Assembly: GCF_988243305.1 (NCBI RefSeq) | Contig: NZ_OZ547136.1 | Length of the DNA stretch: 64,000 nt | Strand: one strand, 5' to 3' | In this document: in pieces, positions 1 through 64,000 of the stretch | Layout of the letters: every line of letters begins with the position of its first letter | How positions within the stretch are numbered: the stretch's first letter is position 1 | The notes under the pieces: generated by a model | What the model was told of the DNA's origin: nothing | Databases searched by the model: none | What the model saw: the letters and a program-made list of their open reading frames with translations, nothing else | Program-made: the position numbers and the translations under genes

Positions 1-243
1 CTGCGGTGATGATTTGTATGTGATACACAGCAACATTTCGAGATATTCATACGGCATCTAATACTGATTTAATTCTGGTTAAAATACAGACAGATAACAA
101 GATGAATATTCTTAATGTTTACGTTAAAAATGTTTAATATTATTTAATAGTTGTTAATTTGAATACTTCGATAATGTTATATTTCCTGATAATCATTTGC
201 AGGCAAAATGTTTTCACTCTTAAATGAGTATTTATTCTCATAA

Positions 244-618
<375 letters not shown>

Positions 619-621
619 TCT

Positions 622-1749
622 ATGTCGTGCCCGGTTATTGAGCTGACACAACAGCTTATTCGCCGCCCTTCCCTGAGTCCTGATGACGCAGGATGCCAGG
701 CTTTGTTGATTGAACGTTTGCAGGCGATCGGTTTTACCGTTGAACGCATGGATTTTGCCGATACGCAGAATTTTTGGGCATGGCGTGGGCAAGGTGAAAC
801 GTTGGCCTTTGCCGGGCATACCGACGTGGTGCCGCCTGGCGACGCCGATCGTTGGATCAATCCGCCGTTTGAACCCACCATTCGTGATGGCATGTTATTC
901 GGGCGCGGTGCGGCAGATATGAAAGGCTCGCTGGCGGCGATGGTGGTAGCGGCAGAACGCTTTGTCGCACAACATCCCAACCATACGGGGCGACTGGCAT
1001 TTCTGATCACTTCTGATGAAGAAGCCAGTGCCCATAACGGTACGGTAAAAGTCGTCGAAGCGTTGATGGCACGTAATGAGCGTCTCGATTACTGCCTGGT
1101 TGGCGAACCGTCGAGTATCGAAGTGGTAGGTGATGTGGTGAAAAATGGTCGTCGCGGATCGTTAACCTGCAACCTTACTATTCATGGCGTGCAGGGGCAT
1201 GTTGCCTACCCACATCTGGCTGACAATCCGGTACATCGCGCAGCACCTTTCCTTAATGAATTAGTGGCTATTGAGTGGGATCAGGGCAATGAATTCTTCC
1301 CGGCGACCAGTATGCAGATTGCCAATATTCAGGCGGGAACGGGCAGTAACAACGTTATTCCGGGTGAACTGTTTGTGCAGTTTAACTTCCGCTTCAGCAC
1401 CGAACTGACTGATGAGATGATCAAAGCGCAGGTACTTGCCCTGCTTGAAAAACATCAACTGCGCTATACGGTGGATTGGTGGCTTTCCGGGCAGCCATTT
1501 TTGACCGCGCGCGGTAAACTGGTGGATGCGGTCGTTAACGCGGTTGAGCACTATAATGAAATTAAACCGCAGCTACTGACCACAGGCGGAACGTCCGACG
1601 GGCGCTTTATTGCCCGCATGGGGGCGCAGGTGGTGGAACTCGGGCCGGTCAATGCCACTATTCATAAAATTAATGAATGTGTGAACGCTGCTGACCTGCA
1701 GCTACTTGCCCGTATGTATCAACGTATCATGGAACAGCTCGTCGCCTGA
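622..1749 (+). CDS. dapE: N-succinyl-L,L-diaminopimelate desuccinylase (M20 peptidase family)
   Basis: 375-aa ORF with M20 metal-binding motifs ([19 protein letters not shown]); conserved position. Confidence 0.9.
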
Positions 1750-1776
1750 TGAGTGGTTCTGCAAGAGGAAATAAGC

Positions 1777-1977
1777 ATGGACTGGCTGGCTAAATATTGG
1801 TGGATTCTGGTGATTGTCTTTTTGGTAGGCGTCCTGCTGAACGTGATTAAAGATCTCAAGCGCGTCGACCATAAGAAATTTCTCGCCAACAAGCCGGAGC
1901 TTCCCCCGCATCGTGATTTCAACGATAAGTGGGACGATGACGACGACTGGCCGAAAAAGGATCAACCGAAGAAGTAA
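1777..1977 (+). CDS. ypfN: small membrane protein YpfN (UPF0370)
   Basis: ORF 1753..1977; probable start at the internal Met giving a 66-aa protein [21 protein letters not shown] with one TM helix and an acidic C-terminus. Confidence 0.7.
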
Positions 1978-1983
1978 GCTGAG

Positions 1984-2065
1984 CGGCCGGATAAGGCGTT
2001 AACGCCGCATCCGGCAATGGTGAACGATGCCTGATACGACGCATCACGCGTCTTATCAGGCCTAC
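1984..2065. repeat. REP/BIME-type repetitive extragenic palindromes (two units)
   Basis: gccggataaggcgttaacgccgcatccggca and gcctgatacgacgcatcacgcgtcttatcaggcctac, both imperfect palindromes of the E. coli REP type, between convergent ypfN and ypfH. Confidence 0.7.
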
Positions 2066-2075
2066 CCGGTTATTA

Positions 2076-2774
2076 TTACATCATTTCAATCACATCATCA
2101 TCGCCAGGCTTACCGCCGCTTAGCGCTTCGTCGAAATAATGTTTCGGAATGGTATAACGCAAGTGATCCAGGGCAAATTGCATACTGCGATTGTCGATCG
2201 CATGGCCTAAATCCTCCACGATATCCAGCGTCACGTCACCACCGGCATTGATTAACGCTTCCTGCGCCGCAACCGCATGCGCCAGATCGATAACCGGATC
2301 TTCACCACCATGAATCAAGTGAATTGTCGTGGCTGTAGACGCGGTTTCCGGCAGGCTCGCGTAGCGTCCGTTGAAGGCAATGACGCGCGAAGCAAGGCCC
2401 GGTTCGGCTTTAATGCTCTCCAGCGCCATAATCGCGCCTTGAGAGAAACCGATTAGTGCCGTGGCGTTAGCCCCTACTCCGCTCTGTTTCTGCCAGTAGC
2501 GCACCGTTTCAATAAACGTCGGCATGATGGCATCCACACGTGCCTGGCGATTATCTTCCGTAATACCCTGCACCGAAAACCACTGACGCCCCGCCGGATT
2601 ACCGCTCGGCTCCGCGCCTCCGACACTCACCACCAGCGCATCAGGAAATAGCGGCGCAAACCAGCTGCCTATTTCCCCCATTGCCACCGGGTTATCCCCG
2701 ACACCGTGGAAAAGCAGTAACAACTGTTGCGCAGGTTTATCCGGGCTTTGAACAACAAAATGGTCATGTTTCAT
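2076..2774 (-). CDS. ypfH: alpha/beta-hydrolase esterase YpfH
   Basis: ORF 2076..2798; likely start at the internal Met (MKHDHFVVQS); phospholipase/carboxylesterase-type GFSQG nucleophile elbow. Confidence 0.8.
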   Translation of the reverse strand: MKHDHFVVQSPDKPAQQLLLLFHGVGDNPVAMGEIGSWFAPLFPDALVVSVGGAEPSGNPAGRQWFSVQGITEDNRQARVDAIMPTFIETVRYWQKQSGVGANATALIGFSQGAIMALESIKAEPGLASRVIAFNGRYASLPETASTATTIHLIHGGEDPVIDLAHAVAAQEALINAGGDVTLDIVEDLGHAIDNRSMQFALDHLRYTIPKHYFDEALSGGKPGDDDVIEMM

Positions 2775-2847
2775 GGCGAACTCCTTAACTGATGTCATTA
2801 ATTTTACGCCGCTGACTCACAATGACCATGGGAGAAAATTGAAGGAG

Positions 2848-4863
2848 TCAGTGAAAAAATTGCCATTGCGTTATGCGATCGCGCAGACGCTCAGTGCGAA
2901 CATCATTAAGTGCGAACAGCGCCTGCGCGGCTTCTTCGCGTTGACGGACCAGTAACAGCTTACGGCCTGAAAGTTTAAGTGTGGTACATAACTGCGCGTC
3001 ACTGGCGTTTTTCTGTAAACGCGCACGCAGCGCCGGTAATGCCAGTTCGCTGGTTTGTAACAGACGCATTAAGCAACCTAACGACGTTAATAGCGGACGA
3101 TGAGCGAAAGCAAAACCGGCCAGTTCAAGCCAGTCGTCGTCAGAAAGGACGGCATCGTTTAGTGGATCAACAGGAAGCATTTCGCCATTCCACTGCGCGA
3201 GAGCTTGCGCATCGCGACGTAAACGGTAATGCTCACGTTCAGCCAGCTGTTTACCCGCATCACTCATCGGTAACAGCGCCATCGCCGTATAGCAACCGCT
3301 GCTGGCTTCACGATGATTACCCATTCGCACCAGCACAAAACCGCAGCGTTGCCAGAAACGCCATAACTCCCCGGTGTAACCAAAACTCACCGAAAGATAG
3401 TCGAGGTCACGCGTATATTGCAAAGCACCAGCAATAAGTTGCCGCCCTGTGCCTTCCCGCTGACGCGCCGGATGAACTGCTATCCGGCTGACCCGCCGTC
3501 CACGCAATGTCGCTGCCAGTGGATTGCTGCCGTGCGCCGCCAGCGACTGGGCCACCAGATTACCCCGAGGGCGACGAAAACCTGCCCATACCGCCTGACT
3601 GAGTTGTTGAGATAATCCACCCTCATCCACCAGCCACAGCGCCCCGGCAATCTCGTTGTCGCCAGCCGCCTGTAAAAAATGTTGCCCTGGTGCATCCATC
3701 ATCCGGCGTAAATCCAGCGGCGAGGTCCGGTAGTGCGCACCAGACAATAGCTGATAAACCTTTAACGGCGTTTCTGGCTCGCTTCGCCATAACGTTTGTT
3801 CAAATGCGGAAATGACGATATTGCCTTGTGGTGTATGGGTGAAGTTTTCATCGTCAAAAACCAGTGCCTCACTAACCATTTTTTCCAGCGGGCATCCCTG
3901 CGCCCAGCGGATCGGCTGTTGTAGTTCAAAACGGTGTAAATGCGGAAAGCGAGCGCAAAATTTCAGCAAAAAACCACGTCCGGTGCCTTCGTAGCCCTGC
4001 ACCGTAGTGGTTAACAACGTTCGAGGAAAACGCGATACCAGTTGATGCAACAACGGCGCAGGTATAGCTGCGGCTTCATCGACCACCAGCCAGTCGGCTT
4101 GCTCATCGCTGGCTAACAAGGCATCCGGTGCAATAAAGCGAAACTTCTCGCCCGCAAATTGTGCCAGTACATCCGTTGCCGCTTTTGCGGGCGCGGTGAC
4201 AATCGCACTGCCCGCAATACGAGAAATGAGTTGCCCTGCCAACGCCGATTTACCGCGCCCACGCGCAGCCGTTACCACCACCACGCCCAATGGCATGGTC
4301 AGTAGCTGCTGTAAGAGTTGCTGTTGTTCTGGTTGTGGTGCGCCGGTCGCGGGGTGCCAGTCAGTACGGGGAGCAAAATGCACCAACGTGAACGGCTGGT
4401 TTTGCCGCCAGAGGATGGCGTCGTTATTCGCCGTAAGTACACGTTTGAGATGCTGGACAAAATGCGGCGTCGCAATAGGGTCAGGGCAATCACTCCAGCG
4501 CAGCGAGTCGGCATCAGGTTGGTTTTCCCACTCTTCCCATACAGGGAGTAACAAAACCAGCCAGCTTCCCGCTTTCAACGTTCCGCTAAGTGCTGCAAAG
4601 GCAGCGGCATCAAAGCCGTGGCGGGCGTCGAATACCGCATGCCGGAATTCGCGCCCAAGTAAAGTTTGTAGCGCCGAGGGAAAACAGTGGTTTTCAGCGA
4701 CTGGCTGCGGCGAAATCCACAGCCAGTCGCCAGGTAAAGCATCACGCAACTTAAGCGCATGATCAAAACACCAACCCTCTTCCCCGCTCAACACCAGCAA
4801 GCGGCGGATCCCTTCACGTTTCATTTGCGCTGTTAATGTGTGAAGCGCAGTCAGTTCAGCCAT
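2848..4863 (-). CDS. tmcA: tRNA(Met) cytidine acetyltransferase TmcA (helicase-like ATPase plus GNAT domain)
   Basis: 671-aa ORF with Walker A GRGKS and a C-terminal acetyltransferase region; conserved synteny. Confidence 0.85.
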   Translation of the reverse strand: MAELTALHTLTAQMKREGIRRLLVLSGEEGWCFDHALKLRDALPGDWLWISPQPVAENHCFPSALQTLLGREFRHAVFDARHGFDAAAFAALSGTLKAGSWLVLLLPVWEEWENQPDADSLRWSDCPDPIATPHFVQHLKRVLTANNDAILWRQNQPFTLVHFAPRTDWHPATGAPQPEQQQLLQQLLTMPLGVVVVTAARGRGKSALAGQLISRIAGSAIVTAPAKAATDVLAQFAGEKFRFIAPDALLASDEQADWLVVDEAAAIPAPLLHQLVSRFPRTLLTTTVQGYEGTGRGFLLKFCARFPHLHRFELQQPIRWAQGCPLEKMVSEALVFDDENFTHTPQGNIVISAFEQTLWRSEPETPLKVYQLLSGAHYRTSPLDLRRMMDAPGQHFLQAAGDNEIAGALWLVDEGGLSQQLSQAVWAGFRRPRGNLVAQSLAAHGSNPLAATLRGRRVSRIAVHPARQREGTGRQLIAGALQYTRDLDYLSVSFGYTGELWRFWQRCGFVLVRMGNHREASSGCYTAMALLPMSDAGKQLAEREHYRLRRDAQALAQWNGEMLPVDPLNDAVLSDDDWLELAGFAFAHRPLLTSLGCLMRLLQTSELALPALRARLQKNASDAQLCTTLKLSGRKLLLVRQREEAAQALFALNDVRTERLRDRITQWQFFH

Positions 4864-4877
4864 CCCTGCCCCGGAAG

Positions 4878-5741
4878 TTAAATGCTTTTACCAAAAGTAT
4901 TGCATTGTGCCGGATCGCCGCTGTCGAAACCACGTTTAAACCAGCTGTAGCGTTGCTGAGAAGTACCATGAGTGAAACTGTCTGGTACTACTCGCCCCTG
5001 ACTTTGCTGTTGTAAACGGTCATCGCCGATGGCCTGCGCCGCATTCAGCGCCTCTTCCAGATCGCCGGTTTCCAGAACGCCTTGCTGCTGCATGCTATGC
5101 CCCCAGACACCGGCAAAACAGTCGGCCTGGAGTTCCATACGCACAGATAAGCGGTTCACTTCCGCCTGCGTCGCGTTTTGTTGCAGTTGACGAACTTTCG
5201 GCTCGATGCCTAACAGTTTCTGCACATGATGACCGACTTCATGGGCGATAACGTACCCCTGGGCAAAATCGCCATCCGCGCCAAGTTTGTCTTTCATGTC
5301 ATCATAGAAGGAGAGATCGATATAAACCGTGCCATCCGCCGGGCAATAGAACGGTCCCATAATGGACTGGCCCGCCCCGCAGCCGGTGCGCGTCATTCCA
5401 CGGTACATGACCAGCTTCGGTTGCTGATAGGTTTTACCCATCTTCTCGAATTGCTGTCCCCAGGTGTCTTCCGTGGTTGCCAGAATCACCGAAGTGAATT
5501 TTGCGGCTTCGTCTTCATTAGGACTAATTGACCGTGTTGATTGCTGTTGGGAAACCGGCTGTCCGGTCATCAACCCGGTTAAATCAACGCCATAGTAGCC
5601 TGCAACCAGCACGATTATCAGTAAAATCAGCCCGCCTTTACCGCTTGGCAGGCGAAAACCTGGACCGCCCATTGACGGACCACCAGAGCTGTTGCGCCTG
5701 TCTTCAACATTGTCACTTTCACGTCGCCCTTGCCAACGCAT
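4878..5741 (-). CDS. ypfJ: putative zinc metallopeptidase YpfJ
   Basis: 287-aa ORF with an N-terminal TM segment and an HEVGHH zinc-binding motif. Confidence 0.8.
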
Positions 5742-5908
5742 AGATACCTCAACAATATATTCATTATAGAAATGATCGTAGGTGGTTCAGAGGAAGATTA
5801 CCACAGGAAAGCGGGATGAAATGGCGGAGGAATGAGCGTTCAATGCACATCTTCCGAGAGCGGTTGTCTTGCCGTGCCAGCTGCACGGCAAGATGATGAA
5901 CAGAAAAA

Positions 5909-6622
5909 TCAGTCCAGCTGTACACCCAGGCGGCGGGCGACGGCTTCATAGGCTTCGATCAGGCCACCGAGGCTCTGGCGGAAACGGTCTTTGTCCATTT
6001 TCTCCAGCGTTTCTTTGTCCCACAGGCGGCTGCCGTCCGGGGAGAACTCATCGCCCAGTACCACTTTACCTTTGTACAGGCCAAACTCCAGTTTAAAGTC
6101 GACCAAAATCAGACCAGCATCATCGAACAGTTTTTTCAGCACGTCGTTCGCTTTGTAGGTCAGCTCTTTCATACGCGCCAGGTTCTCTTTACTTACCCAG
6201 CCAAAGGTTTCGCAGTAAGATTCGTTGACCATCGGATCGTGCATGGCGTCGTTTTTCAGGAACAGATCGAACAGCGGCGGGTTCAGCTCAATACCTTCTT
6301 CGATTCCAAGACGTTTCACCAGAGAGCCAGCAGCACGGTTACGCACGACACACTCAACCGGCACCATATCCAGCTTTTTCACCAGACATTCGGTATCGGA
6401 GAGCAGACGCTCCATTTGAGTCGGGATACCCGCTTCAGCCAGTTTGCTCATAATGAAGTAGTTGAACTTGTTGTTCACCATACCTTTGCGATCAAACTGC
6501 TCAATGCGCGCGCCATCCCCTGCTGACGTATCATTGCGGAATTCGAGCACCAACAGGTCCGGGTTTTCCGTGCTGTATACGGTTTTCGCTTTACCACGAT
6601 ACAACTCAGCTTGCTTTTGCAT
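5909..6622 (-). CDS. purC: phosphoribosylaminoimidazole-succinocarboxamide synthase (SAICAR synthetase)
   Basis: ORF 5909..6631; PurC sequence starts at the internal Met ([22 protein letters not shown]), 237 aa. Confidence 0.9.
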
Positions 6623-6674
6623 CTTTATCACTCCTGGGTGTGAATTAACGTTTTAAAATCTTTTGCTGTCTGGT

Positions 6675-6723
6675 GTGCCGGATGTTTTGTCAGATGCGGC
6701 AAGAACGCCTTATCCGACCTACG
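6675..6723. repeat. REP-like palindromic element
   Basis: tgccggatg...cagatgcggcaagaacgccttatccgacctac, REP-type sequence in the purC upstream intergenic region. Confidence 0.5.
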
Positions 6724-6775
6724 TCCGACAAACAAATTTAGTGCGAATTACCGCTAAAATCGCGTTTTCCTGCCG

Positions 6776-6791
6776 ACGCACACGTTTGCGT
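6776..6791. promoter_or_regulatory. candidate PurR operator (PUR box) for purC
   Basis: acgcacacgtttgcgt, a near-palindrome with one mismatch to the acgcaaacgtttgcgt-type PUR box, about 150 bp upstream of the purC start. Confidence 0.5.
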
Positions 6792-6834
6792 ATCATATCA
6801 GAAAAAAGGGCCGGATGACTCCAGCCCTGTATTT

Positions 6835-7869
6835 TTACTTGCTAAACGCAGCCTGGAAGACAGCTACCAGCGCGTCGTTCTGACTCTGAGTCAGAGTATG
6901 ACCTTTCGGATCGATGAACTGTAGGCTGCTGCGGTTATCTAAATCGCCAACCTGCAGTTTATAGTCACCGGATGCCAGGCCTGGATCGCTCGCGCCCAGT
7001 TCCTGCCAGTCGCTGTCAGACAGCGGCTTGTAAGTTACGGCCATGTTACCCTGCGAACGGGTGCTGTCGGTCACTTTCATGCCCACTTTTTCCAGCGCCG
7101 CTGGCAGACGTTGCCAAACCACATTGAACGGCCCGCGTACGACCAGCATCGGTAAACCGGTGTCATCAGCTGCACTTTGTACGTCCATAGTGGTGGAGGC
7201 ACGATTTTGCGCAGCGTTCGCGGCGTCAGTGGCAGATTTATCCAGACCGGCGGAAATAACGTTCATCATCTCCGTGCTGTAACGCTGCATGGAAGCCGCG
7301 TCTGCAACCGGTTTGCCCGCCTGTTCCAGGTTCAGCAGTTTAACCGTAACCGCCTGCTGATAACCCTGCGGCTTAACAGAGATTTGATAACGACCACGAT
7401 ACTGCTCGTCTTCGTCCAGACGGTTCCATTGTACCCAATCGGTGGTCAGTGTCTGACCAGCATCATCACGTTGGGTGATGGTGTAGTTTTTCGCCTGCAG
7501 CACGCTAACCACCTGCGGCCACAGAGTATTGCCACGACCATTTTCCACCAGCAATGAAGCGGTATCGCCCGTGAACTGGGTACGCGCGCCAGAAACCAGT
7601 GCCAGCGGCTGGGCTGGTGGACGAATGTCCAGCGCCTTACCGACAGCACCACTACCGTTGGTCACCGGGATTGCATAATCACCGGAGGTCACCGGCAAAA
7701 TCATTCCAGCCGGGGCATGAAGCTCCGCAAGCGGTGCCGCTTCCAGGTAGGCTTCATCACCACTGACCTGACGCTTATAGCGTGAGTCAGAACTACAGGC
7801 AGCGAGTAATAAAACAAGCGAAACACCCGCAACCTTTGCCAGGCGCGACTTTTGAACAGAGTAAGCCAT
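6835..7869 (-). CDS. bamC: outer membrane protein assembly lipoprotein BamC (NlpB)
   Basis: ORF 6835..7872; lipoprotein signal with lipobox LLAACSS; 344 aa from the second Met; downstream of dapA. Confidence 0.9.
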
Positions 7870-7885
7870 CAAATCTCCCTAAACT

Positions 7886-8764
7886 TTACAGCAAACCGGC
7901 ATGCTTAAGCGCCGCTCTGACCGTCTCACGACCACTGTCGGTGATTGGTGTCATTGGCAGGCGCAGCGTATCGGTCGCCACAAGACCCAGTTCCTTACAT
8001 GCCCATTTCACCGGGATTGGATTGGGTTCGACAAATAGTTTGTTGTGTAATGGCATCAGACGCTGATTAATAACGCGTGCCTCGGCAAAATGCCCTTCTG
8101 CTGCCAGTTTGCACATCTGGGCCATATCACGCGCTGCGACGTTAGCCGTAACGGAAATAACCCCATGACCGCCTAATTGCATGAAGTCCAGCGCGCTCGC
8201 ATCATCGCCGCTCAGCAGAACAAAATCATCTGAAACCAGCTCTTTGATCTGGTTTACACGCGTTAAGTTCCCTGTTGCCTCTTTGATTCCGATAATATTT
8301 TTTACTTTCGCCAGACGGCCCACCGTTTCCGGGAGCAGATCGCAGCCAGTACGGGACGGCACATTATACAGAATTTGCGGCAGGTCAGTATGTTCAGCGA
8401 TGGCTTTGAAATGCTGATACAAACCTTCTTGCGACGGACGATTGTAGTAAGGGGTTACCGTCAGGCAGCCGACGATACCACTGTCATTGAAGCGCTGCGT
8501 CAGGCTAATGGCTTCCACAGTAGCGTTAGCGCCGGTCCCGGCAATCACCGGAATGCGCCCGTCAGCCAGCTCCAGCGTCATCATCACCACATCAGCATGT
8601 TCGTCATGATTTAAGGTAGCGGACTCGCCAGTGGTGCCAACAGAAACGATCGCCGAAGTACCGCTGGCGACATGATAATCAATCAGTTTTTTCAAGCTAG
8701 CCCGACAGACATTACCTTTTTCATCCATCGGAGTAACAATCGCGACAATACTTCCCGTGAACAT
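7886..8764 (-). CDS. dapA: 4-hydroxy-tetrahydrodipicolinate synthase
   Basis: ORF 7886..8782; DapA sequence begins at the internal Met ([17 protein letters not shown]), 292 aa. Confidence 0.9.
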
Positions 8765-8909
8765 GGGCCATCCTCTGTGCAAACAAGTGTCTCAATGGTA
8801 CGTTTGGTATGGCATTAAAAGCAAGCAGACAGAACCGTTCTGATTGTTGTATGCATGTTTTTTTTATGCTTTCCTTAAGAACAACTCACCCCTTAAAGGA
8901 ATAACCAGT

Positions 8910-9482
8910 TTGACACTGTCATCGCAACATTATCTGGTGATCACTGCGTTGGGTGCCGATCGCCCTGGAATTGTGAACACCATCACCCGTCATGTCAGTA
9001 GTTGCGGCTGTAATATTGAAGACAGTCGCCTGGCGATGCTGGGAGAAGAGTTCACGTTTATCATGCTGCTTTCCGGTTCATGGAATGCCATTACTCTGAT
9101 TGAATCAACGTTACCGTTGAAAGGTGCCGAGCTGGATCTTTTAATCGTGATGAAGCGCACGACGGCGCGTCCGCGTCCGCCAATGCCAGCATCTGTCTGG
9201 GTTCAGGTCGATGTGGCAGACTCCCCGCATTTAATTGAACGCTTCACAGCACTTTTCGACGCGCATCATATGAACATTGCGGAGCTGGTGTCACGCACGC
9301 AACCTGCTGAAAATGAACGGGCTGCGCAGTTGCATATTCAGATAACCGCCCACAGCCCCGCATCTGCGGACGCAGCAAATATTGAGCAAGCGTTCAAAGC
9401 CCTATGTACAGAACTCAATGCACAAGGCAGTATTAACGTCGTCAATTATTCCCAACATGATGAACAGGATGGAGTTAAGTAA
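8910..9482 (+). CDS. gcvR: glycine cleavage system transcriptional repressor GcvR (tandem ACT domains)
   Basis: ORF 8844..9482; the conserved N-terminus (M)TLSSQHYLVITALGADRPGIV begins at a TTG codon at 8910-8912; upstream ORF residues look non-coding. Confidence 0.8.
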   Translation: MTLSSQHYLVITALGADRPGIVNTITRHVSSCGCNIEDSRLAMLGEEFTFIMLLSGSWNAITLIESTLPLKGAELDLLIVMKRTTARPRPPMPASVWVQVDVADSPHLIERFTALFDAHHMNIAELVSRTQPAENERAAQLHIQITAHSPASADAANIEQAFKALCTELNAQGSINVVNYSQHDEQDGVK

Positions 9483-9952
9483 TGAATCCACTGAAAGCCG
9501 GTGATATCGCACCGAAATTTAGCTTGCCGGATCAAGACGGAGAACAAGTTAATTTGACCGACTTCCAGGGACAGCGTGTTCTGGTTTATTTCTACCCGAA
9601 AGCCATGACCCCCGGCTGTACCGTACAGGCCTGCGGCTTACGCGATAACATGGATGAGTTGAAAAAAGCGGGCGTTGATGTGCTGGGTATCAGCACCGAT
9701 AAACCCGAAAAACTCTCCCGTTTTGCGGAAAAAGAGCTGCTTAACTTTACGCTCCTGTCTGATGAGGACCACCAGGTGTGCGAACAATTCGGCGTCTGGG
9801 GTGAAAAGTCCTTCATGGGCAAAACCTACGATGGTATTCATCGCATCAGCTTCCTGATTGACGCTGATGGCAAAATCGAACATGTCTTTGACGATTTCAA
9901 AACCAGCAATCACCACGACGTTGTGCTGAACTGGCTGAAAGAACACGCCTGA
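9482..9952 (+). CDS. bcp: thiol peroxidase Bcp (peroxiredoxin)
   Basis: 156-aa ORF with a peroxiredoxin active site around PGCT; start overlaps the gcvR stop. Confidence 0.9.
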   Translation: MNPLKAGDIAPKFSLPDQDGEQVNLTDFQGQRVLVYFYPKAMTPGCTVQACGLRDNMDELKKAGVDVLGISTDKPEKLSRFAEKELLNFTLLSDEDHQVCEQFGVWGEKSFMGKTYDGIHRISFLIDADGKIEHVFDDFKTSNHHDVVLNWLKEHA

Positions 9953-10146
9953 TTACTTTGCTCCATTCCGTGCTGGCTGCGCTTGCGGTCAGCACACCTC
10001 ACTTCTCGTGATCAAGATCACATTCTCGCTTTCCCCTGCGACACGGGTGTCGAATTCATTTTTTGCTGAACGTTAATGACCATCATTTTTGTACCGTTCA
10101 GAATCCAGTTAATACATAACTTATTGAATATATTAAATTAATCAGA

Positions 10147-10163
10147 CTGGCATCCTTTATGCA
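10147..10163 (+). promoter_or_regulatory. sigma54 (RpoN) -24/-12 promoter of the hyf operon
   Basis: cTGGCATcctttaTGCAa matches the TGGCAC-N5-TTGCA consensus with correct GG-to-GC spacing, about 40 nt upstream of the hyfA start; an adjacent sigma54 activator gene (hyfR) is in the operon. Confidence 0.6.
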
Positions 10164-10204
10164 ATATGAAATGCAATGTTTCATATCATTTTCAAGGAGC
10201 CGAC

Positions 10205-10822
10205 ATGAACCGCTTTGTGGTGGCCGAACCACTGTGGTGTACAGGATGTAATACCTGTCTCGCTGCCTGTTCGGACGTGCATAAAACGCAAGGTTTACAG
10301 CAACACCCGCGCCTGGCCCTGGCGAAGACGTCAACACTCACTGCCCCTGTCGTGTGTCATCACTGTGAGGAAGCCCCTTGCCTGCAGGTCTGCCCGGTCA
10401 ATGCCATCTCCCAGAGGGATGATGCGATCCAACTCAACGAAAGCCTTTGTATTGGCTGCAAGCTTTGCGCCGTGGTCTGCCCATTTGGCGCAATCAGCGC
10501 TACAGGAAGCCGTCCGGTGAATGCCCCTGCGCAATATGTTTTTCAGTCTGAGGGCTCACTCAAAGACGGAGAAGTAAACGCGCCGACCCAACATGCTTTG
10601 CTGCGCTGGGAACCGGGTGTCCAGACCGTCGCGGTGAAATGCGACCTGTGTGATTTCTTGCCAGGAGGTCCGGCCTGCGTTCGCGCTTGCCCGAATCAGG
10701 CGTTACGGCTGATCACCGACGATAGCCTGCAACGTCAGATGAAAGAAAAACAGCGCCTTGCCGCAAGCTGGTTTGCCAATGGCGGGGAGGATCCCCTTTC
10801 CCTCACTCAGGAGCAACGCTAA
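10205..10822 (+). CDS. hyfA: hydrogenase-4 component A, 4Fe-4S ferredoxin-type subunit
   Basis: ORF 10166..10822; multiple CxxCxxCxxxCP ferredoxin motifs; start at the internal Met (MNRFVVAEP). Confidence 0.85.
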   Translation: MNRFVVAEPLWCTGCNTCLAACSDVHKTQGLQQHPRLALAKTSTLTAPVVCHHCEEAPCLQVCPVNAISQRDDAIQLNESLCIGCKLCAVVCPFGAISATGSRPVNAPAQYVFQSEGSLKDGEVNAPTQHALLRWEPGVQTVAVKCDLCDFLPGGPACVRACPNQALRLITDDSLQRQMKEKQRLAASWFANGGEDPLSLTQEQR

Positions 10823-12840
10823 TGGATGCCCTGCAATTATTAACCTGGTCGCTGATCCTCTATCTGTTTGCCAGTCTGGCTTCGCTGTTTTTACTCGGTC
10901 TGGACAGACTGGCTATTAAGCTTTCCGGCATCACATCGCTGGTGGGTGGCGTGATTGGCATCATCAGCGGAATTACGCAATTACATGCAGGCGTAACTTT
11001 AGTCGCCCGTTTTGCCACGCCTTTTGACTTTGCCGATTTAACCCTGCGAATGGATAGCCTCTCGGCATTTATGGTGCTGGTTTTCTCCTTGCTGGTGGTG
11101 GTTTGTTCGCTCTATTCATTGACTTATATGCGCGAATACGAGGGCAAAGGCGCGGCGGCGATGGGCTTCTTTATGAATCTTTTCATCGCATCGATGGTTG
11201 CCCTGCTGGTGATGGACAACGCTTTTTGGTTCATCGTGCTGTTTGAAATGATGTCGCTGTCTTCCTGGTTTCTGGTCATTGCCAGGCAGGATAAAACGTC
11301 AATCAACGCTGGCATGCTCTACTTTTTTATCGCCCACGCCGGATCGGTGCTGATTATGATCGCCTTCTTGCTGATGTGGCGCGAAAGCGGCAGCCTCGAT
11401 TTTGCCAGTTTCCGCACGCTTTCACTTTCTCCGGGGCTGGCGTCGGCGGTGTTCCTGCTGGCCTTCTTCGGTTTTGGCGCGAAAGCCGGGATGATGCCGT
11501 TGCACAGCTGGTTGCCACGCGCTCACCCTGCCGCACCATCGCACGCTTCGGCGTTGATGTCTGGCGTAATGGTCAAAATCGGTATTTTCGGCATCCTGAA
11601 AGTAGCGATGGACCTGCTGGCGCAAACGGGTTTGCCGCTGTGGTGGGGCATTCTGGTGATGGCGATCGGCGCAATCTCCGCGCTCCTGGGCGTGCTGTAT
11701 GCGCTGGCGGAACAGGATATCAAACGGCTGCTGGCCTGGAGTACCGTCGAAAACGTCGGCATTATTTTGCTGGCGGTCGGTGTGGCGATGGTCGGTCTGT
11801 CACTGCACGACCCGCTGCTCACCGTTGTTGGACTGCTCGGCGCGCTGTTTCATCTGCTCAACCATGCGCTGTTCAAAGGGCTGCTGTTTCTCGGCGCGGG
11901 CGCGATTATTTCGCGTTTGCATACCCACGACATGGAAAAAATGGGGGCACTGGCAAAACGGATGCCGTGGACAGCCGCAGCATGCCTGATTGGTTGCCTC
12001 GCGATATCAGCCATTCCTCCGCTGAATGGTTTTATCAGCGAATGGTACACCTGGCAGTCGCTGTTCTCACTAAGTCGTGTGGAAGCCGTAGCGCTACAAC
12101 TTGCGGGTCCTATTGCTATGGTGATGCTGGCAGTCACTGGTGGGCTGGCAGTAATGTGCTTCGTCAAAATGTACGGTATTACTTTCTGTGGAGCGCCGCG
12201 CAGTACACACGCTGAAGAGGCACAGGAAGTGCCAAATACGATGATCGTCGCCATGCTACTGCTCGCGGCACTCTGCGTATTCATTGCGCTTAGTGCCAGT
12301 TGGCTAGCACCGAAGATAATGCACATTGCCCATGCGTTTACCAATACCCCTCCCGTCACTGTCGCCAGCGGAATAGCACTTGTACCCGGCACGTTTCATA
12401 CACGGGTCACTCCCTCATTACTGTTGCTGTTACTACTGGCAATGCCTTTGCTGCCTGGCCTTTACTGGCTATGGTGTCGTTCGCGCCGCGCAGCGTTTCG
12501 TCGCACAGGAGATGCCTGGGCATGCGGCTACGGCTGGGAAAATGCGATGGCCCCGTCAGGCAATGGCGTGATGCAGCCGCTGCGTGTGGTCTTTTGTGCG
12601 CTATTTCGTCTACGACAACAGCTCGACCCTACGCTGAGGCTGAACAAAGGTCTTGCGCACGTCACCGCCAGGGCTCAGAGCACAGAACCCTTCTGGGATG
12701 AGCGGGTGATCCGCCCCATCGTGAGCGCCACCCAACGGCTGGCCAAAGAAGTACAGCATCTGCAAAGCGGCGACTTTCGTCTCTATTGCCTGTATGTGGT
12801 TGCCGCACTGGTTGTGCTGCTAATCGCTATTGCCGTCTAA
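10822..12840 (+). CDS. hyfB: hydrogenase-4 component B, antiporter-like membrane subunit (NuoL/MnhA-like)
   Basis: 672-aa polytopic membrane ORF with the antiporter-subunit motif WLPxAH. Confidence 0.85.
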   Translation: MDALQLLTWSLILYLFASLASLFLLGLDRLAIKLSGITSLVGGVIGIISGITQLHAGVTLVARFATPFDFADLTLRMDSLSAFMVLVFSLLVVVCSLYSLTYMREYEGKGAAAMGFFMNLFIASMVALLVMDNAFWFIVLFEMMSLSSWFLVIARQDKTSINAGMLYFFIAHAGSVLIMIAFLLMWRESGSLDFASFRTLSLSPGLASAVFLLAFFGFGAKAGMMPLHSWLPRAHPAAPSHASALMSGVMVKIGIFGILKVAMDLLAQTGLPLWWGILVMAIGAISALLGVLYALAEQDIKRLLAWSTVENVGIILLAVGVAMVGLSLHDPLLTVVGLLGALFHLLNHALFKGLLFLGAGAIISRLHTHDMEKMGALAKRMPWTAAACLIGCLAISAIPPLNGFISEWYTWQSLFSLSRVEAVALQLAGPIAMVMLAVTGGLAVMCFVKMYGITFCGAPRSTHAEEAQEVPNTMIVAMLLLAALCVFIALSASWLAPKIMHIAHAFTNTPPVTVASGIALVPGTFHTRVTPSLLLLLLLAMPLLPGLYWLWCRSRRAAFRRTGDAWACGYGWENAMAPSGNGVMQPLRVVFCALFRLRQQLDPTLRLNKGLAHVTARAQSTEPFWDERVIRPIVSATQRLAKEVQHLQSGDFRLYCLYVVAALVVLLIAIAV

Positions 12841-12850
12841 GGAAATCACC

Positions 12851-13798
12851 ATGAGACAAACTCTTTGCGACGGATATCTGATCATTTTTGCGTTAGCACA
12901 GGCCGTGATTCTGCTGGTGCTAACCCCGCTTTTTACGGGGATTTCCCGGCAGATACGCGCGCGAATGCACTCCCGTCGCGGACCGGGGATCTGGCAGGAT
13001 TATCGCGATATCCACAAACTGTTTAAACGCCAGGAAGTTGCGCCGACATCTTCAGGTCTGATGTTCCGCCTGATGCCGTGGGTATTAATCAGCAGCATGC
13101 TGGTGCTGGCGATGGCCCTACCACTATTTATTACCGTTTCCCCTTTTGCGGGCGGCGGCGATCTGATCACCCTTATCTATCTTCTTGCCCTGTTTCGTTT
13201 TTTCTTTGCTCTTTCAGGGCTGGATACCGGAAGCCCGTTTGCGGGAGTCGGTGCCAGTCGCGAGTTGACGCTCGGCATTCTGGTCGAACCCATGCTCATT
13301 CTCTCAATGCTGGTATTGGCGCTGATAGCGGATTCCACGCATATCGAGATGATCAGCAAGACGCTGGCGACGGGCTGGAACTCGCCGCTAACCACCGTAC
13401 TGGCGTTACTGGCCTGTGGTTTTGCCTGCTTCATTGAGATGGGAAAAATTCCCTTTGATGTTGCTGAAGCAGAACAGGAATTACAGGAAGGCCCGCTAAC
13501 CGAATATTCCGGTGCCGGGCTGGCGCTAGCGAAATGGGGGCTGGGGCTGAAACAGGTCGTGATGGCAGCACTGTTTGTGGCCCTGTTTCTGCCCTTTGGG
13601 CGCGCGCAAGAACTTTCTCTCGCCTGCCTGCTGACTTCACTTGTCGTTACGCTGCTCAAGGTTTTGCTGATTTTTGTACTGGCCTCAATCGCAGAAAACA
13701 CGCTGGCACGCGGGCGTTTTTTACTCATTCACCATGTGACCTGGCTTGGCTTCAGCCTTGCTGCGCTTGCATGGGTCTTCTGGTTAACCGGTCTGTAA
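12851..13798 (+). CDS. hyfC: hydrogenase-4 component C, NuoH/HycD-like membrane subunit
   Basis: ORF 12830..13798; polytopic membrane protein; start probably at the internal Met (MRQTLCDGY). Confidence 0.8.
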   Translation: MRQTLCDGYLIIFALAQAVILLVLTPLFTGISRQIRARMHSRRGPGIWQDYRDIHKLFKRQEVAPTSSGLMFRLMPWVLISSMLVLAMALPLFITVSPFAGGGDLITLIYLLALFRFFFALSGLDTGSPFAGVGASRELTLGILVEPMLILSMLVLALIADSTHIEMISKTLATGWNSPLTTVLALLACGFACFIEMGKIPFDVAEAEQELQEGPLTEYSGAGLALAKWGLGLKQVVMAALFVALFLPFGRAQELSLACLLTSLVVTLLKVLLIFVLASIAENTLARGRFLLIHHVTWLGFSLAALAWVFWLTGL

Positions 13799-13814
13799 GG
13801 AGCACTGACGGAAT

Positions 13815-15254
13815 ATGGAAAATCTTGCTCTGACGACGTTAATGCTGCCTTTTATCGGCGCACTGGTCGTTTCGTTTTCGCCACAACGTCGGGCCGCCGA
13901 ATGGGGGGTTTTGTTCGCCGCGCTGACCACGCTGTGCATGTTGTCACTGATCTCCGCGTTTTATCAGGCCGATAAAGTTGCCGTCACGTTGACGTTGGTC
14001 AACGTGGGGGATGTGGCGTTGTTTGGCCTGGTCATTGATCGCGTGAGTACGCTGATTCTGTTTGTGGTGGTGTTTCTCGGTTTGCTGGTCACGATCTACT
14101 CCACGGGTTATCTGACGGATAAAAATCGCGAACACCCGCATAACGGCACGAATCGTTATTACGCATTTTTGCTGGTGTTTATCGGCGCGATGGCGGGACT
14201 GGTACTCTCTTCGACGCTGCTCGGTCAGTTGTTGTTTTTTGAAATTACGGGCGGCTGCTCCTGGGCGTTGATCAGTTATTACCAGAGCGATAAAGCGCAG
14301 CGTTCGGCACTAAAAGCGTTGCTTATTACCCATATCGGTTCGCTGGGGTTGTATCTTGCCGCCGCCACGCTGTTTTTGCAGACCGGAACGTTTGCGCTTA
14401 GCGCGATGAGCGAGTTACACGGCGACGCACGTTATCTGGTTTATGGCGGCATCCTGTTTGCCGCGTGGGGGAAATCGGCCCAGCTACCGATGCAAGCGTG
14501 GCTACCGGATGCAATGGAAGCGCCAACACCGATCAGCGCCTATCTCCACGCCGCATCGATGGTGAAAGTGGGCGTTTACATTTTTGCCCGTGCCATTATC
14601 GACGGCGGCAATATCCCGCATGTGATTGGCGGCGTTGGCATGGTTATGGCACTGGTCACCATTCTTTATGGCTTCCTGATGTATTTGCCACAGCAGGATA
14701 TGAAGCGGTTGCTGGCCTGGTCGACCATCACTCAACTTGGCTGGATGTTTTTCGGCTTGTCGCTCTCCATCTTCGGCTCGCGGCTGGCGCTGGAGGGTAG
14801 CATCGCTTACATCGTCAACCACGCGTTCGCTAAAAGCCTGTTTTTCCTTGTAGCAGGTGCGCTGAGTTACAGCTGCGGCACGCGCTTGTTGCCGCGTCTG
14901 CGTGGCGTATTGCACACCCTGCCGTTGCCAGGCGTGGGTTTCTGCGTGGCAGCGCTGGCAATTACCGGCGTGCCGCCGTTCAACGGCTTCTTCAGTAAAT
15001 TCCCGCTGTTTGCTGCCGGTTTTGCGTTGTCAGTGGAGTACTGGATCCTGCTGCCCGCCATGATTCTGCTGATGATTGAATCGGTCGCCAGTTTCGCCTG
15101 GTTTATTCGCTGGTTTGGTCGCGTCGTGCCTGGCAAACCTAGCGAGGCCGTCGCCGATGCCGCTCCGCTGCCAGGATCAATGCGCCTGGTGTTGATTGTA
15201 CTGATTGTGATGTCGCTGATTTCCAGCGTAATCGCCGCGACCTGGTTGCAGTAA
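13815..15254 (+). CDS. hyfD: hydrogenase-4 component D, antiporter-like membrane subunit
   Basis: 479-aa membrane ORF with the WLPDAMEAPTP motif. Confidence 0.85.
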   Translation: MENLALTTLMLPFIGALVVSFSPQRRAAEWGVLFAALTTLCMLSLISAFYQADKVAVTLTLVNVGDVALFGLVIDRVSTLILFVVVFLGLLVTIYSTGYLTDKNREHPHNGTNRYYAFLLVFIGAMAGLVLSSTLLGQLLFFEITGGCSWALISYYQSDKAQRSALKALLITHIGSLGLYLAAATLFLQTGTFALSAMSELHGDARYLVYGGILFAAWGKSAQLPMQAWLPDAMEAPTPISAYLHAASMVKVGVYIFARAIIDGGNIPHVIGGVGMVMALVTILYGFLMYLPQQDMKRLLAWSTITQLGWMFFGLSLSIFGSRLALEGSIAYIVNHAFAKSLFFLVAGALSYSCGTRLLPRLRGVLHTLPLPGVGFCVAALAITGVPPFNGFFSKFPLFAAGFALSVEYWILLPAMILLMIESVASFAWFIRWFGRVVPGKPSEAVADAAPLPGSMRLVLIVLIVMSLISSVIAATWLQ

Positions 15255-15265
15255 GGAGATGATGA

Positions 15266-15916
15266 ATGACCGGTTCTATGATCGTAAATAATCTGGCAGG
15301 ACTGATGATGCTGACATCGCTGTTTGTGATTAGCGTCAAAAGCTATCGCCTGTCATGCGGATTTTACGCCTGCCAGTCACTGGTGCTGGTGTCTATTTTC
15401 GCCACCCTCTCGTGCCTGTTCGCCGCAGAGCAACTGCTGATCTGGTCCGCCAGCGCCTTTATCACCAAAGTGCTGCTGGTGCCGTTAATCATGACTTACG
15501 CTGCACGAAATATTCCCCAGAACATCCCGGAAAAAGCGTTATTCGGTCCGGCAATGATGACACTGCTCGCGGCGTTAATTGTCCTGCTTTGCGCATTTGT
15601 CGTTCAGCCCGTGAAGCTACCGATGGCTACCGGGCTGAAACCGGCGCTGGCGGTGGCGTTAGGTCATTTTCTGCTTGGCCTGCTGTGCATTGTCAGCCAG
15701 CGCAATATCCTGCGGCAAATCTTTGGTTACTGCCTGCTGGAAAACGGCTCCCATCTGGTGCTGTCGCTTCTAGCCTGGCGTGCACCGGAACTGGTGGAAA
15801 TTGGTATCGCTACCGACGCCATCTTCGCCGTCATTGTAATGGTGTTACTGGCAAGAAAAATATGGCGTACCCACGGCACGCTGGACGTGAACAACTTGAC
15901 CGCGCTGAAGGGATAA
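15266..15916 (+). CDS. hyfE: hydrogenase-4 component E, membrane subunit
   Basis: 216-aa hydrophobic ORF at the expected position. Confidence 0.8.
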
Positions 15917-15920
15917 TGAG

Positions 15921-17501
15921 ATGAGTTATTCTGTGATGTTCGCTTTACTCCTGCTCACGCCGCTGCTTTTTTCGCTGCTCTGTTTTGCCTGCCGAAAACG
16001 GGGGCACTCTGCGACTCGCGCGGTGACAGTATTACATAGCTTAGGGATCACACTGCTGCTGATTCTGGCACTCTGGGTGGTCCAAACTGCCGCTGATGCG
16101 GGAGAAATATTCGCTGCGGGACTGTGGCTTCATATTGATGGTCTGGGCGGTTTGTTCCTCGCCATTCTTGGTGTGATTGGCTTTCTCACCGGTGTTTACT
16201 CGATTGGCTACATGCGTCATGAAGTGGAGCACGGCGAGCTTTCACCCGTTACGCTGTGCGATTACTACGGTTTCTTCCATCTGTTTTTGTTCACCATGCT
16301 GCTGGTTGTTACCAGCAATAACCTGATTGTGATGTGGGCGGCGATCGAAGCCACCACCTTAAGCTCGGCGTTTCTGGTAGGCATTTACGGTCAGCGTTCA
16401 TCGCTGGAAGCTGCATGGAAGTACATCATTATTTGTACTGTTGGTGTCGCTTTTGGTCTGTTCGGTACCGTGCTGGTATACGCCAACGCCGCCAGCGTTA
16501 TGCCGCAGGCAGAAATGGCGATATTCTGGAGCGAGGTTCTTAAGCAATCGTCCTTGCTTGACCCAACATTAATGCTGTTGGCCTTTGTGTTTGTGCTAAT
16601 TGGCTTTGGCACTAAAACCGGGCTATTCCCCATGCACGCCTGGCTGCCAGATGCTCACAGTGAAGCGCCGAGTCCGGTCAGCGCCCTGCTCTCCGCCGTA
16701 TTGCTGAACTGCGCGCTGTTGGTGCTTATTCGCTATTACATCATTATTTGCCAGGCCATCGGCAGCGATTTCCCCAACCGGTTGTTGCTCATCTTCGGCA
16801 TGTTGTCGGTTGCCGTGGCGGCATTTTTCATTCTGGTACAGCGGGACATTAAGCGTCTGCTGGCGTACTCCAGCGTGGAGAACATGGGACTGGTCGCGGT
16901 GGCGCTAGGCATTGGCGGGCCGCTGGGAATTTTTGCCGCGCTGCTGCACACCTTAAACCACAGTCTGGCAAAAACGCTGTTGTTCTGCGGTTCCGGCAAT
17001 GTACTGCTCAAGTACGGCACGCGCGATCTCAACGTCGTCTGCGGAATGCTTAAAATCATGCCATTTACCGCCGTGTTGTTTGGCGGCGGTGCGCTGGCGC
17101 TGGCCGGGATGCCGCCCTTCAACATTTTTCTTAGCGAATTTATGACCGTTACCGCCGGACTGGCGCGTAATCATCTGCTGCTTATCGTCCTGCTGTTATT
17201 GCTGTTAACGCTGGTGCTGGCGGGCCTGGTACGGATGGCTGCGCGGGTGTTAATGGCGAAACCGCCGCAGGCCGTTAACCGGGGTGAACTTGGCTGGTTG
17301 ACCACCTCGCCAATGGTGATTCTGCTGGTCATGATGCTGGCGATGGGAACGCATATTCCACAACCTGTCATCAGGATCCTGGCGGGCGCTTCCACTATAG
17401 TCCTCTCAGGGACGCACGACCTGCCTGCACAACGTAGCACCTGGCATGATTTTTTGCCTTCAGGCACCGCATCTGTTTCGGAGAAACACAGTGAACGTTA
17501 A
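15921..17501 (+). CDS. hyfF: hydrogenase-4 component F, antiporter-like membrane subunit
   Basis: 526-aa membrane ORF with the [12 protein letters not shown] motif. Confidence 0.85.
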
Positions 17502-19206
17502 TTCATCGTCAAATCGTGGCGAAGCGATTCTCGCCGCCCTGAAAACGCAGTTCCCCGGCGCGGTGCTGGATGAAGAGCGACAAACGCCTGAACAGGTCAC
17601 CATTACGGTGAAAATCAATCTGCTGCCTGACGTTGTGCATTATCTTTATTATCAACATGATGGCTGGCTTCCAGTCCTGTTTGGCAACGACGAGCGGACA
17701 CTTAACGGTCATTACGCGGTTTATTATGCCCTTTCTATGGAAGGGGCCGAAAAATGCTGGATCGTGGTGAAGGCACTGGTCGATGCCGACAGTCGGGAGT
17801 TTCCGTCAGTCACACCGCGCGTCCCTGCCGCGGTCTGGGGCGAGCGAGAAATTCGCGATATGTACGGGCTGATTCCGGTTGGCCTGCCGGATCAGCGTCG
17901 CCTGGTGTTGCCCGATGACTGGCCGGAAGATATGCATCCGCTGCGCAAAGATGCGATGGATTATCGACTGCGCCCTGAACCGACGACTGATTCCGAAACG
18001 TATCCGTTTATCAATGAGGGCAACAGCGATGCGCGGGTGATCCCTGTCGGCCCGATGCATATCACCTCCGATGAACCGGGTCACTTCCGCTTGTTTGTGG
18101 ATGGCGAGCAAATTGTCGATGCTGATTACCGCCTGTTTTATGTCCATCGCGGCATGGAGAAACTGGCAGAAACGCGGATGGGCTACAACGAAGTGACCTT
18201 CTTATCCGACCGCGTGTGTGGGATTTGCGGTTTTGCCCACAGTGTGGCCTATACCAACTCGGTTGAAAATGCACTGGGGATTGAGGTGCCGCAACGAGCG
18301 CATACTATTCGCTCGATTCTGCTGGAAGTCGAACGGCTGCATAGTCATTTGCTCAACCTTGGCCTCTCCTGCCATTTTGTTGGTTTTGATACCGGCTTTA
18401 TGCAATTTTTCCGCGTGCGGGAAAAGTCGATGACGATGGCGGAATTGCTGACCGGGTCGCGTAAAACCTACGGTCTGAATCTGATTGGTGGTGTTCGCCG
18501 CGATATTCTCAAAGAGCAACGTCTGCAAACGCTGAAACTGGTGCGCGAGATGCGCGCCGACGTGTCGGAGCTGGTAGAGATGCTACTTGCCACGCCGAAT
18601 ATGGAACAACGCACTCAGGGCATTGGCATTCTCGACCGACAAATCGCCCGTGATTATAGCCCCGTAGGGCCGCTGATCCGCGGCAGTGGTTTTGCCCGTG
18701 ATTTGCGCTTTGATCACCCCTACGCCGACTACGGCAATATTCCCAAAACGCTGTTTACCTTTACCGGCGGCGATGTCTTCTCCCGCGTGATGGTCCGTGT
18801 CAAAGAGACGTTTGATTCGCTGGCAATGCTGGAATTTGCCCTCGACAACATGCCAGATACCCCACTGCTGACCGAAGGCTTTAGCTATAAACCTCACGCA
18901 TTCGCGCTGGGCTTTGTTGAAGCGCCACGTGGTGAAGACGTGCACTGGAGCATGCTCGGTGATAACCAAAAATTGTTCCGCTGGCGCTGTCGTGCCGCCA
19001 CCTACGCCAACTGGCCAGTGCTGCGTTACATGCTGCGCGGCAATACCGTTTCTGACGCACCGCTAATTATCGGTAGCCTTGATCCCTGCTACTCCTGTAC
19101 CGACCGTGTGACGCTGGTTGATGTGCGCAAGCGCCAGTCAAAAACCGTGCCGTATAAAGAGATCGAACGCTACGGCATTGATCGTAACCGTTCGCCGCTG
19201 AAGTAA
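17491..19206 (+). CDS. hyfG: hydrogenase-4 large [NiFe] catalytic subunit
   Basis: ORF 17446..19206; N-terminal RVCGICG and C-terminal DPCYSCTDR Ni-Fe ligand motifs; start uncertain, probably the GTG at 17491 overlapping the hyfF end. Confidence 0.8.
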
Positions 19207-19215
19207 GGACAGAAA

Positions 19216-19761
19216 ATGCTGAAGTTACTTAAAACTATTATGCGCGCCGGAACCGCGACGGTGAAATATCCCTTCGCGCCACTGGAGGTCAGCCCAGGCT
19301 TTCGCGGGAAACCGGACCTGATGCCCAGCCAATGTATTGCCTGCGGTGCCTGCGCCTGTGCTTGTCCGGCAAATGCGCTGACTATCCAGACCGACGACCA
19401 GCAAAATACGCGCACCTGGCAGCTCTATCTGGGGCGTTGTATTTACTGCGGACGTTGTGAAGAAGTGTGCCCGACCAGAGCCATCCAGCTTACCAATAAC
19501 TTTGAACTGACCGTCACCAATAAAGCCGATCTCTATACCCGCGCGACGTTCCATCTACAACGTTGCAGCCGTTGCGAACGCCCGTTTGCCCCGCAAAAAA
19601 CCGTCGCACTGGCTGCTGAATTGTTGGCACAGCAACAAAATGCGCCACAAAACCGCGAAATGTTATGGGCGCAAGCGAGCGTCTGCCCGGAATGCAAACA
19701 ACACGCGACGCTGATTAACGACAACACAGATGTACCGCTGGTGGCTAAGGAGCAGCTATGA
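19216..19761 (+). CDS. hyfH: hydrogenase-4 component H, 4Fe-4S ferredoxin-type subunit
   Basis: 181-aa ORF with two CxxCxxCxxxCP motifs. Confidence 0.85.
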
Positions 19762-20516
19762 GTCCAGTGCTTACACAACATGTCAGCCAGCCCATCACGC
19801 TGGACGAGCAAACGCAAAAGATGAAGCGGCATTTGCTACAGGATATCCGTCGCTCAGCCTACGTTTATCGCGTCGATTGCGGCGGCTGCAACGCCTGTGA
19901 AATCGAAATTTTTGCCGCCATCACACCAGTATTCGACGCAGAACGTTTTGGCATTAAGGTTGTTTCATCACCGCGTCACGCCGATATTTTGTTATTTACT
20001 GGCGCAGTCACCCGGGCGATGCGTATGCCTGCACTTCGGGCGTATGAGTCTGCCCCCGATCATAAAATTTGTGTTTCCTACGGCGCGTGCGGTGTCGGCG
20101 GCGGTATTTTCCACGATCTTTACAGCGTCTGGGGCGGCAGCGACACCATTGTCCCCATTGATGTTTGGATCCCCGGCTGCCCGCCAACACCGGCCGCCAC
20201 CATTCACGGTTTCGCCGTGGCGCTCGGTTTGCTGCAACAGAAGATTCACGCGGTGGATTATCGCGATCCCACCGGGGTGACCATGCAACCGCTGTGGCCG
20301 CAGATCCCGCCATCACAGCGTATCGCCGTTGAGCGAGAAGCGCGGCGGCTGGCGGGCTATCGTCAAGGGCGAGAAATTTGCGATCGACTCCTGCGCCATT
20401 TAAGCGACGATCCTACAGGAAATCGGGTTAACACCTGGTTGCGCGAAGCCGACGATCCGCGTCTCAATAGTATCGTTCAGCAACTCTTTCGCGTTCTCCG
20501 GGGGTTACATGGCTGA
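19758..20516 (+). CDS. hyfI: hydrogenase-4 small subunit (NuoB-like)
   Basis: 252-aa ORF with NuoB-type cysteine motifs ([12 protein letters not shown]). Confidence 0.85.
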
Positions 20517-20922
20517 GGAGTGCAGGGAAATTGTTTTCTGGACGCTGCGAAAAAAATTTATCGCCAGTAGCGACGAGATGCCGGAACACAGCTCCCAGGT
20601 AATGTATTACTCGTTGGCTATCGGCCATCACGTTGGCGTGATTGATTGTCTGAATGTCGCCTTCCGCTGCCCACTGACGGAATACGAAGATTGGCTTGCA
20701 CTGGTCGAAGAGGAGCAAGCCCGACGTAAGATGCTGGGGGTGATGACTTTTGGTGAGATTGTTATTGACACCAGCCACACCGCCCTGTTGACCCGGGCAT
20801 TCGCGCCACTGGCAGATGACGCGACGTCGGCGTGGCAGGCGCGTAGCATTCAATTCATTCATCTGTTGGATGAAATTGTGCAGGAACCGGCTATCTATCT
20901 GATGGCCAGAAAAATTGCGTGA
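20509..20922 (+). CDS. hyfJ: hydrogenase-4 component J (HycH-like maturation/assembly factor)
   Basis: 137-aa ORF between hyfI and hyfR. Confidence 0.75.
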
Positions 20923-20951
20923 GAAGGATTTCTCATTAATAAGGACTGTTG

Positions 20952-22964
20952 ATGGCTATGTCAGACGAGGCGATGTTTGCCCCGCCGCAAGGAATAACAA
21001 TTGAAGCGGTAAACGGAATGCTCGCGGAGCGGTTAGCGCAGAAACACGGCAAGGCGTCTTTATTACGCGCCTTCATCCCGCTGCCGCCGCCGTTCAGCCC
21101 GGTACAACTTATTGAACTGCACGTTCTCAAAAGCAACTTCTATTACCGCTACCATGATGATGGCAGCGATGTGACGGCAACAGCAGAGTATCAGGGCGAG
21201 ATGGTCGATTATTCGCGTCACGCCGTCCTTCTCGGCAGTAGTGGAATGGCGGAGCTACGCTTTATTCGCACTCACGGCAGCCGTTTTACTCCCCAGGATT
21301 GCACACTGTTTAACTGGCTGGCGCGGATAATCACCCCGGTTCTGCAATCATGGCTCAATGATGAAGAACAGCAGGTGGCGCTGCGTTTGCTGGAGAAAGA
21401 TCGCGATCATCATCGGGTACTGGTGGATATCACTAATGCAGTATTGTCACATCTTGATCTCGACGATCTGATCGCTGACGTCGCTCGTGAGATCCATCAT
21501 TTTTTCGGTCTGGCTTCAGTCAGTATGGTACTGGGCGATCATCGAAAGAACGAGAAGTTCAGCCTGTGGTGCAGCGATCTTTCTGCCTCACATTGTGCGT
21601 GTCTGCCACGCTGTATGCCTGGCGAAAGTGTATTGCTGACACAAACGCTACAAACCCGACAACCGACCTTGACGCACCGTGCAGACGATCAGTTTCTCTG
21701 GCAACGCGACCCGTTATTACACTTACTTGCATCTAACGGCTGCGAATCTGCGCTCCTTATACCGCTCACCTTTGGCAACCATACACCGGGTGCATTGTTG
21801 CTGGCGCATACCTCTTCCACTCTCTTTAGTGAGGAAAACTGCCAACTACTACAACATATTGCCGATCGCATCGCTATTGCCGTTGGCAATGCCGATGCCT
21901 GGCGCAGCATGACCGATTTGCAGGAAAGCTTGCAGCAAGAAAACCACCAGCTTAGCGAGCAGCTCCTTTCGAATCTGGGCGTCGGTGACATTATCTATCA
22001 AAGCCAGGCAATGGAAGATTTGCTCCAGCAGGTAGATATTGTGGCGAAGAGCGACAGTACGGTGTTGATTTGTGGTGAAACCGGAACCGGCAAAGAGGTG
22101 ATCGCCAGAGCGATCCATCAACTTAGCCCACGACGCGACAAGCCACTGGTCAAAATCAACTGCGCTGCCATCCCCGCCAGTCTTCTGGAAAGTGAGTTAT
22201 TCGGCCATGACAAAGGGGCATTTACTGGTGCGATTAATACCCATCGTGGTCGTTTTGAAATTGCCGATGGCGGCACGTTGTTTCTCGATGAAATTGGCGA
22301 TCTGCCGTTAGAACTTCAGCCTAAACTGCTGCGCGTATTGCAGGAACGGGAAATTGAGCGTCTCGGCGGGAGTAGAACGATCCCGGTAAATGTCAGAGTC
22401 ATTGCCGCCACCAACCGTGATTTGTGGCAAATGGTTGAAGATCGCCAGTTTCGCAGCGATCTCTTTTATCGCCTGAATGTCTTCCCACTGGAACTGCCGC
22501 CACTGCGCGACCGTCCGGAAGATATCCCTCTTTTAGCAAAGCATTTCACGCAAAAAATGGCGCGCCATATGAATCGCGCAATTGACGCCATCCCGACCGA
22601 GGCGCTACGCCAGTTGATGTCGTGGGACTGGCCGGGCAACGTGCGCGAGCTGGAAAACGTGATTGAGCGAGCGGTACTACTGACTCGCGGTAAAAGTCTG
22701 AATTTACATCTTAATGTCCGACAAAGCCGTTTACTGCCGACGCTAAATGAAGATTCAGCGCTTCGCAGTTCAATGGCGCAGTTGCTGCACCCGACGACGC
22801 CAGAGAATGACGAAGAAGAACGTCAGCGCATTGTTCAGGTATTGCGAGAAACCAATGGCATTGTTGCCGGGCCCCGTGGCGCAGCGACGCGATTAGGGAT
22901 GAAGCGCACCACGCTGCTGTCACGAATGCAGCGGCTGGGGATCTCGGTTCGCGAGGTGTTGTAA
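20952..22964 (+). CDS. hyfR: sigma54-dependent transcriptional activator HyfR (FhlA family)
   Basis: ORF 20949..22964; AAA+ sigma54-interaction domain (GETGTGKE Walker A, GAFTGA motif) and a C-terminal HTH. Confidence 0.9.
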
Positions 22965-22985
22965 TCTGCTTTTGCAGGAGTATGC

Positions 22986-23834
22986 ATGAGAAACAAACTC
23001 TCTTTCGACTTGCAGTTGAGTGCCAGAAAAGCGGCAATCGCTGAACGGATTGCCGCCCATAAAATTGCCCGCAGTAAAGTGTCGGTCTTTTTAATGGCGA
23101 TGTCCGCTGGCGTGTTTATGGCGATCGGATTTACTTTTTACCTTACCGTTATCGCCGATGCCCCGTCTTCACAGGCATTAACCCATCTGGTGGGCGGCCT
23201 TTGCTTTACACTTGGCTTTATTTTGCTGGCGGTTTGCGGCACCAACCTGTTCACCTCGTCGGTAATGACGGTAATGGCAAAAAGTCGGGGCGTTATTAGT
23301 TGGCGAACTTGGCTGATTAACGCACTTCTGGTGGCCTGCGGTAATCTGGCAGGTATTGCCTGTTTCAGTTTGTTAATCTGGTTTTCCGGGCTGGTGATGA
23401 GTGAAAACGCGATGTGGGGAGTCGCGGTTTTACACTGCGCCGAGGGCAAAATGCATCATACATTTACTGAATCAGTCAGCCTCGGCATTATGTGCAATCT
23501 GATGGTTTGTCTGGCGCTGTGGATGAGTTATTGCGGACGTTCGTTATGCGACAAAATCGTCGCCATGATTTTGCCCATCATCCTGTTTGTCGCCAGTGGT
23601 TTTGAGCACTGTATCGCCAATTTGTTTGTGATTCCGTTCGCCATTGCCATTCGCCATTTCGCCCCTACCTCCTTCTGGCAACTGGCGCACAGTAGCGCAG
23701 ACAATTTTCCGGTACTGACGGTCAGCCATTTTATTACCGCCAATCTGCTCCCGGTGATGCTGGGTAATATTATCGGCGGTGCAGTGCTGGTGAGTATTTG
23801 TTATCGGGCTATTTATTTACATCAGGAACCCTAA
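22986..23834 (+). CDS. focB: formate channel FocB (FNT family)
   Basis: 282-aa membrane ORF of the formate/nitrite transporter family; last gene of the hyf operon. Confidence 0.85.
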   Translation: MRNKLSFDLQLSARKAAIAERIAAHKIARSKVSVFLMAMSAGVFMAIGFTFYLTVIADAPSSQALTHLVGGLCFTLGFILLAVCGTNLFTSSVMTVMAKSRGVISWRTWLINALLVACGNLAGIACFSLLIWFSGLVMSENAMWGVAVLHCAEGKMHHTFTESVSLGIMCNLMVCLALWMSYCGRSLCDKIVAMILPIILFVASGFEHCIANLFVIPFAIAIRHFAPTSFWQLAHSSADNFPVLTVSHFITANLLPVMLGNIIGGAVLVSICYRAIYLHQEP

Positions 23835-23837
23835 AAA

Positions 23838-23867
23838 TCAGCCCGGCGAAACAGTTCGTCGGGCTGA
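23838..23867. terminator. bidirectional intrinsic terminator hairpin (focB / perM convergent)
   Basis: cagcccggcgaaacagttcgtcgggctg forms a 7-bp GC-rich stem between convergent genes. Confidence 0.55.
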
Positions 23868-23870
23868 AGA

Positions 23871-24932
23871 TTATTCTTGCGCGATTTGCCCATCGGGCCA
23901 GGCGTGAATCACGGCTTTGATCAGCGTCGCCAATGGAATGGCGAAGAATACGCCCCAGAATCCCCACAAACCACCGAAGATCACTACTGATAAAATAATG
24001 ACCAGCGGATGCAGGTTAACCGCTTCGGAGAACAACACAGGTACTAACAGGTTGCCGTCCAGCGCCTGAATGATCAGATACACCGCGAAGCAGCTCCAGA
24101 ATTCCGTGCCAGCACCAAACTGGAATAGCGCCACGCCAACCACCGGAATGGTCACCACAAATGCACCAATGTACGGAATAAGTACCGAGAAGCCGACCAG
24201 CACCGCCAGCAGCAGCGAATAGTTCAGCCCGAAGAGTAAGAATCCCAGCCAGGTGGCGATCCCCACCACGATCATCTCCAGCACTTTGCCGCGGATATAG
24301 TTGGTGATTTGTTGATTCATCTCCTTCCATACCTGTCCTGCCAGTCCACGGTTACGTGGCAGCACCCGGCGAACGGCGTTCAGCATCTGCTCTTTGTCTT
24401 TCAGCAGGAAGAAGACCATCAATGGCACCAGCACCAGATAGACAGCTATGGTCAGCAAACCGACCAGCGAGGCGAGGGAAATTTTCACCACCGAATCGCC
24501 CATGGTCAGCATCCGACTGCGCATATTTTCGGCCATTGCATCAATAATGCCCGCATCCATCAACGCCGGATAGCGGCGCGGCAACGTGGCGGCAAAGTCA
24601 GAAAGCTTATTGAGCATCCCCGGCATATCGCGAATTAAGTAGATGCCCTGCTGCCAGGCGATAGGCAATACCACGAACGCCATCAGTAGCAATATACCGA
24701 CGAAAACCACCAATACAATCGACGTCGCCCAGCGGCGGGAGCAGCCAATAGATTGCAGGCGCACGGTTGGCCATTCCAGCAAATAGGCCAGCACAATAGC
24801 CACCAGCAACGGAGCAAGCAGGCCACTAAAGAAAAAGATAATGCCAAATCCGGCAACTAAAATAACCAGCAAGGCAATCGCTTCCGGGTCGCTAAAACGG
24901 CGGCGATACCATTGCATCAACATTTCGAGCAT
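23871..24932 (-). CDS. perM: AI-2E family putative permease PerM (YfgO)
   Basis: 353-aa polytopic membrane ORF; conserved synteny. Confidence 0.8.
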   Translation of the reverse strand: MLEMLMQWYRRRFSDPEAIALLVILVAGFGIIFFFSGLLAPLLVAIVLAYLLEWPTVRLQSIGCSRRWATSIVLVVFVGILLLMAFVVLPIAWQQGIYLIRDMPGMLNKLSDFAATLPRRYPALMDAGIIDAMAENMRSRMLTMGDSVVKISLASLVGLLTIAVYLVLVPLMVFFLLKDKEQMLNAVRRVLPRNRGLAGQVWKEMNQQITNYIRGKVLEMIVVGIATWLGFLLFGLNYSLLLAVLVGFSVLIPYIGAFVVTIPVVGVALFQFGAGTEFWSCFAVYLIIQALDGNLLVPVLFSEAVNLHPLVIILSVVIFGGLWGFWGVFFAIPLATLIKAVIHAWPDGQIAQE

Positions 24933-25144
24933 AAAGACCTTCCCTGAACCTCAAGAGCGGGATTGCGATCCGCAATTGTATCGAAATGTCACAAAAAAGA
25001 CTTCGCTTTTTATGACGGATTCAGGAAACTGAAAAGTCATTTGAGTGGGCTAATCTTCGCCGTTACACTCAAAGGCGGCGCGGTGGGAACGATATTTCAC
25101 AGTATCGGTCAAATGACTATCTTCAGAAATACAGGATAGAGGTT

Positions 25145-26608
25145 ATGTTCAGGCAGTTGAAAAAAAACCTGGTTGCAACCCTCATTGCTGCTATGACCAT
25201 TGGTCAGGTAGCCCCGGCGTTTGCCGACAGCGCAGACACCTTGCCGGATATGGGAACCTCCGCAGGAAGCACGCTTTCCATTGGTCAGGAAATGCAGATG
25301 GGCGACTATTATGTCCGCCAGTTACGCGGCAGCGCGCCGTTAATTAATGACCCGCTGTTAACGCAATATATTAATTCGCTGGGGATGCGTCTGGTTTCGC
25401 ATGCCAATTCGGTTAAGACACCGTTTCATTTCTTTCTGATCAACAACGACGAAATTAACGCCTTTGCTTTCTTTGGCGGCAACGTGGTGCTGCACTCTGC
25501 CCTGTTCCGTTATTCCGATAACGAAAGTCAACTGGCTTCAGTTATGGCGCACGAAATCTCCCACGTCACCCAACGTCACCTGGCGCGAGCGATGGAAGAT
25601 CAGCAGCGCAGCGCGCCGCTGACCTGGGTCGGCGCGTTAGGTTCTATTTTACTGGCGATGGCCAGTCCGCAGGCGGGGATGGCTGCGCTGACCGGTACAC
25701 TGGCGGGAACGCGCCAGGGGATGATCAGCTTCACCCAGCAAAATGAACAGGAAGCGGATCGCATTGGTATTCAGGTGCTGCAACGCTCAGGATTCGATCC
25801 GCAGGCGATGCCGACCTTCCTCGAAAAATTGCTCGATCAGGCGCGTTACTCCTCGCGTCCGCCGGAAATTTTATTGACTCACCCATTGCCGGAAAGTCGT
25901 CTGGCAGATGCCCGCAACCGTGCTAATCAGATGCGCCCGATGGTGGTGCAGTCGTCGGAAGATTTCTATCTGGCGAAAGCGCGCACACTGGGGATGTATA
26001 ATTCCGGACGTAACCAGCTCACCAGTGATTTGCTGGATGAATGGGCGAAAGGAAACGTTCGTCAGCAACGAGCGGCGCAATATGGTCGTGCTTTACAGGC
26101 GATGGAAGCCAATAAATACGACGAGGCGCGTAAAACGCTGCAACCGTTACTGGCGGCAGAACCTGGCAACGCATGGTATCTCGATCTGGCTACCGATATC
26201 GATCTTGGGCAAAACAAAGCCAATGAGGCGATCAATCGTCTGAAAAATGCCCGCGATTTACGCACCAATCCGGTGTTGCAGCTCAACCTGGCGAACGCTT
26301 ATCTGCAAGGCGGTCAACCACAAGAAGCGGCCAATATTCTGAATCGCTACACCTTTAATAATAAAGATGACAGCAACGGCTGGGATTTACTGGCACAGGC
26401 GGAAGCCGCGCTAAATAACCGCGATCAGGAACTGGCTGCGCGAGCAGAAGGTTATGCGCTCGCCGGACGACTCGATCAGGCCATTTCGCTGTTGAGTAGC
26501 GCCAGTTCGCAGGTGAAATTAGGCAGCCTGCAACAAGCGCGTTACGATGCGCGCATCGACCAGTTGCGCCAGCTGCAGGAACGCTTTAAGCCTTATACCA
26601 AGATGTAA
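25145..26608 (+). CDS. bepA: periplasmic beta-barrel assembly-enhancing protease BepA (M48 peptidase plus TPR)
   Basis: 487-aa ORF with a signal peptide, HEISH zinc motif and C-terminal TPR-like region. Confidence 0.9.
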
Positions 26609-26628
26609 TTCGCATTAAAGGAAGAACA

Positions 26629-26988
26629 ATGACCAAACAGGTAAAAATCTACCATAACCCACGCTGTTCAAAGAGCCGGGAAACGCTGAATCTGCTGAAA
26701 GAAAACGGCGTGGAGCCAGAAGTGGTGCTCTACCTTGAGACACCCGCCGATGCGGCAACGCTGCGTGATTTGCTGAAAATGCTGGGGATGAATAGCGCCC
26801 GTGAATTGATGCGCCAGAAAGAGGATCTTTATAAAGAACTGAACCTGGCTAACAGTTCGCTTAGCGAAGAGGCGCTGATTCAGGCAATGGTGGATAATCC
26901 GAAGCTAATGGAGCGCCCGATTGTGGTCGCGGATGGCAAAGCGCGGATTGGTCGTCCACCGGAGCAGGTACTGGAAATCGTGGGTTAA
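26629..26988 (+). CDS. yfgD: ArsC-family protein YfgD (arsenate reductase-like)
   Basis: 119-aa ORF with the ArsC-type N-terminus MTKQVKIYHNPRCSKSR. Confidence 0.85.
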   Translation: MTKQVKIYHNPRCSKSRETLNLLKENGVEPEVVLYLETPADAATLRDLLKMLGMNSARELMRQKEDLYKELNLANSSLSEEALIQAMVDNPKLMERPIVVADGKARIGRPPEQVLEIVG

Positions 26989-27018
26989 GAAGTGCTCCAT
27001 CGCTAGTTGAAGCACATT

Positions 27019-27055
27019 GCCGGATGCGACGCTTGCCGCGTCTTATCCGGCCTAC
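27019..27055. repeat. REP element
   Basis: gccggatgcgacgcttgccgcgtcttatccggcctac, canonical REP palindrome between convergent yfgD and hda. Confidence 0.7.
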
Positions 27056-27093
27056 GAATACTATGGGTGCATATCCGACAATAAACGTCTTGT

Positions 27094-27795
27094 CTACAGT
27101 TTCAGAATTTCTTTCACAAACGGAATGGTCAGCTTACGTTGCGCGGTAATCGACGCACGATCCAACTGATCCAACGTCATAAATAACGTGCGCATCTCTC
27201 TGTCGAGCCGCTTCAGCAAGAAACGCCCCACATCTTCCGGCAGTTCAAAACCACGCAAACGCGCGCGTAACTGTAGCGCCTGCAACTTATCTTCATCAGA
27301 AAGTGGCTGCAATTTGTAGATCTGCCCCCAGTCGAGACGCGACGCGAGATCCGGTAATCCAAGATTCAACTGCCGCGGTGGACGATCGCCGGTGATTAAC
27401 AACCGTGTTTTGCCCGATTCCAGAATTCGATTGTAGAGATCGAAAATCGCCATCTCCCACAACTCATCGCCTGCAATACACTCAATGTTGTCGATACAGA
27501 CCAGCGACAAATGCTCCATACCGTCGAGCACTTCCGGAACAAACCAGGTGCGTTTATCCAGCGGGACATAGCCCACCGCATCGCCACGCTGCGACAATTC
27601 CGCGCAAGCCGCGTGCAGCAGATGGCTGCGCCCCGCGCCTTCGCGTGCCCAGAGATAGATGTAACCGCTATGTTCCTGACGCAGCACGTTTTGCAGCGCG
27701 GCCAGTAAAGAGGAGTTATCCCCCGGCCAGAAACTTGCAAAGGTTTCGTCGTCAGGAAGATAAAGTGGCAAAGAGAGCTGTGCCGGTGTTTTCAG
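27094..27795 (-). CDS. hda: DnaA-inactivating AAA+ protein Hda (RIDA), CTG start
   Basis: ORF 27094..27840; the conserved Hda N-terminus (L/M)[21 protein letters not shown] begins at a CTG codon (minus strand, plus coordinates 27793-27795); Walker-like box [10 protein letters not shown]. Confidence 0.8.
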
Positions 27796-27889
27796 AGATA
27801 CCTCAACCAGGATTTCACAAAATCGCGAGAAGTTTACCACAGAATCCCATGATGTTTGAACCGGGCAGCAACACTGCCCGGTCGGTACA

Positions 27890-29179
27890 TTATTTGTCTG
27901 TTATATCCGCGTCTTCTGCGTCCAGCACCACTTCTTCAGGGCGCAGCACACTAATCATTTTGAAGATCAAACTTAAGCCGATACCGACGATGGTCGCCAG
28001 CGCCATACCTTTCAGCTCCGCCGCGCCGATGTTTACCTTCGCGCCACTGACACCGATGATCAAAATCACGGAAGTCAGGATCAGGTTCTGTGCTTTGTTG
28101 TAATCCACTTTCGATTCGATCAAAACACGAATACCGGAAGCACCGATGACACCATAAAGCAGCAGCGAAACGCCGCCCATCACCGGCAATGGGATCATCT
28201 GGATAGCAGCAGCCAGTTTACCGACGCAGGAAAGCAGGATAGCGAAAATCGCCGCCCCGCCGATAACCCAGGTACTGTAAACACGGGTGATCGCCATCAC
28301 GCCAATGTTTTCCCCGTAGGTGGTGTTTGGCGTGGAGCCAAAGAAGCCGGAGATCACGGTCGACAAGCCGTTAGCAAACATCGAACGGTGCAGACCTGGA
28401 TCGCGCAGCAGATCTTTTTTGACGATATTAGCCGTTACCACCAGGTGCCCTACGTGTTCGGCAATAACCACTAACGCCGCTGGCAGAATAGTCAGAATGG
28501 CAAACCACTCGAAGCGCGGCGTATAGAGGGTTGGCAGCGCAAACCAGTGAGCATTAATAATCGGCGTGGTATCGACAATTCCCATTGCGAAAGAGAGCGC
28601 GTAACCCACCAGCACGCCAATTAAAATCGGGATAATTGCCAGGAAACCACGAAACAGCACGGAACCTAAAACCGTGACTGCCAGGGTGGTAATTGAGATG
28701 ATGATGGTTTTGGAGTCTGGCGTTTGCCCTTCAGCCGGGAGTAAACCTGCCATACCGGCAGCTACGCCCGCCAGCTCCAGACCGATGACGGCAACGATTG
28801 CGCCCATTGCCGCAGGTGGAAACAGCACGTCCAGCCAGCCGGTCCCCGCTTTCTTCACGATAAAAGAAACCAGGCAGAACAGCACGCCGCACATAATAAA
28901 GCCGCCCAGCGCGACTTCATACCCTAACGGCAACAGTAACAATACCGGTGAAATAAAGGCAAAGCTGGAACCAAGATAAGCCGGGATTTTCCCTTTACAG
29001 ATGAAGAGATACAGCAGCGTTCCTATACCGTTAAATAACAGTACAGTCGCCGGGTTAATATGAAATAAGACGGGCACCAGGACGGTTGCACCAAACATGG
29101 CGAACAAATGTTGCAAACTAAGCGGGATTGTCTGTAAAAGTGGCGGTCTTTCACTCACCCCGATAGCACGGCGCGTCAT
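27890..29179 (-). CDS. uraA: uracil:proton symporter (NCS2 family)
   Basis: ORF 27890..29221; start at the internal Met ([20 protein letters not shown]), 429 aa. Confidence 0.9.
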
Positions 29180-29220
29180 AGTATTATCCTCTGTATTATG
29201 TGTTATAGGCGCTTTACTCA

Positions 29221-29250
29221 AAAAAAAGCCGACTCTTAAAGTCGGCTTTA
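29221..29250 (-). terminator. intrinsic terminator/attenuator hairpin between upp and uraA
   Basis: On the minus strand aaagccgactttaagagtcggcttttttt: a 9-bp stem followed by a U-run. Confidence 0.6.
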
Positions 29251-29264
29251 ATTATTTTTATTCT

Positions 29265-29891
29265 TTATTTCGTACCAAAGATTTTGTCACCGGCATCGCC
29301 GAGGCCCGGAATAATGTATCCGTGCTCGTTCAGTCCCTGGTCAATCGATGCAGTATACAGTTCGACGTCCGGGTGCGCTTTTTCCAGCGCAGCGATACCT
29401 TCTGGCGCAGCGACCAGCACCAGAACTTTGATGCTGCTGCAGCCCGCTTTTTTCAGCAGGTCGATGGTCGCGATAACGGAACCACCGGTTGCCAGCATTG
29501 GGTCAACGATCAGCGCCATACGCTCATCGATGTTAGAAACCAGTTTCTGGAAGTACGGTACCGGCTCCAGCGTTTCTTCATTACGGTACATACCGACGAC
29601 GCTGATACGCGCGCTCGGAACGTTTTCCAGCACACCGTCCATCATCCCAAGACCCGCACGCAGAATTGGCACAACGGTAATTTTCTTACCTTTGATCTGG
29701 TCGATTTCTACCGGGCCGTTCCAGCCTTCGATAGTTACTTTTTCCGTTTCGAGGTCGGCGGTCGCTTCGTAAGTCAGCAGGCTACCCACTTCGGAAGCGA
29801 GTTCGCGAAAGCGCTTGGTGCTGATATCTTGCTCACGCATCAGTCCCAGCTTGTGTTTGACGAGTGGGTGTTTGACTTCCACGATCTTCAT
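29265..29891 (-). CDS. upp: uracil phosphoribosyltransferase
   Basis: ORF 29265..29918; start at the internal Met ([16 protein letters not shown]), 208 aa. Confidence 0.9.
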
Positions 29892-30136
29892 ACTCTTTCT
29901 CCTTTGAGGGGCAGCCACAAAAAAAATCGACGGATTATACCTCCTTTCTTCAAGCCGGCAATATTATTTTCGTTGACTTTAGTCAAAATGATAACGGTTT
30001 GAGATAAAGTTATTTTGTATTCAAATGGTTATGGAAGAAGATTATTCCATCCGAAAACGATCCTTTGCCCTGGTACAAGTATTCTTTCGCCGCGCGCCTG
30101 GGGAAAAGACGTGCAAAAAGGTTGTGTAAAGCAGTC

Positions 30137-30152
30137 TCGCAAACGTTTGCTT
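30137..30152. promoter_or_regulatory. PurR operator (PUR box) of purMN
   Basis: tcgcaaacgtttgctt, close match to the palindromic PUR box, about 65 bp upstream of the purM GTG start. Confidence 0.65.
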
Positions 30153-30196
30153 TCCCTGTTAGAATTGCGCCGAATTTTATTTTCTACCGCAAGTAA

Positions 30197-31251
<1,055 letters not shown>

Positions 31252-31252
<1 letters not shown>

Positions 31253-31890
31253 TGAATATTGTGGTGCTTATTTCCGGCAACGGAAGTAATTTGCAGGCAA
31301 TTATTGACGCCTGCAAAACCAATAAAATTAAAGGCACCGTACGGGCAGTTTTCAGCAATAAGGCCGACGCGTTCGGCCTTGAACGCGCCCGCCAGGCGGG
31401 TATTGCAACGCATACGCTCATCGCCAGCGCGTTTGACAGTCGTGAAGCCTATGACCGGGAGTTGATTCATGAAATCGACATGTACGCACCCGATGTGGTC
31501 GTGCTGGCTGGTTTTATGCGCATTCTCAGCCCGGCGATTGTCTCCCATTATGCCGGGCGTTTGCTGAACATTCACCCTTCTCTGCTGCCGAAATATCCCG
31601 GATTACACACCCATCGTCAGGCGCTGGAAAATGGCGATGAAGAGCACGGTACATCGGTGCATTTCGTCACCGATGAACTGGACGGTGGCCCGGTTATTTT
31701 ACAGGCGAAAGTCCCGGTATTTGCTGGTGATACGGAAGATGACATCACCGCCCGCGTGCAAACCCAGGAACACGCTATTTATCCACTGGTGATTAGCTGG
31801 TTTGCCGATGGTCGTCTGAAAATGCACGAAAACGCCGCGTGGCTGGATGGTCAACGTCTGCCGCCGCAGGGCTACGCTGCCGACGAGTAA
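31252..31890 (+). CDS. purN: phosphoribosylglycinamide formyltransferase 1
   Basis: 212-aa ORF overlapping the purM stop; formyltransferase motifs. Confidence 0.9.
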
Positions 31891-32061
31891 TGCCCCCGTA
31901 GTTAAAGCGCCAGCTCTGCCGCTGGCGTTTTTCAATTCACCTGTAAATCGCAAGCTCCAGCAGTTTTTTTCCCCCTTTTCTGGCATAGTTGGACATCTGC
32001 CAATATTGCTCGCCATAATATCCAGGCAGTGTCCCGTGAATAAAACGGAGTAAAAGTGGTA

Positions 32062-35674
<3,613 letters not shown>

Positions 35675-35680
35675 TGCTTT

Positions 35681-35707
35681 GCGGGCCGACGAGAAATGTC
35701 GGCCCGC
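35681..35707. terminator. bidirectional intrinsic terminator hairpin (ppx / pdeF convergent)
   Basis: gcgggccgacgagaaatgtcggcccgc, a 9-bp GC-rich stem between convergent genes. Confidence 0.6.
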
Positions 35708-35712
35708 ATTAT

Positions 35713-37956
35713 TCAGGCACTTTCGCGAATGGGTTCGATTTCATTCAGCGTATCAATTAACGGTTGCGGCTTACCAATAAGATAACCCTGCATATAATCG
35801 ATCCCCAAAGAGAGCACCGCCTCGCGGATCTCTTCGTTTTCAACGTACTCTGCCACTACCCGCATTTTCTTCATTCGCGCCAGGTGGCAAATCGACGCCA
35901 CTATCTGATAATCCAGACTATTTGACACAATATTGCGGATAAAACTGCCGTCAATTTTAAGCAGATCGGCATTCACATTTTTAAGCCGCGCATAGCTGGC
36001 GTAGCCGGTGCCGAAATCATCAATCGCAATCTGGCAGCCTAATTCCTGAAGATGCTGCAAGGTGATTTGCGCCTGCTTAACATTGGTCAGAGCATTACTT
36101 TCGGTGACTTCAAAAATAAGTTGCCACGCTTCAATCTGATATTTAGCCAGCAGCTGACTGACTTCAACGGGAAAACGAGCCTGACATACCGAGGTTGGCG
36201 ACAGATTAATGGCAAAACGGTGAGCGGGCATCTTCGCTCTGTTTTCAGCCATAAATTGCAGCGTATGTTCAATGACCCACATGTCGATACTCGACGATAA
36301 ACCAAATTCGTGCGCGACCGGCAAGAAGCTGTCGGGGCTGATCAGTTCATCATTCTCACCTTTCATACGCAGAAGAATTTCATGGTAGACATCGCCACGC
36401 ATACCGGTAATCGGCTGGGCCATCAGGAAAAAATGGTTGTGTTCCAGCGCCTGCTGTAGCCGATTCATCATCGCGACTTTATCTTTCAATTCGCGTTGCA
36501 AATACATTGCCCCGCGACGCTGCATATTTTCCGGGGCGTTGGTCACGATGGAAAGCTCGGCGACCGTATTTAGCTCTCCCAGCAGCAGGTAGATATGATT
36601 CACTGGCGAGCGCACATAGCAGTAACTGACGCCAATCTGCGGTTGCATCGGCATTCCATCCCAAAAGAAACGAAATTGCTTGAGATGGCTATCCAGTGCG
36701 GTAATGCGCTCCTGGTGCGATTCTGTATTCAGTCGCAGCGCGAGATCGTTACCCGAAAGCTGATAAACATCTTCACCCGGTTCCAGCAAGGGTGACAGCC
36801 AGTGAGAAAGTTTTTGCTTGTATTGAATCCGTAGCATGATGCCATAGTTCTTAACCAGCATTTCCATGCCAGGGATGCGTAAATAACAAAGCGCAGACCA
36901 GGGGGCATCACGCAACGCGCGATTCAGGGCGCGAACATTTGGCAGATGAACTACCGGGTCCACATACGCAAGCCGCTGAATGCGTCTGACTACCGCTCTC
37001 TGACGGGTTGCCAGTACAGCCATATAATTGACAATAAAAGAGAATACCAGATAACTGGAGGAGGTTATGGTCAGCTGCGTGGTATAGCCAGGATAAATGG
37101 GAATGTAATTTTGATAGCTGTGGATGCTGATCATCAACACGACCGCCCAGAGCAGCGAAATCAGCTTATAACCATAGCGCATCGCTCCCCACATCATCAG
37201 GGGCAGCAATAATGACAAGGTATAGTTGGTGCTAAAAATTGTGCTTTTTTCATTTAACGGCATGCATAACAGCAGCAGTAAAGCACCTAATGCCAGTAGC
37301 CAGAGTGCGAACTCTTTTTTGGTGACTTTGACATCAACCTGCTGTTTTAATTGCGAATAATAACTACGTAAATAAAACGGATTTCGCACTACACGAATGA
37401 TGAAGTAGCACAGCGGGACACCAATCAGATTGCCCACCAGTAAGGCCTGATAATTGATTAAGGTCCCGAGGTTAAAAGGCATGACGCCGACCAGATTTTC
37501 TCTGCTCGCCAGTAATCCTACAAACGCAGCAAACTGGAAAAGTATCAGAAACAGCGTTGCAGGAAACACAATCTGCCAGAATATACGCTGGGAAATTAAA
37601 CGGGTATCACCATGTGAAACGTTGTTACGCCGGGGAGTAAAGACCCTGTAACCGCCCCAACAGAGAATGATAATGATAATAAAATTAGCCGTTAATGAGA
37701 GCGTTTCGTAAAAACCCAGCTCTGCATATTTGCGGACAAAAATCCCTAAGGCGATCCCTGGCAATGCCGCCCAGCTGAAAAACATCATCATGCTGATCAT
37801 CAGAGCCAGAGGCAGATAAAAGAGAAAAACCTCACCGGAAGAAATATGCGCGAAAGTATTAATGTGGGCGAAAATGGGCAAGATTAAAGAAGGCAGGAAC
37901 AGCGGAAGCCCCCACCATTTATCACGTATTTTTATATAAGTTGCATTCAGTTTCAT
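35713..37956 (-). CDS. pdeF: membrane c-di-GMP phosphodiesterase PdeF (YfgF; MASE1, degenerate GGDEF, EAL)
   Basis: 747-aa ORF with a polytopic N-terminal half and a C-terminal EAL domain. Confidence 0.85.
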   Translation of the reverse strand: MKLNATYIKIRDKWWGLPLFLPSLILPIFAHINTFAHISSGEVFLFYLPLALMISMMMFFSWAALPGIALGIFVRKYAELGFYETLSLTANFIIIIILCWGGYRVFTPRRNNVSHGDTRLISQRIFWQIVFPATLFLILFQFAAFVGLLASRENLVGVMPFNLGTLINYQALLVGNLIGVPLCYFIIRVVRNPFYLRSYYSQLKQQVDVKVTKKEFALWLLALGALLLLLCMPLNEKSTIFSTNYTLSLLLPLMMWGAMRYGYKLISLLWAVVLMISIHSYQNYIPIYPGYTTQLTITSSSYLVFSFIVNYMAVLATRQRAVVRRIQRLAYVDPVVHLPNVRALNRALRDAPWSALCYLRIPGMEMLVKNYGIMLRIQYKQKLSHWLSPLLEPGEDVYQLSGNDLALRLNTESHQERITALDSHLKQFRFFWDGMPMQPQIGVSYCYVRSPVNHIYLLLGELNTVAELSIVTNAPENMQRRGAMYLQRELKDKVAMMNRLQQALEHNHFFLMAQPITGMRGDVYHEILLRMKGENDELISPDSFLPVAHEFGLSSSIDMWVIEHTLQFMAENRAKMPAHRFAINLSPTSVCQARFPVEVSQLLAKYQIEAWQLIFEVTESNALTNVKQAQITLQHLQELGCQIAIDDFGTGYASYARLKNVNADLLKIDGSFIRNIVSNSLDYQIVASICHLARMKKMRVVAEYVENEEIREAVLSLGIDYMQGYLIGKPQPLIDTLNEIEPIRESA

Positions 37957-38307
37957 AGATGCTCAGCAGAATCCCCCACATCCTGAAGGAGGTGTATTCA
38001 GACAGGCATCCCACCTGACTTCGAATGATGATTATTCATCACTATAGAGAGCATTGATTCTAAGTGTCATATGAAAGTTCCAATTGATATATATCAAACA
38101 AAATAACCCTGATTAATGAATTATTACGTTTATCATGTTAATTCATCATTATTACATCATCATTGTAAATAATTAAATTAACTTCCATAACATTAAAATA
38201 TGTATCCACTGACGCTTTTTTACATAACGAAGAATTGACCATTTTGTCCTGTTGTGCCTTAATGTAAGTACCGTCCACTGCGTGGGACATACTTCAAGGA
38301 ACCTTTT

Positions 38308-38499
38308 GTGAGTCAGGCAACCAGTATGCGAAAACGACACCGATTTAACAGTCGCATGACCCGTATCGTACTGCTCATCAGCTTTATCTTCTTCTTTGGC
38401 CGTTTTATCTACTCGTCCGTCGGTGCATGGCAGCACCATCAGAGCAAAAAAGAAGCTCAGCAATCCACACTCTCCGTCGAATCACCGGTACAACGTTAG
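38308..38499 (+). CDS. yfgG: small membrane protein YfgG
   Basis: 63-aa ORF with one TM helix in an AT-rich region; matches the K-12 gene order. Confidence 0.6.
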   Translation: MSQATSMRKRHRFNSRMTRIVLLISFIFFFGRFIYSSVGAWQHHQSKKEAQQSTLSVESPVQR

Positions 38500-38809
38500 C
38501 GGTTACCTTCTCCACTTTTACAGAACATAACGGCACCTCGCTGTCGGATGCTTTTGCTCTTTGGGATTATCAAAGCGGCAGATATTCTTTCATCTTAAAT
38601 TTTACGTCTTTGTCCTGACTGATGTTTATCCTGTTTGGCTGCGAAATAAATATAAAATTAACACATATATTTTAATGATGTATTTTTATAAATTATTTCC
38701 CACATGAATTTTAATAAATTTAATCTATTCCTTTATACGCAATACATTTACTTTCCTCTTTTGATGATCTTAAATATCTTATTTTTCGTAATGTGTATAA
38801 CAAGGAATA

Positions 38810-39328
38810 GTGATGAAATTTAAAAAATGTCTTCTGCCTGTGGCAATGTTAGCGTCATTCACTCTGGCAGGATGCCAGTCAAATGCTGATGATCATGCCG
38901 CCGATGTTTATCAAACCGATCAACTGAATACCAAACAAGAAACTAAAACCGTTAATATTATTTCCATTCTTCCCGCAAAAGTTGCCGTAGACAACTCCCA
39001 AAATAAACGAAACGCACAAGCCTTCGGCGCGCTTATTGGTGCAGTCGCTGGCGGTGTTATTGGCCACAACGTCGGGTCTGGCAGCAATTCCGGAACGACG
39101 GCAGGTGCAGTTGGCGGCGGAGCTGTTGGCGCGGCAGCGGGTTCTATGGTGAATGATAAAACCTTAGTGGAAGGTGTTTCTCTAACGTATAAGGAAGGCA
39201 CCAAAGTGTATACCTCCACCCAGGTGGGTAAAGAGTGCCAGTTTACGACAGGTTTAGCCGTTGTTATTACCACGACGTATAACGAAACGCGTATTCAGCC
39301 AAATACCAAATGTCCTGAAAAGAGCTAA
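38810..39328 (+). CDS. yfgH: outer membrane lipoprotein YfgH (glycine-zipper)
   Basis: 172-aa ORF with lipobox LAGCQS and a Gly-rich glycine-zipper region. Confidence 0.8.
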   Translation: MMKFKKCLLPVAMLASFTLAGCQSNADDHAADVYQTDQLNTKQETKTVNIISILPAKVAVDNSQNKRNAQAFGALIGAVAGGVIGHNVGSGSNSGTTAGAVGGGAVGAAAGSMVNDKTLVEGVSLTYKEGTKVYTSTQVGKECQFTTGLAVVITTTYNETRIQPNTKCPEKS

Positions 39329-39343
39329 TAATCAGGAGGAGTC

Positions 39344-39883
39344 ATGAAGAAAGTTTTTCTTTGCGCCATCTTAGCCTCCTTAAGCTATCCGGCTATCGCC
39401 TCATCATTGCAGGATCAACTCTCTGCTGTCGCAGAAGCGGAACAGCAAGGTAAAAATGAAGAGCAAAGGCAGCATGACGAATGGGTCGCGGAGCGCAACA
39501 GGGAAATCCAGCAAGAGAAGCAACGTCGCGCAAACGCCCAGGCCGCGGCTAATAAAAGAGCGGCAACGGCAGCGGCGAATAAGAAAGCTCGTCAGGATAA
39601 ACTGGACGCCGAAGCCTCTGCGGACAAAAAACGCGATCAAAGTTATGAAGATGAGCTACGCAGCTTAGAGATTCAGAAACAAAAACTGGCACTGGCGAAA
39701 GAAGAAGCCCGCGTTAAGCGAGAAAACGAATTTATCGATCAGGAACTGAAGCACAAAGCTGCGCAAACCGATGTGGTGCAATCTGAAGCTGACGCAAACA
39801 GAAATATGACTGAAGGCGGTCGCGATCTGATGAAAAGCGTGGGCAAAGCAGAAGAGAACAAATCGGACAGCTGGTTTAATTAA
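39344..39883 (+). CDS. yfgI: periplasmic protein YfgI
   Basis: 179-aa ORF with a signal peptide and a charged coiled-coil-like body; RBS aggagg upstream. Confidence 0.8.
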   Translation: MKKVFLCAILASLSYPAIASSLQDQLSAVAEAEQQGKNEEQRQHDEWVAERNREIQQEKQRRANAQAAANKRAATAAANKKARQDKLDAEASADKKRDQSYEDELRSLEIQKQKLALAKEEARVKRENEFIDQELKHKAAQTDVVQSEADANRNMTEGGRDLMKSVGKAEENKSDSWFN

Positions 39884-39923
39884 TCGATGTAAGTAACTTC
39901 AAGCCTATAATTCTTGAAGATAA

Positions 39924-39954
39924 AAAACCCTCTGTAGTAACAGAGGGTTTTGTT
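39924..39954 (+). terminator. intrinsic terminator after yfgI
   Basis: aaaccctctgtagtaacagagggttttgtt: 10-bp stem, 6-nt loop, T-run. Confidence 0.7.
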
Positions 39955-40210
39955 CATTCATAGTGCAGGGATCAAAATCATTCCCACTCAGCTATCAATG
40001 AGAAAATAAAATATAAATAAATCAATGCCTTGAAACAAACCACTTAGCAGATACCACGAAAAATACCATGTCTCAATAATAGAGCTGTCTACAGGCTGTT
40101 CAGACGAACAATATGGCCGCTCTACTCCTAATAGAGTCCTTAGCTCGGTCACATCACTAATTTCAACATAGATGTGAACAAAATGAGGCATCAACGCACC
40201 TATTCAGTTA

Positions 40211-41725
40211 GTGTATTTGATATCGTATGTGGCAACAAAAAATGGAGTTACAATCTTGAAAGTAAGCGAGTTATCTAGCCAAATTGGCCGACTTTACGGC
40301 TTAAACAACATCAACATAATTATGGGCCGAAACGGTGCGGGAAAAAGTCGTTTCCTTCGTGATATCGAACAAACAATCAGCCAGAACAAGCAGCAATTTT
40401 ATGTCCGGTATGTAAGTCCAGAGCGAGCAGGATCGTTCAAGCGTGATGGCACCGTCCTCACAAATATGAGCGACAACCCCGAATGGCTGAGGCACACTCG
40501 GGCAGTTAATCAGGCAAGCAACTTCAAAGCTGCATCGGCTATGCTATTTCGCGAGGCCGAGACGCTTTACTTACGTCGACTTGCCAATACTCCGGAAATT
40601 CGAACTGATCTAACGCGAAACTTTCAGACAGACCGATTAAGTAAAATTAATCAGCTTCTCACTAACATTTCGCTCGAGATGGGTAATGTCGATTATGAGT
40701 TTCGATCACTTGTAGATGGTCAGATTATTGATCCGGCCCAAATCAGTAGCGGTGAATCGGAAGCGGTTGCATTAGCCGCGGAAATCATCTATTTCTTCGA
40801 CACAATAGATCCGGAGAAATTCAACGTACTCCTCCTCGATGAGCCTGATGTACATCTGCACCCCGACCTCCAAGCTAGACTGGGCAAGCTGATAATCAGT
40901 ATGCTCGACGAATTTAGAACACACGCGAACAGTATTGCCATATGCTTATCCACCCATAGTTCCCCGCTCGTCTGTTCTCTTGCCGCCTCCCCATATGTAT
41001 CAATCGGCACGAAGAGCTTTGCAGTGAATGAAATCTCATTGATACCGGCCAGCGATGAACTTCGAAAGATTGCACCATTCTTCGGGCACCCCCTATCGCT
41101 TTCTCTTAGCGAAGACGCTGCATTAATTTTGGAAGGAGAGGACGACGAACGAGTCTGGCAACAAGCGGCCAGAACATCACAGGGTCGAATAAAAATCTTT
41201 CCCGTACTAGCAGGTAGCGTAGATCAACAGAGTCAACTTGAGGATTTTTGCGTAGACCTCCTTAGTACACTCTATGACAATCCAATCGCCTTTTCCCTTC
41301 GTGATGGCGATGGTGTAATCAACGAGTCGCTTGAACATCGCCTACCTCTTAAACGCTATCGCTTACGATGCTACGCTATCGAAAATGTTCTTTTGACTGA
41401 TTCATGCCTTGCAGTAATGAATGTTACATGGGTGGAATTTGTAGACGCAGCCAAAAAATGGGTTGAGGATAATCAAACACACTCCGACATAGCGTTGATT
41501 GCAGAACTAATGGAATCGAACGACCGATTGCGTCACAAGAAGATCAAGAAAATCCGCCAACTCGTCTGTGCTATTGTTGAGTGTAAAAAACCTTGGGAGG
41601 TAGTAGTTGGACAAGCAATCGGGGCATTGACCAGAGAAGACCTTGAAAACTCGAATATGTTGATCGATTTTCTTGGAGGAGAGATGGTCAGCGACGTCAT
41701 CTTCAGGGACGCAATAAACCCATGA
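40211..41725 (+). CDS. ABC-type (AAA_21-like) ATPase with C-terminal TOPRIM/DUF4435-like acidic region; candidate OLD/PARIS-like anti-phage nuclease (accessory)
   Basis: Walker A GRNGAGKS, signature-like ISSGESEA, Walker B/D-loop LLLDEPDVHLHPDLQ, H-loop LSTHS; C-terminal about 200 aa carry LEGEDDE and RDGDG acidic motifs; no TM segments; probable true start TTG at 40256 preceded by ggag. Confidence 0.55.
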   Translation: MYLISYVATKNGVTILKVSELSSQIGRLYGLNNINIIMGRNGAGKSRFLRDIEQTISQNKQQFYVRYVSPERAGSFKRDGTVLTNMSDNPEWLRHTRAVNQASNFKAASAMLFREAETLYLRRLANTPEIRTDLTRNFQTDRLSKINQLLTNISLEMGNVDYEFRSLVDGQIIDPAQISSGESEAVALAAEIIYFFDTIDPEKFNVLLLDEPDVHLHPDLQARLGKLIISMLDEFRTHANSIAICLSTHSSPLVCSLAASPYVSIGTKSFAVNEISLIPASDELRKIAPFFGHPLSLSLSEDAALILEGEDDERVWQQAARTSQGRIKIFPVLAGSVDQQSQLEDFCVDLLSTLYDNPIAFSLRDGDGVINESLEHRLPLKRYRLRCYAIENVLLTDSCLAVMNVTWVEFVDAAKKWVEDNQTHSDIALIAELMESNDRLRHKKIKKIRQLVCAIVECKKPWEVVVGQAIGALTREDLENSNMLIDFLGGEMVSDVIFRDAINP

Positions 41726-41740
41726 GAATGACCTGATACT

Positions 41741-42136
41741 ATGACCACGATTGATCCGCCCTCATGGTATCAGTATTTATTTTATAACCCGCCTCTCAAT
41801 ACACCAAGAGATTGCGGTAAAGTGGAGCAGCATGATTACCAGCTTTATCTGGCGATAAATGATATTGAGCATACGAAAACGAAAGCAATGTCATCTAAGA
41901 CCAATAGTATCTGCGAGCAGTTCCATAAAACGATACTGAACGAGTTTTATCAGGTGACGTTCCGCAAAAAGTTATATGATGATCTTGAAGCATTACAATC
42001 GGTTCTTGATGAATGGCGGGTTCACTATAATAATGAGCGAACCCATCAGGGAAAAATGTGCAGTGGCCGAACGCCGATGGAAACGTTACTTGATGGAAAG
42101 CACATCTGGGATGAGAAAAACTTAAGCCAGATGTAA
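41741..42136 (+). pseudogene. remnant of a DDE (rve integrase-core) transposase, C-terminal fragment
   Basis: 131-aa ORF containing ...TNSICEQFHKTILNEF...WRVHYNNERTHQGKMCSGRTPMETL, the characteristic C-terminal segment of rve-type transposases; no N-terminal HTH or full DDE triad. Confidence 0.6.
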
Positions 42137-42229
42137 TCTGACAGATACCTTTATAAATAGCCGGTAATTGTCAGATCAGGTCTGATCTTATACAACTTAA
42201 CTGTGTTATGAGCAATACTGAGGATAGAT

Positions 42230-43000
42230 ATGGAACCAGAGAAATTTGCTGAAACTGCAATAGGATTTACCAAAAGCCCTCTTGGTATCATTGCACTCTT
42301 TATTGTTCTCGTTTATGGATTTGCCTCTTTCGTCGTTGGCTTTGGTAATGGCTTATCAGAGCATATAGCTCCCCTTATTTATTTCATGGTTTTCTTTCCT
42401 GTCATTGTGTTTCTTGGCTTTCTCTGGCTTGTTGCGAAACATCATAATAAGCTTTACGGGCCGTCAGATTTCAAAGATGAAAATAATTTTTTAAGAGCGC
42501 AAATAGCTACAGCAGCATCATTGACCGCCGCCACAGCAAAACAGCCTGAAAATAGTGCAGGGGTCACTGAAAGCCAACTGCGAAAAATCGTCAACGTTGT
42601 ATCCAATGCAAAACGGCAGAGTAAGCATGAAAAATGGCGAAATCGTATTTTATGGGTGGATGATCGACCAGAAAATAATGTTTACGAAAGACAGGCATTT
42701 GAGGCACAGGGAATAGAGTTCGCTTTAGCTCTTTCAACTGACGAAGCCTTAGAATTGTTAAAAACAAATAAGTTTGCAGCTATTATTTCGGATATGGATC
42801 GCAAAGAAGGGGCGCAAGAAGGTTATGTCTTACTAGAAAGATTACGCGCAATGGGAGACAAAACTCCTTTTATGATCTATGCGTCCTCAGATCTACCAGA
42901 GCACAAGAAAATGGCGAGAGAAAGAGGTGCAATTGGCTCCACTAATCGAGCAGAAGAACTCTTTCAAATTGTCATGGGTGCGATTACCAATGGCTCATAA
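42230..43000 (+). CDS. membrane-anchored stand-alone receiver (REC/CheY-like) domain protein (accessory)
   Basis: ATG preceded by gagga; two predicted TM helices near the N-terminus; C-terminal about 120 aa align by eye to CheY (ILWVDDRPEN / ISDMDR / TPFMIYASS); AT-rich codon usage. Confidence 0.55.
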   Translation: MEPEKFAETAIGFTKSPLGIIALFIVLVYGFASFVVGFGNGLSEHIAPLIYFMVFFPVIVFLGFLWLVAKHHNKLYGPSDFKDENNFLRAQIATAASLTAATAKQPENSAGVTESQLRKIVNVVSNAKRQSKHEKWRNRILWVDDRPENNVYERQAFEAQGIEFALALSTDEALELLKTNKFAAIISDMDRKEGAQEGYVLLERLRAMGDKTPFMIYASSDLPEHKKMARERGAIGSTNRAEELFQIVMGAITNGS

Positions 43001-43220
43001 CAAAGCCATTAAATTCGCCCCCTACGGCTACGGTTGCCGGGCGCTCACAACGGCCAGTATCTCATTTGTCGATTTGATCGATCTCATTGTAAGCACTTCC
43101 GGCTAGACTATTTTGGAATACCGCCATTTTGTTGGTAATGGCTTTTATCTTTAGGCCATAGCCGATGTTATAGAGTTACGGCCTTAAAAATAGAAGTCAT
43201 ACACTCAATGAAAAACCAAT

Positions 43221-43250
43221 AAAAAATGCCAGTCAGCAAACTGACTGGCA
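43221..43250 (-). terminator. intrinsic terminator of guaA
   Basis: On the minus strand tgccagtcagtttgctgactggcatttttt: 10-bp stem plus a U-run immediately after the guaA stop. Confidence 0.7.
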
Positions 43251-43294
43251 TTAAAGTTAGTTGGAAAGGCTTAATTTACTATTTATAGCCAGTC

Positions 43295-44872
43295 CTACTC
43301 CCACTCAATGGTAGCTGGCGGCTTGCCGCTGATGTCATACACCACGCGGGAAATACCGTTCACTTCATTGATAATGCGGTTGGAAACGCGACCGAGGAAG
43401 TCATACGGCAGGTGCGCCCAGTGTGCGGTCATAAAGTCGATGGTTTCGACAGCACGCAGAGAAACAACCCAGTCATACTTACGACCATCGCCCATTACGC
43501 CAACAGAACGTACTGGCAGGAAGACGGTGAACGCCTGGCTGACTTTGTCGTACAGGTCCGCTTTACGCAGTTCTTCAATGAAGATGGCGTCAGCACGGCG
43601 CAGCAGGTCACAGTACTCTTTCTTCACTTCACCCAGAACACGAACGCCAAGGCCTGGTCCCGGGAACGGGTGACGGTACAGCATGTCGTACGGCAGGCCC
43701 AGCTCCAGACCAATCTTACGCACTTCGTCTTTGAACAGCTCTTTCAGCGGTTCAACCAGGCCCATCTTCATCTCTTTCGGCAGGCCGCCCACGTTGTGGT
43801 GAGATTTGATGACGTGTGCTTTACCGGTTGCAGAAGCAGCAGATTCGATAACGTCAGGGTAGATAGTGCCCTGCGCCAGCCACTTCACGTCTTCCAGTTT
43901 CAGCGCTTCTTCATCGAATACTTCAACGAAAACGCGCCCGATGATTTTACGTTTTGCTTCCGGATCATTTTCGCCAGCCAGCGCTGACAAGAAGCGATCT
44001 TCTGCCGGTACATGAACAATGTTCAGACCAAAGTGATCGCCAAACATATCCAGAACCTGCTCTGCTTCGTTGAGACGCAGCAGGCCGTTGTCGACGAATA
44101 CGCAAGTCAGGTTTTTACCGATAGCGCGGTGCAGCAGCATTGCAGTCACGGAGGAATCCACGCCACCAGAGAGGCCGAGGATCACTTTATCGTCGCCTAC
44201 CTGCTCGCGGATGCGAGCTACGGCGTCGTCGATAATTTTCGCTGGCGTCCACAGGGCTTCACACTGGCAGATATCACGCACAAAACGCTCCAGCATGCGC
44301 ATACCCTGGCGGGTGTGAGTCACTTCCGGATGGAACTGTACACCATAGAAGCGTTTTTCTTCGTTAGCCATAATGGCAAACGGGCAGCTTTCGGTGCTGG
44401 CTACGGTGACGAAGTCGGACGGGATAGCGGTAACTTTATCGCCGTGGCTCATCCAGACATCGAGCAGCGGTTTACCGTCTGCAGTCAGCGCATCTTCGAT
44501 ACCGCGAACCAGTGCGCTGTCGTTTACGACTTCAACCTGCGCGTAGCCAAATTCACGTTCGTTAGAGGCTTCAACGTGACCGCCCAACTGCATTGCCATG
44601 GTCTGCATGCCATAGCAAACGCCGAATACCGGTACGCCTGCTTCAAAGACATACTGCGGCGCACGCGGGCTGTTTTCTTCGGTGGTGCTTTCCGGGCCGC
44701 CGGAAAGAATAATGCCGCTTGGGTTGAAGTCACGAATTTGTGCTTCTGTCACATCCCACGCCCACAGTTCGCAGTAAACACCCAGTTCACGCACGCGGCG
44801 CGCAACCAGTTGAGTGTACTGAGAACCGAAGTCCAGAATGAGGATGCGATGCTTATGAATGTTTTCCGTCAT
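43295..44872 (-). CDS. guaA: GMP synthase (glutamine-hydrolysing)
   Basis: 525-aa ORF with an N-terminal class-I glutamine amidotransferase and a C-terminal ATP-pyrophosphatase (SGGVDSS). Confidence 0.95.
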
Positions 44873-44940
44873 TGACGCTTATTCCGAGGCAAGTGAAACA
44901 GATAATATAAATCGCCCGACATGAAGTCGGGCGAAGAGAA

Positions 44941-46407
44941 TCAGGAGCCCAGACGGTAGTTCGGGGACTCTTTAGTAATGGTCACGTCGTGAACGTGGCT
45001 TTCCTGAATGCCCGCACCGCTGATACGTACAAACTCCGCTTTAGTACGCAGTTCGTCGATAGTACCACAGCCGGTCAGGCCCATACAGGAGCGCAGGCCG
45101 CCCATCTGCTGGTGAATGATCTCTTTCAGGCGACCTTTATAGGCCACGCGACCTTCGATACCTTCCGGCACCAGTTTGTCGGCAGCGTTGTCGCTCTGGA
45201 AGTAACGGTCAGAAGAACCTTTGGACATCGCACCCAGAGAGCCCATCCCACGGTAAGATTTGTAAGAACGGCCCTGGTAGAGTTCGATTTCACCCGGAGA
45301 TTCTTCAGTACCCGCCAGCATGGAACCCACCATTACCGCGCTTGCACCTGCGGCGATAGCTTTGGCGATATCGCCTGAGAAACGGATACCACCGTCAGCG
45401 ATAACCGGAATACCGGTGCCTTCCAGGGCTTCTACGGCGTCAGCAACGGCGGTGATCTGCGGAACACCTACGCCAGTCACGATACGAGTCGTACAGATAG
45501 AGCCAGGGCCAATGCCGACTTTAACCGCGCTGCAACCAGCTTCTGCCAGAGCGCGTGCCCCCGCAGCTGTTGCCACGTTGCCGCCGATGATTTGCAGATC
45601 CGGATATTTAGTACGAGTTTCACGGATACGCTGCAGAACGCCTTCAGAGTGACCGTGAGAGGAGTCGATCAGCAGAACGTCAACGCCTGCGGCAACCAGC
45701 GCGTCAACACGCTCTTCGTTACCCGCACCCGCGCCAACCGCTGCACCAACACGCAGACGGCCTTGCTCGTCTTTACAGGCGTTCGGTTTACGTTCTGCTT
45801 TCTGGAAATCTTTCACGGTGATCATGCCGATCAGGTGGAATTCGTCATCAACCACCAGCGCTTTTTCAACGCGTTTTTCGTGCATTTTTGCCAGCACAAC
45901 TTCACGGGCTTCACCTTCACGCACGGTGACCAGACGTTCTTTCGGCGTCATGTAAACGCTAACCGGCTGGCTCAGGTCGGTAACAAAACGTACGTCACGA
46001 CCGGTGATAATACCCACCAGTTCGTTTTCTTCGGTAACGACCGGGTAGCCCGCAAAGCCGTTACGCTCGGTCAGTTCTTTCACTTCGCGCAGCGTCGTGG
46101 TTGGCAGAACAGTCTGCGGGTCAGTCACCACGCCAGATTCGTGTTTTTTCACACGGCGAACTTCTTCCGCCTGGCGTTCAATGGACATATTTTTGTGGAT
46201 AAAGCCGATACCGCCTTCCTGAGCCAGAGCAATAGCCAGGCGCGCTTCCGTTACGGTATCCATTGCTGCGGAAAGCATAGGGATATTCAGACGAATAGTT
46301 TTCGTCAGCTGGGTGCTGAGGTCAGCAGTATTCGGCAGAACGGTAGAATGAGCAGGAACGAGGAGAACGTCGTCAAACGTCAGAGCTTCTTTAGCGATAC
46401 GTAGCAT
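44941..46407 (-). CDS. guaB: IMP dehydrogenase
   Basis: ORF 44941..46476; start at the internal Met ([21 protein letters not shown]), 488 aa; CBS pair and catalytic [11 protein letters not shown] loop. Confidence 0.95.
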
Positions 46408-46538
46408 GGGCAATATCTCGACCAGAGTGGTTAATAAATATTGCCGCGGCATTATACAGAGCGTAACCGATTGCATCTACCCCTTTTTGCAAAAAATGCT
46501 TGCTATCCCCGGAGGGCGGGTTACTATCGACTGAATAA

Positions 46539-47945
<1,407 letters not shown>

Positions 47946-48004
47946 GATGCGCCAGCATCGCATCCGGCACTGGCTCCCAGGCCACGCCAGATGCGCCATG
48001 CTGG

Positions 48005-51000
48005 TTACTGGAAGCAGGTCACCAGACCCGGTTTATTCATTAGCGTGATACTACAATCCTGTGCTCCAGTGCCTTCGTCCATTCCACACTGTTGAGAGGA
48101 CAAATAAGGAAAACTTGGTGAAGACGGCCATCCCAGTGAATTAAAAACAGTGTGCAACAACTCTAATTCATTGTATGTCGGTGCATTTTCTATGCTGCCA
48201 CACTGCCTTGCAATATCCCATTTACTGGCATCAATGATATGTGCAGAAGCCCAGTTTTCGTAGTTAATAATCGGTGAGGATACGGGATTAGCCCCGGACG
48301 GCAATTCTGTCGTTAACAACGGTCGATGTAGCGATTTACCATTCACCACTACAGTGTCTGCCATATGTCCCCAAAAGTGCGCCGAGGAAACATTCGGGCT
48401 GGTTGGTACCGTAAAAATAGCGTCCAGCGTGTCTGTCGCGGAAGCGTAATTAGCCAGAGTAACCGTCAGTGGCGTTTTATAACCAGGGGTATTATCCTGG
48501 CGGAGCGTAAAACTTGCCGTCCCATCCGCGCCTGTCATGCCACTAATGGTATTACCGCTTTCACTCAGCGTAACAGCCGAACCAGATAACGGCTGAACGA
48601 TGAGATCGTCCATCGCCACCACATCACCATACAACGTCGCCCCAGCGTTACGCGGCGATGCATCGCCACGTTTCAAAGTAAATTCCACATTCGGTACCGT
48701 ATTCCCGGCGCTGTCTTTCACCGTCACGGTAACGGGCATGGCTTCGCCTTTTTTCACTTTCGCCGCCTGAATAGCTGCGTCAAACGCTGTTGAGGTCAGT
48801 GTGACGCTGGAAACCGTTGCGCGCGCAGACACCAGACACGCCTGATAAGCGGCATTACCATTCAATGTCGTTGTGCCATCTTTCATATTGAGCGACTGAT
48901 TTTTACCATCTGTAGTCTTATCCTGCGCCCACCAGTAATAATAAACTGACCAGCCAGTTTCCGTCGTAAGGGTGTTATTGGGATAACGTTGATACAGTGA
49001 CTTCATATCGCTGAGCAACGGTTGCCGGGCTTCCTCACAAGGGCTGAGGCTGGCATTTGCTTTAGTGGTTGACGAAAAATAGGGCCAGTCCTCATTATTG
49101 TTATTGGTTTTATTTACCCCGGAGGTCGATGGCAGCTCCTTCCACAATTTCGGTCGTTCAAAGACGGTTCCATTTGCCGCTGTCACCGTTTCTGGCATAT
49201 GACCCCAGTAGTCGGCATCCTGGGCGTCAGGGCTGGTGACCACGGTAAATATCAGGTCCAGGTTTGACGTGATCTGCGGATCTTGTGCAAGCGAGACCGT
49301 AAACGGCGTTGCCAGGCCGGTGGTGGCGTTTTGCGTAACATTGAACGTCACTGTGCCATCACTGCCGGTAAAACCAAGCCATTTTGCCGTATCCTGAGCA
49401 AAGGAAATACGGGTTGCTGTCGGTGTGACGACATCTACAATAAGATCATCTGCCAACGATGAGGGCCTAATTCCTGAACGACTTTTCGCCTGCGCCCGCT
49501 GAAGCGTCACGCCCTCACCACTCACCAGGTTGCCATTTTGGTCTTTTACTGTCACGACTAACGGGATTGTCTCGCCCTTTTTCGCCGATGCCGAAGGTGT
49601 GCCGCCGTTACTGGCGGTTTTCGTCTCATCAAATGCTACTGAAGTCAGGGTAACGCTTGACGGCTTAGAGTGAGGCTGTGCCAGGCAGAGCATTAGAGCA
49701 ACCGGAGAGAGTGCGGATGATGCTCGTCCCGTGCTTAGGTTAAAGACCTGATAATACCAGGAGCTACCATTGGAGTTAAGTAATTCATAAATCCACCAGT
49801 TTCCTGACGCTATCGGCAACCCCAGATCTTTCGTTAACGCTCCGTTTGGGTGATCGTCATATAACCCCTGCAATTCGCTGAGGCGCGGTTGATATTCCAG
49901 CGAACAATCTGCCGTCGCTTTTTGAGTACTATATATATATGACCATGTCTCATTATTACCGTTTACCGAGCTCCCCGTAGTCGCTTCCGCTGCCAGTAAT
50001 GGGCGCTTGAAGGTCACGCCTGCCGAACTGGTAAACGTTTCCGGCATATGGCCCCAGTATTTCGCTTTTGGCGAATCCGGGCTGGTTATCACCGTGAAAA
50101 TGACATCCAGCGTGACGCTTTTCGAGGTATCGCGCATGAGTTCTGCGCTGAGCGGCGTTGACAGCCCATAACTGCTATTCTGGCTGACCTCAAACGTAGC
50201 TTTACCATCGCTCCCTGTCTTCAGAAGAGCCTGCGTCCCATCCCCATACAAGATTGACGTTACCCCAGTAGGTTCCACAGGTATGATGGTAAGATCATCT
50301 GCAGAGGCATCGTACGCAGCTTTAGCGCGGTTCAGCGCAGTCCCTCGTTTAAGGTTAAAGCTGGCACCTGGCAGTGGATTGCCTGCGCTATCTCGCACCG
50401 TAACCGTCATCGGGATAACCTCTCCCTTCTTCGCTGTTGCGCTGGGCCTGCCATCATTGCTGGCCGTTTTCGTTGCATCCTCCGCCGTTGAGGTCATTTC
50501 AATAGAAGCCGCCTCTGGATGAGGGTTTACCAGGCACAGCATTAATGCCGAGGTGGTTGAAGACGCTCTTCCACTTGATCCATTTAACAGATAAATATAT
50601 TGATCGTACCAGTTACCCGCATATGCCACCATGTCGTAAGCCCACCAGTAGCTATTTACCGGAATACCCAGATCGGTCTTTATCGCACGACTTGGGTGTT
50701 CGTCGTACAATGCCTGTAGTTCGCTTAACAGTGGTTGATAATGTACATCGCACCCGCTTTTATCGATATCCCCCTTTGTTGCCGATCTCAACACGGCCCA
50801 CTCTTCATTGTCTTCTATAAACGACTGGCCCGACGATCTTTCAGCAGAGAGTAAGGGGCGTTTGAAGGCAGTACCAGAACGCGTAGTGAACGTTTCCGCC
50901 ATATGCCCCCAGTAACTTGCCAGGGGGGTATCCGGGCTGGTTATCACGGTAAACATCACGGGTAATTTGTTGGATTCCAGGCTCGACTGATAGGCCTGAG

Positions 51001-54000
51001 CGTACACATTGGTTACCAGGCCTATAGAATCATCCTGCTTTACCGTAAACGTGGCTGTCCCGTCTGCACCTGTCACCGCATAAAGGGAGATTGATGGAGT
51101 ATCCACTCTTGCCGACGTTCCCGCAGCGTTGATTACAGAGATAGTTCTGTTCGACAACTGTACATTCTGGCGATTTGTCGATCCTTCACGTTTGAGAATA
51201 AACGGAACATTTGGTACGACATTTCCCTGCGCATCTTTTGTCACCACGCGAATCACCGCGTCGTCACCTTTTTTCCGTTTTAGTGCGCTGAGGGTTTCGT
51301 CAACTTTGACAAATTGTGTCGCATCGTTCGCTTCAACAATAATGTGGCTGGTCACCGCCACTGGGGTAGCCCGACAACTTAGCAGTCCTATACTGCTTGA
51401 CATGACCTCCGTTCCATCACCCGTTTTTAACGAAACCGCTTTAAAATTAAATGTTTGAGTGTAATAGGCAACAACCGTACTGGAGATATAGGCGCGTGAT
51501 ACAGGCCATCCCGTAACGTCATGTATTGGCACGTAACCTTCATCGGCATACAGTGACTCCAGCTCACTTTCAATCGGGACATATCCTGCACCGCAACCAT
51601 TTACAGATGTGTTGTTCGACTGGTCCGGCGAGAACAGTGACCAGCTCTCTCCATCTTCCTGAAAAGAGCTTCGACTGGTTGTAACGGAAAGCTCATCTTG
51701 CAATAACGGTCTTTTATAAATAAGCCCGCCTGCACCGGTCATCGTTTCGGCCATATGCCCCCAGAATTTTGCTTTAGGGGTATCGGGGCTGGTTATCACC
51801 GTAAAGACTACCGGAAGCATTGATTTTACGTTATTATCTGTATCCAGCATGGCGGTCAGTTCGGTTTTTAAACCCGTGGTATTGTCCTGTTTCAGTGCAA
51901 GTGTTGTCGTACCATCTGCGCCGGTAACGCCATAAATCAGTGCTGTTGTTGAGGAAAAATTACTCTGCGTGTTACCCCAGGCATCCGTCACGATGAGCGC
52001 GCCTGCTGTCACCGTTGTAGACGCATTTGCCCGATTGACGCTAAGGTTACGTTTAAGCGTAAACGCGGTATTTCCCACCGGGTTACCCTGCGAATCTTTA
52101 GTGGTCACGCGAACCACGACTTCTTCCCCTTTTTTCGCTTTGACAACATTATTCGTACTGTCAAATTTTGTGGGGTCCGCAGCCTCAAGAACGATTTGGC
52201 TAGCCTTGACGATCGGCGTCGTCTGGCAGGTAAGCAGTTCTTTTGTGGCCGATGGAATTATCGAACTGGTGCCTGAACTGAGATTGACGGCCTTGAAGTC
52301 ACGCTGTTCCAGACTACTGCTGGCTGTCGTGCTGGTAAGGTAACTTGAGGCGACGGGCCAGCCCTGAACCGTTTTCATCGCATTGCCACGGTTGGCTTCA
52401 TACAATGACTCCAGCCCGGCCTGAGAGGGAACATATTCACTACCACAACCATTAGAGGATGTGCTTGTCGCCTGAGTTTGGGTAAATTGCGCCCAGTCCT
52501 CATTATCTTCTGCAATCGCTGTTCGACCCGACGTACTGGATAACTCTTTCAACAATAATGGGCGTTTAAAGACCGTTCCATCCGCAGCCGTCACCGTTTC
52601 CGGCATATGCCCCCACATTTTCGCTTTATTGCTGTCCGGGCTGGTGACAACGGTAAAAATGGTATCGAGGGTCGCTTTTTTCGTTGTGTCTGAATAGAGC
52701 GCAGCGGTCAGCGACGTTTTTGTGCCATGGGTATCCGGGCGGGTAATAGTGAGAATTTTAGTGCCATCGCTGCCGGTCATCGCGCTGTATGCTGCGGCGG
52801 TATCATTGAGCGAAGTTTCATCCGCCAGGCCACTATTGATCACAACCGGCGCAACCAGCGCATCACCGCTACCGGCAATGTGTTTTTCGTTTGATCGTGT
52901 ATAACCATCGCCACGCTTCAGGGTAAAAGGCATATCACCCAATGGATTGCCCTGAGCATCTTTTACCGTCACCTTCACCTGTAGCGTTTCGCCTTTTTTC
53001 AGCTTCGCCGCATTTGCTGCCGCGTTCCACTGCGCCGGGTCCACCACTTCCAGCGTAATGCTGCTGGCAGGATTGTTAGCCGTCGTCAGGCAACTGACAT
53101 AAACCGCCGTGCTACCGCCAACGGTCCGCGCGCCATCGTTGAGGGCTATGGTGTAGTAATGCGGCACCTGATCCGCGGGCGAACTGCTCCAGTAGGGCTG
53201 ACGCTGCGTTGGCCAACCGTGTACCGTTTGAACGGCGTTACCGCTGTTAGCATCATAGAGCGCGTTAAGCTGGGAACGGCGTGGGAGCATATTGGCACCA
53301 CAGCCACCTTTACTGGTGCTGGAAGTGTTGGCCTGGCTAACGCGCGACCACACTTCGTTATTTTCCGTTAATGTGCCGTCCGGGCTGGACACTTCCGCAG
53401 CCAGCCGGGGTCGGGCAAAGGTTAATGCATCGACGGTAATCGTCTCATCCATATGCCCCCACATCTGCGCGCCAACCGCATCCGGACTGGTGAGCGTAGT
53501 GAAAATCACATTGTAATTAACAGTATTGGGAATATAGGAGTTTACAGGCGCAATATTCAGCGGCGTCGCTAAGCCCACACCTTGCGGTTGCTTAATTTCA
53601 ACAGTAGCAAAACCCTGCGCATCCGTAGTACCTGCATAGACTAAAGACGGTTGCGATGTTCCGTAGAGCGTGCCATTCATCTCGATTGCGCCGCGGGTTG
53701 GATCATCGAAACCCGTGGTCTGCCCCTGACGATTTTTCCCCATATCTTTCGTGATGGTGAACGCGGTATACGGCACGGGCGCATTATTCAAGGCATTAAA
53801 GGTGCGTACCGTCATGGTAATCGTTTCACCCACTTTAGCCTGCGCTCTGCTGCTTGTGGAAACATCATGATCGGTGTTCGCAGCAATCTGGGCGACCATC
53901 TCATTGCCCGAACAAGAAAGGTAGTTTTGCTTAAAGCCGGAATAGGTGTCGATGTTGCCCGTGGCCAGGTTCACCGACGCGTGCGACGTCTCTTCCACCG

Positions 54001-56047
54001 CACTAAGATACGCTTTTTGCAACGTTGGCCAGCCATATTCGGTGCCGATGACATTGGCTGGATGTGCGGCAAACAAACTGTGCAATGAGCTTTGGCTCGG
54101 AATATGACCTAAACCACACTCAGCCTGCATACTGCTATTCTGATCAAACAGCGCCCAGTCTTCGTTATTTTCCCGCACTGCTCCCAGTTCGTTGTCGGTT
54201 TCATCCGCCAGCCGTGGGCGTTTAAAGATATTATTCGCTTCAATAATGCCTAACATATGTCCCCACATCCGCGCTTTGTCGGAATCAGGGCTGGTGATCA
54301 CCGTAAAAATAACGTCTTTCTCATCCGAGGCGGTAAAATCACTGCGCATTTTCGCGGTGATGTGTGTTTTCACCCCCACGCCGCCTGGCTGGGTCAGCGT
54401 CAGAGAGGCCTCTCCGTTAGCATCAGTGATCCCTTCATAGGTATGGGCGTCAACTTTGCGAACGTTACTGCCACCATCAATTTGTACCGGGTGCGTCTCC
54501 CACGCAGCGTCAGTTTGATTCTTACGGTTAACACCGTCATCCAGATGCAGCGAAAAGTAGTAGTAAGCCAGCGGCTGATCGTTGTTCTTGCTATCGGTAA
54601 TCGTCAGGCGTAAAGAAGCCTCTTCCCCCACCTTTACTTTCATCGCTTTTATCGTCGAATCATAACTGCCCGGCGTCAGTACCAGCTTCGGTTCAACATC
54701 GGGCGCTTCTTTATCGACACAGCTCACAATAAACGTCGTATCGTCCGGTTTTTGCGCTTCGCTGCGGTTCGAAACATCCGCCGCATGGTGCTGGCCACTC
54801 ATCCCCGCCAGTGATGACCAGTAGAAATTACCCTGCATCGGCCAACCAGCCACATCCTGCACTGACGTTGGCACCACCGTCGCCAGCGCACCGAACTGAC
54901 GCATTCCGGGCAAAATGTCGCAATGTTTATCCGCGCCGCTCCAGGTAAAGGTGGACCAGGTTTCATTGTGATCGTTAACCGTACCGTTTTCATTATCGAC
55001 TTCCGCCGCCAGTTTTGGTCGACTAAAAGTGTAATCACGGGCCTTCAGCGTATCGGGCATATGACCCCACATTGTAGCCTGCGGGACATCCGGGCTGGTG
55101 AGGACGGTAAAGATCACTGCCGTTTCACTGGCCTGAGCAATACCCGCGAGGCTCGCGACCAACGGCGTTTTTACACCAAGGCCGTTGGCCTGGGTGACCG
55201 TAACCGTGGCAACACCATTCGCATCGGTAGTACCACGATATTCCGTCGCGGTGGTGGTTAATTCGGTCGTGCCCAGTTTTACCGGCGCAGTATTGTTCAC
55301 TACACCCTGGCGGTTTTCAGCATCTTTGCGTTTGATAACAAAAGGAATATTCCCCACAACATTACCGACGCAATCTTTGGTGGTGACCGTTAACGTGATA
55401 CTGCCGCCAACCGTCGTTTTCGCCGCACCGGAGGATTCGTCATAGCCCGCGGCGCTGACGGAAATAAGGTCACCCTGCGCGGGCGCAATCTTCAGCGTCA
55501 CTTTCTGATCGGCGAGCGTCAGAACACTTTCATAGGGATAGCCCGTCGAGGTGAGTAAATATAACAGCGGCATGGTCTGTTGGGGATCAGGCTGCGCCCA
55601 GGCGACCAGCGAACGCCCGGCAAGTCCCTGAGCGCAAAACGAGCGATCTGCGACTGGCTGTGGGTCCAGTAAGGTGTCCGGCGTCGCGGCATCCGCCCAA
55701 ACTAAAGATACTGTCGGTGGCGTTTGGTTTTCCCAACGTGGGGTGGAAATGATATCGCCTTCTCTGTCTTGCGGATTGGTGACGAGCAATTTAGAGACGC
55801 TAATATCCGCGCTGAATTCACTCGGTTTAGCGGTAAACGCTACCTCATGCGTCTTTGCAGGATCCAGAAAGACACTGCCCTGGTAGACGGGTATGCTGGC
55901 ACTGTCGGCGGTGGGCACGGTACCGTTAAATTCGCCGACCGTATCTGAAGAGTCTTGCCATGCAGATTCTGCCCATGACCGCCCAGGCAGCATTGCGCTT
56001 ATCAGCAATGCGCATAACACAAGGATTTTATTCAGGGTCAGGGACAT
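48005..56047 (-). CDS. giant repetitive surface protein, RatA/RatB-like (Ig-like plus lectin-like repeat modules); CS54-like island
   Basis: 2680-aa uninterrupted ORF with a signal peptide and nine repeats each containing (I/V)FTV(I/L)TSPD...(M/Y/F)WGHM...RP.L...NE.W...CG...L..LY...GWP....YW; no frameshifts seen. Confidence 0.8.
48100..55700 (-). repeat. intragenic tandem repeat array, about 9 units of roughly 0.80-0.86 kb
   Basis: Plus-strand string catatgNcccca (reverse complement of the WGHM codons) recurs at about 48362, 49196, 50045, 50900, 51752, 52604, 53450, 54254 and 55057, giving spacings of 803-855 bp, all multiples of 3. Confidence 0.8.
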
Positions 56048-56167
56048 GACAGAAACTCCACCGGTTGTTAAACGGACGCTTGTCGCATCAACATATTTTG
56101 CTTAATCCGGGATTAAGCAAAATATGCGGAAACAGCATTCCCTTGCGGGAATGCTGCTGAGTACGCG

Positions 56168-57145
56168 TTATTTGTGTTTGTAAATAATGTGAAGTTTGTA
56201 CCCCTGTACCCCGTCGCCGTTGGTCGGGATGGTAAGAGCTTCTTTACCATCGCGCGCAGGGCCGTTAAGGTTGGTTCTGGCGTCTTCGTTGGTCGCAGGG
56301 ATGACCAGATTGTTATTATCGAAGCTTGAGTTAACGATACCACCCGAGGTGCCGAGCTGTTGGCTACTCCCAGAAAGTACCCAACGGAAATCATAATTGG
56401 CGGTAACGTCAGCATCGGTACCCGCATCAAACTTGCCGTTTTTGTTCTCATCCGAGTACAGTTTGGCCACGTAGGTTTTGCCAAGTTCGATTGGCGTGCT
56501 GCCGTTGATAAGGTTGATACTGGTACCATCAACAAAGATGGCGACTTTCAGGTTCTGGTTAACCACCGGCCCTGGCGCAACGTTGTCGCTGTCGCTTCCG
56601 CCGCCGCTGGCAGTGGAAATGTCATAAAGATGCAGCGCAGTCCCGACGTTTGGCGTACCGGTCTGCGTGGTTGGCGTAATTTCAATACCGATATAACGAC
56701 CACGGTCGTCATCGGTAAGAGTGTAACTGGTCACCTTCGTTGCCAGCTCTTTTGGATCGTTACCCTGAGCGTCCTTGTAGCTCATCCAGCGGATAGTATC
56801 GATAGTTTTCGCGTTATCGCCCAATACCCCAAGATCCACGTCGCCTTCGGTATCACCAATTTCCCAACTTACGGTTAATTTATCACCCGAGTAAAGACGC
56901 TTGTCCGTTTCACTGCCTGTCGGGCGAGCGCCTTTTAGATCAGAAGTCAACGTTACATGGTCGGCATCTGTCGTAGCGCTTCCCCCTTCCGAATAGAGCC
57001 ACGGAATGGTTCCCTGGAAAATATTGGTTTCGCCGCTGTCGACCCAGGCGCTTTCTTCCGCCAGCGCCACAGGTGCCACACAATAACCTGCCAGTGCCAG
57101 CGCCAATGCGATCCGGGTCAGACCGCGTCTTTTATCCTGCTTCAT
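56168..57145 (-). CDS. SinI-like secreted protein (paralogous to the SinH passenger C-terminus)
   Basis: 325-aa ORF with a signal peptide; C-terminus LVIPATNEDARTNLNGPARDGKEALTIPTNGDGVQGYKLHIIYKHK parallels the SinH-like C-terminus; N-terminal motif EESAWVDSGETNIFQGTIP resembles the start of the giant protein. Confidence 0.65.
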   Translation of the reverse strand: MKQDKRRGLTRIALALALAGYCVAPVALAEESAWVDSGETNIFQGTIPWLYSEGGSATTDADHVTLTSDLKGARPTGSETDKRLYSGDKLTVSWEIGDTEGDVDLGVLGDNAKTIDTIRWMSYKDAQGNDPKELATKVTSYTLTDDDRGRYIGIEITPTTQTGTPNVGTALHLYDISTASGGGSDSDNVAPGPVVNQNLKVAIFVDGTSINLINGSTPIELGKTYVAKLYSDENKNGKFDAGTDADVTANYDFRWVLSGSSQQLGTSGGIVNSSFDNNNLVIPATNEDARTNLNGPARDGKEALTIPTNGDGVQGYKLHIIYKHK

Positions 57146-57199
57146 TGATGCTCTCCTTAATGAACCTTCAGCGACTGGCCGACTGGCCTTACGCCAATC

Positions 57200-59407
57200 T
57201 TATTTTTTGGTATACAGCACGCGTAAACCGTATCCCTGCAAGCCATCTCCCGCTTGTGCGCCATAGGTTTGCGCTGCTTCGCGGTTAGTGGCCGGAATCA
57301 CAATGTCCTCATTGGAAGTGTTCGCCTGTGCACCCACTTCACCATTGATGCTCTTGCCGGTAAATTCCCACTTGTAGTCGTACTGCGCCATCTCTTCGTC
57401 AGTCAGTTTTTCGACCTGCTGGAAGACACCGTCTTTATTGCTGTCACGCCACAAAACAAATCGATAAGTGTTGTTGAGCGGCAGCGGTTCTTTATCTTTA
57501 CCTATCAGGTTGCTGGGTTTAGCTGCCCCCACACGATAGATAAATGCATTTAGCCCACCAATTTCTGCCCCGAGGAAAGTGACATCCACATAGTTACTGT
57601 CGTCGTAGGGCGCAGCTTTTGCTTTCCAGCGATAGGTGCCGGGTAAGGTACTGGAGAGGGTGACAGTGCCCTTTTCTTTATCTTGTTTAGCGATAAAAAC
57701 GCAGGGGTTGTCGGTCGAGCAAGGCTTGTTGGTTAACGTCACTCGTTTGTCCTGCGCGTCGTAAAGCTGCGGCGTGAGGTTATCTTCCGGCAGCGCATCG
57801 CCATTGCGGTCGGTGTTATCGCCAAAGCTGTCGGTTACATCGAGATCCATCACCACACCATCAACGCCATCTGCCTGAGCGCTGGCTTCGTGGCTGTGGT
57901 TGTTCTCTTCCGGCACGTTCGCGATGTTATTAACAATCAACTCTATTTTACGGTCCTGCTGAACGGTGATTTCCACCACGCCAGAGTTCTGTCGGTTGCC
58001 CTTTTCATCTTCCAGTGCCAGACGTACTCGCCAGGTATTGAGTTTTTCTTGTTCGGCTTTGTCAGAGCTGTACTGCCAGGCGGGCAGCACCAGGTTCCAG
58101 TGGTTATTGTTACCCTCTGTCAGGGTATTCTCTTTGATAACCGGCATAACCAACGTGCGGGCAGCATTGTTTTTCGCCTGCCATGACGCAGCGACAATTT
58201 TGTAGTGGTGGTTGATAAGCGCGTTAATGGTCCACTTACATTTTTCCAGCCCGACGGCCGCTTCGGGAGTGTCCTTAATGACGCACTCAGGGTGCTCGTT
58301 GGTGGCATCCGCTTTTAACCACAGGGTGACATCAAGCGGATCTTTTTCTTTGTATTCCAGAACAATAAAGTTATTACGCTCAACAAAATCATGACGACTG
58401 CCCATCAACGAGTGAGCCGCTTTCACTTTATCGCTATCCAATTGATCTTTTAGCGGAACGCCGAACTGATAATTAAGAGTGGCATTAATGCTGACATCGC
58501 TGTTATCTCCGGTCCCCGCTTTATAGTCCGCCCCAACGGTTAGTAATGGCACCGGTTGATAATTCAGTCCAAGTGTTACCGCGTAGGGATCTTTCTCCAA
58601 ATTATCCGTACCAAAAAGGGCGACTTCATCGCCGTAATATTGCTCGAAGACAACTTTGCCCCCCAGTTGCGGATAAGAAGGTAACCAGGCTTCGGCACGA
58701 ATATCCCAGCCGCGCGCAGGGCGTTCTTCATAAAAGCCGAAATCTTCAGAGTCTTTCCAGTCAGAAAGCGGATGATAATAGTTGCCAGAGAATTTTAAAT
58801 AATCAGTCCACGCTTCGCCGCCTAAACCTAAACGGCGATGTCCTCGGGTAAAATCATAATCATAAAATACATTTCCACCCAATAACCATTCATTAAAATT
58901 ATGTCTTACCCCAAGACCAATATTCCCGATTGTACGATCTTCTTTTCGTTGCGCAGAAAATTGACTGAAATAAACAGTGGTTTGATTATCGTACCAGGGA
59001 ACAAAATAATCGATGGAACTGCCATCCAGATCGCCGCCCTGGCCAATGGAGAGGTTCGAACGGACCTTACCGTAGGGAGAGAGAGTGTCTTCAATATAAG
59101 ATTGTGCGGTTGAGATGATTTGACTTTGCAGATAGCTTCTGGCCTGAGATTCCAGCGCCTCAGGGGTCAAGTTTTCAAACCCTTGCGTGGCGGAGTTGAT
59201 GACGTAATCGGCTCCGCGCTCTTTCAGCGATTTACCCTTGTTGGTTTGTTCATCCCGCTGTGCTGCCTGGCTACCTAAATCAGGTAACGATTCGTTTTGC
59301 TTAACATTTATCTCTGGTGCCGCGAAAGCAGCACCAGAGATAAATGTTAGAATAATACAGCGTTTCCATCGCAGCATGCACTTTCCCTGTGACAATGATA
59401 CAGTCAA
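57200..59407 (-). CDS. intimin/invasin-family inverse autotransporter, SinH-like
   Basis: 735-aa ORF; probable start at the internal Met (MLRWKRCIILTFISGAAFA signal peptide); N-terminal half has alternating beta-strand patterns typical of the intimin/invasin barrel (GLGVRHNF, LNYQPVPLLTVGADYK), followed by a passenger domain. Confidence 0.75.
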   Translation of the reverse strand: MTVSLSQGKCMLRWKRCIILTFISGAAFAAPEINVKQNESLPDLGSQAAQRDEQTNKGKSLKERGADYVINSATQGFENLTPEALESQARSYLQSQIISTAQSYIEDTLSPYGKVRSNLSIGQGGDLDGSSIDYFVPWYDNQTTVYFSQFSAQRKEDRTIGNIGLGVRHNFNEWLLGGNVFYDYDFTRGHRRLGLGGEAWTDYLKFSGNYYHPLSDWKDSEDFGFYEERPARGWDIRAEAWLPSYPQLGGKVVFEQYYGDEVALFGTDNLEKDPYAVTLGLNYQPVPLLTVGADYKAGTGDNSDVSINATLNYQFGVPLKDQLDSDKVKAAHSLMGSRHDFVERNNFIVLEYKEKDPLDVTLWLKADATNEHPECVIKDTPEAAVGLEKCKWTINALINHHYKIVAASWQAKNNAARTLVMPVIKENTLTEGNNNHWNLVLPAWQYSSDKAEQEKLNTWRVRLALEDEKGNRQNSGVVEITVQQDRKIELIVNNIANVPEENNHSHEASAQADGVDGVVMDLDVTDSFGDNTDRNGDALPEDNLTPQLYDAQDKRVTLTNKPCSTDNPCVFIAKQDKEKGTVTLSSTLPGTYRWKAKAAPYDDSNYVDVTFLGAEIGGLNAFIYRVGAAKPSNLIGKDKEPLPLNNTYRFVLWRDSNKDGVFQQVEKLTDEEMAQYDYKWEFTGKSINGEVGAQANTSNEDIVIPATNREAAQTYGAQAGDGLQGYGLRVLYTKK

Positions 59408-59586
59408 AAATAAGCTTTAATATTGTATCCCTGATTATTCAGAAAGGCATGTCATAAAGAATAAATATATTCTTAATTATTTAAATTAGTGATTTCACTC
59501 AATTACATTAGTTATTCCACTAATAACAGATTGTTTTACCATTCACATATTAAATATAAATGATAAAACAATATATTCACATGATA

Positions 59587-59802
59587 TTAAGCAATAACAA
59601 ATTCAACGCGTTTTTTAGATATTAAACCGTGCCCATGTTGGCAAAAATAGTCCACAGCACCACAAGCTTTTAACACTTGTAACGGCTGATGACACTCAGG
59701 GCAAAGTGCCTGGACGGTAAAGTCTTTGTCGCAAGTTGCACAGTGGGCAGTCTCGCCATTGCGTTCGAGAGGGGTTTTGCAGATTGGACAGTTGAGTGCC
59801 AT
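59587..59802 (-). CDS. yfgJ: zinc-ribbon protein YfgJ
   Basis: 71-aa ORF with two CxxC pairs (CPIC...CATC and CPEC...CQHGH). Confidence 0.8.
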   Translation of the reverse strand: MALNCPICKTPLERNGETAHCATCDKDFTVQALCPECHQPLQVLKACGAVDYFCQHGHGLISKKRVEFVIA

Positions 59803-59864
59803 AAATACTCCTCGCGTGTTATTCGGTTTCCCTCTCCGTGTGGAAAGGGAAACCAGATAAGTGA

Positions 59865-61337
59865 TTACTTACTTTTCTTGATATGCTTCATCAGGCGCTT
59901 ACGCTTGCGCATCTGGGTTGGCGTCAGGGTATTACGCTTGTTCGCATACGGGTTTTCCCCTTCTTTGAACTGAATACGAATCGGCGATCCCATTACGTCC
60001 AGCGATTTGCGGAAGTAGTTCATCAGGTAACGCTTGTAGGAATCAGGCAGGTCTTTCACCTGGTTACCATGAATCACCACAATCGGCGGGTTATAACCAC
60101 CGGCGTGGGCATATTTCAGCTTCACACGACGACCGCGTACCAGCGGCGGTTGGTGATCTTCAACAGCCATCGTCATGATGCGCGTCAGCATAGAGGTCCC
60201 CACACGACGGGTGGAGCTGTCATACGCTTCACGCACTGATTCAAACAAGTTACCAACACCACTGCCGTGCAAGGCAGAGATAAAGTGCACACGAGCAAAA
60301 TCGATAAAGCCCAGACGGAAGTCCAGCGTTTCTTTCACCTGCTCTTTCACTTCCTGGCTCAGGCCATCCCACTTATTCACCACAATGACAAGTGAGCGCC
60401 CACTATTGAGAATAAAGCCCAGCAGGGAGAGATCCTGATCGGAAATACCTTCGCGGGCGTCAATCACCAACATCACCACGTTGGCATCTTCAATGGCCTG
60501 CAACGTTTTGATTACCGAGAATTTCTCTACAGCATCGGTGATTTTGCCACGTTTACGTACGCCAGCGGTGTCAATGAGCACATACTCACGTCCATCGCGT
60601 TCCATTGGAATGTAGATACTGTCACGCGTCGTACCAGGCATGTCATAAACAACAACGCGCTCTTCACCAAGAATACGGTTAGTGAGTGTAGACTTACCTA
60701 CGTTCGGACGACCCACAATCGCCAGTTTGATCGGCAGACTTTGCGGGTCGAAGTCGTCTTCCTCTTCTTCTTCGCCGTTTTCTTCTGCTTCAAATTGCGC
60801 CCAGTATTCGGCGTCTTCGTCGACTTCTTCTTGCGGTGCGAGATCTTCCATCCACGGCAGCAGCACGTGCTCCAGCAGACTTAATACGCCACGACCGTGA
60901 GACGCGGCGATCGGGTAGATTTCCCCTAAACCAAGCGAGTAGAAATCAACCACTGCCTGATCGGGATCCAGACCGTCAGTTTTGTTTGCCACCAGGAAGG
61001 TCGGTTTTTCACGGGAGCGCAGATGTTTAGCAATCGCTTCATCCGCCGGCATCAGGCCCGCGCGCGCATCCACCATAAACAGTACGACGTCCGCTTCTTC
61101 AATCGCCAGCAGCGACTGTTCCGCCATGCGGGTTTCTACACCGTCTTCTGTGCCATCAATCCCGCCGGTATCAATGCAGATAAACTCACGGCCTTCAATT
61201 TCTGCACGACCGTACTTACGGTCACGAGTCAGACCCGGGAAATCCGCAACCAGCGCATCTCGGGTGCGAGTTAGACGGTTAAATAACGTGGATTTTCCTA
61301 CGTTAGGGCGCCCGACAAGCGCGACCACAGGTACCAT
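59865..61337 (-). CDS. der: ribosome-associated GTPase Der (EngA), tandem GTPase domains
   Basis: ORF 59865..61376; start at the internal Met ([17 protein letters not shown]); two G1 motifs GRPNVGKS plus a KH-like C-terminus; 490 aa. Confidence 0.9.
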
Positions 61338-61454
61338 GTTTAAAGCCTCATTTTTATAAATCATCAGACAACGCACGCTATATTCGTGTCGTTGTTAAAA
61401 ACAGGAAAACGGCCCCTGTCCAGGAGCCGTTTTCAAAGTGAACGACAGAGACGA

Positions 61455-62633
61455 TTAACGTGTAATAGAGTACACGGTTCCGTCTTTTGCCTGGATCAGC
61501 AGTTTGCCGTCAGCGGCAACCGGTTCAGTCTGGAAACCGGAACTATCAACTTTTTGCTGGGCAACGAAACGACCATCTTCGACGTTAATCCAGTGCAGAT
61601 AACCTTCGCTGTCACCTACCACCAGGTTGCCATTATACAGCACCGGAGAAGTCAGCAGGCGATGCAGCAGATCGCTTTGTGTCCACAGCGTAACGCCGCC
61701 ATCAATGGTCAACGCCATTACCCGGTCATTTTGATCGACCAGATAGATGCGATTGCCGTCGACGATGAAATCATTCACCGAACCCAGTTCGCGTTTCCAC
61801 ATAATCTGACCACTGCGCAGATCAAGCGCCGTCAGGTTACCATTATAGGCCAGCGCGAAAACAACGCCGTTAACAACGACGGGAGTCGTGTCAACATCGC
61901 TCAGACGGTCAATTTCGGTAGAACCGGTCGCCTGGGAAATACGCTGCTGCCAAATCATCTGGCCCTGTTCCATCAGCACTGCGCTGACGCGACCATTATC
62001 GCCACCCACGACAGCCGCACCAAAAGCCGTTGCCGGCGCAGACTCGCCACGCAAAGAGAGCGAAGGCATATCGAGGTTAACTGTCCATTTGACAGCGCCG
62101 TCAGCTTCGTTCAGCGCTTGTAACTGACCATTACTGGTGTGGATTAACACCAGACCGTCGCTGACCACCGGGCGAGAAAGAGCTTCACCCGCGACTTTAG
62201 TTTGCCATGCCACAGTACCATCGCTGGTATTCAGCGCGTAAACCTGCGCCTTTTCGCTGCCAATGTAGACATGCCCACCAGACACGGTCACACCGCCAGA
62301 AAGTAATGCAGGCTCTTTAGAGAACCAGCCATCTTTCTCGGCCAGGCTGACAGACCAGATTTCTTTGCCATCATCCGCATTCAGCGCTTTTACTAAACCA
62401 GCGCGGTCCGCTGCATAGACAACGTTGTCCGCCAGTGCCGGATGAAGATTGGAATAGAAGTTGCCAATGCCGCTACCAACGGAAGTGCTCCACGCTGTGG
62501 TCGGCGTAAACTGGTTTTCAACGGTTGGCAATGGGGACATCTTTACCACATCTTCTTCGCTGTTAAACAGCGAACAGCCGCTTAAAAGGGTAACGGAAAG
62601 CAGTCCTGGCAGCAGTAATTTACGCAATTGCAT
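61455..62633 (-). CDS. bamB: outer membrane protein assembly lipoprotein BamB (PQQ beta-propeller)
   Basis: 392-aa ORF with lipobox LLSGCSL and repeated propeller blades. Confidence 0.9.
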   Translation of the reverse strand: MQLRKLLLPGLLSVTLLSGCSLFNSEEDVVKMSPLPTVENQFTPTTAWSTSVGSGIGNFYSNLHPALADNVVYAADRAGLVKALNADDGKEIWSVSLAEKDGWFSKEPALLSGGVTVSGGHVYIGSEKAQVYALNTSDGTVAWQTKVAGEALSRPVVSDGLVLIHTSNGQLQALNEADGAVKWTVNLDMPSLSLRGESAPATAFGAAVVGGDNGRVSAVLMEQGQMIWQQRISQATGSTEIDRLSDVDTTPVVVNGVVFALAYNGNLTALDLRSGQIMWKRELGSVNDFIVDGNRIYLVDQNDRVMALTIDGGVTLWTQSDLLHRLLTSPVLYNGNLVVGDSEGYLHWINVEDGRFVAQQKVDSSGFQTEPVAADGKLLIQAKDGTVYSITR

Positions 62634-62643
62634 CGGGTCCCTC

Positions 62644-63264
62644 TCAGATGGACAAATTATTAATTTTCATCTGCATCATTTCGCTCAGTGCCGGGGTAAC
62701 ATCGCTTTTCACGCCTGCTTCCCATGCACTACGCGCACCTTGCTTATCACCTTTGCTCAGCAATGCTTCACCACGCAGGTCGGCAACAATGGCAGCCCAC
62801 CCTTCACCTTTGATGGTATCAAGGGTTTTCAGCGCGGCATCAGCCTGCTTGAGCTGAACCTGAACGCGAGCAAGACGCAGATTTATCACGGCTTTGAGAT
62901 TTTCATCGCTCGTGTCTGCCAGCCCCTGTTGTAACTGGGCGGCAGCTTTCTCTAGTTCATTTTTGTCAACAAATTGCTGCGCAAGTTCCAAAGAAGCCAG
63001 CGCACCATAAGTATTTTTATTTTCAGCAGCAAATTTTTCCGCCGCCGGAATGCTATCCGGTTTGCCTTCGCTCACTGCGGTAACCGCATTTTGATAGGCA
63101 AGAGAAGCGGAGCGTGCAGAATCAACCTGATGGCTGTTCCAGTAGCGCCAGCCAATCAGTGCACCAACGCCCAAAATCACCCCAACAGCCAGTGCTTTGC
63201 CATTTTCAGCAAAAAAGCGTTTAACCGCTTCAACCTGGTCGTTTTCGTTCTCGTAAATTTCCAC
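62644..63264 (-). CDS. yfgM: membrane-anchored TPR-like periplasmic protein YfgM
   Basis: 206-aa ORF with an N-terminal TM anchor; lies between hisS and bamB. Confidence 0.85.
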   Translation of the reverse strand: MEIYENENDQVEAVKRFFAENGKALAVGVILGVGALIGWRYWNSHQVDSARSASLAYQNAVTAVSEGKPDSIPAAEKFAAENKNTYGALASLELAQQFVDKNELEKAAAQLQQGLADTSDENLKAVINLRLARVQVQLKQADAALKTLDTIKGEGWAAIVADLRGEALLSKGDKQGARSAWEAGVKSDVTPALSEMMQMKINNLSI

Positions 63265-63281
63265 GCTGTCCTTCTCCTTCC

Positions 63282-64000
63282 TTAACCCAGTAACGTGCGC
63301 AAATGCGCGGCTACGCTATCCTGCGCAACTGCCGTTTGCTCACCAGAGCGCAAATCCTTCACTACTGCTGTGCCGTTAGCCACTTCAGACTCACCCAGCA
63401 CCACAGCAACGCGGGCACCCCATTTATCAGCACGGGCAAACTGTTTCTTAAAGTTGCCGCCGCCGTGGTTGGTCATCAATTTCACGCCCGGTAATTCATC
63501 ACGCAGACGCTCAGCTAATGCCATAGCCGCAGATTGTGTATCAGCACCTGAAGCCACCAGGTATATATCGACAACAGGATCGGCTTTAAATTCCGGATTA
63601 ACGGCCTGTACTAACAATACAAGACGTTCGAGGCCCATCGCAAAACCGACAGCCGGTGTTGCACGACCGCCCAGTTGTTCCACCAGACCGTCATAACGAC
63701 CGCCTGCACACACGGTGCCCTGAGAGCCGAGGCTGTTAGTCACCCACTCGAAAACGGTACGGTTATAGTAATCCAGACCACGCACCAGACGCTGGTTTAC
63801 GGTGTAAGCGATCCCCGCGCTCTCAAGCAGTTTGCACAGACCGGCAAAATGCTCACGAGATTCCTCGTCCAGATAATCGCCTAATGCCGGAGCATCGTTG
63901 AGAAGCGCCTGCACTTCCGGATTTTTTGAATCCAGCACGCGCAGCGGGTTAGTGTACATGCGGCGTTTGCAGTCTTCGTCCAGCTTTTCTTTATGCTGCT
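63282..64000 (-). CDS. hisS: histidine--tRNA ligase, C-terminal part (gene continues beyond the window end)
   Basis: Open frame on the minus strand to the window edge; class-II aaRS and anticodon-binding domain sequence; the listed 225-aa ORF is only the part after an internal Met. Confidence 0.85.

Follow-up and report, generated by a model that had tools for sequence, protein, structure and literature searches.

REP palindromes at three intergenic sites of an Escherichia coli chromosome segment, and what their absence from two insertions does and does not say

The REP palindromes of Escherichia coli are thought to descend from non-autonomous elements that were spread by a domesticated transposase, TnpA(REP)/RAYT, the target of which is a GTAG head together with a bulged hairpin on single-stranded DNA. 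Both the GTAG and the bulge are needed by TnpA(REP), which cleaves at CT beside REPs (PMC8266576). In MG1655 the literature count stands at 355 REP elements with 697 units, convergent cases making up about 60% of the elements and tandem cases about 40% (Harris et al. 2026 preprint). REP325 partly terminates transcription in a Rho-dependent way and stabilises mRNA; across REPs such effects vary with context and are frequently absent (Harris et al. 2026 preprint).

The window analysed here, 64,000 nucleotides in length, is E. coli chromosome running from yffB/dapE to hisS. It is not a copy of AF40, from which it differs in the insert at the guaA end and to which it is 99.0-99.7% identical. A first-pass annotation had placed REP/BIME palindromes after ypfN (site 1), upstream of purC (site 2) and after yfgD (site 3), and had taken their absence from two insertions (39.96-43.29 kb and 48.0-59.6 kb) as consistent with foreign origin. 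Our main reading, to which we assign a probability of about 0.9, is that these are ordinary REPs (a Y+Z2 BIME, a degenerate Y, a Z2-like unit and two decayed copies) acting locally, and that their absence from the insertions reflects chance and gene layout.

We scanned the window with R1, a covariance model built from 16 K-12 REPs at other, unlinked loci and run with filters off. This returned four units, all at the three sites, the remaining matches with E < 0.01 being opposite-strand echoes. The 14-mer CTTATCMGGCCTAC, allowed up to 2 mismatches, matched only at 2052, 6709 and 27042, compared with an average of 0.43 matches in shuffled sequences. The Rfam naRNA4 model matched over its full length at 1985-2062 with 85.7 bits (gathering score 59.5), and at a permissive threshold its further matches fell only at sites 2 and 3. 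A 39-nt fixed-spacing pattern had no match in the window, because REP types vary in loop length. One hairpin with REP-like arms, at 3467-3488 in tmcA (16.3 bits, E = 0.05), was rejected: it is coding and has neither inner stem nor tail. The units carry no curated REP names, since the K-12 RefSeq feature table used here lists no REP features. The three sites are thus far above chance expectation, the REP/BIME label is correct, and the four units are confirmed as ordinary E. coli REPs. The family is repeated and dispersed, with at least 30 units in 200 kb of K-12, and the site-1 query matches a median of 3 places per genome. K-12 and AF40 carry the same three sites with five units, and none besides in 50 kb. 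The features are listed below, with type names (Y, Z1, Z2) as in PMC8266576.

1981-2016, minus strand: REP unit A, Y type (R1 46.2 bits, E = 4.5e-10; AA/GC bulge in the hairpin)
2017-2027, unstranded: linker of 11 nt, ATGGTGAACGA (alignment to the naRNA4 consensus, model positions 33-44)
2028-2066, plus strand: REP unit B, long Z2 type (R1 41.5 bits, E = 8e-9; fold; K-12 comparison)
6676-6730, minus strand: extended hairpin around unit C (RNA fold -26.5 kcal/mol, z = -4.67, 0/200 shuffles equally stable)
6688-6723, plus strand: REP unit C, degenerate Y type (R1 29.2 bits, E = 1.7e-5)
6776-6828, minus strand: site-2 context, comprising the bamC terminator, a -10-like sequence and a PurR box (terminator scan and sequence)
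27018-27056, plus strand: REP unit D, long Z2-like (R1 49.4 bits, E = 6e-11; fold)
27067-27078, unstranded: 12-nt stub GCATATCCGACA of a second, inverted Y-type unit (alignment)
47942-47969, minus strand: truncated Z2-type REP at the xseA border (nhmmer E = 9e-4, model positions 1-26)

With the E. coli Y, Z1 and Z2 types and the BIME-2-type Y+Z2 combination, these elements share the consensus, the bulged imperfect hairpin, the extragenic position, the GTAG/CTAC tail (three of four units) and, at site 1, the inverted pair with a short linker. Fold z-scores of the REP hairpins range from -2.5 to -4.7 with the conserved AA/GC bulge present, as a stem-bulge-stem fold in units A, C and D and reduced to one mismatch in unit B. 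GTAG is found in units B, C and D, while neither unit A nor the xseA remnant has it. Each of the four units is in a spacer, two of these spacers being between convergent genes, and unit C is probably in a 5′ UTR. The position at gene ends would also suit plain Rho-independent terminators, but there is practically no chance that the palindromes are terminators or chance hairpins, given E-values between 1e-5 and 1e-11 from a model of unlinked REPs and the lack of a T-tract after every one of them. Both identities are refuted on these grounds; terminator scans of 1900-2150 and 26900-27200 gave no intrinsic terminator-like site, and the true terminator of site 2 is the bamC hairpin at 6807-6828. 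Compared with K-12, the same three spacers are occupied, and the differences amount to lineage-specific decay: unit A has lost GTAG, the bulge of unit B is partly closed, the second unit of site 3 is a 12-nt stub and unit C carries three more substitutions.

At site 1 the REP after ypfN is real and resolves into two units, thus a BIME, lying between convergent ypfN and ypfH; the loss of GTAG had been overlooked. Unit A forms the left half, with a stem at 1986-2015 that starts 8 nt past the ypfN stop codon (1975-1977). Its GTAG is taken out by an 11-bp deletion relative to K-12 (alignment), so that the plus strand reads GAGCGG versus GTAGG in K-12. In the inverted unit B, the CTAC tail (GTAG on the minus strand) is intact, the stem ends 14 nt short of the ypfH stop, and a G-to-A change (GATACG) partly closes the conserved bulge. 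The TGCC/GGCA ends of the two units point toward each other. This arrangement of inverse REPs across a short linker is present at site 1 and not at sites 2 and 3 of the window; it does not match BIME-1 (Y+Z1 with a long IHF-binding linker), since the Y partner is a long Z2 rather than a 29-nt Z1 and the linker is 11 nt. Because unit A lacks GTAG and the bulge of unit B is partly closed, TnpA(REP) can probably no longer use the BIME of site 1 as a substrate.

The Y + linker + Z2 layout of site 1 is that of naRNA4/REP325 (RF02564), with an Rfam score above gathering, and naRNA4 with HU was reported to condense DNA (Qian et al. 2015). It is nevertheless very improbable that the site-1 BIME is a naRNA4-type nucleoid-associated RNA that bridges REP cruciforms with HU and condenses the chromosome. 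The Rfam model fits any Y+Z2 pair; naRNA4 is unit 4 of the 12-unit REP325 array at yjdM-yjdN, whereas site 1 is another locus, ypfN/ypfH, with one unit rather than a six-pair array. The nucleoid role proposed for naRNA4 is itself disputed: Harris et al. (2026 preprint) saw no change in nucleoid size from REP325/naRNA4 and no contacts between REPs that depended on HU.

After yfgD the REP is again real, and a remnant of a second unit had been missed. Unit D, which has CCGG arms and its CTAC tail intact, lies between convergent yfgD/arsC (stop 26988) and hda (stop about 27094). The second unit is complete in K-12 and AF40 (38.8 bits), forming a BIME there; about 32 bp of it are missing here, leaving the stub at 27067-27078. 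The short allele is found in 510 of 5426 genomes, E. coli 042 among them, and alignment shows that the change relative to other strains carries extra bases. Within the REP-bearing spacers, otherwise 98-99% identical, the REP ends are polymorphic spots.

For these elements, whose identity, structures and polymorphisms were observed directly, we infer functions from the literature. Once transcribed, the hairpins at sites 1 and 3 would be the sole strong 3′-end structures of both convergent spacers. They most likely serve as local barriers to 3′-to-5′ exonucleases, and are also predicted, most likely, to be partial Rho-dependent terminators for ypfN/ypfH and yfgD/hda. Liang et al. 2015 reportedly found reduced translation where a REP lies no more than about 15 nt from a stop codon, which would cover ypfN (8 nt) and ypfH (14 nt).

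Upstream of purC the REP is likewise real, but its extent is narrower than first drawn: only 6688-6723 is REP, while 6675-6687 is an extra REP-head-like fragment. Unit C has four non-pairing positions, and the purC sense strand is its GTAG-first strand. The region is found in 5425 of 5426 genomes, and the K-12 copy scores 38.0 bits with R1 versus 29.2 here. The fragment included in the first-pass annotation, TGCCGGATG, is the left arm of the extended hairpin, the outer 7-bp stem of which pairs UGUCGGA (6730-6724) with UCCGGCA (6684-6678). The terminator scan placed the bamC intrinsic terminator at 6828-6807, a hairpin separate from unit C. It is followed by an extended -10-like sequence, TGATATGAT, at 6800-6792, which from its sequence would be a candidate promoter, and by the PurR box ACGCAAACGTGTGCGT at 6791-6776, the same sequence as the purC PurR site of Cho et al. 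2011. Unit C lies between this operator and the purC start codon (6622). Since it is downstream of both the bamC terminator and the PurR box, unit C is probably a 5′-UTR element in the purC leader, a position atypical for the 3′-UTR model. That it has been domesticated there and modulates the stability of purC mRNA, its translation or the access of Rho to it, and is not a decaying 3′-UTR repeat, is a doubtful proposition.

A decayed copy that the first-pass annotation had missed lies at the xseA border. In this remnant 26 of 28 bases agree with the long-type consensus, where 0 such matches are expected; R1 gives it just 13.9 bits, and its fold z-score is +0.25. On one side it overlaps the xseA stop codon (47943-47945) by 4 nt, and on the other the adhesin gene ends with its stop at 48005. 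With 9 bp deleted (GTAGACCGG), the GTAG head and one outer arm are gone, and the remnant therefore cannot form the REP hairpin. In strains A33 and FDAARGOS_1303 the REP at xseA is full-length (L008, L009, 3724-3761; 39.5 bits). In some lineages the xseA stop codon is supplied by the REP GTAG head. The remnant is 36 bp to the left of the 48.0 kb boundary, yet inside the K-12-absent segment 47,792-59,863. One border of the adhesin-sinI-sinH segment is thus marked by a REP. BIMEs at the borders of strain-specific loops have been described by Chiapello et al., as relayed by Tobes and Pareja 2006; going by that second-hand account, the REP at the xseA border is a likeness, and the differences are that only one border is involved here and that both borders of the guaA islet are without REP.

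At three of five REP loci, small deletions relative to other strains clip a REP end: site 1 lacks 11 bp, site 3 about 32 bp and the xseA copy 9 bp. TnpA(REP) cuts CT adjoining REPs (PMC8266576). The units could on this basis be taken as still-active mobile REPIN-like elements, with the strain indels as TnpA(REP) cleavage footprints. We regard this as improbable: the window has no tnpA(REP) gene, the extra bases make the site-3 change no clean excision, and slippage of replication at hairpins would account for the deletions just as well; the direction of each change is taken from comparison with other strains. The window contains no REP-flanked tnpA(REP)/RAYT gene of the kind that defines a REPtron, and the collinear AF40 region has no annotated IS200/IS605-type gene but one, which is absent from the window. 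The ORFs of the 3.3-kb islet match AAA_15, rve_3 and Response_reg. Under the reading of ordinary, locally acting REPs, the units would have been left behind by TnpA(REP)-mobilised elements.

In the two insertions (39.96-43.29 and 48.0-59.6 kb), R1 and nhmmer gave noise-level matches only, and the reported absence of REPs holds. The best match there (11.8 bits, E = 0.82), at 50989-51026 in the adhesin gene, was dismissed as noise, and in a general search of both insertions for inverted repeats the only palindromes to appear were terminator-like or AT-rich. The comparison of density, 0 sites in 15,380 bp of insertions and 3 sites in 48,620 bp of core, shows no significant difference (Fisher p = 0.53). 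For the insertions, the local rate predicts 0.95 sites and the K-12 rate (355 elements in 4.64 Mb) 1.18, while scaling by non-coding base predicts 1.17 and by 3′-type spacer 1.33, giving P(0) = 0.26-0.39. With an expectation near one site for 15.4 kb, the absence says nothing on the origin of the segments. At the boundaries first drawn, the statement that it is consistent with foreign origin is not contradicted, but its evidential weight is near zero.

The idea that the insertions are REP-free as recent foreign DNA, which host REPs have yet to colonise, accords with the lack of any REP above noise, and the 3.3-kb islet at the guaA end is foreign-looking on separate grounds (GC 0.40-0.46, an integrase (rve_3) fragment and a rebuilt guaA end). 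We consider it unlikely all the same: about one site is expected, the insertions offer only 8 spacers with some 1.2 kb of non-coding sequence in all, and the core in the same window has REP-free runs of its own, one of 20.3 kb between 6723 and 27018 and another of about 17.5 kb. The adhesin-sinI-sinH island, in addition, has core-like GC (0.50-0.54), and sinH occurs in 1749 of the 5426 genomes with 80-100% identity. The logic of foreign origin is partly contradicted for this island by the REP-derived sequence at its left junction; counted with the K-12-absent segment, the xseA remnant gives 1 per 15.4 kb versus 1 per 16.2 kb in the core, the same density. The foreign look appears limited to the guaA islet, and to its GC, integrase fragment and rebuilt guaA end rather than its missing REPs. 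For both strain-specific segments, chance and gene layout suffice to account for the lack of REPs.

At these three spacers, conserved in K-12, the REPs are textbook features of already known biology. The methodological point is that REP presence or absence across 3-12 kb is no evidence for or against foreign origin, because a count with an expectation of about one is unusable for that purpose. For the family itself, a domesticated unit C, if true, would mean that REP function reaches leaders too.

To avoid circularity, we built a covariance model (R1) from 16 distinct aligned REPs, collected in unlinked K-12 DNA totalling 150 kb, and scanned the entire window with filters off. R1 picked out four units at the three intergenic sites where the first-pass annotation had placed REP/BIME sequences, after ypfN (site 1), upstream of purC (site 2) and after yfgD (site 3), confirming that identification and refining its description, which the sequences match.

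REP units detected by R1
1981-2016, minus strand: unit A, site 1, 46.2 bits
2028-2066, plus strand: unit B, site 1, 41.5 bits
6688-6723, plus strand: unit C, site 2, 29.2 bits
27018-27056, plus strand: unit D, site 3, 49.4 bits

The matches ranked below these were opposite-strand echoes, followed by a hairpin within tmcA (16.3 bits, E = 0.05). This hairpin (3467-3488, z = -4.07), which is also conserved in K-12, lacks the inner stem and tail of a REP; its outer arms, GCCGGATG...TATCCGGC, are perfectly REP-like, but as it lies in coding sequence this is probably coincidental. In the window the REP tail motif is confined to sites 1, 2 and 3, versus 0.43 matches expected. The Rfam naRNA4 model, in effect a model of a Y+Z2 REP pair, scored 85.7 bits at 1985-2062, and at a permissive threshold sites 2 and 3 were its sole further matches. 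Applied to K-12 and strain AF40, R1 found five units in the same three spacers and no further REP in 50 kb. The identity of the units as REPs is established directly. Types are named as in Corneloup et al. 2021 (PMC8266576), where y, z1 and z2 REPs measure 35, 29 and 37 nt, respectively.

Site 1, between the convergent ypfN and ypfH, consists of inverted Y and Z2 units whose TGCC ends lie face-to-face over an 11-nt linker. Relative to K-12, the Y unit has lost its GTAG head through an 11-bp deletion and the Z2 bulge is partly closed by a G-to-A change; this allele is common to 816 of 5426 genomes. Site 2, in a region found in 5425/5426 genomes, is a degenerate Y unit inside a longer hairpin (RNA fold, -26.5 kcal/mol, z = -4.7). 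Since it lies downstream of both the bamC intrinsic terminator and a PurR box identical in sequence to the published purC operator (Cho et al. 2011), it is probably within the purC leader. Site 3, between the convergent yfgD and hda, carries a Z2-like unit; the second, inverted Y unit present in K-12 and AF40 (38.8 bits) is reduced in the window to a 12-nt stub, an allele that 510 genomes carry, E. coli 042 among them.

For the function of these REPs we rely on the literature. TnpA(REP) recognises bulged REP hairpins with a GTAG head on single-stranded DNA (PMC8266576). Once in a transcript, a REP can be a barrier to 3′ exonucleases and a partial Rho-dependent terminator, its effects depending strongly on context (Harris et al. 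2026 preprint). The same preprint gives convergent genes as the commonest REP context. In the convergent-gene spacers of sites 1 and 3 the REPs are the only strong hairpins, and no intrinsic terminators were detected there; once transcribed, these hairpins would most likely block exonucleases and cause partial Rho-dependent termination. A nucleoid-bridging role has been proposed for naRNA4 (Qian et al. 2015) and disputed (Harris et al. 2026 preprint); that proposal concerns a locus other than site 1.

A 6-kb probe from the window matches 5425 of 5426 complete E. coli genomes at 95-100% identity, and the window is collinear with AF40 (99.0-99.7% identity) and K-12 (95.8-98.5%). Its gene order is yffB-dapE-ypfN / ypfH-tmcA-ypfJ-purC-bamC-dapA / gcvR-bcp-hyfA..R-focB / yfgO / bepA-yfgD, then hda-uraA-upp / purMN-ppk-ppx / pdeF / yfgGHI / guaAB / xseA / adhesin-sinI-sinH-yfgJ-der-bamB-yfgM-hisS. 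In both the window and AF40 hyfG is 1716 bp, versus 1668 bp in K-12 (+48 bp, window 18655-18694). Two segments are absent from K-12, and these are the two accessory insertions already annotated.

Segments absent from K-12
39,991-43,298: 3.3-kb islet at the guaA 3′ end
47,792-59,863: adhesin-sinI-sinH with diverged xseA end and yfgJ copies

The first-pass annotation had taken a lack of REPs in these insertions as consistent with foreign origin. The absence itself holds: R1 and the sequence-only profile gave noise-level matches only within 39.96-43.29 and 48.0-59.6 kb, and a general inverted-repeat scan of both insertions found no REPs, the palindromes being terminator-like or AT-rich, so that REP-like palindromes are missing from both intervals. 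The inference drawn from it carries little weight. Three sites in 48.6 kb of core predict 0.95 sites in the insertions, which total 15.4 kb; with 355 elements per genome, the rate in K-12 predicts 1.18, and the expectation is 1.17 per non-coding base or 1.33 per 3′-type spacer. An expectation of about 0.95-1.33 sites gives P(0) = 0.26-0.39 (Fisher p = 0.53). The core of the same window likewise has stretches without REPs, one of 20.3 kb and another of about 17.5 kb. Inferring foreign origin from missing REPs is thus underpowered and uninformative, and for the second insertion it is partly contradicted by a REP remnant at xseA; when this is counted with the K-12-absent segment, REP density is equal in both compartments.

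The guaA islet looks foreign on other grounds: its GC content is 0.40-0.46, and it combines an integrase fragment, a defence-type ATPase and a replacement guaA end (E-W-E-stop), about 13 bp of the old end being left at 39978-39990.

Islet products
504 aa: AAA_15/AAA_21 ATPase, defence-type PADLOC matches (PDC-M01A 1e-17, AriA, PtuA, GajA)
131 aa: rve_3 integrase fragment
256 aa: hydrophobic N-terminal stretches and receiver domain

In AF40, the closest relative, the yfgI-guaA spacer holds an IS200/IS605-family tnpA (AF40 locus L002, 3426-3884; window equivalent ~39.95 kb), with no REP found alongside. Because this spacer carries tnpA in AF40 and the islet in the window, it looks like an insertion hotspot. 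A bidirectional terminator-like hairpin (39915-39960) separates yfgI from the old guaA end, and a perfect 12-bp-stem hairpin (43225-43252) marks the right islet end, immediately before guaA.

The adhesin-sinI-sinH segment has a core-like GC content (0.50-0.54). The adhesin gene spans 48005-56047, sinH occurs in 1749/5426 E. coli genomes (80-100% identity), and the divergence from K-12 is too great for megablast to align yfgJ or the terminal ~150 bp of xseA. In the adhesin-sinI spacer, two perfectly complementary 17-nt arms flank a 1-nt centre (56092-56126, CATATTTTGCTTAATCC G GGATTAAGCAAAATATG), an inverted repeat that could be an operator or terminator. The sinH coding sequence contains, inside its first ~75 nt, a 22-nt inverted repeat (59302-59349, 95% complementary, 4-nt loop) that gave rise to a spurious Rfam microRNA match and may form a hairpin controlling translation.

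The remnant at xseA is a fifth REP element, overlooked previously: 47942-47969 on the minus strand (E = 9e-4, sequence-only profile), starting at the xseA stop codon. Of its 28 positions, 26 agree with the long-type consensus, a match equalled by 0/100 shuffles. It lies 36 bp outside the annotated 48.0-kb boundary, yet within DNA without a K-12 counterpart. In strains A33 and FDAARGOS_1303 the REP in the equivalent spacer is full-length (39.5 bits, E = 5e-8), and its GTAG head supplies the xseA TAG stop (L008 and L009, the loci of these strains, 3725-3728). In the window and AF40, 9 bp (GTAGACCGG) are missing, which creates a new TAA stop (window 47943-47945) and destroys the REP hairpin. This junction allele occurs in 347-397 genomes, versus 1749 with sinH. 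Small deletions clip REP ends at three loci, in agreement with Bachellier et al. 1997, whose title reportedly describes BIMEs as a major source of intergenic polymorphism. Nothing here is new biology. The REP at one border of the adhesin-sinI-sinH segment agrees with the association between BIMEs and strain-specific loops in E. coli reported by Chiapello et al., as cited by Tobes and Pareja 2006.

Follow-up and report, generated by a model that had tools for sequence, protein, structure and literature searches.

Hydrogenase-4 (Hyd-4) of Escherichia coli raises a simple question: is the enzyme silent by nature, or only in the strains in which it has been studied? [quoted passage not shown] A hyf locus lies within the 64,000-nucleotide stretch of DNA analysed here (the window), and its comparison with K-12 and other E. 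coli bears on this question.

We read the region as the chromosomal hyf locus of a non-K-12 E. coli, a sigma54-driven operon encoding HyfA-J, HyfR and FocB in its ancestral, undamaged form (probability about 0.93). As the original prediction held, all twelve genes are present: hyfABCDEFGHIJ-hyfR-focB occupies 10205-23834 on the plus strand, with every gene open and free of internal stops. The genes and the hairpin that follows them are:

10205-10822, plus strand: hyfA, 205 aa, 4Fe-4S ferredoxin-type subunit, with a Shine-Dalgarno sequence (AAGGAG) at 10194-10199.
10822-12840, plus strand: hyfB, 672 aa, antiporter-like membrane subunit (Pfam Proton_antipo_M, E = 3e-54).
12851-13798, plus strand: hyfC, 315 aa, NuoH-like membrane subunit (Pfam NADHdh).
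13815-15254, plus strand: hyfD, 479 aa, antiporter-like membrane subunit (Proton_antipo_M, E = 3e-54).
15266-15916, plus strand: hyfE, 216 aa, NuoK-like membrane subunit (Pfam Oxidored_q2).
15921-17501, plus strand: hyfF, 526 aa, antiporter-like membrane subunit (Proton_antipo_M, E = 1e-55).
17491-19206, plus strand: hyfG, 571 aa, GTG start, full-length [NiFe] large subunit (Complex1_30kDa, Complex1_49kDa, NiFeSe_Hases).
19216-19761, plus strand: hyfH, 181 aa, 2x[4Fe-4S] subunit (Pfam Fer4_7).
19758-20516, plus strand: hyfI, 252 aa, [NiFe] small subunit, NuoB-like (Pfam Oxidored_q6).
20509-20922, plus strand: hyfJ, 137 aa, HycH-like maturation protein (Pfam HycH, E = 1e-56).
20952-22964, plus strand: hyfR, 670 aa, FhlA-related sigma54-dependent activator (GAF, Sigma54_activat with E = 5e-75, AAA_lid_14).
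22986-23834, plus strand: focB, 282 aa, formate channel (Pfam Form_Nir_trans, E = 5e-64).
23838-23867, plus strand: terminator-like hairpin with a 13-bp stem between the convergent focB and yfgO, the best-scoring terminator-like site in 9900-24000.

The locus lies between bcp and yfgO, its invariable position in hyf-bearing E. coli, and its gene order and flanks are the same as in MG1655 and isolate AF40. Compared with the hyf loci annotated in 4291 complete E. coli genomes, it is 99.5 to 95% identical. For each of the 12 products the Pfam domains agree with the assigned role, and gene lengths equal those of K-12 with the exception of hyfG; hyfA starts at 10205 as in K-12, with AAGGAG 5' of the start, although the longest open reading frame would begin at 10166. 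Over the 12 genes, pN/pS is ~0.11, which speaks for a history of selection. HyfB, HyfD and HyfF each match the antiporter family with E about 1e-54, which bears out the expected trio of antiporter-like subunits, and they are accompanied by HyfE, the FHL-2-specific, discriminating subunit (Lindenstrauss and Pinske). The predicted sigma54 activator is indeed encoded in the locus: HyfR combines GAF and Sigma54_activat domains with a GAFTGA motif at residue 422 and a C-terminal region of helix-turn-helix appearance. No maturation protease gene was found in the operon, and Rfam gave no match in or near it.

HyfG aligns without gaps over its full length to HycE of PDB 7z0s (E = 2.5e-292) and carries both Ni-Fe ligand motifs (RVCGIC at 241 and DPCYSC at 531) and a C-terminal assembly peptide (R-VTLV...); N- and C-terminal CxxC ligands together with such a peptide are the features of a group-4a [NiFe] large subunit. 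In HyfH both CxxCxxCxxxCP motifs are intact, and three deletions seen elsewhere are missing from the window: 1 bp at 11412 in hyfB, 6 bp at 19346 in hyfH and 1 bp at 20105 in hyfI.

As an account of an operon with a sigma54 promoter, this reading is right but textbook and already known; by itself it adds nothing new, and the interest is carried by comparison. Only by comparison does it become visible that the intact state is the unusual one, the K-12 reference and most sampled E. coli being damaged. The clearest difference from K-12 lies in hyfG:

18646-18693, plus strand: 48-bp segment of hyfG encoding 16 aa (HyfG residues 386-401), present here and deleted in K-12.

A 10-bp direct repeat, GCCCGTGATT, stands at 18646-18655 and again at 18694-18703, and K-12 HyfG is shorter (555 aa versus 571 aa here) because of a 48-bp deletion between these repeats. 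The 16-residue segment is found in every non-E. coli group-4a large subunit examined, with 10 of its 16 positions invariant, and in alignments that reach from bacterial to mitochondrial sequences it falls, ungapped, on the conserved GPxxRxSG stretch of the complex I 49-kDa/ND7 subunits. Judged by these alignments, the segment-bearing hyfG is the ancestral form. K-12 HyfG also carries T321I, which changes a residue that does not vary in the other sequences compared. AlphaFold2 models of HyfG were too poor for both forms to bear on the structural effect of the deletion (mean pLDDT 55.8 for the long and 58.4 for the short). Our literature search, in which subscription journals were poorly covered so that an earlier description is possible, turned up neither the hyfG deletion nor hyf pseudogenes, only the known lack of hyf in phylogroup B2.

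A census over 5426 complete E. coli genomes placed these differences in the context of the species. The hyfG segment is present in 2179 genomes and the deletion junction in 2113, whereas hyf is absent altogether from ~1130 (about 21%), absence being a known trait of phylogroup B2. Frameshifts caused by the 1-bp deletions are also frequent, in hyfB (1264 of 5426) and in hyfI (684 of 5426). The loss of hyf and the frequency of these frameshifts together indicate that the enzyme is dispensable in much of the species. All 13 K-12-like haplotypes sampled carried at least one lesion; in the window's haplogroup, all 10 sampled loci were intact while differing among themselves by 0.5-1.6%. The same lesions occur on both short-form and long-form hyfG backgrounds, which implies recombination, and they follow the overall haplogroup rather than the form of hyfG. 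The idea that the remaining hyf genes decay in step with the hyfG deletion was also considered and rejected, since in random samples further pseudogenes were present in 6 of 8 short-form and 5 of 9 long-form loci. As a gauge of relaxed selection, the pN/pS ratio was 0.116 in the intact group and 0.162 in the lesioned group, too small a gap to be informative and one that is blurred because the lesioned loci diverge less.

Whether the undamaged allele yields a working enzyme is a separate matter. In K-12, hyf is expressed very poorly from its native promoter, and strong promoters have likewise given no demonstrated Hyd-4 activity; promoter swaps and C-terminal engineering failed to yield any. 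To our knowledge, every Hyd-4 experiment in E. coli has used K-12 derivatives. The related Trabulsiella operon works in an E. coli host (Lindenstrauss and Pinske). We propose, tentatively and at somewhat less than even odds, that the 'silence' of Hyd-4 is a property of the strains studied rather than of the enzyme, and that the lesion-free haplotype seen here encodes an active, possibly energy-conserving FHL-2. The window allele may then make active enzyme, and the K-12 hyfG deletion would offer a testable explanation of the silent Hyd-4 of that strain. The slippage deletion in K-12 hyfG is one shared by about half of hyf-carrying E. coli, and the remaining K-12-like (A/B1-type) haplotypes sampled bear other frameshifts.

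It is possible, if on balance doubtful, that even this undamaged copy is cryptic, a readable operon with no useful expression or physiological role in a lineage that merely has no lesion yet. The absence of hyf from much of the species, the abundance of independent loss-of-function alleles in hyfG, hyfB and hyfI, the poor native expression reported for K-12 and the placement of hyfR at the far end of the operon that HyfR activates all favor such a view. However, the ten sampled loci of the window's haplogroup have stayed intact despite their mutual divergence, their pN/pS is not expected from long neutral drift, and in Pectobacterium and Trabulsiella it is closely related hyf operons that supply the principal enzymes of H2 production.

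The proposal that silence belongs to the strain has direct consequences. If it holds, repair of hyfG in K-12, or natural isolates of the window's haplotype, such as 118UI, 7/2 or AF40, would reveal Hyd-4 activity. The loss of 16 residues from the K-12 catalytic subunit is a concrete candidate cause of the missing activity and cheap to check, and the window supplies an example of an undamaged hyf allele. The comparison also bears on published phenotypes ascribed to Hyd-4 in K-12 hyf mutants and on the piecemeal loss of metabolic operons within a species, of which hyf is an instance.

Transcription of the locus can be outlined from the following elements in and around the 252-bp bcp-hyfA spacer:

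10007-10022, unstranded: candidate CRP-like palindrome, cGTGA-TCAAGA-TCACa, ~130 bp 5' of the -24 element.
10039-10052, unstranded: inverted repeat CGACAC-GG-GTGTCG, candidate FhlA/HyfR enhancer (upstream activating sequence, UAS), ~100 bp 5' of the -24 element.
10066-10101, unstranded: inverted repeat CTGAACGTTA ... TACCGTTCAG, its arms separated by 16 nt, 3' of the candidate UAS and 5' of the promoter.
10148-10163, plus strand: sigma54 promoter PhyfA, TGGCATCCTTTATGCA, with TGGCAT as the -24 and TGCA as the -12 element, 42 bp 5' of the hyfA ATG.
10164-10186, unstranded: perfect 8-bp inverted repeat ATATGAAA-N7-TTTCATAT across the expected start site.
10173-10176, plus strand: predicted transcription start, ~31 nt 5' of the hyfA ATG.

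In the proposed scheme, sigma54 holoenzyme would bind PhyfA, and opening would need ATP hydrolysis by an enhancer-binding protein, FhlA or HyfR, probably seated ~100 bp upstream at the CGACAC-GG-GTGTCG repeat; the dependence on sigma54, FhlA and HyfR is taken from the literature. Transcription, beginning ~31 nt 5' of hyfA, is expected to run to the strong hairpin after focB, where the operon would terminate. The overlaps of 4 bp at hyfH/hyfI and 8 bp at hyfI/hyfJ are exactly as had been claimed; hyfA/hyfB also overlap, by 1 bp, and hyfF/hyfG by 11 bp, and the remaining spacers measure 4-29 bp. These junction coordinates suggest the translational coupling that had been put forward, and short or overlapping junctions may couple translation along the operon. 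HyfA-J are the ten structural and assembly components of hydrogenase-4, which serves as the hydrogenase module of FHL-2 and has a complex I-like membrane arm containing three antiporter-like subunits.

The locus may instead comprise two transcription units, hyfA-J read from the sigma54 promoter and hyfR-focB from a weak promoter of its own in or after hyfJ, a division that we regard as conceivable without thinking it probable. Reportedly, no hyfJ-hyfR RT-PCR product was obtained in K-12, so that hyfR-focB may be a separate unit; the 29-bp hyfJ-hyfR spacer is the longest in the locus, and an activator wholly dependent on its own target promoter would be hard to switch on. Against this, the hyfJ-hyfR gap contains neither a terminator-like hairpin nor a sigma70-like match, and RegulonDB-style listings in Shimada et al. 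give hyfABCDEFGHIJR-focB as a single operon.

PhyfA occurs once in the window, on the sense strand, with GG and GC at canonical sigma54 spacing. The K-12 counterpart, ATGGCATCCTTTATGCA, differs solely at 10147, just 5' of TGG (C in the window, A in K-12), and the promoter core is invariant in 18 of the 20 E. coli strains compared. That counterpart corresponds to sigma54 ChIP-seq peak OS23, for which a start 31 bp 5' of hyfA is predicted (Bonocora et al.); no RpoN-holoenzyme gSELEX peak of K-12 is stronger than the one at this site (Shimada et al.), and EcoCyc marks the site as experimentally confirmed. These data uphold the -24/-12 match that had been predicted 5' of hyfA: holoenzyme binding is known for the identical K-12 core and, by sequence identity, would be expected here. 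As a motif alone the site stands at chance level. The loose pattern TGGC-N8-TGCW is not enriched in the window (8 occurrences versus 7.7 expected), and with a position weight matrix built from 15 other K-12 sigma54 ChIP sites PhyfA scores 13.3 bits, a value attained at one or more positions in 98% of simulated 64-kb windows. Its significance derives from its position, as the sense strand of the bcp-hyfA spacer should hold only 0.0065 sites of at least this score, and the K-12 experiments settle the case. By the rule of Bonocora et al., which places the start 19 bp 3' of the centre of the motif (10155), transcription is predicted to begin at 10174. A search of the bcp-hyfA spacer revealed no sigma70-like match. 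Primer extension in K-12 reportedly put the hyfA start 30 bases upstream, in agreement with the prediction, and transcription is reported to be abolished in a K-12 rpoN mutant. That the TGGCAT-N6-TGCA match is a coincidence, with hyfA read from some sigma70 promoter that escaped recognition, is highly improbable, because the motif, although no rarer than chance at window scale, is one that sigma54 binds in K-12, both in vivo and in vitro, and sits in a spacer where such a score is rarely expected and no sigma70-like site is seen.

Upstream of the sigma54 promoter, the CGACAC-GG-GTGTCG repeat is invariant in 20 strains. In K-12, TGTCG/CGACA half-sites also form a cluster between hycA and hypA and are found 5' of the hydN and fdhF sigma54 promoters, and the repeat is a candidate binding site for FhlA or HyfR. 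The palindrome at 10007-10022, with perfect 6-bp arms (GTGATC/GATCAC), is nearly invariant over 20 E. coli hyf loci and is presumably a candidate CRP site (consensus TGTGA-N6-TCACA). In the same 20 strains, the CTGAACGTTA ... TACCGTTCAG repeat has 1 variable position and the ATATGAAA-N7-TTTCATAT repeat has 2. No match to the IHF consensus WATCAR-N4-TTR was present in the bcp-hyfA spacer.

The closest known system is the hyf locus of K-12 MG1655 (b2481-b2492; Andrews et al. 1997; Skibinski et al. 2002), which shares the same 12 genes, order, flanks, overlaps, promoter and terminator at 96.6-99.8% protein identity and ~2% nucleotide divergence; it differs in a hyfG without the 48 bp, in HyfG T321I and in the one base just 5' of the -24 element. 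The hyc system (hydrogenase-3, FHL-1; PDB 7z0s) resembles hyf in a large subunit that corresponds end to end (HyfG to HycE), in the same types of soluble-arm subunits, in a HycH-like protein and in a sigma54 promoter with TGTCG/CGACA-type elements upstream. In contrast to hyc, hyf adds the antiporter-like HyfD and HyfF, HyfE, its own activator and a formate channel, and contains neither a HycA-like anti-activator nor the HycI protease; hydrogenase-3 has one antiporter-like subunit, whereas the hyf operon here encodes three plus HyfE.

The FHL-2 operons of Pectobacterium atrosepticum and Trabulsiella guamensis encode the same subunit set, with a five-subunit membrane arm, and their HyfG orthologues are ~80% identical and contain the 16-aa segment. 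Unlike the locus described here, they include a protease gene, hyfK, and adjoin hyp and fdhF, and it is there that activity has been demonstrated. More distantly, respiratory complex I (NuoCD/49-kDa and NuoL/M/N) shares the module architecture but differs at its catalytic centre, where a quinone site takes the place of the [NiFe] site that reduces protons in hyf and whose Ni-Fe ligand cysteines are present in HyfG.

The window carries the hydrogenase-4 (Hyd-4) operon of a non-K-12 E. coli: its locus matches the annotated E. coli hyf locus, with the same gene order as MG1655 (dapA-gcvR-bcp-hyf-yfgO-bepA). The closest genome is isolate AF40 (99.5% identity), nearly all others matching at 95–99%, and the flank at 24000–46000 shares about 98% identity with most E. 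coli. ORF listing and translation yielded twelve co-directional plus-strand genes (10205–23834) with no internal stops and the Pfam content expected of hyf:

HyfA, HyfH: 4Fe-4S ferredoxin-type
HyfB, HyfD, HyfF: Proton_antipo_M, each E about 1e-54
HyfC: NuoH-like
HyfE: NuoK-like
HyfG: Complex1_30kDa, Complex1_49kDa and NiFeSe_Hases
HyfI: NuoB-like
HyfJ: HycH-like
HyfR: GAF and Sigma54_activat
FocB: formate/nitrite transporter
23838–23867: hairpin with a 13-bp stem, 3′ of focB

The original prediction of an intact 12-gene operon with three antiporter-like subunits (HyfB, HyfD, and HyfF) is thereby confirmed, and its junction overlaps (hyfH/hyfI, 4 bp; hyfI/hyfJ, 8 bp) are exact. Further overlaps occur at hyfA/hyfB (1 bp) and hyfF/hyfG (11 bp), the remaining spacers being ≤29 bp; no terminator-like site was found between hyfJ and hyfR. 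The true hyfA start is 10205, with AAGGAG just 5′, and not the longest-ORF start at 10166. HyfG contains both Ni-Fe ligand motifs, HyfH keeps both copies of CxxCxxCxxxCP, and HyfR contains GAFTGA. The sole Rfam match in the window, naRNA4 (REP-derived nucleoid-associated RNA; 1985–2062 (+), 85.7 bits), is unrelated to hyf.

HyfG comprises 571 aa in the window versus 555 aa in MG1655. K-12 lacks 48 bp corresponding to 18646–18693, flanked by a 10-bp direct repeat, GCCCGTGATT, an arrangement that is the signature of slippage deletion. The lost 16-aa segment aligns gap-free to ARDFSNVGPMVRASGH of HycE, the Hyd-3 large subunit (solved structure 7z0s), and to the GPxxRxSG stretch of the 49-kDa/ND7/NuoCD subunits of complex I, bacterial and mitochondrial alike. 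Each of the roughly 110 group-4a large subunits compared from other genera retains it, and 10 of its 16 positions are invariant; gaps in that comparison occurred solely in E. coli short forms. Because the segment is present across other genera, HycE, and complex I homologues, the long form is ancestral, and a conserved core element is missing from K-12. A second departure of K-12 MG1655 HyfG from an invariant position is at residue 321, where MG1655 has Ile against Thr in the window and in each of 30 aligned homologues (T321I). AlphaFold2 models of the long and short forms were both of low confidence.

The deletion is widespread. Of the 5426 complete E. coli genomes searched, the 48-bp segment was found in 2179 and the deletion junction in 2113, MG1655, BW2952, and XL1-Blue among the latter; this hyfG region is present at all in 4294, the remaining genomes being without hyf. 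The hyfABCDEFGHIJ genes are specifically missing from phylogroup B2 (Touchon et al. 2009). Annotated loci sampled at even steps along the match lists contained further pseudogenes in 6/8 short-form and 5/9 long-form genomes; the deletion is thus not the sole lesion, and the notion that decay tracks it was rejected. A 20-sequence alignment and junction-specific searches placed the lesions as follows:

hyfB, 11412: 1-bp deletion, frameshift in 1264 genomes (junction-specific search)
hyfB, equivalent of 11626: 1-bp insertion, frameshift in O157:H7 Z1830
hyfD: 208-bp, 216-bp and 1-bp deletions (alignment)
hyfH, 19346–19351: 6-bp in-frame deletion between short repeats, 4/19 sampled genomes (loci L004, L013, L014, L015)
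hyfI, 20105: 1-bp deletion, frameshift in 684 genomes (junction-specific search)
focB: 1-bp and 7-bp deletions (alignment)

These lesions are common to independently sequenced genomes, lie outside long homopolymers, and are real inherited alleles. Identical lesions on long and short hyfG backgrounds point to recombination within the locus. The hyfH deletion, which has no RefSeq pseudogene flag, converts the first ferredoxin motif from CxxCxxCxxxCP to CxxCxxCxCP and probably damages cluster binding. A short C-rich stretch of focB at 23660–23676 is hypervariable among strains: no fewer than four versions occur, some in frame and some frameshifted, 1-bp and 7-bp deletions among them.

In the loci sampled, intactness follows haplogroup. 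Three haplogroups were distinguished among the 20 aligned loci: all 13 K-12-like loci carry at least one lesion, versus none of the five in the window haplogroup (window, AF40, WB61, 118UI, and EcPF15; 5/5 intact), which is about 2% diverged from the other loci. An independent sample was drawn by a window-haplogroup marker at the focB stop codon, present in 779 genomes (587 exact). All five exact-marker genomes sampled were fully intact with a 571-aa HyfG, whereas in one near-match variant hyfI contained a stop codon and hyfA was shortened. The totals, 10/10 intact versus 13/13 lesioned, come from small, phylogenetically non-independent samples. Over the 12 genes, pN/pS was 0.11 between the intact and lesioned groups and, within them, 0.116 (intact) and 0.162 (lesioned), which shows historical purifying selection. 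Between 9940 and about 19422 the window and AF40 have the same sequence; beyond that point they are separated by about 20 substitutions per kb, and about 19422–21423 (hyfH 3′ end to hyfR 5′ part) has no close relative among sampled loci. The pattern resembles that of a recombination breakpoint within the operon.

The original prediction also placed a -24/-12 sigma54 promoter upstream of hyfA. Its sequence, TGGCATCCTTTATGCA (10148–10163), occurs once in the window; the loose sigma54 pattern occurs 8 times versus 7.7 expected. With a PWM derived from 15 further K-12 sigma54 sites, the promoter scores 13.3 bits, a value reached somewhere in 98% of simulated 64-kb windows, and the motif alone is not beyond chance; only 0.0065 sites of ≥13.3 bits are expected on the sense strand of the 252-bp bcp–hyfA spacer. 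The K-12 promoter differs solely in the base preceding TGG. That site is sigma54 ChIP-seq peak OS23, with a predicted start 31 bp upstream of hyfA (Bonocora et al.); EcoCyc lists it as experimentally confirmed, and it is the genome's strongest RpoN-holoenzyme gSELEX peak. The promoter reading is therefore right and already established; operon and promoter alike were known, correctly described, and ordinary alone. No sigma70-like match was found in the spacer. Skibinski and co-workers (2002) reportedly mapped the transcription start 30 bases upstream of hyfA and showed that expression requires sigma54 and FhlA and is activated by HyfR. In O157:H7 Z1830 (L016), the invariant -24 GG is changed to GA at the equivalent of 10150; with the frameshifting hyfB insertion, this makes two independent hits in one operon.

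Four inverted repeats of note lie in the spacer, the first of them a hairpin, together with a perfect 8-bp repeat at the expected start:

9970–9995: hairpin 3′ of bcp
10007–10022: CRP-like inverted repeat, cGTGA-N6-TCACa
10039–10052: inverted repeat CGACAC-GG-GTGTCG, about 100 bp upstream of -24, invariant in 20 strains
10066–10101: longer inverted repeat
10164–10186: perfect 8-bp inverted repeat, ATATGAAA-N7-TTTCATAT, directly 3′ of -12, across the expected transcription start

TGTCG/CGACA half-sites cluster upstream of K-12 hyc/hyp sigma54 promoters and also lie upstream of hydN and fdhF; for this reason, and given its invariance, the 10039–10052 element is a candidate enhancer. The 10164–10186 repeat may act as an operator or form a structure in the 5′ UTR. 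The window's top sigma54 PWM match, ATGGCGCAGTTGCTGCA (22773–22789 (+), 14.2 bits), outscores the hyfA promoter; it lies at the hyfR 3′ end, 213 bp upstream of focB, and is kept with minor variation in 20/20 E. coli loci. Bonocora et al. name no hyfR or focB ChIP peak in their main text, and the match could be an intragenic sigma54 site, a focB promoter, or chance. Seven of eight window matches to TGGC-N8-TGCW, six of the seven on the sense strand, fall at 10148–22789 within the hyf locus, which makes up 21% of the window; the richness of membrane-protein genes in Leu, Ala, and Phe codons may be all that lies behind this.

The hyf allele of the window is thus undamaged; in the reference strain, on which all functional work was done, the catalytic subunit carries a deletion. 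We found no mention of an internal hyfG deletion in the hyfG literature searched, which excluded most subscription-journal papers, so a prior description is possible. E. coli FHL-2 has been called a 'long-standing mystery' (Lindenstrauss and Pinske 2019), and the causes blamed are weak expression, the lack of an accessory gene, and uncertainty over test conditions (Finney et al. 2019); exchanging the K-12 hyf promoter for that of hyc or for T5, and grafting the HycE C-terminal peptide onto HyfG, did not yield activity (Finney et al. 2020). The hyfG deletion may explain the silent Hyd-4, and the window allele may be active. The Trabulsiella hyf operon is active once expressed in an E. coli host (Lindenstrauss and Pinske 2019).

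Follow-up and report, generated by a model that had tools for sequence, protein, structure and literature searches.

We confirm that hda, whose product inactivates DnaA in the RIDA (regulatory inactivation of DnaA) system, starts at a CUG codon at 27795..27793 on the minus strand of the window, the whole stretch of 64,000 nucleotides that we analysed. We consider it highly probable that the full explanation holds, namely that Hda is translated from this CUG through a GAGGU Shine–Dalgarno (SD) sequence, that the CUG acts as a throttle and that the 15 codons upstream are leader and promoter sequence. No feature of the sequence speaks against this explanation. For E. coli, the CUG start is correct but has been known since 2008 and stands in the reference annotation. 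Knowledge of E. coli itself therefore gains nothing new, as the start is published and curated and the residue numbering in use already presupposes it. The main features of the gene are as follows.

27094..27795, minus strand: hda coding sequence as translated, 233 codons plus a TAG stop, taken from the ORF and its translation and equal in extent to the RefSeq hda CDS (702 nt)
27793..27795, minus strand: CTG (CUG) start codon of hda, with which the RefSeq CDS opens, invariant in 87 of 87 loci and given in EcoGene 3.0
27763..27780, minus strand: beta-clamp-binding motif QLSLPL, codons 6–11 counted from the CTG, taken from the translation

The RefSeq/PGAP annotation of E. coli gives hda a CDS of 702 nt that encodes 233 aa (WP_001307333.1), and its first base corresponds to position 27795 of the window. 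In the K-12 MG1655 reference, hda (b2496) lies at 2618075..2618776 on the minus strand and likewise encodes 233 aa, under the revised protein version NP_416991.2. EcoGene 3.0 lists the hda CTG start as shown by experiment, citing Su'etsugu et al. 2008 (J Biol Chem 283:36118). A first-pass annotation, made from the sequence of the window alone, had placed the start at the CTG at 27793–27795, and the RefSeq and K-12 annotations at that base, EcoGene 3.0 and our comparative tests all agree with this placement. E. coli K-12 has one more confirmed CTG start, that of yfjD, which is chromosomal, like that of hda (EcoGene 3.0); it was found by sequence conservation and inspection of the ribosome-binding site and was confirmed by start-codon mutagenesis (EcoGene 3.0). 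The two genes differ in that yfjD encodes an unrelated protein and that no report ties it to control of the dosage of a replication regulator. The Hda and DnaA reviews and papers that we searched contained no statement on CUG, the start codon or abundance, and the text of a Ribo-RET preprint did not mention hda. A CUG discussed in a Caulobacter dnaA paper is irrelevant to hda, as it sits in dnaA and is non-functional there.

The identity of the gene is clear from its product and its surroundings. The window DNA is E. coli, with a match of at least 95% identity in 5,425 of 5,426 complete genomes. On the minus strand, 27795..27793 reads ctg and is followed by aaa aca ccg gca cag ctc tct ttg cca ctt, so that QLSLPL (residues 6–11) begins five codons 3' of the CTG. 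The product matched the NCBIfam equivalog NF005982 over its full length (472.9 bits; cutoff 268) as well as TIGR03420 (281.7 bits; cutoff 194.8), and the protein cluster that contains it is recorded with Pfam PF00308 and PF22688. Upstream of hda lies uraA, which ends at 27890, and downstream, on the other strand, lie arsC/yfgD and bepA. The K-12 hda gene, which is curated in EcoGene, EcoCyc and RefSeq, has the same start codon, SD and 233-aa length, and the order upp–uraA–hda–arsC/yfgD–bepA is common to both. Beyond the family, Yersinia and Dickeya retain uraA, arsC/yfgD and bepA as neighbours, and in Erwinia hda is flanked by uraA and bepA. The window Hda is identical to K-12 Hda at 232 of 233 residues, and from this identity to a characterised protein we infer that it would stimulate DnaA-ATP hydrolysis in a clamp-dependent manner (RIDA activity).

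Residue numbering in the field already fits the short form. The role of the clamp-binding motif, a hexapeptide QL[SP]LPL that Hda function needs, has been described (PMC3836487), and the AAA+ box VII arginine finger is known as R153 (PMC3836487). Residue 153 of the window protein counted from the CTG is the Arg in PDLASR153LDWG, so this numbering fits the 233-aa form only.

The first-pass annotation had also noted that the longest ORF begins 15 codons upstream of the CTG. This is the case: the longest ORF runs from 27840 to 27094 on the minus strand, opens with GTG and encodes a 248-aa Hda in which the CTG is codon 16. Initiation at this GTG (27840..27838), with the CTG as an internal Leu codon, is the original annotation and the output of automatic gene callers. 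It has in its favour that it gives the longest ORF with a canonical start and that the 248-aa form is very common in public databases, with at least 1,000 contigs carrying it. We nevertheless regard it as extremely unlikely, as the literature and RefSeq reject it and comparison of orthologues, detailed here, speaks against it at several points.

The comparison covered hda loci with flanking DNA from 80 Enterobacteriaceae species representatives (80 of 413 relatives), to which we added six further genera from five other Enterobacterales families (Yersinia, Erwinia, Proteus, Xenorhabdus, Dickeya and Hafnia). The aligned start codon was CTG in all 82 loci and in all six further genera. The presence of a CTG proves little by itself, because this is a very common codon; it is its conservation that exceeds chance. 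We defined conserved Leu positions as those with Leu in at least 95% of 87 loci, of which Hda has 37. Position 1 was the only one of these to use a single codon (CTG in 87 of 87), whereas each of the other 36 used three to six Leu codons, with a major-codon frequency of at most 0.86. An internal Leu CTG, as the GTG start would have it, would be expected to drift synonymously like these 36. Moreover, none of the 87 loci had TTG, GTG or ATG in place of the start CTG, although a single mutation would produce any of these, and this points to maintenance of the weak codon itself.

The region between the GTG and the CTG behaved differently.

27796..27840, minus strand: apparently spurious 15-codon N-terminal extension (opening with GTG 27840..27838), of low and patchy conservation, with indels and stops

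The extension was frame-shifted or stopped in most orthologues. In 53 of 83 loci, the nearest upstream in-frame stop preceded the CTG by 7 or 14 codons, and 46 of the 83 had no in-frame ATG, GTG or TTG between the upstream stop and the CTG. The earlier statement that the upstream 15 codons are not conserved is thus borne out by indels and in-frame stops. Judged from its sequence, the extension appears to be non-coding and to consist of 5' leader and promoter sequence. An alignment of orthologues had been proposed as a check on the CTG start, and its outcome, an invariant codon, an invariant GAGGT and a broken extension, supports that start strongly.

The position of the clamp motif distinguishes the two starts further. 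Among 137 full-length distant Hda representatives (about 40–55% identity), we located the motif in 125, and its Gln lay at a median position of 5; 95 of these sequences had it at position 8 or lower, and three had it at position 16 or higher. In E. coli this Gln is at position 6 when counted from the CTG and at position 21 when counted from the GTG, the latter far from the family median. Caulobacter crescentus HdaA, an Hda-family RIDA factor, carries its clamp motif QFKLPL at residues 4–9, near the N terminus as in Hda (PMC3836487), which supports a very short N-terminal lead as a family rule. HdaA nevertheless belongs to a separate equivalog family, as the window protein scored far below the cutoffs of NF051883 and NF006571, and, unlike for E. 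coli hda, no CUG start has been reported for it.

In three distant lineages (L091:169, L092:301 and L093:301; 52–63% identity), the called starts were GTG, GTG and TTG, respectively, and L092 had a TGnTACACT element followed by an ...ATCT GTG layout, similar to the arrangement in E. coli. With n = 3 lineages, this is only a hint that avoidance of AUG in hda may be general and family-wide.

Conservation on the downstream side likewise bears on where translation begins. Some pipelines use a canonical start within the gene, such as the TTG at residue 9 (27771..27769), and give forms of 225, 221 or 200 aa. Such truncated forms are present in databases and the TTG is in frame in 45 of 83 loci. However, residues 2–8 are conserved as coding sequence in the orthologues, and the residue-9 codon itself varies among species (TTG, CTG or TTA). 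The next canonical in-frame start downstream of the CTG lies between residue 9 and residue 38, within or past QLSLPL, so that starting there would cut or remove a motif needed for Hda function; the TTG also has no SD. We give this downstream start virtually no chance of being correct.

Pairing with the 3' end of 16S rRNA again favoured the CTG.

27800..27804, minus strand: Shine–Dalgarno sequence GAGGT, separated from the CTG by 4 nt (by 5 nt when measured from the GAGG core), invariant in an 81-sequence alignment

The SD reads GAGGTG in the six further genera. Of four candidate starts, the CTG at 27795..27793 had the best predicted anti-SD duplex (−6.9 kcal/mol). The SD-like match upstream of the GTG was weak (−4.0 kcal/mol), a value reached by 19% of random 20-mers, and the duplexes for the in-frame CTG at 27810 and the residue-9 TTG were +0.3 and −1.7 kcal/mol, respectively. 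Two near-cognate codons within the extension, the second in-frame CTG (27810) and an ATC (27813), were rejected as starts, as they have no SD (+0.3 kcal/mol) and lie in an unconserved region. A small ATG ORF in another frame (27850..27815; 11 codons) was also rejected as a uORF, as its ATG is unconserved even in E. albertii. Folding of the leader mRNA was not stronger than that of shuffled sequences (z = +1.5; 192 of 200 shuffles folded at least as well). This test led us to reject structure-based control of the start; the start region looks open, with the weakness residing in the codon.

The upstream region contains two further elements, one of which overlaps the GTG.

27831..27839, minus strand: extended −10-like element TGgTAAACT, which shares bases with the GTG that opens the long ORF
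27860..27882, minus strand: perfect 9-bp GC-rich hairpin, ACCGGGCAG tgttg CTGCCCGGT, directly 3' of the uraA stop codon (27892..27890)

The motif TGnTAAACT was nearly invariant across 81 sequences, with only the base n free. A free middle base is the pattern of an extended −10 element and is not codon-like, which is a further point against translation through the GTG at 27840..27838, the codon that supplies the TG of the element. Five of the six further genera retain TGnTAnnnT. The exception, Dickeya, reads ATGCTAAACT, in which the TAAACT hexamer is kept, the TG is shifted and ATGC stands before the hexamer. The block is probably the hda promoter. If it is, transcription of hda would start near 27826..27824 and give a leader of about 30 nt, and the GTG, lying inside the −10-like element, would probably be absent from hda's own mRNA. 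A scan of 27700..28000 for consensus −35/−10 promoters and for terminators returned nothing, the −10-like element lacking a good −35. The SMRT-Cappable-seq supplements had no entry for hda or uraA, and none of the Cappable-seq entries listed was near K-12 position 2618800. Between the −10-like element and the SD, we also noted a leader motif, CGnG(A/T)TTTT (27811..27830, minus strand), that is fairly well conserved in Enterobacteriaceae and gave no convincing match to a DnaA box.

The hairpin lies directly upstream of the putative hda promoter and probably marks the end of the uraA transcript. Its GCCCGG is conserved, but it has no T tail and fails the intrinsic-terminator criteria of the scan, which makes read-through from uraA conceivable. 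This bears on dual initiation, in which translation would begin mostly at the CUG, while E. coli and the species nearest to it would also make a minor 248-aa isoform from uraA read-through transcripts. Such an isoform is compatible with the GTG frame, which is open in E. coli, Escherichia sp. and E. albertii, and in E. coli the sequence by itself would permit traces of a 248-aa product. However, the extension is unconserved beyond the genus, SD pairing at the GTG is poor, and a lineage-restricted isoform of a regulator in an essential pathway would be incidental at best. We therefore judge dual initiation to be very unlikely and retain the CUG as the start of Hda.

On the other side of the gene, in the spacer between hda and arsC (about 27000..27093), the sequence of K-12-type and many other E. 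coli genomes is 32 bases longer than that of the window; in these genomes the match is 983 in length, compared with 951, and is broken into two parts. The spacer resembles a REP-type palindromic element (gccggataagacgcggcaagcgtcgcatccggca), and the difference looks like a polymorphism in REP copy number or an indel.

The start of hda had been described as easily mis-annotated, and public databases indeed hold versions of Hda of 248, 241, 235, 225, 221 and 200 aa. Entries of 248 aa come from E. coli and Shigella and those of 241 aa from Salmonella, and truncations of 200–225 aa also occur. A 235-aa form is very widespread in Enterobacterales outside the Enterobacteriaceae, including Yersinia, Erwinia, Hafnia, Dickeya, Xenorhabdus and Proteus. 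This form opens at the GTG of GAG GTG NTT CTG (L083–L088, positions 401–409), which is the 3' end of the GAGGTG SD, and it has no SD of its own. The sequence context indicates that the 235-aa annotation probably starts wrongly and that the true start is the conserved CTG two codons later. PGAP gives 233 aa in some species, 235 aa in others and both in some. The NCBIfam model NF005982 itself has 235 positions, and residues 2–233 of the window protein align to its positions 4–235. The practical value of our analysis thus lies in annotation quality: many wrong Hda N termini remain in public databases.

In the mechanism that we propose, the 30S subunit would be positioned by the GAGGU SD, 4 nt upstream of the CUG, and the initiator fMet-tRNA would read the CUG with a first-position mismatch. 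The product would be a protein of 233 aa with Met first and QLSLPL at residues 6–11. In E. coli reporters, initiation at CUG amounts to about 1–2% of that at AUG, with a range of 0.02–3% across constructs; because CUG is such a poor initiator, the codon could act as a built-in throttle that would keep Hda scarce. These values are in keeping with the suggestion of the first-pass annotation that a weak start fits low expression. We infer that low Hda dosage is the purpose of the weak codon. Low dosage is plausible for Hda, which works as a catalyst together with the DNA-loaded clamp and is a competitor for the binding cleft of the clamp. In the abstract of their 2008 study, Su'etsugu and colleagues reportedly placed the start at a CUG downstream of the annotated codon and estimated about 100 Hda molecules per cell.

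A weak start codon that sets protein level has a precedent in infC, the gene for IF3, in which a near-cognate AUU start is conserved and weak, IF3-discriminated initiation determines how much protein is made. The weak codon of infC forms part of a feedback loop in which IF3 represses its own AUU start, and we know of no infC-like loop for hda. A stronger version of our proposal, in which the frozen CUG would be a regulatory sensor and Hda synthesis would be tuned by start-codon discrimination (IF3 and initiator-tRNA fidelity), seems to us unlikely.

The codon next to the start differs in the window from its usual form.

27790..27792, minus strand: codon 2, AAA (Lys), a rare N2K allele of a conserved AAC/AAT (Asn) codon

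Codon 2 was Asn (AAC or AAT) in all 82 other Enterobacteriaceae and E. coli loci and in the six further genera; in K-12 and nearly all other E. coli strains the codon is AAC, against AAA in the window. N2K was the sole difference between the window Hda and WP_001307333.1. One detail of the first-pass annotation therefore needs correction: it had quoted KTPAQ... as the conserved Hda N terminus, whereas the conserved form is M-N-TPAQ and the Lys is a rare allele of the window. None of about 5,411 complete E. coli genomes matched the 60 nt around the start of the window gene exactly. Exact N2K proteins are nonetheless present in public data, and a 248-aa N2K form is found on 13 contigs. Contigs that share more than 99.9% identity with the window encode the Lys as AAA, and one contig of only 98.2% identity uses AAG. 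The occurrence of two codons in two backgrounds suggests two independent origins, that is, that N2K arose twice. The substitution adjoins the start codon and lies four residues before the clamp motif. On the unlikely sensor reading, a recurrent N2K beside the start codon could represent adaptive tuning of the CUG setting.

The order-wide, invariant CTG of hda is clean evidence that purifying selection can hold a weak start codon in place. The combination seen here, an invariant codon amid drifting synonymous codons together with an invariant SD, offers a recipe for finding other non-canonical starts. If the sensor reading were true, the capacity of the cell to inactivate DnaA would be coupled to its translational or growth state.

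Follow-up and report, generated by a model that had tools for sequence, protein, structure and literature searches.

The purMN operon and purC of Escherichia coli K-12 are each controlled by an operator for the purine repressor PurR. Both operators were described around 1990, and He and co-workers reportedly placed the purMN and purC operators of K-12 in the pur regulon in that year. The PurR dimer, when loaded with hypoxanthine or guanine, kinks the central CG step of the operator palindrome, and repression at purM and purC is reported to be lost when purR is deleted from K-12. A genome-wide ChIP-chip study gave the binding motifs as TCGCAAACGTTTGCTT for purM-purN and ACGCACACGTTTGCGT for purC (Table 1 of Cho et al., 2011; PMC3159470). 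With adenine, the log2 enrichment of PurR was 2.08 at both purMN and purC, the maximum reported, and without adenine it was 0.98 at purMN and 1.52 at purC (PMC3159470). The same work found that the genes of the IMP pathway are completely repressed by PurR and that PurR sites are generally located between the -35 and -10 elements (Cho et al., 2011; PMC3159470). The upp-purM intergenic region, when cloned at high copy number, produced a phenotype that was attributed to titration of PurR, and deletion of AAACGTTTGCTT from the clone weakened this phenotype (PMC3266220).

The stretch of DNA analyzed here (the window, 64,000 nucleotides) is part of an E. coli chromosome. Positions 29500-31500 had matches covering 80% or more of their length in 5,424 of 5,426 complete E. 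coli genomes and were 100% identical to one complete genome, in which they are annotated as upp, purM and purN. The gene order in the window is tmcA-ypfJ-purC-bamC-dapA ... hyf ... yfgO-bepA ... uraA-upp / purMN-ppk-ppx ... guaAB / xseA. The gene for the repressor, purR, is located outside the 64-kb window; at the species level, it was present in 5,424 of the 5,426 complete genomes. The boxes upstream of purM and purC, which the earlier note had read as PurR operators, are almost certainly the operators of the purMN operon and of purC, identical to the K-12 sites; K-12 identity, ChIP-chip motifs, the positions of the transcription start sites (TSS) and cross-species conservation all agree on this assignment. 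Both operators are already known and the finding is not novel. Its discovery value is small, as these are two founding operators of the E. coli pur regulon that were confirmed genome-wide in 2011. The coordinates of the features are collected in Table 1.

Table 1. Features of the window related to PurR control, with the evidence behind each assignment.
Feature	Positions	Strand	Evidence
purC coding sequence, 237 aa	5909-6622	-	ORF, translation, K-12 annotation
purC 5' untranslated leader, 163 nt	6623-6785	-	5'UTR length from TSS table
purC PUR box, predicted PurR operator, ACGCAAACGTGTGCGT on purC strand	6776-6791	-	sequence, K-12 identity, ChIP-chip motif, TSS position, PWM, conservation
Predicted purC promoter, TGaTATGAT	6792-6800	-	TSS data, sequence; directly upstream of operator
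bamC intrinsic terminator (gene upstream of purC)	6807-6828	-	terminator scan
Weak PurR ChIP-chip motif, yfgO/bepA divergent region, CCGGAAGCGATTGCCT	24872-24887	-	ChIP-chip table, unchanged; PWM 13.8
purMN PUR box, predicted PurR operator, TCGCAAACGTTTGCTT	30137-30152	+	sequence, K-12 identity, ChIP-chip motif, TSS position, PWM, conservation
purM promoter -10 hexamer, TAGAAT	30160-30165	+	TSS data; invariance in 41 Enterobacterales
purM (GTG start)	30215-31252	+	ORF and RefSeq annotation of identical stretch
purN	31252-31890	+	ORF and RefSeq annotation of identical stretch
purMN operon, predicted to be under control of the purM box	30215-31890	+	ORFs, RefSeq annotation
guaBA PurR operator, ATGCAATCGGTTACGC on guaB strand	46461-46476	-	sequence, ChIP-chip motif, PWM, guaB TSS

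The earlier note had reported tcgcaaacgtttgctt at 30137-30152 and acgcacacgtttgcgt at 6776-6791, and both strings were found exactly there. Its count of one or two mismatches is correct for the 16-mer consensus ACGCAAACGTTTGCGT, from which the purM box differs at two positions and the purC box at one, but not for the 12-mer core GCAAACGTTTGC that it quoted, from which the two boxes differ at none and one, respectively. The central CG is kept in both. Each box is identical to K-12 MG1655 at all 16 positions, and several nearby intergenic bases differ. Comparison with the mapped E. coli sites, which the note had proposed as a check, returned the exact ChIP-chip strings at positions that agree with the mapped promoters. 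The RefSeq annotation of K-12 contained no binding-site features.

A simple sigma-70 consensus scan did not recognize the purM promoter and detected no -35/-10 pair at the purC promoter, and published TSS data were therefore used instead (supplementary TSS table of Kim et al., 2012; PMC3415461). The purM start is K-12 position 2619175, with a 5'UTR of 44 nt and an upstream string ending in GTTAGAATTGCGCCG (Kim et al., 2012; PMC3415461), and was transferred to 30172 (G) in the window. Relative to this published single-base start, the purM operator spans -35 to -20, which is the -35 hexamer plus most of the spacer. Based on the 17-nt spacing from the -10 hexamer, the -35 hexamer is most likely TCGCAA (30137-30142), the left end of the operator, and the non-consensus T at position 1 of the box is the first base of this hexamer. 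The T-run in the purM 5'UTR (30180-30184) is one base shorter than in K-12, giving a leader of 43 nt rather than 44 nt.

On the other side of the intergenic region, upp starts at 29928 on the minus strand, and the start is followed by a run of eight T (GATTTTTTTTG) that we take to be the known element of UTP-sensitive reiterative transcription. The published FNR site TTGACTTTAGTCAA is present upstream of upp at 29973-29986. PurR control of this divergent gene was considered and is unlikely, with the box located 209 nt upstream of the upp start.

The purC start is K-12 position 2595803, with a 5'UTR of 163 nt and an upstream string ending in CTGATATGATACGCAAA (Kim et al., 2012; PMC3415461). It was transferred to 6785 (A), which is base seven of the box when read on the purC strand, and the purC operator thus spans -6 to +10 relative to the published single-base start and covers the start site itself. 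The TGaTATGAT sequence would serve as an extended -10 element for purC, and the T-run of the bamC terminator leads straight into this -10. The earlier note had placed the box before purC, and it is indeed upstream of the gene, which is encoded on the minus strand; it is not adjacent to it, however, but 153 nt from the ATG, at the start site of a long, REP-bearing leader. This distance is due to an insertion of about 102 nt (about 6649-6750) between the operator and start site on one side and the ribosome-binding site on the other. The distance from box to ATG is 153 nt in purC loci of the E. coli type versus 49-53 nt in most relatives. A REP hairpin was predicted within the insertion at about 6676-6730 (centroid fold), and the leader as a whole folded no better than shuffled sequences (z = -1.28). 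Other lineages carry different inserts of 73, 84, 116, and 158 nt at the same place in the leader. The purC leader seems to be a hot spot for insertion, and the REP-bearing insertion of about 100 nt could have added a layer of post-transcriptional control that is absent from close relatives. An Rfam scan of the purM and purC control regions gave no matches. The only Rfam match above the gathering score in the window was naRNA4 (RF02564; 1985-2062, 85.7 bits), a REP-derived family of nucleoid-associated RNA.

The strength of the sequence match was evaluated against the background of the whole window. Matches to the 12-mer core with up to two mismatches were not enriched (3 found vs. 5.8 expected). 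With up to one mismatch, 2 were found vs. 0.46 expected, a number reached by 8 of 100 shuffles, and the 16-mer consensus with up to three mismatches gave 3 matches vs. 0.57 expected. Because the 12-mer core at up to two mismatches was not enriched, mismatch counting with this core was dropped as a test and replaced by a leave-out position weight matrix (PWM), by position and by conservation. The PWM was built from 24 of the 28 PurR motifs of Cho et al. (2011), with the four sites in the window excluded. The purC box scored 18.45 and ranked first among about 128,000 positions, and the purM box scored 16.67 and ranked third in the window; the 24 training sites themselves scored 11.6-25.0, a range that includes both boxes. 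In Markov-1 random sequence as long as the window, the top score was on average 15.6 (sd 2.1), and the window contained three matches of at least 16 bits vs. 0.52 expected. The PWM scan, which the earlier note had also proposed, placed both boxes near the top of the window without being convincing alone. Taken by itself, the sequence match is suggestive for both boxes, not decisive, and within reach of chance in 64 kb.

The position of the boxes makes the operator call decisive. Each box is located in the short intergenic region that immediately precedes a pur gene, and matches of at least 16 bits occurred in about 0.5% of control segments of 316-416 bp. We estimate the joint probability that both boxes would fall at pur promoters by chance as about 2.5e-5. 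The analysis has methodological value in this respect: a PWM score is not enough on its own in a 64-kb window, and promoter-resolved position together with cross-species footprinting cleanly separates real operators from chance matches.

Four further sites in the window resemble PurR operators to different degrees, or have been reported as bound, and a fifth outscored the purM box. The guaBA box, for which the published ChIP-chip motif is GCGTAACCGATTGCAT (Cho et al., 2011; PMC3159470), had a PWM score of 15.04 (rank 4 in the window) and, counted from the guaB start at 46444, occupies -32 to -17. The weak ChIP-chip motif of the yfgO/bepA region falls within yfgO as annotated, 45-60 nt into the coding sequence. 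The earlier note had listed PurR control points for the two pur units only; these were confirmed, but the list was incomplete, as the guaBA and yfgO/bepA regions are also published. A third match to the core at 50031-50042 (GTAAACGTTTCC, PWM 10.8) was rejected as a chance match inside a large adhesin gene with a score within noise, and a match to the 16-mer at 27253-27268 (three mismatches, PWM 12.4) was below the noise ceiling. The second-best match in the window, ACGGCAACGATTGCGC at 28788-28803 (17.9 bits), is internal to uraA. Of 32 species, 29 had the encoded peptide GAIVAV without change, two had GAIIAV and one had GAIVSV, and the DNA motif was kept in only 5 of the 32, with PWM scores from -4.9 to 18.0. 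A role as a roadblock operator was rejected, given that the synonymous positions drift and that the site is not among the ChIP regions. The uraA match is a by-product of coding, and as a negative control it shows that the conservation of the purM and purC boxes is not trivial.

In the region beside guaA, yfgI and guaA are separated by a segment of about 3.3 kb (39884-43294) that K-12 lacks and that only 27 of 5,426 complete E. coli genomes carry. Encoded in this segment are an AAA_15/AAA_21 ATPase of 504 aa (best PADLOC matches PDC-M01A, AriA, and PtuA, E 1e-17 to 1e-12), the remnant of an integrase core, and a protein of 256 aa that has a receiver domain at its C terminus and had no PADLOC match. 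Judged from these domain matches, the segment may be a small defence-type islet; an assignment as an IS21-type element was wrong.

Conservation of the purM box was analyzed in 80 loci from different species, ranging from Escherichia albertii to Vibrio, Pasteurellaceae, Aeromonas, Shewanella and Alteromonadales. In 65 of the 80 species, the 300 nt preceding purM contained a box that scored 14 bits or more; among 1,497 control segments of matching size taken from these loci, the figure was 0.6%. Among the 80 loci, no purM box of at least 14 bits was found in Alteromonadales, Shewanella, Orbaceae/Gilliamella and one Pasteurellaceae genome (Spirabiliibacterium). When the 41 Enterobacterales loci were anchored on the box, the information content was 1.84 bits per position in the box vs. 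0.26 in the 45 nt upstream. The TAGAAT -10 hexamer was invariant in these loci and always 7 nt after the box, and the non-consensus T at the first position of the box was fixed in 40 of the 41. The box was also conserved in Vibrionaceae, and there its distance upstream of the TAGAAT -10 exceeds that in Enterobacterales and Pasteurellaceae by about 10 nt, which shifts the repressor by about one helical turn relative to the promoter. The Vibrionaceae boxes were located about 50-90 nt upstream of purM.

For purC, metagenome contigs were scanned with a degenerate, box-independent pattern derived from codons 26-37 of the gene, and the count covered 80 non-duplicate loci that extended upstream for 200 nt or more. 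A box of at least 14 bits was present in 76 of these loci, compared to 0.8% of 1,508 controls. Nearly all relatives with a PurC identity of about 92% or higher had the E. coli sequence of the box, its imperfect half-site included, and relatives at 86-90% PurC identity had A(A/G)GTAAACGATTGCGT in place of the E. coli-type box. The flanks and the length of the leader vary among relatives while the box stays. The order of bamC terminator, short gap, box, leader and purC was conserved among relatives, and a stem-loop with a T-run was detected upstream of the box in almost all of them. The asymmetric GTGTGC half-site of the purC box, which contains the start site, was unchanged in every distinct Enterobacteriaceae sequence with an E. 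coli-type box.

The purM box holds the -35 hexamer and the purC box holds the start site, and their conservation could partly reflect promoter function. It is very improbable that core-promoter function is the only cause and that binding of PurR is incidental or weak. The purM box does start exactly at -35, where the nearly fixed first-base T fits a constraint on the -35 element, and the purC box does contain +1, but all 16 positions of the purM box are conserved, including the spacer from -29 to -20, a part that is little constrained in sigma-70 promoters. The conserved purM sequence is, moreover, a palindrome with a central CG, it stays conserved in Vibrionaceae despite the additional distance of about 10 nt to the -10, and ChIP occupancy was at the reported maximum and responded to adenine. 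A tentative extension, which we regard as possible but rather unlikely, is that both constraints act together: the deviations from the consensus would then be selected, through a role in the promoter or the initial transcript or through tuning of affinity, and would not be neutral drift. Control by the REP leader would be a separate addition.

It is extremely improbable that the boxes serve primarily another LacI/GalR regulator with a similar half-site, such as the PurR paralogue RbsR, or CytR. A palindrome with a central CG is an architecture common to LacI/GalR operators in general, but the protein tagged for ChIP was PurR, the motif extracted from the ChIP peaks fits both sites, the targets are purine-biosynthetic genes with an adenine-responsive signal, and the titration phenotype was attributed to PurR. 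Chance resemblance of both palindromes to the PurR consensus, with no regulatory role, could appeal to the lack of enrichment of the 12-mer core and to the expectation of about 0.5 PWM matches of 16-18 bits per window, one of which exists in uraA, but it is effectively refuted by ChIP binding in K-12 and by conservation across dozens of species in which the flanks are not conserved, the boxes being intergenic, upstream of pur genes and overlapping mapped promoters.

Assignment of the two boxes as PurR operators leads to the following model for their function. PurR, whose gene is expected at another place on the chromosome, would act as a dimer of the LacI/GalR family. Accumulation of hypoxanthine or guanine would lead to binding of the PurR-corepressor complex to each 16-bp imperfect palindrome. 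At purMN, the bound repressor would cover -35 to -20 and block initiation; at purC, it would cover -6 to +10, directly after the extended -10, with the same outcome. In both cases the repressor would occupy DNA that RNA polymerase must contact and would thereby block initiation, and repression probably occurs by steric exclusion of the polymerase. When purines are scarce, the corepressor would leave, PurR would dissociate and the genes would be expressed. Binding and its dependence on adenine hold for the identical sequences in K-12 and, by this identity, would be expected to apply to the present strain.

Among the systems that share a name or a motif with these operators, PurR and the PurBoxes of Bacillus and Lactococcus have the same role in the control of purine synthesis, but the regulator is a non-homologous, PRPP-sensing protein with a different DNA motif (PMC10912719) and is not the system present here. 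The intragenic operators of purB and purR, which are of the roadblock type, use the same repressor and motif. They are located inside transcribed or coding DNA and block elongation (PMC3159470), whereas the purM and purC boxes overlap the core promoter and would be expected to block initiation. The operators of guaBA, purF, purL, purHD, and purEK, which lie over the -35 element or the spacer, belong to the same family of 16-bp palindromes. The guaBA box (-32 to -17) resembles the purM box (-35 to -20) in its placement, and the purC operator (-6 to +10) is further downstream than operators of the -35/spacer type. The closest are the purMN and purC operators of K-12, which agree with those of the window in 16-bp sequence, flanking genes and distance to promoter elements. 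Differences from K-12 are confined to one base directly after the purC box, a few bases in the REP and in the terminator loop, and the shorter T-run in the purM 5'UTR; the control regions are 98-99% identical and the operators themselves are without differences.

Follow-up and report, generated by a model that had tools for sequence, protein, structure and literature searches.

RESULTS AND DISCUSSION

An accessory insert inside the 3' end of guaA

The DNA analysed here, a stretch of 64,000 nucleotides from an E. coli genome (the window), carries an accessory insert at guaA, below called the islet. The features at this site are listed below with coordinates, strand and source.

39924-39951, no strand assigned: original bidirectional yfgI/guaA terminator hairpin, stranded on the guaA-distal side of the insert (terminator scan)
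39982-39990, plus strand: left att core TCCCACTCA, left over from the former guaA end (comparison with the empty site)
39991-40255, plus strand: element arm and leader of module A, non-coding (cross-genus alignment)
40256-41725, plus strand: 489-aa protein in which an ABC-type ATPase is fused to a TOPRIM domain like AriB/DUF4435 (PGAP start TTG at 40256)
41757-41785, no strand assigned: CGCCCTCATGGTATCAGTATTTATTTTAT, a 29-nt block of the module A tail (alignments)
41811-42204, plus strand: IS481-family remnant, left-hand part of module B (by similarity with intact copies of IS481)
42230-43000, plus strand: 256-aa 2TM and receiver protein, TM-REC (start codon 26 bp past the IS481 end)
43225-43252, minus strand: replacement guaA terminator, part of module B (terminator scan)
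43295-44872, minus strand: guaA, the target gene, intact, 525 aa (ORF list and annotation)
43299-43307, plus strand: right att core TCCCACTCA within the last guaA codons (...IEWE), prophage junction in other strains

Alignment with the empty site gave 39991-43298 as the exact span of the insert. It occurs in 27 of the 5,426 complete E. coli genomes, the remainder having a K-12-like empty site, and its GC content is 0.428 (42.8%) compared to 0.512 (51.2%) for the whole window. In sliding 3.3-kb windows (mean GC 0.513, sd 0.031), the islet lies ~2.8 sd below the mean and is among the lowest in the window. These numbers agree with the strain-specific, AT-rich insertion of the initial annotation, and a horizontal origin of the insert is supported. 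The insert had been placed between yfgI and guaA, but this is too loose, as the insertion point lies inside the 3' codons of guaA and is not merely intergenic. The empty site reads ...TCATTCCCACTCAATGG...; in the occupied site TCCCACTCA is present at 39982-39990, with a second copy at 43299-43307, and this 9-bp direct repeat marks both exact ends. The repeat is the reverse complement of GAGTGGGA plus a T, and it occurs three times in the window versus 0.39 times expected by chance.

The coding sequence of guaA keeps its ending (...IEWE), has a new stop codon (now TAG), and receives its terminator from the islet. The left core retains the old guaA end, TCATTCCCACTCA, encoding ...W E stop. The hairpin at 39924, previously taken for the yfgI terminator, is a genuine hairpin but represents the original bidirectional yfgI/guaA terminator. 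Serratia, Kluyvera, Klebsiella, and locus L018 likewise have this hairpin distal of their cargo. A guaA terminator near the insert end had also been predicted, and this is the islet-supplied hairpin at 43225-43252, which is conserved with Kluyvera and L018. The islet contains three plus-strand ORFs, located at 40211/40256-41725 (504/489 aa), 41741-42136 (131 aa), and 42230-43000 (256 aa). The ORF list, annotation, and profile matches revealed no integrase, alpA, rep or mob genes in the islet.

The guaA 3' end as attachment site

The 3' end of guaA is the documented attB of GIsul2/PIME-type integrases (PMC9376610; bioRxiv 10.64898/2026.01.12.698999), and the GIsul2 att core has been experimentally defined as 5'-GAGTGGGA-3' at this end of the gene (PMC9376610). 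The GIsul2 integrase also moves the integrase-less CR2-sul2 unit in trans via att sites (PMC9376610). PIMEs, which share their attB with the islet, carry defence cargo at the integrase-distal end. A prophage integrates at the guaA core as well, with the junction TCCCACTCAAT/TATTTACG in L011 and in IMG/VR contigs L055-L058, and the site is additionally used by guaA-targeting conjugative elements. The position of the islet is therefore explained by the guaA 3' end being the attB for GIsul2/PIME-type integrases and a prophage, and not, as suggested earlier, by the nucleotide-metabolism locus. The islet is linked with GIsul2 and PIMEs by core and target alone, and a comparison of the arm sequence with other E. 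coli elements and with plasmids gave no nucleotide similarity.

The islet is a composite of two modules

A breakpoint at ~41811 splits the islet into module A (39991-41811) and module B (41811-43298). The region 39975-41811 matches Serratia (92%), Enterobacter (84%), and P. aeruginosa (74%), and the region 41811-43399 matches Kluyvera and L018 at 89%. In the other genera, what follows module A is different cargo and an att-like core of its own; in the islet the module is cut off ~90 bp short of this right-hand att core. Module A begins with the arm and leader, whose identity is 92% in Serratia, 84% in Enterobacter, and 74% in P. aeruginosa, and which must be non-coding since the alignment indels exclude coding. 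Conservation across genera extends to the junction TCCCACTCA/GCTATCAAT. Over 97 bp, the arm shows 72% similarity to that end of the L018 conjugative element which lies next to att. E. coli and P. aeruginosa share the CGCCCTCATGGTATCAGTATTTATTTTAT block in the module A tail with 100% identity. It overlaps a mini-ORF of ~22 codons and resembles the guaA 3' end, and in Enterobacter the changes are at first codon positions, speaking against coding constraint. The block is possibly a secondary att-like site.

Module B opens with the IS481 remnant, which comprises the last ~330 bp of the transposase gene and the IS right end, and which accompanies the REC gene in Kluyvera and L018. The match to NCBIfam transpos_IS481 (9e-23) covers profile positions 206-283 of 284 only, the annotation gives a transposase pseudogene without N-terminus, and a complete IS481, with full transposase and both ends, is not present, the similarity to intact copies being limited to 41811-42204. 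The mobile-element scar and degraded transposase noted earlier are thus real, but the 131-aa ORF (41741-42136) is not entirely transposase; it is a chimeric pseudogene with the first ~24 codons derived from the ATPase-module tail.

The ATPase-nuclease and the membrane receiver could be partners in one two-gene defence system, one as sensor and the other as membrane effector, between which the transposase stump was inserted. The two genes are adjacent on the same strand and co-present in all 27 E. coli genomes and in Klebsiella, and ABC ATPase defence proteins often have a partner. However, outside the composite of E. coli and Klebsiella each gene was always found without the other. Using tblastn, the ATPase was absent from 31/31 TM-REC loci and REC from 8/8 ATPase loci, and gene tables indicated that REC is also absent from six more ATPase loci (L065-L069 and L062), bringing the total to 0/14. 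Each module was found alone in other genera, and the breakpoint at 41811 separates modules with different closest relatives. Also, the IS481 stump is part of the REC module and not an insertion between partners. Klebsiella contains the same composite at the same cores with 97% identity, yet here the ATPase gene is split by an IS3 element and the REC gene is intact. The two-gene system, which we consider very improbable, is largely refuted by this distribution, and the ATPase and TM-REC do not form one system. A "gene pair" is unsupported because the modules circulate separately and the Klebsiella REC gene stayed intact beside an IS3-split ATPase gene. The three-gene module of the initial annotation likewise falls apart into an ATPase unit and a unit of IS481 remnant plus REC, separately distributed and joined at ~41811. 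The pairing is a tempting misreading: adjacency in one species does not equal a system, and here sequence breakpoints and distribution reveal two modules that are independent of each other.

The islet has moved as a unit

Compared to three other islet-bearing strains, the islet differs by 6-15 SNPs per 3,300 bp, against 95-108 SNPs in the left and 282-422 SNPs in the right 5-kb flank in the same three strains, and its divergence is ~10-fold below that of the flanks. The change in SNP density comes within 3-8 bp of the cores, and the first right-flank SNP is found at 43310. Since this jump occurs exactly at both cores, the islet was transferred between lineages as a unit.

An alternative view is that the islet is a dead scar, the distal leftover of a once-complete guaA element, vertically inherited and immobile, with decaying genes. 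The lack of an integrase or transfer gene, the IS stump, the truncation of module A before its own right-hand core, and the IS3 element in the Klebsiella ATPase gene would all fit this, but the two att cores are undamaged, 27/27 E. coli genomes have both ORFs intact, and all catalytic and structural invariants have been kept. The low divergence with its sharp switches at the cores, and the Klebsiella composite at these same cores, also argue against it, and we regard a dead scar as quite unlikely. Instead, the islet is probably an integrase-less, att-flanked guaA cargo that moved as a unit and in which two unrelated single-gene modules, no system, have become fused. Such a cargo would spread among E. 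coli lineages and into Klebsiella by recombination at the two GAGTGGGA cores, presumably mobilised by an integrase acting in trans. The islet is a clean case, found in nature, of cargo that lacks an integrase and yet moves as one unit, with endpoints resolved within a few bases. Its exchange favours the view that att-flanked cargo is moved in trans by guaA-targeting integrases.

The ATPase-TOPRIM protein of module A

The ATPase ORF is open from GTG 40211. Pfam recognized AAA_15 and AAA_21 in the protein, and DUF4435 weakly (E 0.41). The PADLOC matches were PDC-M01A (1e-17), AriA (3e-15), and AriAB (3e-14), the best model, PDC-M01A, being an untested candidate family. The AriAB match (50.7 bits) aligns residues 85-396 with profile positions 220-523 of 694. 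When the C-terminal 228 aa were used alone, AriB was the sole match among 5,027 PADLOC models (1.2e-5). These matches agree with the earlier assignment to a defence-type family of ATPase-nucleases. The protein stays below every curated threshold (NCBIfam 30 bits versus cut-offs of 250-500), and as both intact islet proteins score below the thresholds of the curated defence families, the earlier remark that the genes match no well-described system holds. A profile of the C-terminal half detected no solved-structure relative by sequence; Foldseek returned full-length matches to the retron Eco8 OLD nuclease (1.4e-8) and GajA (1.5e-8). Walker A, the signature, Walker B, and the TOPRIM residues E293, D297, D350, D352, and E376 are invariant in the alignment, and the gene stands alone in 14 loci from 7 genera.

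Based on these similarities, the protein is most likely a stand-alone OLD/PARIS-like abortive-infection nuclease. By analogy with PARIS and OLD, the ABC/SMC-type ATPase part would hold the TOPRIM nuclease inactive and sense an infection cue, and once triggered, the TOPRIM domain would cut nucleic acid, either tRNA or DNA, and halt growth of the infected cell. The protein might instead serve the mobile element, by maintenance, addiction or the exclusion of competitors for the guaA site, and not act against phages. In Gammaproteobacteria the gene is always the att-adjacent terminal gene of a guaA cargo array, accompanied by the conserved 280-bp arm/leader, and OLD-type nucleases also target other replicons. 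However, in Mesorhizobium and Sphingobium the gene lies alone among housekeeping genes, far from guaA or any element, and all the closest structural relatives of the protein are anti-phage proteins, which makes a role in element service unlikely.

The TM-REC protein of module B

The second intact gene encodes, as the initial annotation had it, a membrane-anchored receiver-domain protein, with a C-terminal receiver and a 2TM hairpin as its only other part. The receiver has a genuine fold that retains the acidic pocket and phospho-acceptor Asp; the equivalent of T87 is Ala and that of K109 is Arg or variable. The best curated match is the RcsC receiver (1e-5), and PADLOC gave no match. We found 2,177 homologues, and the E. 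coli protein is 58-66% identical to those of Bacteroidota, which is unusually conserved for a defence gene, the membrane hairpin being conserved more strongly than the receiver. The IS481 stump has taken the place of the native REC promoter.

No conserved neighbour or cognate kinase was present across 26 TM-REC loci, housekeeping genes make up most of the neighbours in 21 species genomes, and defence models matched only 2 of 10 tested immediate neighbours, thus there is no defence-island signal. TM-REC was also found beside a conjugative element, within a P4-like satellite, and in Vibrio, where the gene belongs to an array of small cassettes that also has toxin-antitoxin genes. The N-terminal 2TM module, absent from Pfam and PADLOC, is common to proteins with many other head domains, and at least 1,380 representative clusters (50% identity) match it. 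Their heads include receiver, NERD/HamA-like nuclease fold, pYEATS, TIR, and winged helix domains, and many unknowns.

TM-REC could be a signalling accessory and not a defence protein. Tethered to the membrane, it would act as a phosphate sink or as a decoy receiver, drawing on a host phosphorelay such as Rcs or on acetyl phosphate, and would retune envelope functions to the benefit of the carrier. The real receiver fold with its phospho-acceptor Asp and RcsC as best match, the high cross-phylum conservation, the mostly housekeeping neighbours, and the lack of a defence-model match are in line with this. On the other hand, it has no cognate kinase or conserved neighbour, its hairpin is better conserved than the receiver and is common to conflict-type heads, and its satellite, toxin-antitoxin, and conjugative-element settings also count against it. 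We consider a signalling role rather unlikely. The shared nuclease-like, pYEATS, and TIR heads hint at a conflict role, and our best guess is that TM-REC is a putative stand-alone membrane-acting conflict protein, a guess made only because the hairpin of related proteins bears these heads. The cytoplasmic receiver is tethered to the inner membrane by the two-helix hairpin, and in such a conflict protein the receiver head would gate the hairpin. More tentatively, the 2TM module may define a large unannotated superfamily of single-gene membrane conflict proteins with swappable heads, in which the receiver form would be a kinase-less, phosphorylation- or ligand-gated abortive-infection effector, a membrane-acting one-gene cassette. 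The same proposal would have such cassettes ride in satellites, integron-like arrays, and att-site islets. The module deserves attention as it is very widespread and strongly conserved with polymorphic heads, including a receiver-headed form that lacks a kinase.

Comparison with known systems

Canonical two-component systems combine a receiver with a cognate histidine kinase and an output domain, and TM-REC has neither. It thus differs from two-component regulators and from Detocs in lacking a kinase, a buffer protein, and an enzymatic output domain.

The ATPase-TOPRIM protein shares with the OLD family (P2 Old, Gabija GajA, and the retron Eco8 effector) a single chain in which the ABC ATPase comes first and the TOPRIM domain last, and without a fixed partner this lone gene has the layout of class 1 OLD proteins. 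Unlike the OLD family, it is smaller and its TOPRIM domain is of the DUF4435/AriB type and not the OLD type. Unlike Gabija and retron Eco8, it has no helicase or retron partner, and it scores 30 bits against NCBIfam retron_eff_Eco8, for which the cut-off is 250.

PARIS is activated by anti-restriction proteins such as Ocr and cleaves tRNA. On activation its nuclease is released from the ATPase scaffold, and the acidic residues of AriB are E26, D30, D88, E90, and E122 (PMC11464382). The pattern E293-x3-D297 ... D350-x-D352 ... E376 of the islet protein would correspond to these AriB residues, its ABC ATPase is of the AriA kind, and like PARIS, the gene travels as mobile-element cargo. The whole protein does not match PARIS at the family level; it has 489 aa, compared to ~55 kDa plus 35 kDa for AriA and AriB and 694 positions in the AriAB model. 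PARIS also has occasional single-polypeptide forms. With the ATPase and TOPRIM fused, the nuclease cannot be freed in the manner of PARIS, and such a compact AriA/AriB-like nuclease may reveal how control of the PARIS type operates if its sensor stays attached to its effector.

Finally, the islet differs from GIsul2 and PIMEs in having no int, alpA, rep or mob genes. What it shares with them is the guaA 3' end as target and the GAGTGGGA core at both ends, and as in these elements, cargo at this site accretes in tandem between att-like sites. The SNP discontinuities of the islet fit movement in trans as described for the CR2-sul2 unit.

An AT-rich insertion in the last codons of guaA

The islet at positions 39991-43298 has a GC content of 0.428, below both the window as a whole (0.512) and guaA and guaB (0.54); sliding windows of 3.3 kb average 0.513 (sd 0.031). 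A megablast comparison found the insert in 27 of 5,426 complete E. coli genomes; the flanks are universal, and in the remaining genomes yfgI is directly followed by guaA. This confirms the AT-rich, strain-specific insertion proposed in the initial annotation. The region is organized as follows:

39344-39883, yfgI, left neighbour of the three inserted ORFs
40211/40256-41725, plus strand, ATPase ORF, 504/489 aa
41741-42136, plus strand, transposase-like ORF, 131 aa
42230-43000, plus strand, receiver-gene ORF, 256 aa
43295-44872, minus strand, guaA, right neighbour of the three inserted ORFs

RefSeq labels the three inserted features 'AAA family ATPase', 'integrase core domain' (a pseudogene without its N-terminus) and 'response regulator', respectively. 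A 68-aa minus-strand ORF in the leader (39988-40194) was rejected as non-coding, with frame-breaking indels in Pseudomonas aeruginosa. A promoter scan gave fewer sites than shuffled controls, and an Rfam scan of the islet gave a single match, to Qrr and below threshold, which lies on the guaA terminator and which we read as chance. Elsewhere in the window, the region around yfgG and upstream of yfgH (37950-38850) has a GC content of 0.27-0.35 in 300-bp windows and is core sequence in other E. coli. Directly after xseA lies a 2,680-aa minus-strand ORF (48005-56047), called 'adhesion domain-containing protein' in matching genomes, and probably another accessory insertion, judging from the K-12 gene order.

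Alignment with an empty site (locus L002) placed the insertion point in the last codons of guaA, with a 9-nt direct repeat exactly at both ends. The empty site reads ...TCATTCCCACTCAATGG..., and in the occupied site TCCCACTCA (39982-39990) is followed by island DNA, with a second copy at 43299-43307 that runs on into guaA. The window contains three copies of this 9-mer (0.39 expected), two of them being the islet ends, and no repeats of 12 nt or longer were found at the islet boundaries. The guaA end (...IEWE) is retained with a new stop codon, the guaA terminator is now insert-derived (43225-43252), and the old bidirectional terminator (39924-39951) is left on the far side of the insert.

TCCCACTC is the reverse complement of 5'-GAGTGGGA-3', which has been shown experimentally to be the att core of GIsul2 at the guaA 3' end (PMC9376610). 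The Pseudomonadota integrative mobilizable elements (PIMEs) also use guaA as attB, and their accessory region contains defence systems (10.64898/2026.01.12.698999, a 2026 preprint). In E. coli strain 315 this core is occupied by a prophage, and some islet-bearing genomes have a prophage directly to the right of the islet, with TCCCACTCAAT|TATTTACG as junction. Since GIsul2, PIMEs and prophages share one core, the location reflects a multi-user attachment site and not the role of the adjacent genes in nucleotide metabolism. Viral-contig scans appeared to indicate phage carriage of the islet, yet these hits are really prophage predictions engulfing the islet beside a same-core prophage.

The insert is a composite of two modules

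When the islet was compared by blastn with loci fetched through the two proteins, the matches showed a sharp breakpoint at 41811. The left part (39975-41811) is 92% identical to Serratia marcescens, 84% to Enterobacter bugandensis and 74% to P. aeruginosa, and this match extends over the TCCCACTCA|GCTATCAAT junction and a non-coding arm of 280 bp. The right part (41811-43399) is 89% identical to Kluyvera sichuanensis and the metagenomic contig L018, and since this match includes the IS481 stump, the stump is part of the receiver-gene module. The IS481 similarity covers 41811-42204, comprising the final ~330 bp of the transposase gene and the right end, so that the 131-aa ORF is a chimera of the ATPase-module tail and a transposase fragment.

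The ATPase module of Serratia, Enterobacter and P. aeruginosa is the unit farther from guaA, and it closes there with its own att-like core, a degenerate guaA end such as CACTCCCACTCG (...IEWE stop). In the window, the module stops ~90 bp before its own right-hand core, at its fusion with the IS481 stump. Kluyvera has the receiver module alone beside guaA, and in L018 a core comes after this module, and next a conjugative element that encodes a KAP NTPase, a relaxase and TrbL. The cargo following the ATPase module differs between species:

Cargo located after the ATPase module
Serratia (L014-L016, 9780-13116): HipA-like kinase and two unknowns (184 aa, 390 aa)
Enterobacter (L012, 10309-11217): 302-aa unknown, no Pfam match
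P. aeruginosa: nSTAND NTPase and conjugative element

The Serratia and Enterobacter cargo, situated between the ATPase module and guaA, may represent additional candidate modules, of defence or toxin type, at this hotspot. In the P. aeruginosa loci (L008-L010) a 1,341-aa protein with an HTH and an nSTAND-type NTPase (9885-13910) lies between the ATPase module and the type IV secretion genes of the conjugative element, and the ATPase module has a guaA-end-derived core (...EWE stop) on either side; guaA is outside the fetched 17 kb. Just past the ATPase stop codon, E. coli and P. aeruginosa share the 29-nt block CGCCCTCATGGTATCAGTATTTATTTTAT (41757-41785) at 100% identity, in surroundings of only 74%. 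The block resembles the guaA 3' end and overlaps a mini-ORF of ~22 codons (MTxIxPPSWYQYLFY...). A conserved mini-protein is doubtful here, as one comparison shows 100% nucleotide identity and another shows changes at first codon positions; the block may instead be a secondary att site, or a site of integrase binding, and not a gene.

The ATPase and the receiver protein are separate

A tblastn search for the ATPase gene within ±6-10 kb was negative in all 31 loci with a homologue of the receiver protein (TM-REC, two transmembrane segments plus a receiver domain), which covered Dickeya, Vibrio, Kluyvera, Acidithiobacillus, Nitrosomonas, Glaciecola, Pectobacterium, Alcanivorax, several Bacteroidota, Chlorobium and Kiritimatiellae. 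Conversely, no ATPase locus examined outside the E. coli/Klebsiella composite has the receiver gene, and the ATPase gene of Mesorhizobium and Sphingobium is inserted by itself amid housekeeping genes. None of the receiver-gene neighbours is conserved across 26 loci. The only other occurrence of both genes together is in Klebsiella, in the same composite with the same cores (97% identity). There (L049, 2766-5496) an IS3-family element, at a site corresponding to ~40894-40897 of the window, splits the ATPase into pieces of 214 and 274 aa, and the receiver gene is intact and 99% identical. The two proteins are thus not one system, and the three-gene module, or gene pair, of the initial annotation has to be abandoned in view of these 31 loci, the breakpoint at 41811 and the split Klebsiella ATPase.

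The islet moved as a unit

Differences from the window were counted in three other islet-bearing strains of E. coli, namely UPEC132, MS1494 and EC42405. The islets differ at 6-15 of 3,300 positions, compared to 95-108 positions in the left 5 kb and 282-422 in the right 5 kb. The transition is sharp: the first difference in the right flank is at 43310, 3 bp beyond the core, and the last difference in the left flank of EC42405 is at 39974, 8 bp ahead of the core. Judged from these sequences, the islet moved as a unit. Islets would be exchanged at the cores by site-specific recombination with an integrase acting in trans, comparable to CR2-sul2, an internal att-flanked unit that is also mobilized by the GIsul2 integrase (PMC9376610). 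Since the islet contains no integrase and CR2-sul2 provides a precedent, a trans-supplied integrase acting at the cores is the simplest reading. A search with the arm (39991-40130) against E. coli genomes and plasmids gave no related element, only the same 27 islets and one chromosome filed among the plasmids. The insert is real, rare and mobile, with mobilization presumably in trans. Of note, guaA and the right flank (43310-44800, compared with L070-L072) diverge by 3-8% among islet-bearing strains. Such divergence is large for a core gene, suggesting that recombination or replacement of alleles is frequent near the attachment site.

TM-REC belongs to a family with polymorphic heads

A total of 2,177 homologues of TM-REC were found. 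Conservation is very strong, with 58-66% identity to Bacteroidota proteins. The charge distribution implies that both termini would be cytoplasmic. D144, D145 and D188 are conserved, D188 being the phospho-acceptor position; the equivalent of T87 is A218, followed by an invariant S220, and the equivalent of K109 is R240, which varies in the wider family. The membrane part matched no Pfam or PADLOC model, and the whole protein gave zero PADLOC matches. A search of 1.84 billion cluster representatives found the hairpin (query residues 1-135) in 1,380 proteins, 805 of them at E ≤ 1e-10, and it also occurs in the phage protein family phrog_26238. A set of 97 full-length representatives carries at least 22 classes of C-terminal head: a NERD/HamA-like D...E-x-K domain (33), receiver (31), pYEATS (5), winged helix (4), TIR (1, PADLOC TIR effector at 3e-8), and many singletons of other types. 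One pYEATS-headed relative, P0279, weakly matches PADLOC 'TM+CARF' Csx1 with the shared hairpin module (residues 13-120, 3.8e-4), a match that E. coli TM-REC does not have, and which could be compositional or could hint at a connection with type III CRISPR membrane effectors. Literature searches returned nothing for the protein accessions or for 'pYEATS', and the DefensePredictor paper names REC only in a legend on predicted systems (PMC13092281).

The receiver form is found in a P4-like satellite, in an array of small cassettes in Vibrio that includes toxin-antitoxin pairs, at the guaA site, and as single-gene insertions in core regions, e.g. rnt-grxD in Buttiauxella. In Vibrio cyclitrophicus and relatives (L005-L007, ~8001-8774) TM-REC is part of a long run of small ORFs on one strand, which are interspersed with toxin-antitoxin pairs (ParE/Phd, GNAT/TacA) and a HEPN protein and have an IS3 element ahead of them; the arrangement looks like a chromosomal integron cassette array. 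In Pseudomonas cavernicola (L054, 4553-5922) an adenosine-deaminase-family gene overlaps a Ham1-like (ITPase) gene ~1 kb upstream of TM-REC, surrounded by proteins without Pfam match; this pair may form a module of defence or phage type that targets nucleotides.

The many head classes on one hairpin suggest a conflict-system family, although the neighbourhoods lend no support: 79 neighbours from 21 species, classified by Pfam, were mostly housekeeping genes, and in a PADLOC scan only 2 of 10 immediate neighbours matched defence models, which does not support defence-island association. A role of TM-REC in defence or abortive infection seems possible but less likely than not, and signalling without a kinase, or a decoy function, is a serious rival.

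The ATPase resembles PARIS components

The ATPase-TOPRIM protein matches AAA_15 and AAA_21 in Pfam, with a weak DUF4435 match, and falls far under the cut-offs of the NCBIfam models. The best PADLOC matches were PDC-M01A (1e-17), AriA (3e-15) and AriAB (3e-14, a partial match). In an alignment of 30 homologues (65-94% identity), Walker A (GRNGAGKS), the signature (SSGES), Walker B (LLLDEPDVHLHP) and the H-loop are invariant, as are E293/D297 (ILEGEDDE), D350-G-D352 and E376 in the C-terminal half. The C-terminal 228 aa on their own had AriB as sole PADLOC match (1.2e-5), and a profile of this half gave no meaningful match to solved structures. In PARIS, the AriA scaffold senses Ocr-type proteins and frees AriB, which dimerizes and cuts tRNA-Lys, and the two proteins are occasionally fused (PMC11464382). 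By analogy, the ATPase would most likely be a stand-alone infection-triggered nuclease.

The insert is not a new multi-gene system; it encodes one probable defence nuclease of a known superfamily, and TM-REC, a truly uncharacterized membrane receiver protein. Its leading interests are the polymorphic hairpin family and the evidence for att-flanked cargo that would be mobilized in trans. As for the nuclease, we conclude that it is a family of its own within the OLD/PARIS superfamily, similar to AriA and AriB, but fused and compact.

Follow-up and report, generated by a model that had tools for sequence, protein, structure and literature searches.

Within the window, i.e., the whole stretch of 64,000 nucleotides of contig NZ_OZ547136.1 that was analysed, a 3.3-kb islet at the 3' end of guaA harbours a gene which is real, intact and stand-alone (Table 1). 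The open reading frame 40211..41725 (+) is present, and its coding sequence, counted from TTG 40256 to the stop at 41725, encodes 489 amino acids. This start, together with its preceding ggag, had been favoured in the initial annotation, and RefSeq/PGAP concurs exactly (WP_085458947.1, 'AAA family ATPase', 489 aa). The ribosome binding site lies eight nucleotides 5' of the TTG, and both elements are invariant across the copies from E. coli, Klebsiella, Enterobacter and Pseudomonas. The GTG at 40211 was rejected as start, as the frame beginning at this codon is disrupted by a 1-nt indel in the copy from Pseudomonas and PGAP annotates the TTG. A database search returned 856 homologues of the protein and a further search 148 clusters (50% identity, E<1e-30), nearly all of 470-500 aa, hence the open reading frame is not a chance one. 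Homologues from different bacterial classes share 66-94% amino acid identity, and between the E. coli and the Pseudomonas gene codon positions 1 and 2 are identical at 0.86 and 0.90 respectively, with 0.45 at 4-fold sites; very strong purifying selection thus appears to have acted on the whole protein. The family is large, is found in many phyla and has both sets of catalytic residues complete and conserved. An AF2 model of the protein reached a pLDDT of 92.9 and a pTM of 0.82, and a literature search by the accession WP_085458947.1 gave no match.

Table 1. Features of the islet and of the 489-aa protein encoded therein (positions refer to the window).
Feature	Position	Strand	Remarks
Distal att-type repeat TCATTCCCACTCA	39978..39990	+	copy of the K-12-type guaA 3' end, contains core TCCCACTC; left boundary of islet and of mobile cassette
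Conserved non-coding leader	39991..40255	+	RBS GGAG 40244-40247; alignment of E. coli, Klebsiella, Enterobacter, Pseudomonas
CDS, ABC-ATPase-TOPRIM(DUF4435) fusion (predicted), WP_085458947.1	40256..41725	+	homologues, family alignment, AF2 model
Minimal ABC ATPase domain, residues 1 to about 255	40256..41020	+	Pfam AAA_15/AAA_21/ABC_tran/SMC_N; PDB profile search; invariant columns
Walker A	40325-40348	+	within ABC ATPase domain
Signature SSGES	40745-40759	+	within ABC ATPase domain
Walker B (VLLLDE)	40826-40843	+	within ABC ATPase domain
H-loop (THS)	40952-40960	+	within ABC ATPase domain
Predicted AriB-type TOPRIM/DUF4435 nuclease domain and C-terminal helical subdomain, residues about 270-489	41063..41722	+	
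Putative catalytic acids	E293 (41132-41134), D296/D297, D350-x-D352 (41303-41311), E376 (41381-41383)	+	
Intrinsic terminator, stem CTGATACTATGA / TCATGGTATCAG, then T-rich tract TATTTATTTTAT	41733..41785	+	conserved in four species
guaA-proximal att-type repeat CTACTCCCACTCA	43295..43307	+	gives guaA its present stop codon; right boundary of 3.3-kb islet

The complete islet occurs in 27 out of 5426 complete E. coli genomes and in every locus the gene has a lower GC content than the host, from which it follows that the gene was horizontally acquired. NZ_CP062824.1 is among the genomes with the islet, whereas MG1655 lacks it. Homology to K-12 stops at 39990 and restarts at 43299 with an overlap of 9 bp, and the copies of the core TCCCACTC at 39982 and 43299 flank the islet at the guaA 3' end. 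On the opposite strand this core reads GAGTGGGA, which experiments have defined as the core for GIsul2 recombination at guaA (PMC9376610), and the direct repeats with the GAGTGGGA core at this position give the islet the make-up of a GIsul2-type guaA-site unit. Two repeats also flank the Pseudomonas cassette, where the gene stands in tandem with an ICE. The other cargo of the islet is an IS481 fragment and a membrane-anchored receiver protein, and cassette homology with Pseudomonas and Enterobacter stops at about 41785-41799. The gene itself appears to travel as an integrase-less unit of 1.8 kb, consisting of conserved leader, gene and terminator. The GIsul2 integrase is documented to mobilise integrase-less att-flanked units at guaA (PMC9376610), and the 1.8-kb unit, bounded by GIsul2-type att cores, would presumably be mobilised in trans by an integrase of the GIsul2 family.

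In the 265-bp leader, indels among the four genera are not multiples of three, and the identity between E. coli and Pseudomonas was identified to be 0.72 as compared to 0.45 at the 4-fold synonymous sites of the gene. A role as structured RNA or riboswitch was dismissed (unfavourable RNAalifold covariation term, single-sequence z-score of -0.18, no Rfam match), as was that of a small ORF or antitoxin, the 68-aa minus-strand ORF 39988-40194 being fragmented or frame-shifted in Klebsiella, Enterobacter and Pseudomonas. Likewise, the leader is not wholly an att arm common to the neighbouring ICE, as the match with the second Pseudomonas repeat covers about 65 bp at its start and not the other ~200 bp. 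Neither a conserved small ORF among the leader copies of the four genera nor, in a promoter scan of the leader, a convincing sigma-70 site was found. Presumably, the leader holds a promoter or operator and additionally short att-arm sequences. For the terminator, a compensatory change was identified in the Enterobacter copy.

The initial annotation had ascribed a full ABC/AAA_21 motif set to the N-terminus, and all motifs that it quoted for the protein locate to invariant or at least 90% conserved columns of the 74-sequence family alignment, from which motif conservation was read with residue numbers counted from the TTG. Walker A corresponds to G24..K30-S31, the signature to S164-S165-G166-E167, Walker B/D-loop to D195-E196-P197-D198, followed by H200, H202 and Q206, and the H-loop to T233-H234-S235, whereby K30, S31, S164, D195 and H234 are invariant and E196 is at least 90% conserved among the 74 sequences. 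The Pfam matches that had been anticipated for this region were obtained with AAA_15 (1.7e-10) and AAA_21 (2.2e-9; PF13175/PF13304 being the ids used for the group match) and extend to all 74 family members, with ABC_tran and SMC_N matching the N-terminus weakly. The four motifs and the Pfam match place the domain with the ABC-type ATPases of the AAA_15/AAA_21 (OLD/PARIS/Septu) group. When the family profile was searched against the PDB, AriA came first (1e-15), followed by the retron/Septu PtuA ATPases, GajA (2e-12) and Eco8 OLD. Between Walker A and the signature lies a short helical insert (residues about 60-135), which consists in the AF2 model of short helices only (residues 65-132). Within the profile alignment, positions 10-43 of the family pair with AriA 19-52 and positions 105-239 with AriA 304-433; as a consequence, about 60 aa replace about 250 aa of AriA, and the AriA-type helical/coiled-coil domain with IS1 and IS2 is absent, in agreement with the AF2 model.

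The acidic clusters pointed out earlier for the C-terminus are present as well, and across the family alignment their acidic residues are invariant or nearly so: 'ILEGEDDE' represents E293-G294-D296, 'SLRDGDG' D350 and D352, and 'YAIEN' C372, E376 and N377. The set E293/D296-297/D350/D352/E376 parallels the AriB metal ligands E26/D30/D88/E90/E122 in order and spacing, and the invariant acidic columns fold as a TOPRIM, with a glutamate after strand 1, a DxD and further acidic metal ligands. Among 5027 PADLOC models the isolated domain matched AriB/AriAB only (AriB E 1.3e-5, with relatives reaching 2.5e-6), and the OLD and GajA TOPRIM models gave no match. The top six Foldseek matches of this domain were the Xcc and Bp OLD C-terminal regions and AriB, and its fold also matches the TsOLD and BpOLD TOPRIMs; a non-nuclease fold, which would have spoken against the initial annotation, was hence not what the fold searches gave. 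Of the C-terminus expected there, TOPRIM_OLD or DUF4435, the AriB/DUF4435 type was favoured by PADLOC, Foldseek and those 8 of the 74 members that match Pfam DUF4435 (PF14491) at E<=1e-3 (21/74 at E<=0.1), whereas the protein itself matches DUF4435 non-significantly (E 0.36-0.41) and OLD-like_TOPRIM (PF20469) was reached by one member out of 74 at 1e-3. Neither phmmer nor a profile of the C-terminal half recovered a TOPRIM protein from the PDB sequences (spurious matches were, e.g., Borrelia outer-surface proteins), and the C-terminal half had no match in PHROGs. The identity of the C-terminus became apparent only from family-wide scans, the PADLOC AriB model and fold searches. On these grounds, the domain is assigned as a predicted AriB-type (DUF4435) TOPRIM nuclease. 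For the full-length model, the comparison with OLD and GajA that had been called for returned the two-domain OLD nucleases Eco8 OLD and GajA as best fold matches. Domain matches and fold searches both support the earlier reading of an OLD/PARIS-like single-chain protein, and its ATPase-TOPRIM identity is considered very likely.

The stand-alone organisation claimed before was borne out by 57 loci from many phyla, the flanking ORFs of which were clustered all-against-all: no family occurs in more than three loci and guaA alone recurs (three loci). With no recurrent partner family in these loci, the gene represents a single-gene system. Neighbours are unrelated among the Pseudomonas, Mesorhizobium, Sphingobium, Klebsiella and Enterobacter loci, and a permease, Mre11/SbcD or other conserved partner was not found among the 57. 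A GajB-type or other helicase, a reverse transcriptase or a PtuB HNH protein neither adjoins the gene in the window nor recurs in the 57 loci, and Rfam identified no retron or other ncRNA within 39850-43350. The neighbour with a TM-receiver architecture was discarded as a conserved partner, as it is common only to the near-identical Klebsiella islet and lacks a PADLOC match. In a small sample (n=8) of immediate neighbours from distant lineages, hand-picked from ORFs that looked real, five gave defence-profile matches (type I R-M HsdS, PD-Lambda-2_B, an LmuA-like protease, PDC-S23 and a CBASS 4TM effector). The P. aeruginosa copy adjoins an HTH-STAND NTPase on an ICE, and some alphaproteobacterial copies sit between housekeeping genes. 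Searches of phage and plasmid collections did not recover the gene, the lone 'plasmid' match being a 4.9-Mb chromosome filed as plasmid.

The gene product is probably a compact anti-phage suicide enzyme, and we put the probability of the whole statement, i.e., a compact single-chain OLD/PARIS member whose ATPase serves as sensor and switch for a two-metal TOPRIM effector that acts abortively, in cis and on tRNA, at roughly 0.6. Taken separately, an anti-phage role is likely, with tRNA as substrate being a tentative proposition. What the enzyme cuts (tRNA or DNA), what triggers it and how it oligomerises are given below as we infer them. The protein would be a stand-alone enzyme of the abortive-infection type, the ABC domains of which may form a head-to-tail, ATP-dependent dimer that silences the covalently joined TOPRIM domains. 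A cue associated with infection would then, in concert with the binding or hydrolysis of ATP, rearrange the dimer and thereby allow the two TOPRIM/DUF4435 domains to pair and to cut. Host tRNA is considered the most likely substrate; it would be cleaved within the anticodon arm as reported for AriB and P2 OLD, which would stop translation and phage growth. Without the IS1/IS2 coiled-coil scaffold of AriA no PARIS-style hexamer releasing AriB is expected, and activation would have to be a conformational switch in cis. The very strong purifying selection suggests that the cue sensed is a conserved one (e.g., a change of host state) rather than a fast-evolving phage protein. Sensors engaged in an arms race do not typically retain 66-94% amino acid identity between bacterial classes, and the absence of the gene from the phage and plasmid collections searched, like the housekeeping neighbours in some alphaproteobacteria, goes against a reading as defence gene. 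A more far-reaching version assumes a 'mini-PARIS', i.e., an AriB-type tRNase joined to a stripped-down ABC ATPase which has lost the AriA scaffold and sensor insert, senses in cis perhaps a conserved host process, is found in many phyla and travels in gamma-proteobacteria as an att-flanked one-gene cassette borrowing GIsul2-type integrases at guaA; taken as a whole, this version is rather unlikely.

Three other explanations were weighed against the tRNA-cutting, abortive enzyme. The protein might be a class-1-OLD-like DNA nuclease which nicks or degrades phage or host DNA, as is reported of TsOLD and GajA in vitro, and which is triggered by DNA ends or the RecBCD status. Its single-gene organisation resembles class 1 OLD (PMC10568477), GajA and Eco8 OLD come closest in fold to the full-length model, the C-terminal domain is matched by the TOPRIMs of TsOLD and BpOLD, and the strong conservation is in keeping with a sensor of host state, which OLD has been proposed to be; even so, this explanation is regarded as unlikely. 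Alternatively, the gene could be an addiction or competition module of the islet, i.e., a toxin-like nuclease by which the element at the guaA site is stabilised or rival elements are kept out, with phage defence being secondary or absent. This would account for a gene that is always the terminal cargo beside the att core of a guaA-targeting element, stands in tandem with an ICE in Pseudomonas, moves with its conserved leader and was not found in the phage genomes searched. However, neither an antitoxin-like partner (57 loci) nor a conserved small ORF was found, the gene lacks the guaA context in alphaproteobacteria and many other phyla, and homologous ATPase-TOPRIM systems are established anti-phage systems (PMC11464382; PMC10568477), which renders such a module quite improbable.

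A housekeeping ABC/SMC-type ATPase for repair or transport (RecF/SbcC/ABC-transporter) with coincidental nuclease-like acids is suggested by the weak Pfam ABC_tran and SMC_N matches and by JGI auto-annotations, which label relatives as ABC transport ATPases. This explanation is effectively refuted, given that merely 27 of the 5426 E. coli genomes carry the islet, low GC marks the gene as horizontally acquired, the NCBIfam transporter and repair models stay far below their cutoffs, the 57 loci lack a permease, Mre11/SbcD or other conserved partner, and the invariant C-terminal acids fold as a TOPRIM. The clustering with RecF/SbcC-type factors and a conserved partner, named initially as what would speak against an effector, was seen neither in the PDB profile search nor in the 57 loci.

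ATPase-TOPRIM systems (OLD, Gabija, PARIS, retron effectors) figure prominently in bacterial immunity, and to our knowledge the sensing of infection by the ATPase and the release of the nuclease are understood only for large multi-subunit assemblies. The large and highly conserved 489-aa family keeps both catalytic centres and drops the scaffold and sensor insert; no simpler system would hence be available in which to study how the ATPase signals to the TOPRIM and how the trigger is recognised. Whether class-1-style single-gene systems confer broad phage defence, a point listed as an open question in the OLD review (PMC10568477), would become apparent from it as well. The att-flanked one-gene cassette moreover illustrates how a defence gene may spread without an integrase of its own. 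For now, the family is a well-founded candidate rather than a discovery.

In terms of context, though not of function, the islet shares with GIsul2/CR2-sul2 the recombination core at the guaA 3' end, but lacks integrase, sul2 and ISCR2 and carries the ATPase-TOPRIM gene, the IS481 fragment and the receiver protein instead. Among known ATPase-TOPRIM systems, class 1 OLD (P2 Old, Thermus scotoductus OLD) is defined as single-gene (PMC10568477), as is the case here with no conserved partner in 57 loci, and P2 OLD severs tRNA anticodon stems (PMC12445682); however, the TOPRIM of the 489-aa protein appears to be of the DUF4435/AriB sequence family rather than PF20469, its ATPase possesses a shorter helical insert, and no Old model was among the best 25 of 121 PADLOC families for the full-length protein. 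Gabija GajA (class 2 OLD) and retron-Eco8 OLD (class 3) provide the best full-length fold matches, with the alignment of the family profile to GajA running from the Walker B region as far as TOPRIM strand 1. In contrast to both, the gene has no adjoining GajB-type helicase, reverse transcriptase or ncRNA, and the protein is shorter and without the class 2 TOPRIM helical insert; the NCBIfam PtuA and Eco8 models gave 30 bits as compared to cutoffs of 250-500.

Parallels were also found to PARIS. AriA is the best solved-structure match to the family profile of the AAA_15/21-type ATPase, the predicted DUF4435/AriB-type TOPRIM has the same five acidic positions, and both domains are encoded by one gene as in 'merged' AriAB. 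Two merged clades, 1 and 2, are counted among the 11 PARIS clades. Phages or satellites frequently carry PARIS, whereas the phage collection searched did not yield the 489-aa family. Size distinguishes the two further, with 489 aa here as compared to about 760 aa for AriA plus AriB and 570-694 positions for the merged AriAB models. In AriA, IS1, IS2 and the coiled coil scaffold a trimer of dimers (hexamer), whereby IS1 is predicted to recognise the trigger, and IS2 and the coiled coil serve assembly (PMC11464382); about 190 aa of these coiled-coil/helical insertion sequences are missing from the 489-aa protein. The merged AriAB model PDLC02981 matched with 50.7 bits (residues 85-396 against positions 220-523 of 694), PDLC02982 was not among the PADLOC matches listed for the protein, and distant relatives of 470-490 aa reached 64-77 bits at most against the AriAB model, all of which falls short of a strong full-length match. 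The loss of the insert and the partial match of about 51 bits agree with the 'minimal or divergent variant' considered in the initial annotation. PARIS is characterised by its activation through a phage anti-restriction protein (Ocr) and by tRNA cleavage. AriB cleaves tRNA-Lys, tRNA-Thr and tRNA-Asn (PMC12409363), and a covalent fusion, in difference to two-gene PARIS, cannot be activated by AriB release. Single-gene ATPase-DUF4435 fusions have already been described as a form of PARIS (PMC9122126; PMC11464382), and judged by its sequence the gene reported here is a compact variant of the PARIS/OLD family.

The open reading frame was found to be real and intact, with its start placed by PGAP at TTG 40256, a choice which the initial annotation, pointing to the preceding ggag, had already considered the likely one. 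This start is supported by the invariance of both the TTG and the GGAG eight nucleotides upstream across four species and by the Pseudomonas copy, in which a 1-nt indel breaks the frame of the longer candidate starting at GTG 40211. A database search returned 856 homologues, with copies of 66-94% amino acid identity residing in Klebsiella, Serratia, Enterobacter, Pseudomonas aeruginosa, Mesorhizobium, Microvirga, Rhodoplanes and Sphingobium. Exhaustive searching of 50%-identity representatives identified 148 clusters at E<1e-30, nearly all of 470-500 aa and aligning end to end, and scanning of genomes extended the family to Bacteroidota, Cyanobacteria, Chloroflexi, Actinomycetota, Verrucomicrobiota, Acidobacteriota, Legionella and several CPR phyla. 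No literature on WP_085458947.1 was found. The full ABC motif set and the C-terminal acidic clusters quoted from the sequence by the initial annotation all fall on columns that are invariant or at least 90% conserved in a 74-sequence alignment of the family. Purifying selection is strong across the whole protein, as between E. coli and Pseudomonas the first and second codon positions are 0.86 and 0.90 identical with synonymous sites being saturated.

Features of the guaA-proximal islet and conserved residues of the ATPase-TOPRIM protein (nucleotide positions in the window; residues numbered from TTG 40256)
Feature	Position	Strand	Remark
Left islet repeat	39978-39990		TCATTCCCACTCA
Cassette leader	39991-40255		about 265 bp
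ATPase-TOPRIM ORF	TTG 40256 to stop 41725	+	PGAP, WP_085458947.1, 'AAA family ATPase', 489 aa
Cassette intrinsic terminator	41733-41785		conserved; compensatory stem change in Enterobacter
IS481-family transposase, C-terminal fragment	41741-42136; PGAP pseudogene 41813-42136		NCBIfam NF033577, 9e-23, profile positions 206-283 of 284
Membrane-anchored receiver-domain protein	42230-43000	+	WP_085458948.1, 256 aa, orphan 'response regulator'
Right, guaA-proximal islet repeat	43295-43307		CTACTCCCACTCA
Conserved ATPase motifs	K30/S31; S164-G166-E167; D195/E196; H234		Walker A; signature; Walker B; H-loop (74-sequence alignment)
Conserved residues of the C-terminal half	E293-G294-D296; D350-x-D352; C372...E376-N377		74-sequence alignment

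Within the ATPase half, Pfam AAA_15 and AAA_21 were identified in 74/74 family members. A search of PDB sequences with the family profile was led by AriA (1e-15), followed by retron and Septu PtuA ATPases, GajA (2e-12), the retron-Eco8 OLD nuclease and TsOLD; transport ABC proteins and Rad50/SMC ranked far lower, and all NCBIfam transporter, repair and retron-effector models scored far under their cutoffs. The profile alignment pairs family residues 10-43 with AriA 19-52 and 105-239 with AriA 304-433, hence some 60 residues of the family stand in place of about 250 in AriA. The family lacks the AriA coiled coil along with insertion sequences IS1 and IS2, a region which builds the trimer-of-dimers propeller and is predicted to recognize the trigger (PMC11464382). 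As this region is without counterpart, and residues 65-132 form short helices only in the full-length AF2 model (pLDDT 92.9, pTM 0.82), the ATPase is, judged by sequence and model, a stripped-down version.

Assignment of the C-terminal half had to rely on HMM libraries and predicted structure, since its profile yielded spurious matches only when run against PDB sequences. Pfam DUF4435 matches the E. coli protein alone weakly (E 0.36), is significant in 8/74 members and reaches E<=0.1 in 21/74, while OLD-like_TOPRIM matches a single member (1/74). When the C-terminal domains of eight diverse members were run on their own against 5027 PADLOC models, AriB or AriAB were the sole matches (AriB at 1.3e-5 for the E. 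coli domain), and the fused AriAB model aligns to the full-length protein up to residue 396, thereby covering E293, D350/D352 and E376. The C-terminal domain was also modelled separately (AF2 pLDDT 90.6), and its six best Foldseek matches are OLD C-terminal regions from Xanthomonas and Burkholderia and AriB. The two-metal site of AriB is formed by E26, D30, D88, E90 and E122 (PMC11464382); in the family, E293, D296/D297, D350, D352 and E376 follow in the same order with similar spacing. On these grounds we conclude that the C-terminus is predicted to be an AriB/DUF4435-type TOPRIM nuclease with its catalytic residues complete, which bears out the TOPRIM/DUF4435-like domain initially proposed from the acidic clusters.

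The gene resides in an Escherichia coli chromosomal segment of the order ppk-ppx-pdeF-yfgG-yfgH-yfgI ... guaA-guaB-xseA, where the 92-bp gap between yfgI and guaA of K-12 is filled by about 3.3 kb of low GC (0.42-0.46), the insertion relative to K-12 spanning 39991-43298 (blastn). The complete islet occurs in no more than 27 of 5426 complete E. coli genomes. Next to the ATPase-TOPRIM gene it carries an IS481 fragment, for which ATG 41741 was rejected as start because it sits within the terminator loop of the cassette, and the gene of WP_085458948.1. The latter protein possesses an N-terminal membrane segment (residues ~20-75) and a C-terminal receiver domain, its N-terminus being weakly similar to phrog_26238 (1.6e-7); the scans run detected no output domain, PADLOC gave no match and no kinase is annotated inside the islet. 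Its gene is shared with the near-identical Klebsiella aerogenes islet, whereas in Enterobacter an unrelated 302-aa ORF takes the place of this gene. Directly past yfgI, a strong, bidirectional-looking hairpin (AAAACCCTCTGT...ACAGAGGGTTTT, 39924-39951), probably the yfgI terminator, also flanks the cassette in two other enteric metagenomic copies (L095, L097). Elsewhere in the window, the composition profile revealed a second GC dip (0.445) at 58001-60000, which could be another acquired segment, and a strongly negative AT skew (-0.17 to -0.24) over 10000-18000.

DNA homology among the E. coli, Klebsiella, Enterobacter and Pseudomonas copies extends from 39977 to about 41795, covering the leader, the gene and the intrinsic terminator, and begins in every copy with TCA(T/C)TCCCACTC, the reverse complement of the last guaA codons. 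Directly repeated copies of the guaA 3' end, which share the core TCCCACTC, border the islet, and the guaA-proximal repeat now supplies the guaA stop codon (TAG versus TGA in K-12). Read on the opposite strand, this core gives GAGTGGGA, which experiments have established as the core at which GIsul2 recombines at the 3' end of guaA; the GIsul2 integrase was shown to move, in trans, att-flanked units that have no integrase of their own (PMC9376610). The islet itself has retained no integrase. As in Pseudomonas a 1.9-kb cassette lies between two such repeats (L003, the P. aeruginosa locus, 6705 and 8636), in tandem with an ICE, and the same pair of boundaries recurs in the Klebsiella copy (L010, 5742/9015) and one metagenomic copy (L098, 3606/6931), the gene appears to spread in gamma-proteobacteria through the guaA hotspot, as a cassette of one gene that is flanked by att sites and carries no integrase. 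In related species the hotspot holds other small cargo: upstream of the K. aerogenes cassette, an antitoxin gene of the PhdYeFM type and its 110-aa partner (L010, 4999-5595), and in E. bugandensis the 302-aa ORF, which matches RT-associated-HEPN faintly (L011, 8309-9217; E 9e-4).

The cassette leader is non-coding: the lengths of its indels are not divisible by three, and it holds no conserved small ORF. It is nevertheless constrained, with an E. coli-Pseudomonas identity of 0.72 versus 0.45 at 4-fold synonymous positions in the gene. It yielded no evidence of a conserved RNA structure, no Rfam family and no convincing sigma-70 promoter match, and its resemblance to the second Pseudomonas att copy is limited to the first ~65 bp, the other ~200 bp being unlike. 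The simplest guess at its role is regulation at the level of DNA.

That the protein stands alone, as initially surmised, is confirmed by unrelated neighbours at the Pseudomonas, Mesorhizobium, Sphingobium, Klebsiella and Enterobacter loci and by all-against-all clustering of flanking ORFs, which yielded no neighbour family in more than three of 57 loci, the three-locus families being guaA, unrelated response regulators and recombinases. It is thus a single-gene system. In every host examined, the GC content of the gene is below that of its surroundings, and searches of phage and plasmid collections did not recover the gene. Five of eight real-looking immediate neighbours from ten diverse loci match defence profiles (type I R-M specificity subunit, PD-Lambda-2_B, LmuA-like protease, PDC-S23 and CBASS 4TM effector), which supports a defence role, the sample being small and hand-picked. 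Pointing the same way, the P. aeruginosa copy adjoins an HTH-STAND NTPase of 1341 aa at the margin of an ICE that carries a T4SS. This HTH_3-STAND protein (nSTAND_NTPase5/AAA_16, Avs-like architecture; L003 8885-15473, CP075851.1) is encoded directly past the second att repeat of the cassette, with DUF2274, TrbI and CagX genes of a conjugative element coming next, and has the look of another defence-type cargo placed at the ICE end.

The data document one chain combining a minimal ABC ATPase with an AriB-type TOPRIM, the catalytic residues of both being complete. By analogy with OLD, GajA and PARIS, a head-to-tail ABC dimer around ATP would restrain the nuclease, until an infection-linked cue together with ATP turnover rearranges the dimer, whereupon the TOPRIM/DUF4435 domains may pair and cut. 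The PARIS mechanism, in which a hexamer releases AriB, cannot apply, as the nuclease is fused covalently to the ATPase and no AriA scaffold exists. AriB cuts tRNA in the anticodon arm as a dimeric endonuclease (PMC11464382, PMC12409363), and tRNA is also acted on by P2 OLD (PMC12445682), which makes tRNA the most likely substrate by analogy; DNA is the main alternative. The most variable, indel-bearing segments, namely residues 106-120 and 136-160 of the ATPase insert and 391-420 of the helical subdomain past the TOPRIM, are candidate recognition surfaces. For a protein that would sense rapidly evolving phage proteins, this one is unusually well conserved overall, which hints that the cue is a conserved one. 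The protein represents the smallest architecture of its class and, with a predicted function, makes a good, well-defined experimental candidate, but the underlying concept is already established.

Among known systems PARIS is the closest, and ATPase-DUF4435 fusions in a single gene are already known for it (PMC9122126, PMC11464382). The AriA insert and scaffold are, however, both absent from the family, and the full-length match to the PARIS AriAB models is weak (51 bits, partial coverage), with the most distant 470-490-aa relatives scoring just 64-77 bits. Class 1 OLD shares the single-gene organisation but differs in that the TOPRIM of the family does not belong to the OLD-type sequence family, and the partners defining Gabija, Septu and retron effectors are absent beside the family genes. 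The OLD- or PARIS-like reading of the initial annotation is sustained by the AriA-led PDB search and the AriB-type C-terminus, and its suspicion of a minimal or divergent variant by the shortened insert and the low AriAB score. Lacking the AriA insert and a strong AriAB match, an OLD-type TOPRIM and the Gabija, Septu or retron partners, the protein is canonical in no named subclass, and on sequence and model grounds we file it as a putative new and compact OLD/PARIS-like ATPase-TOPRIM effector.
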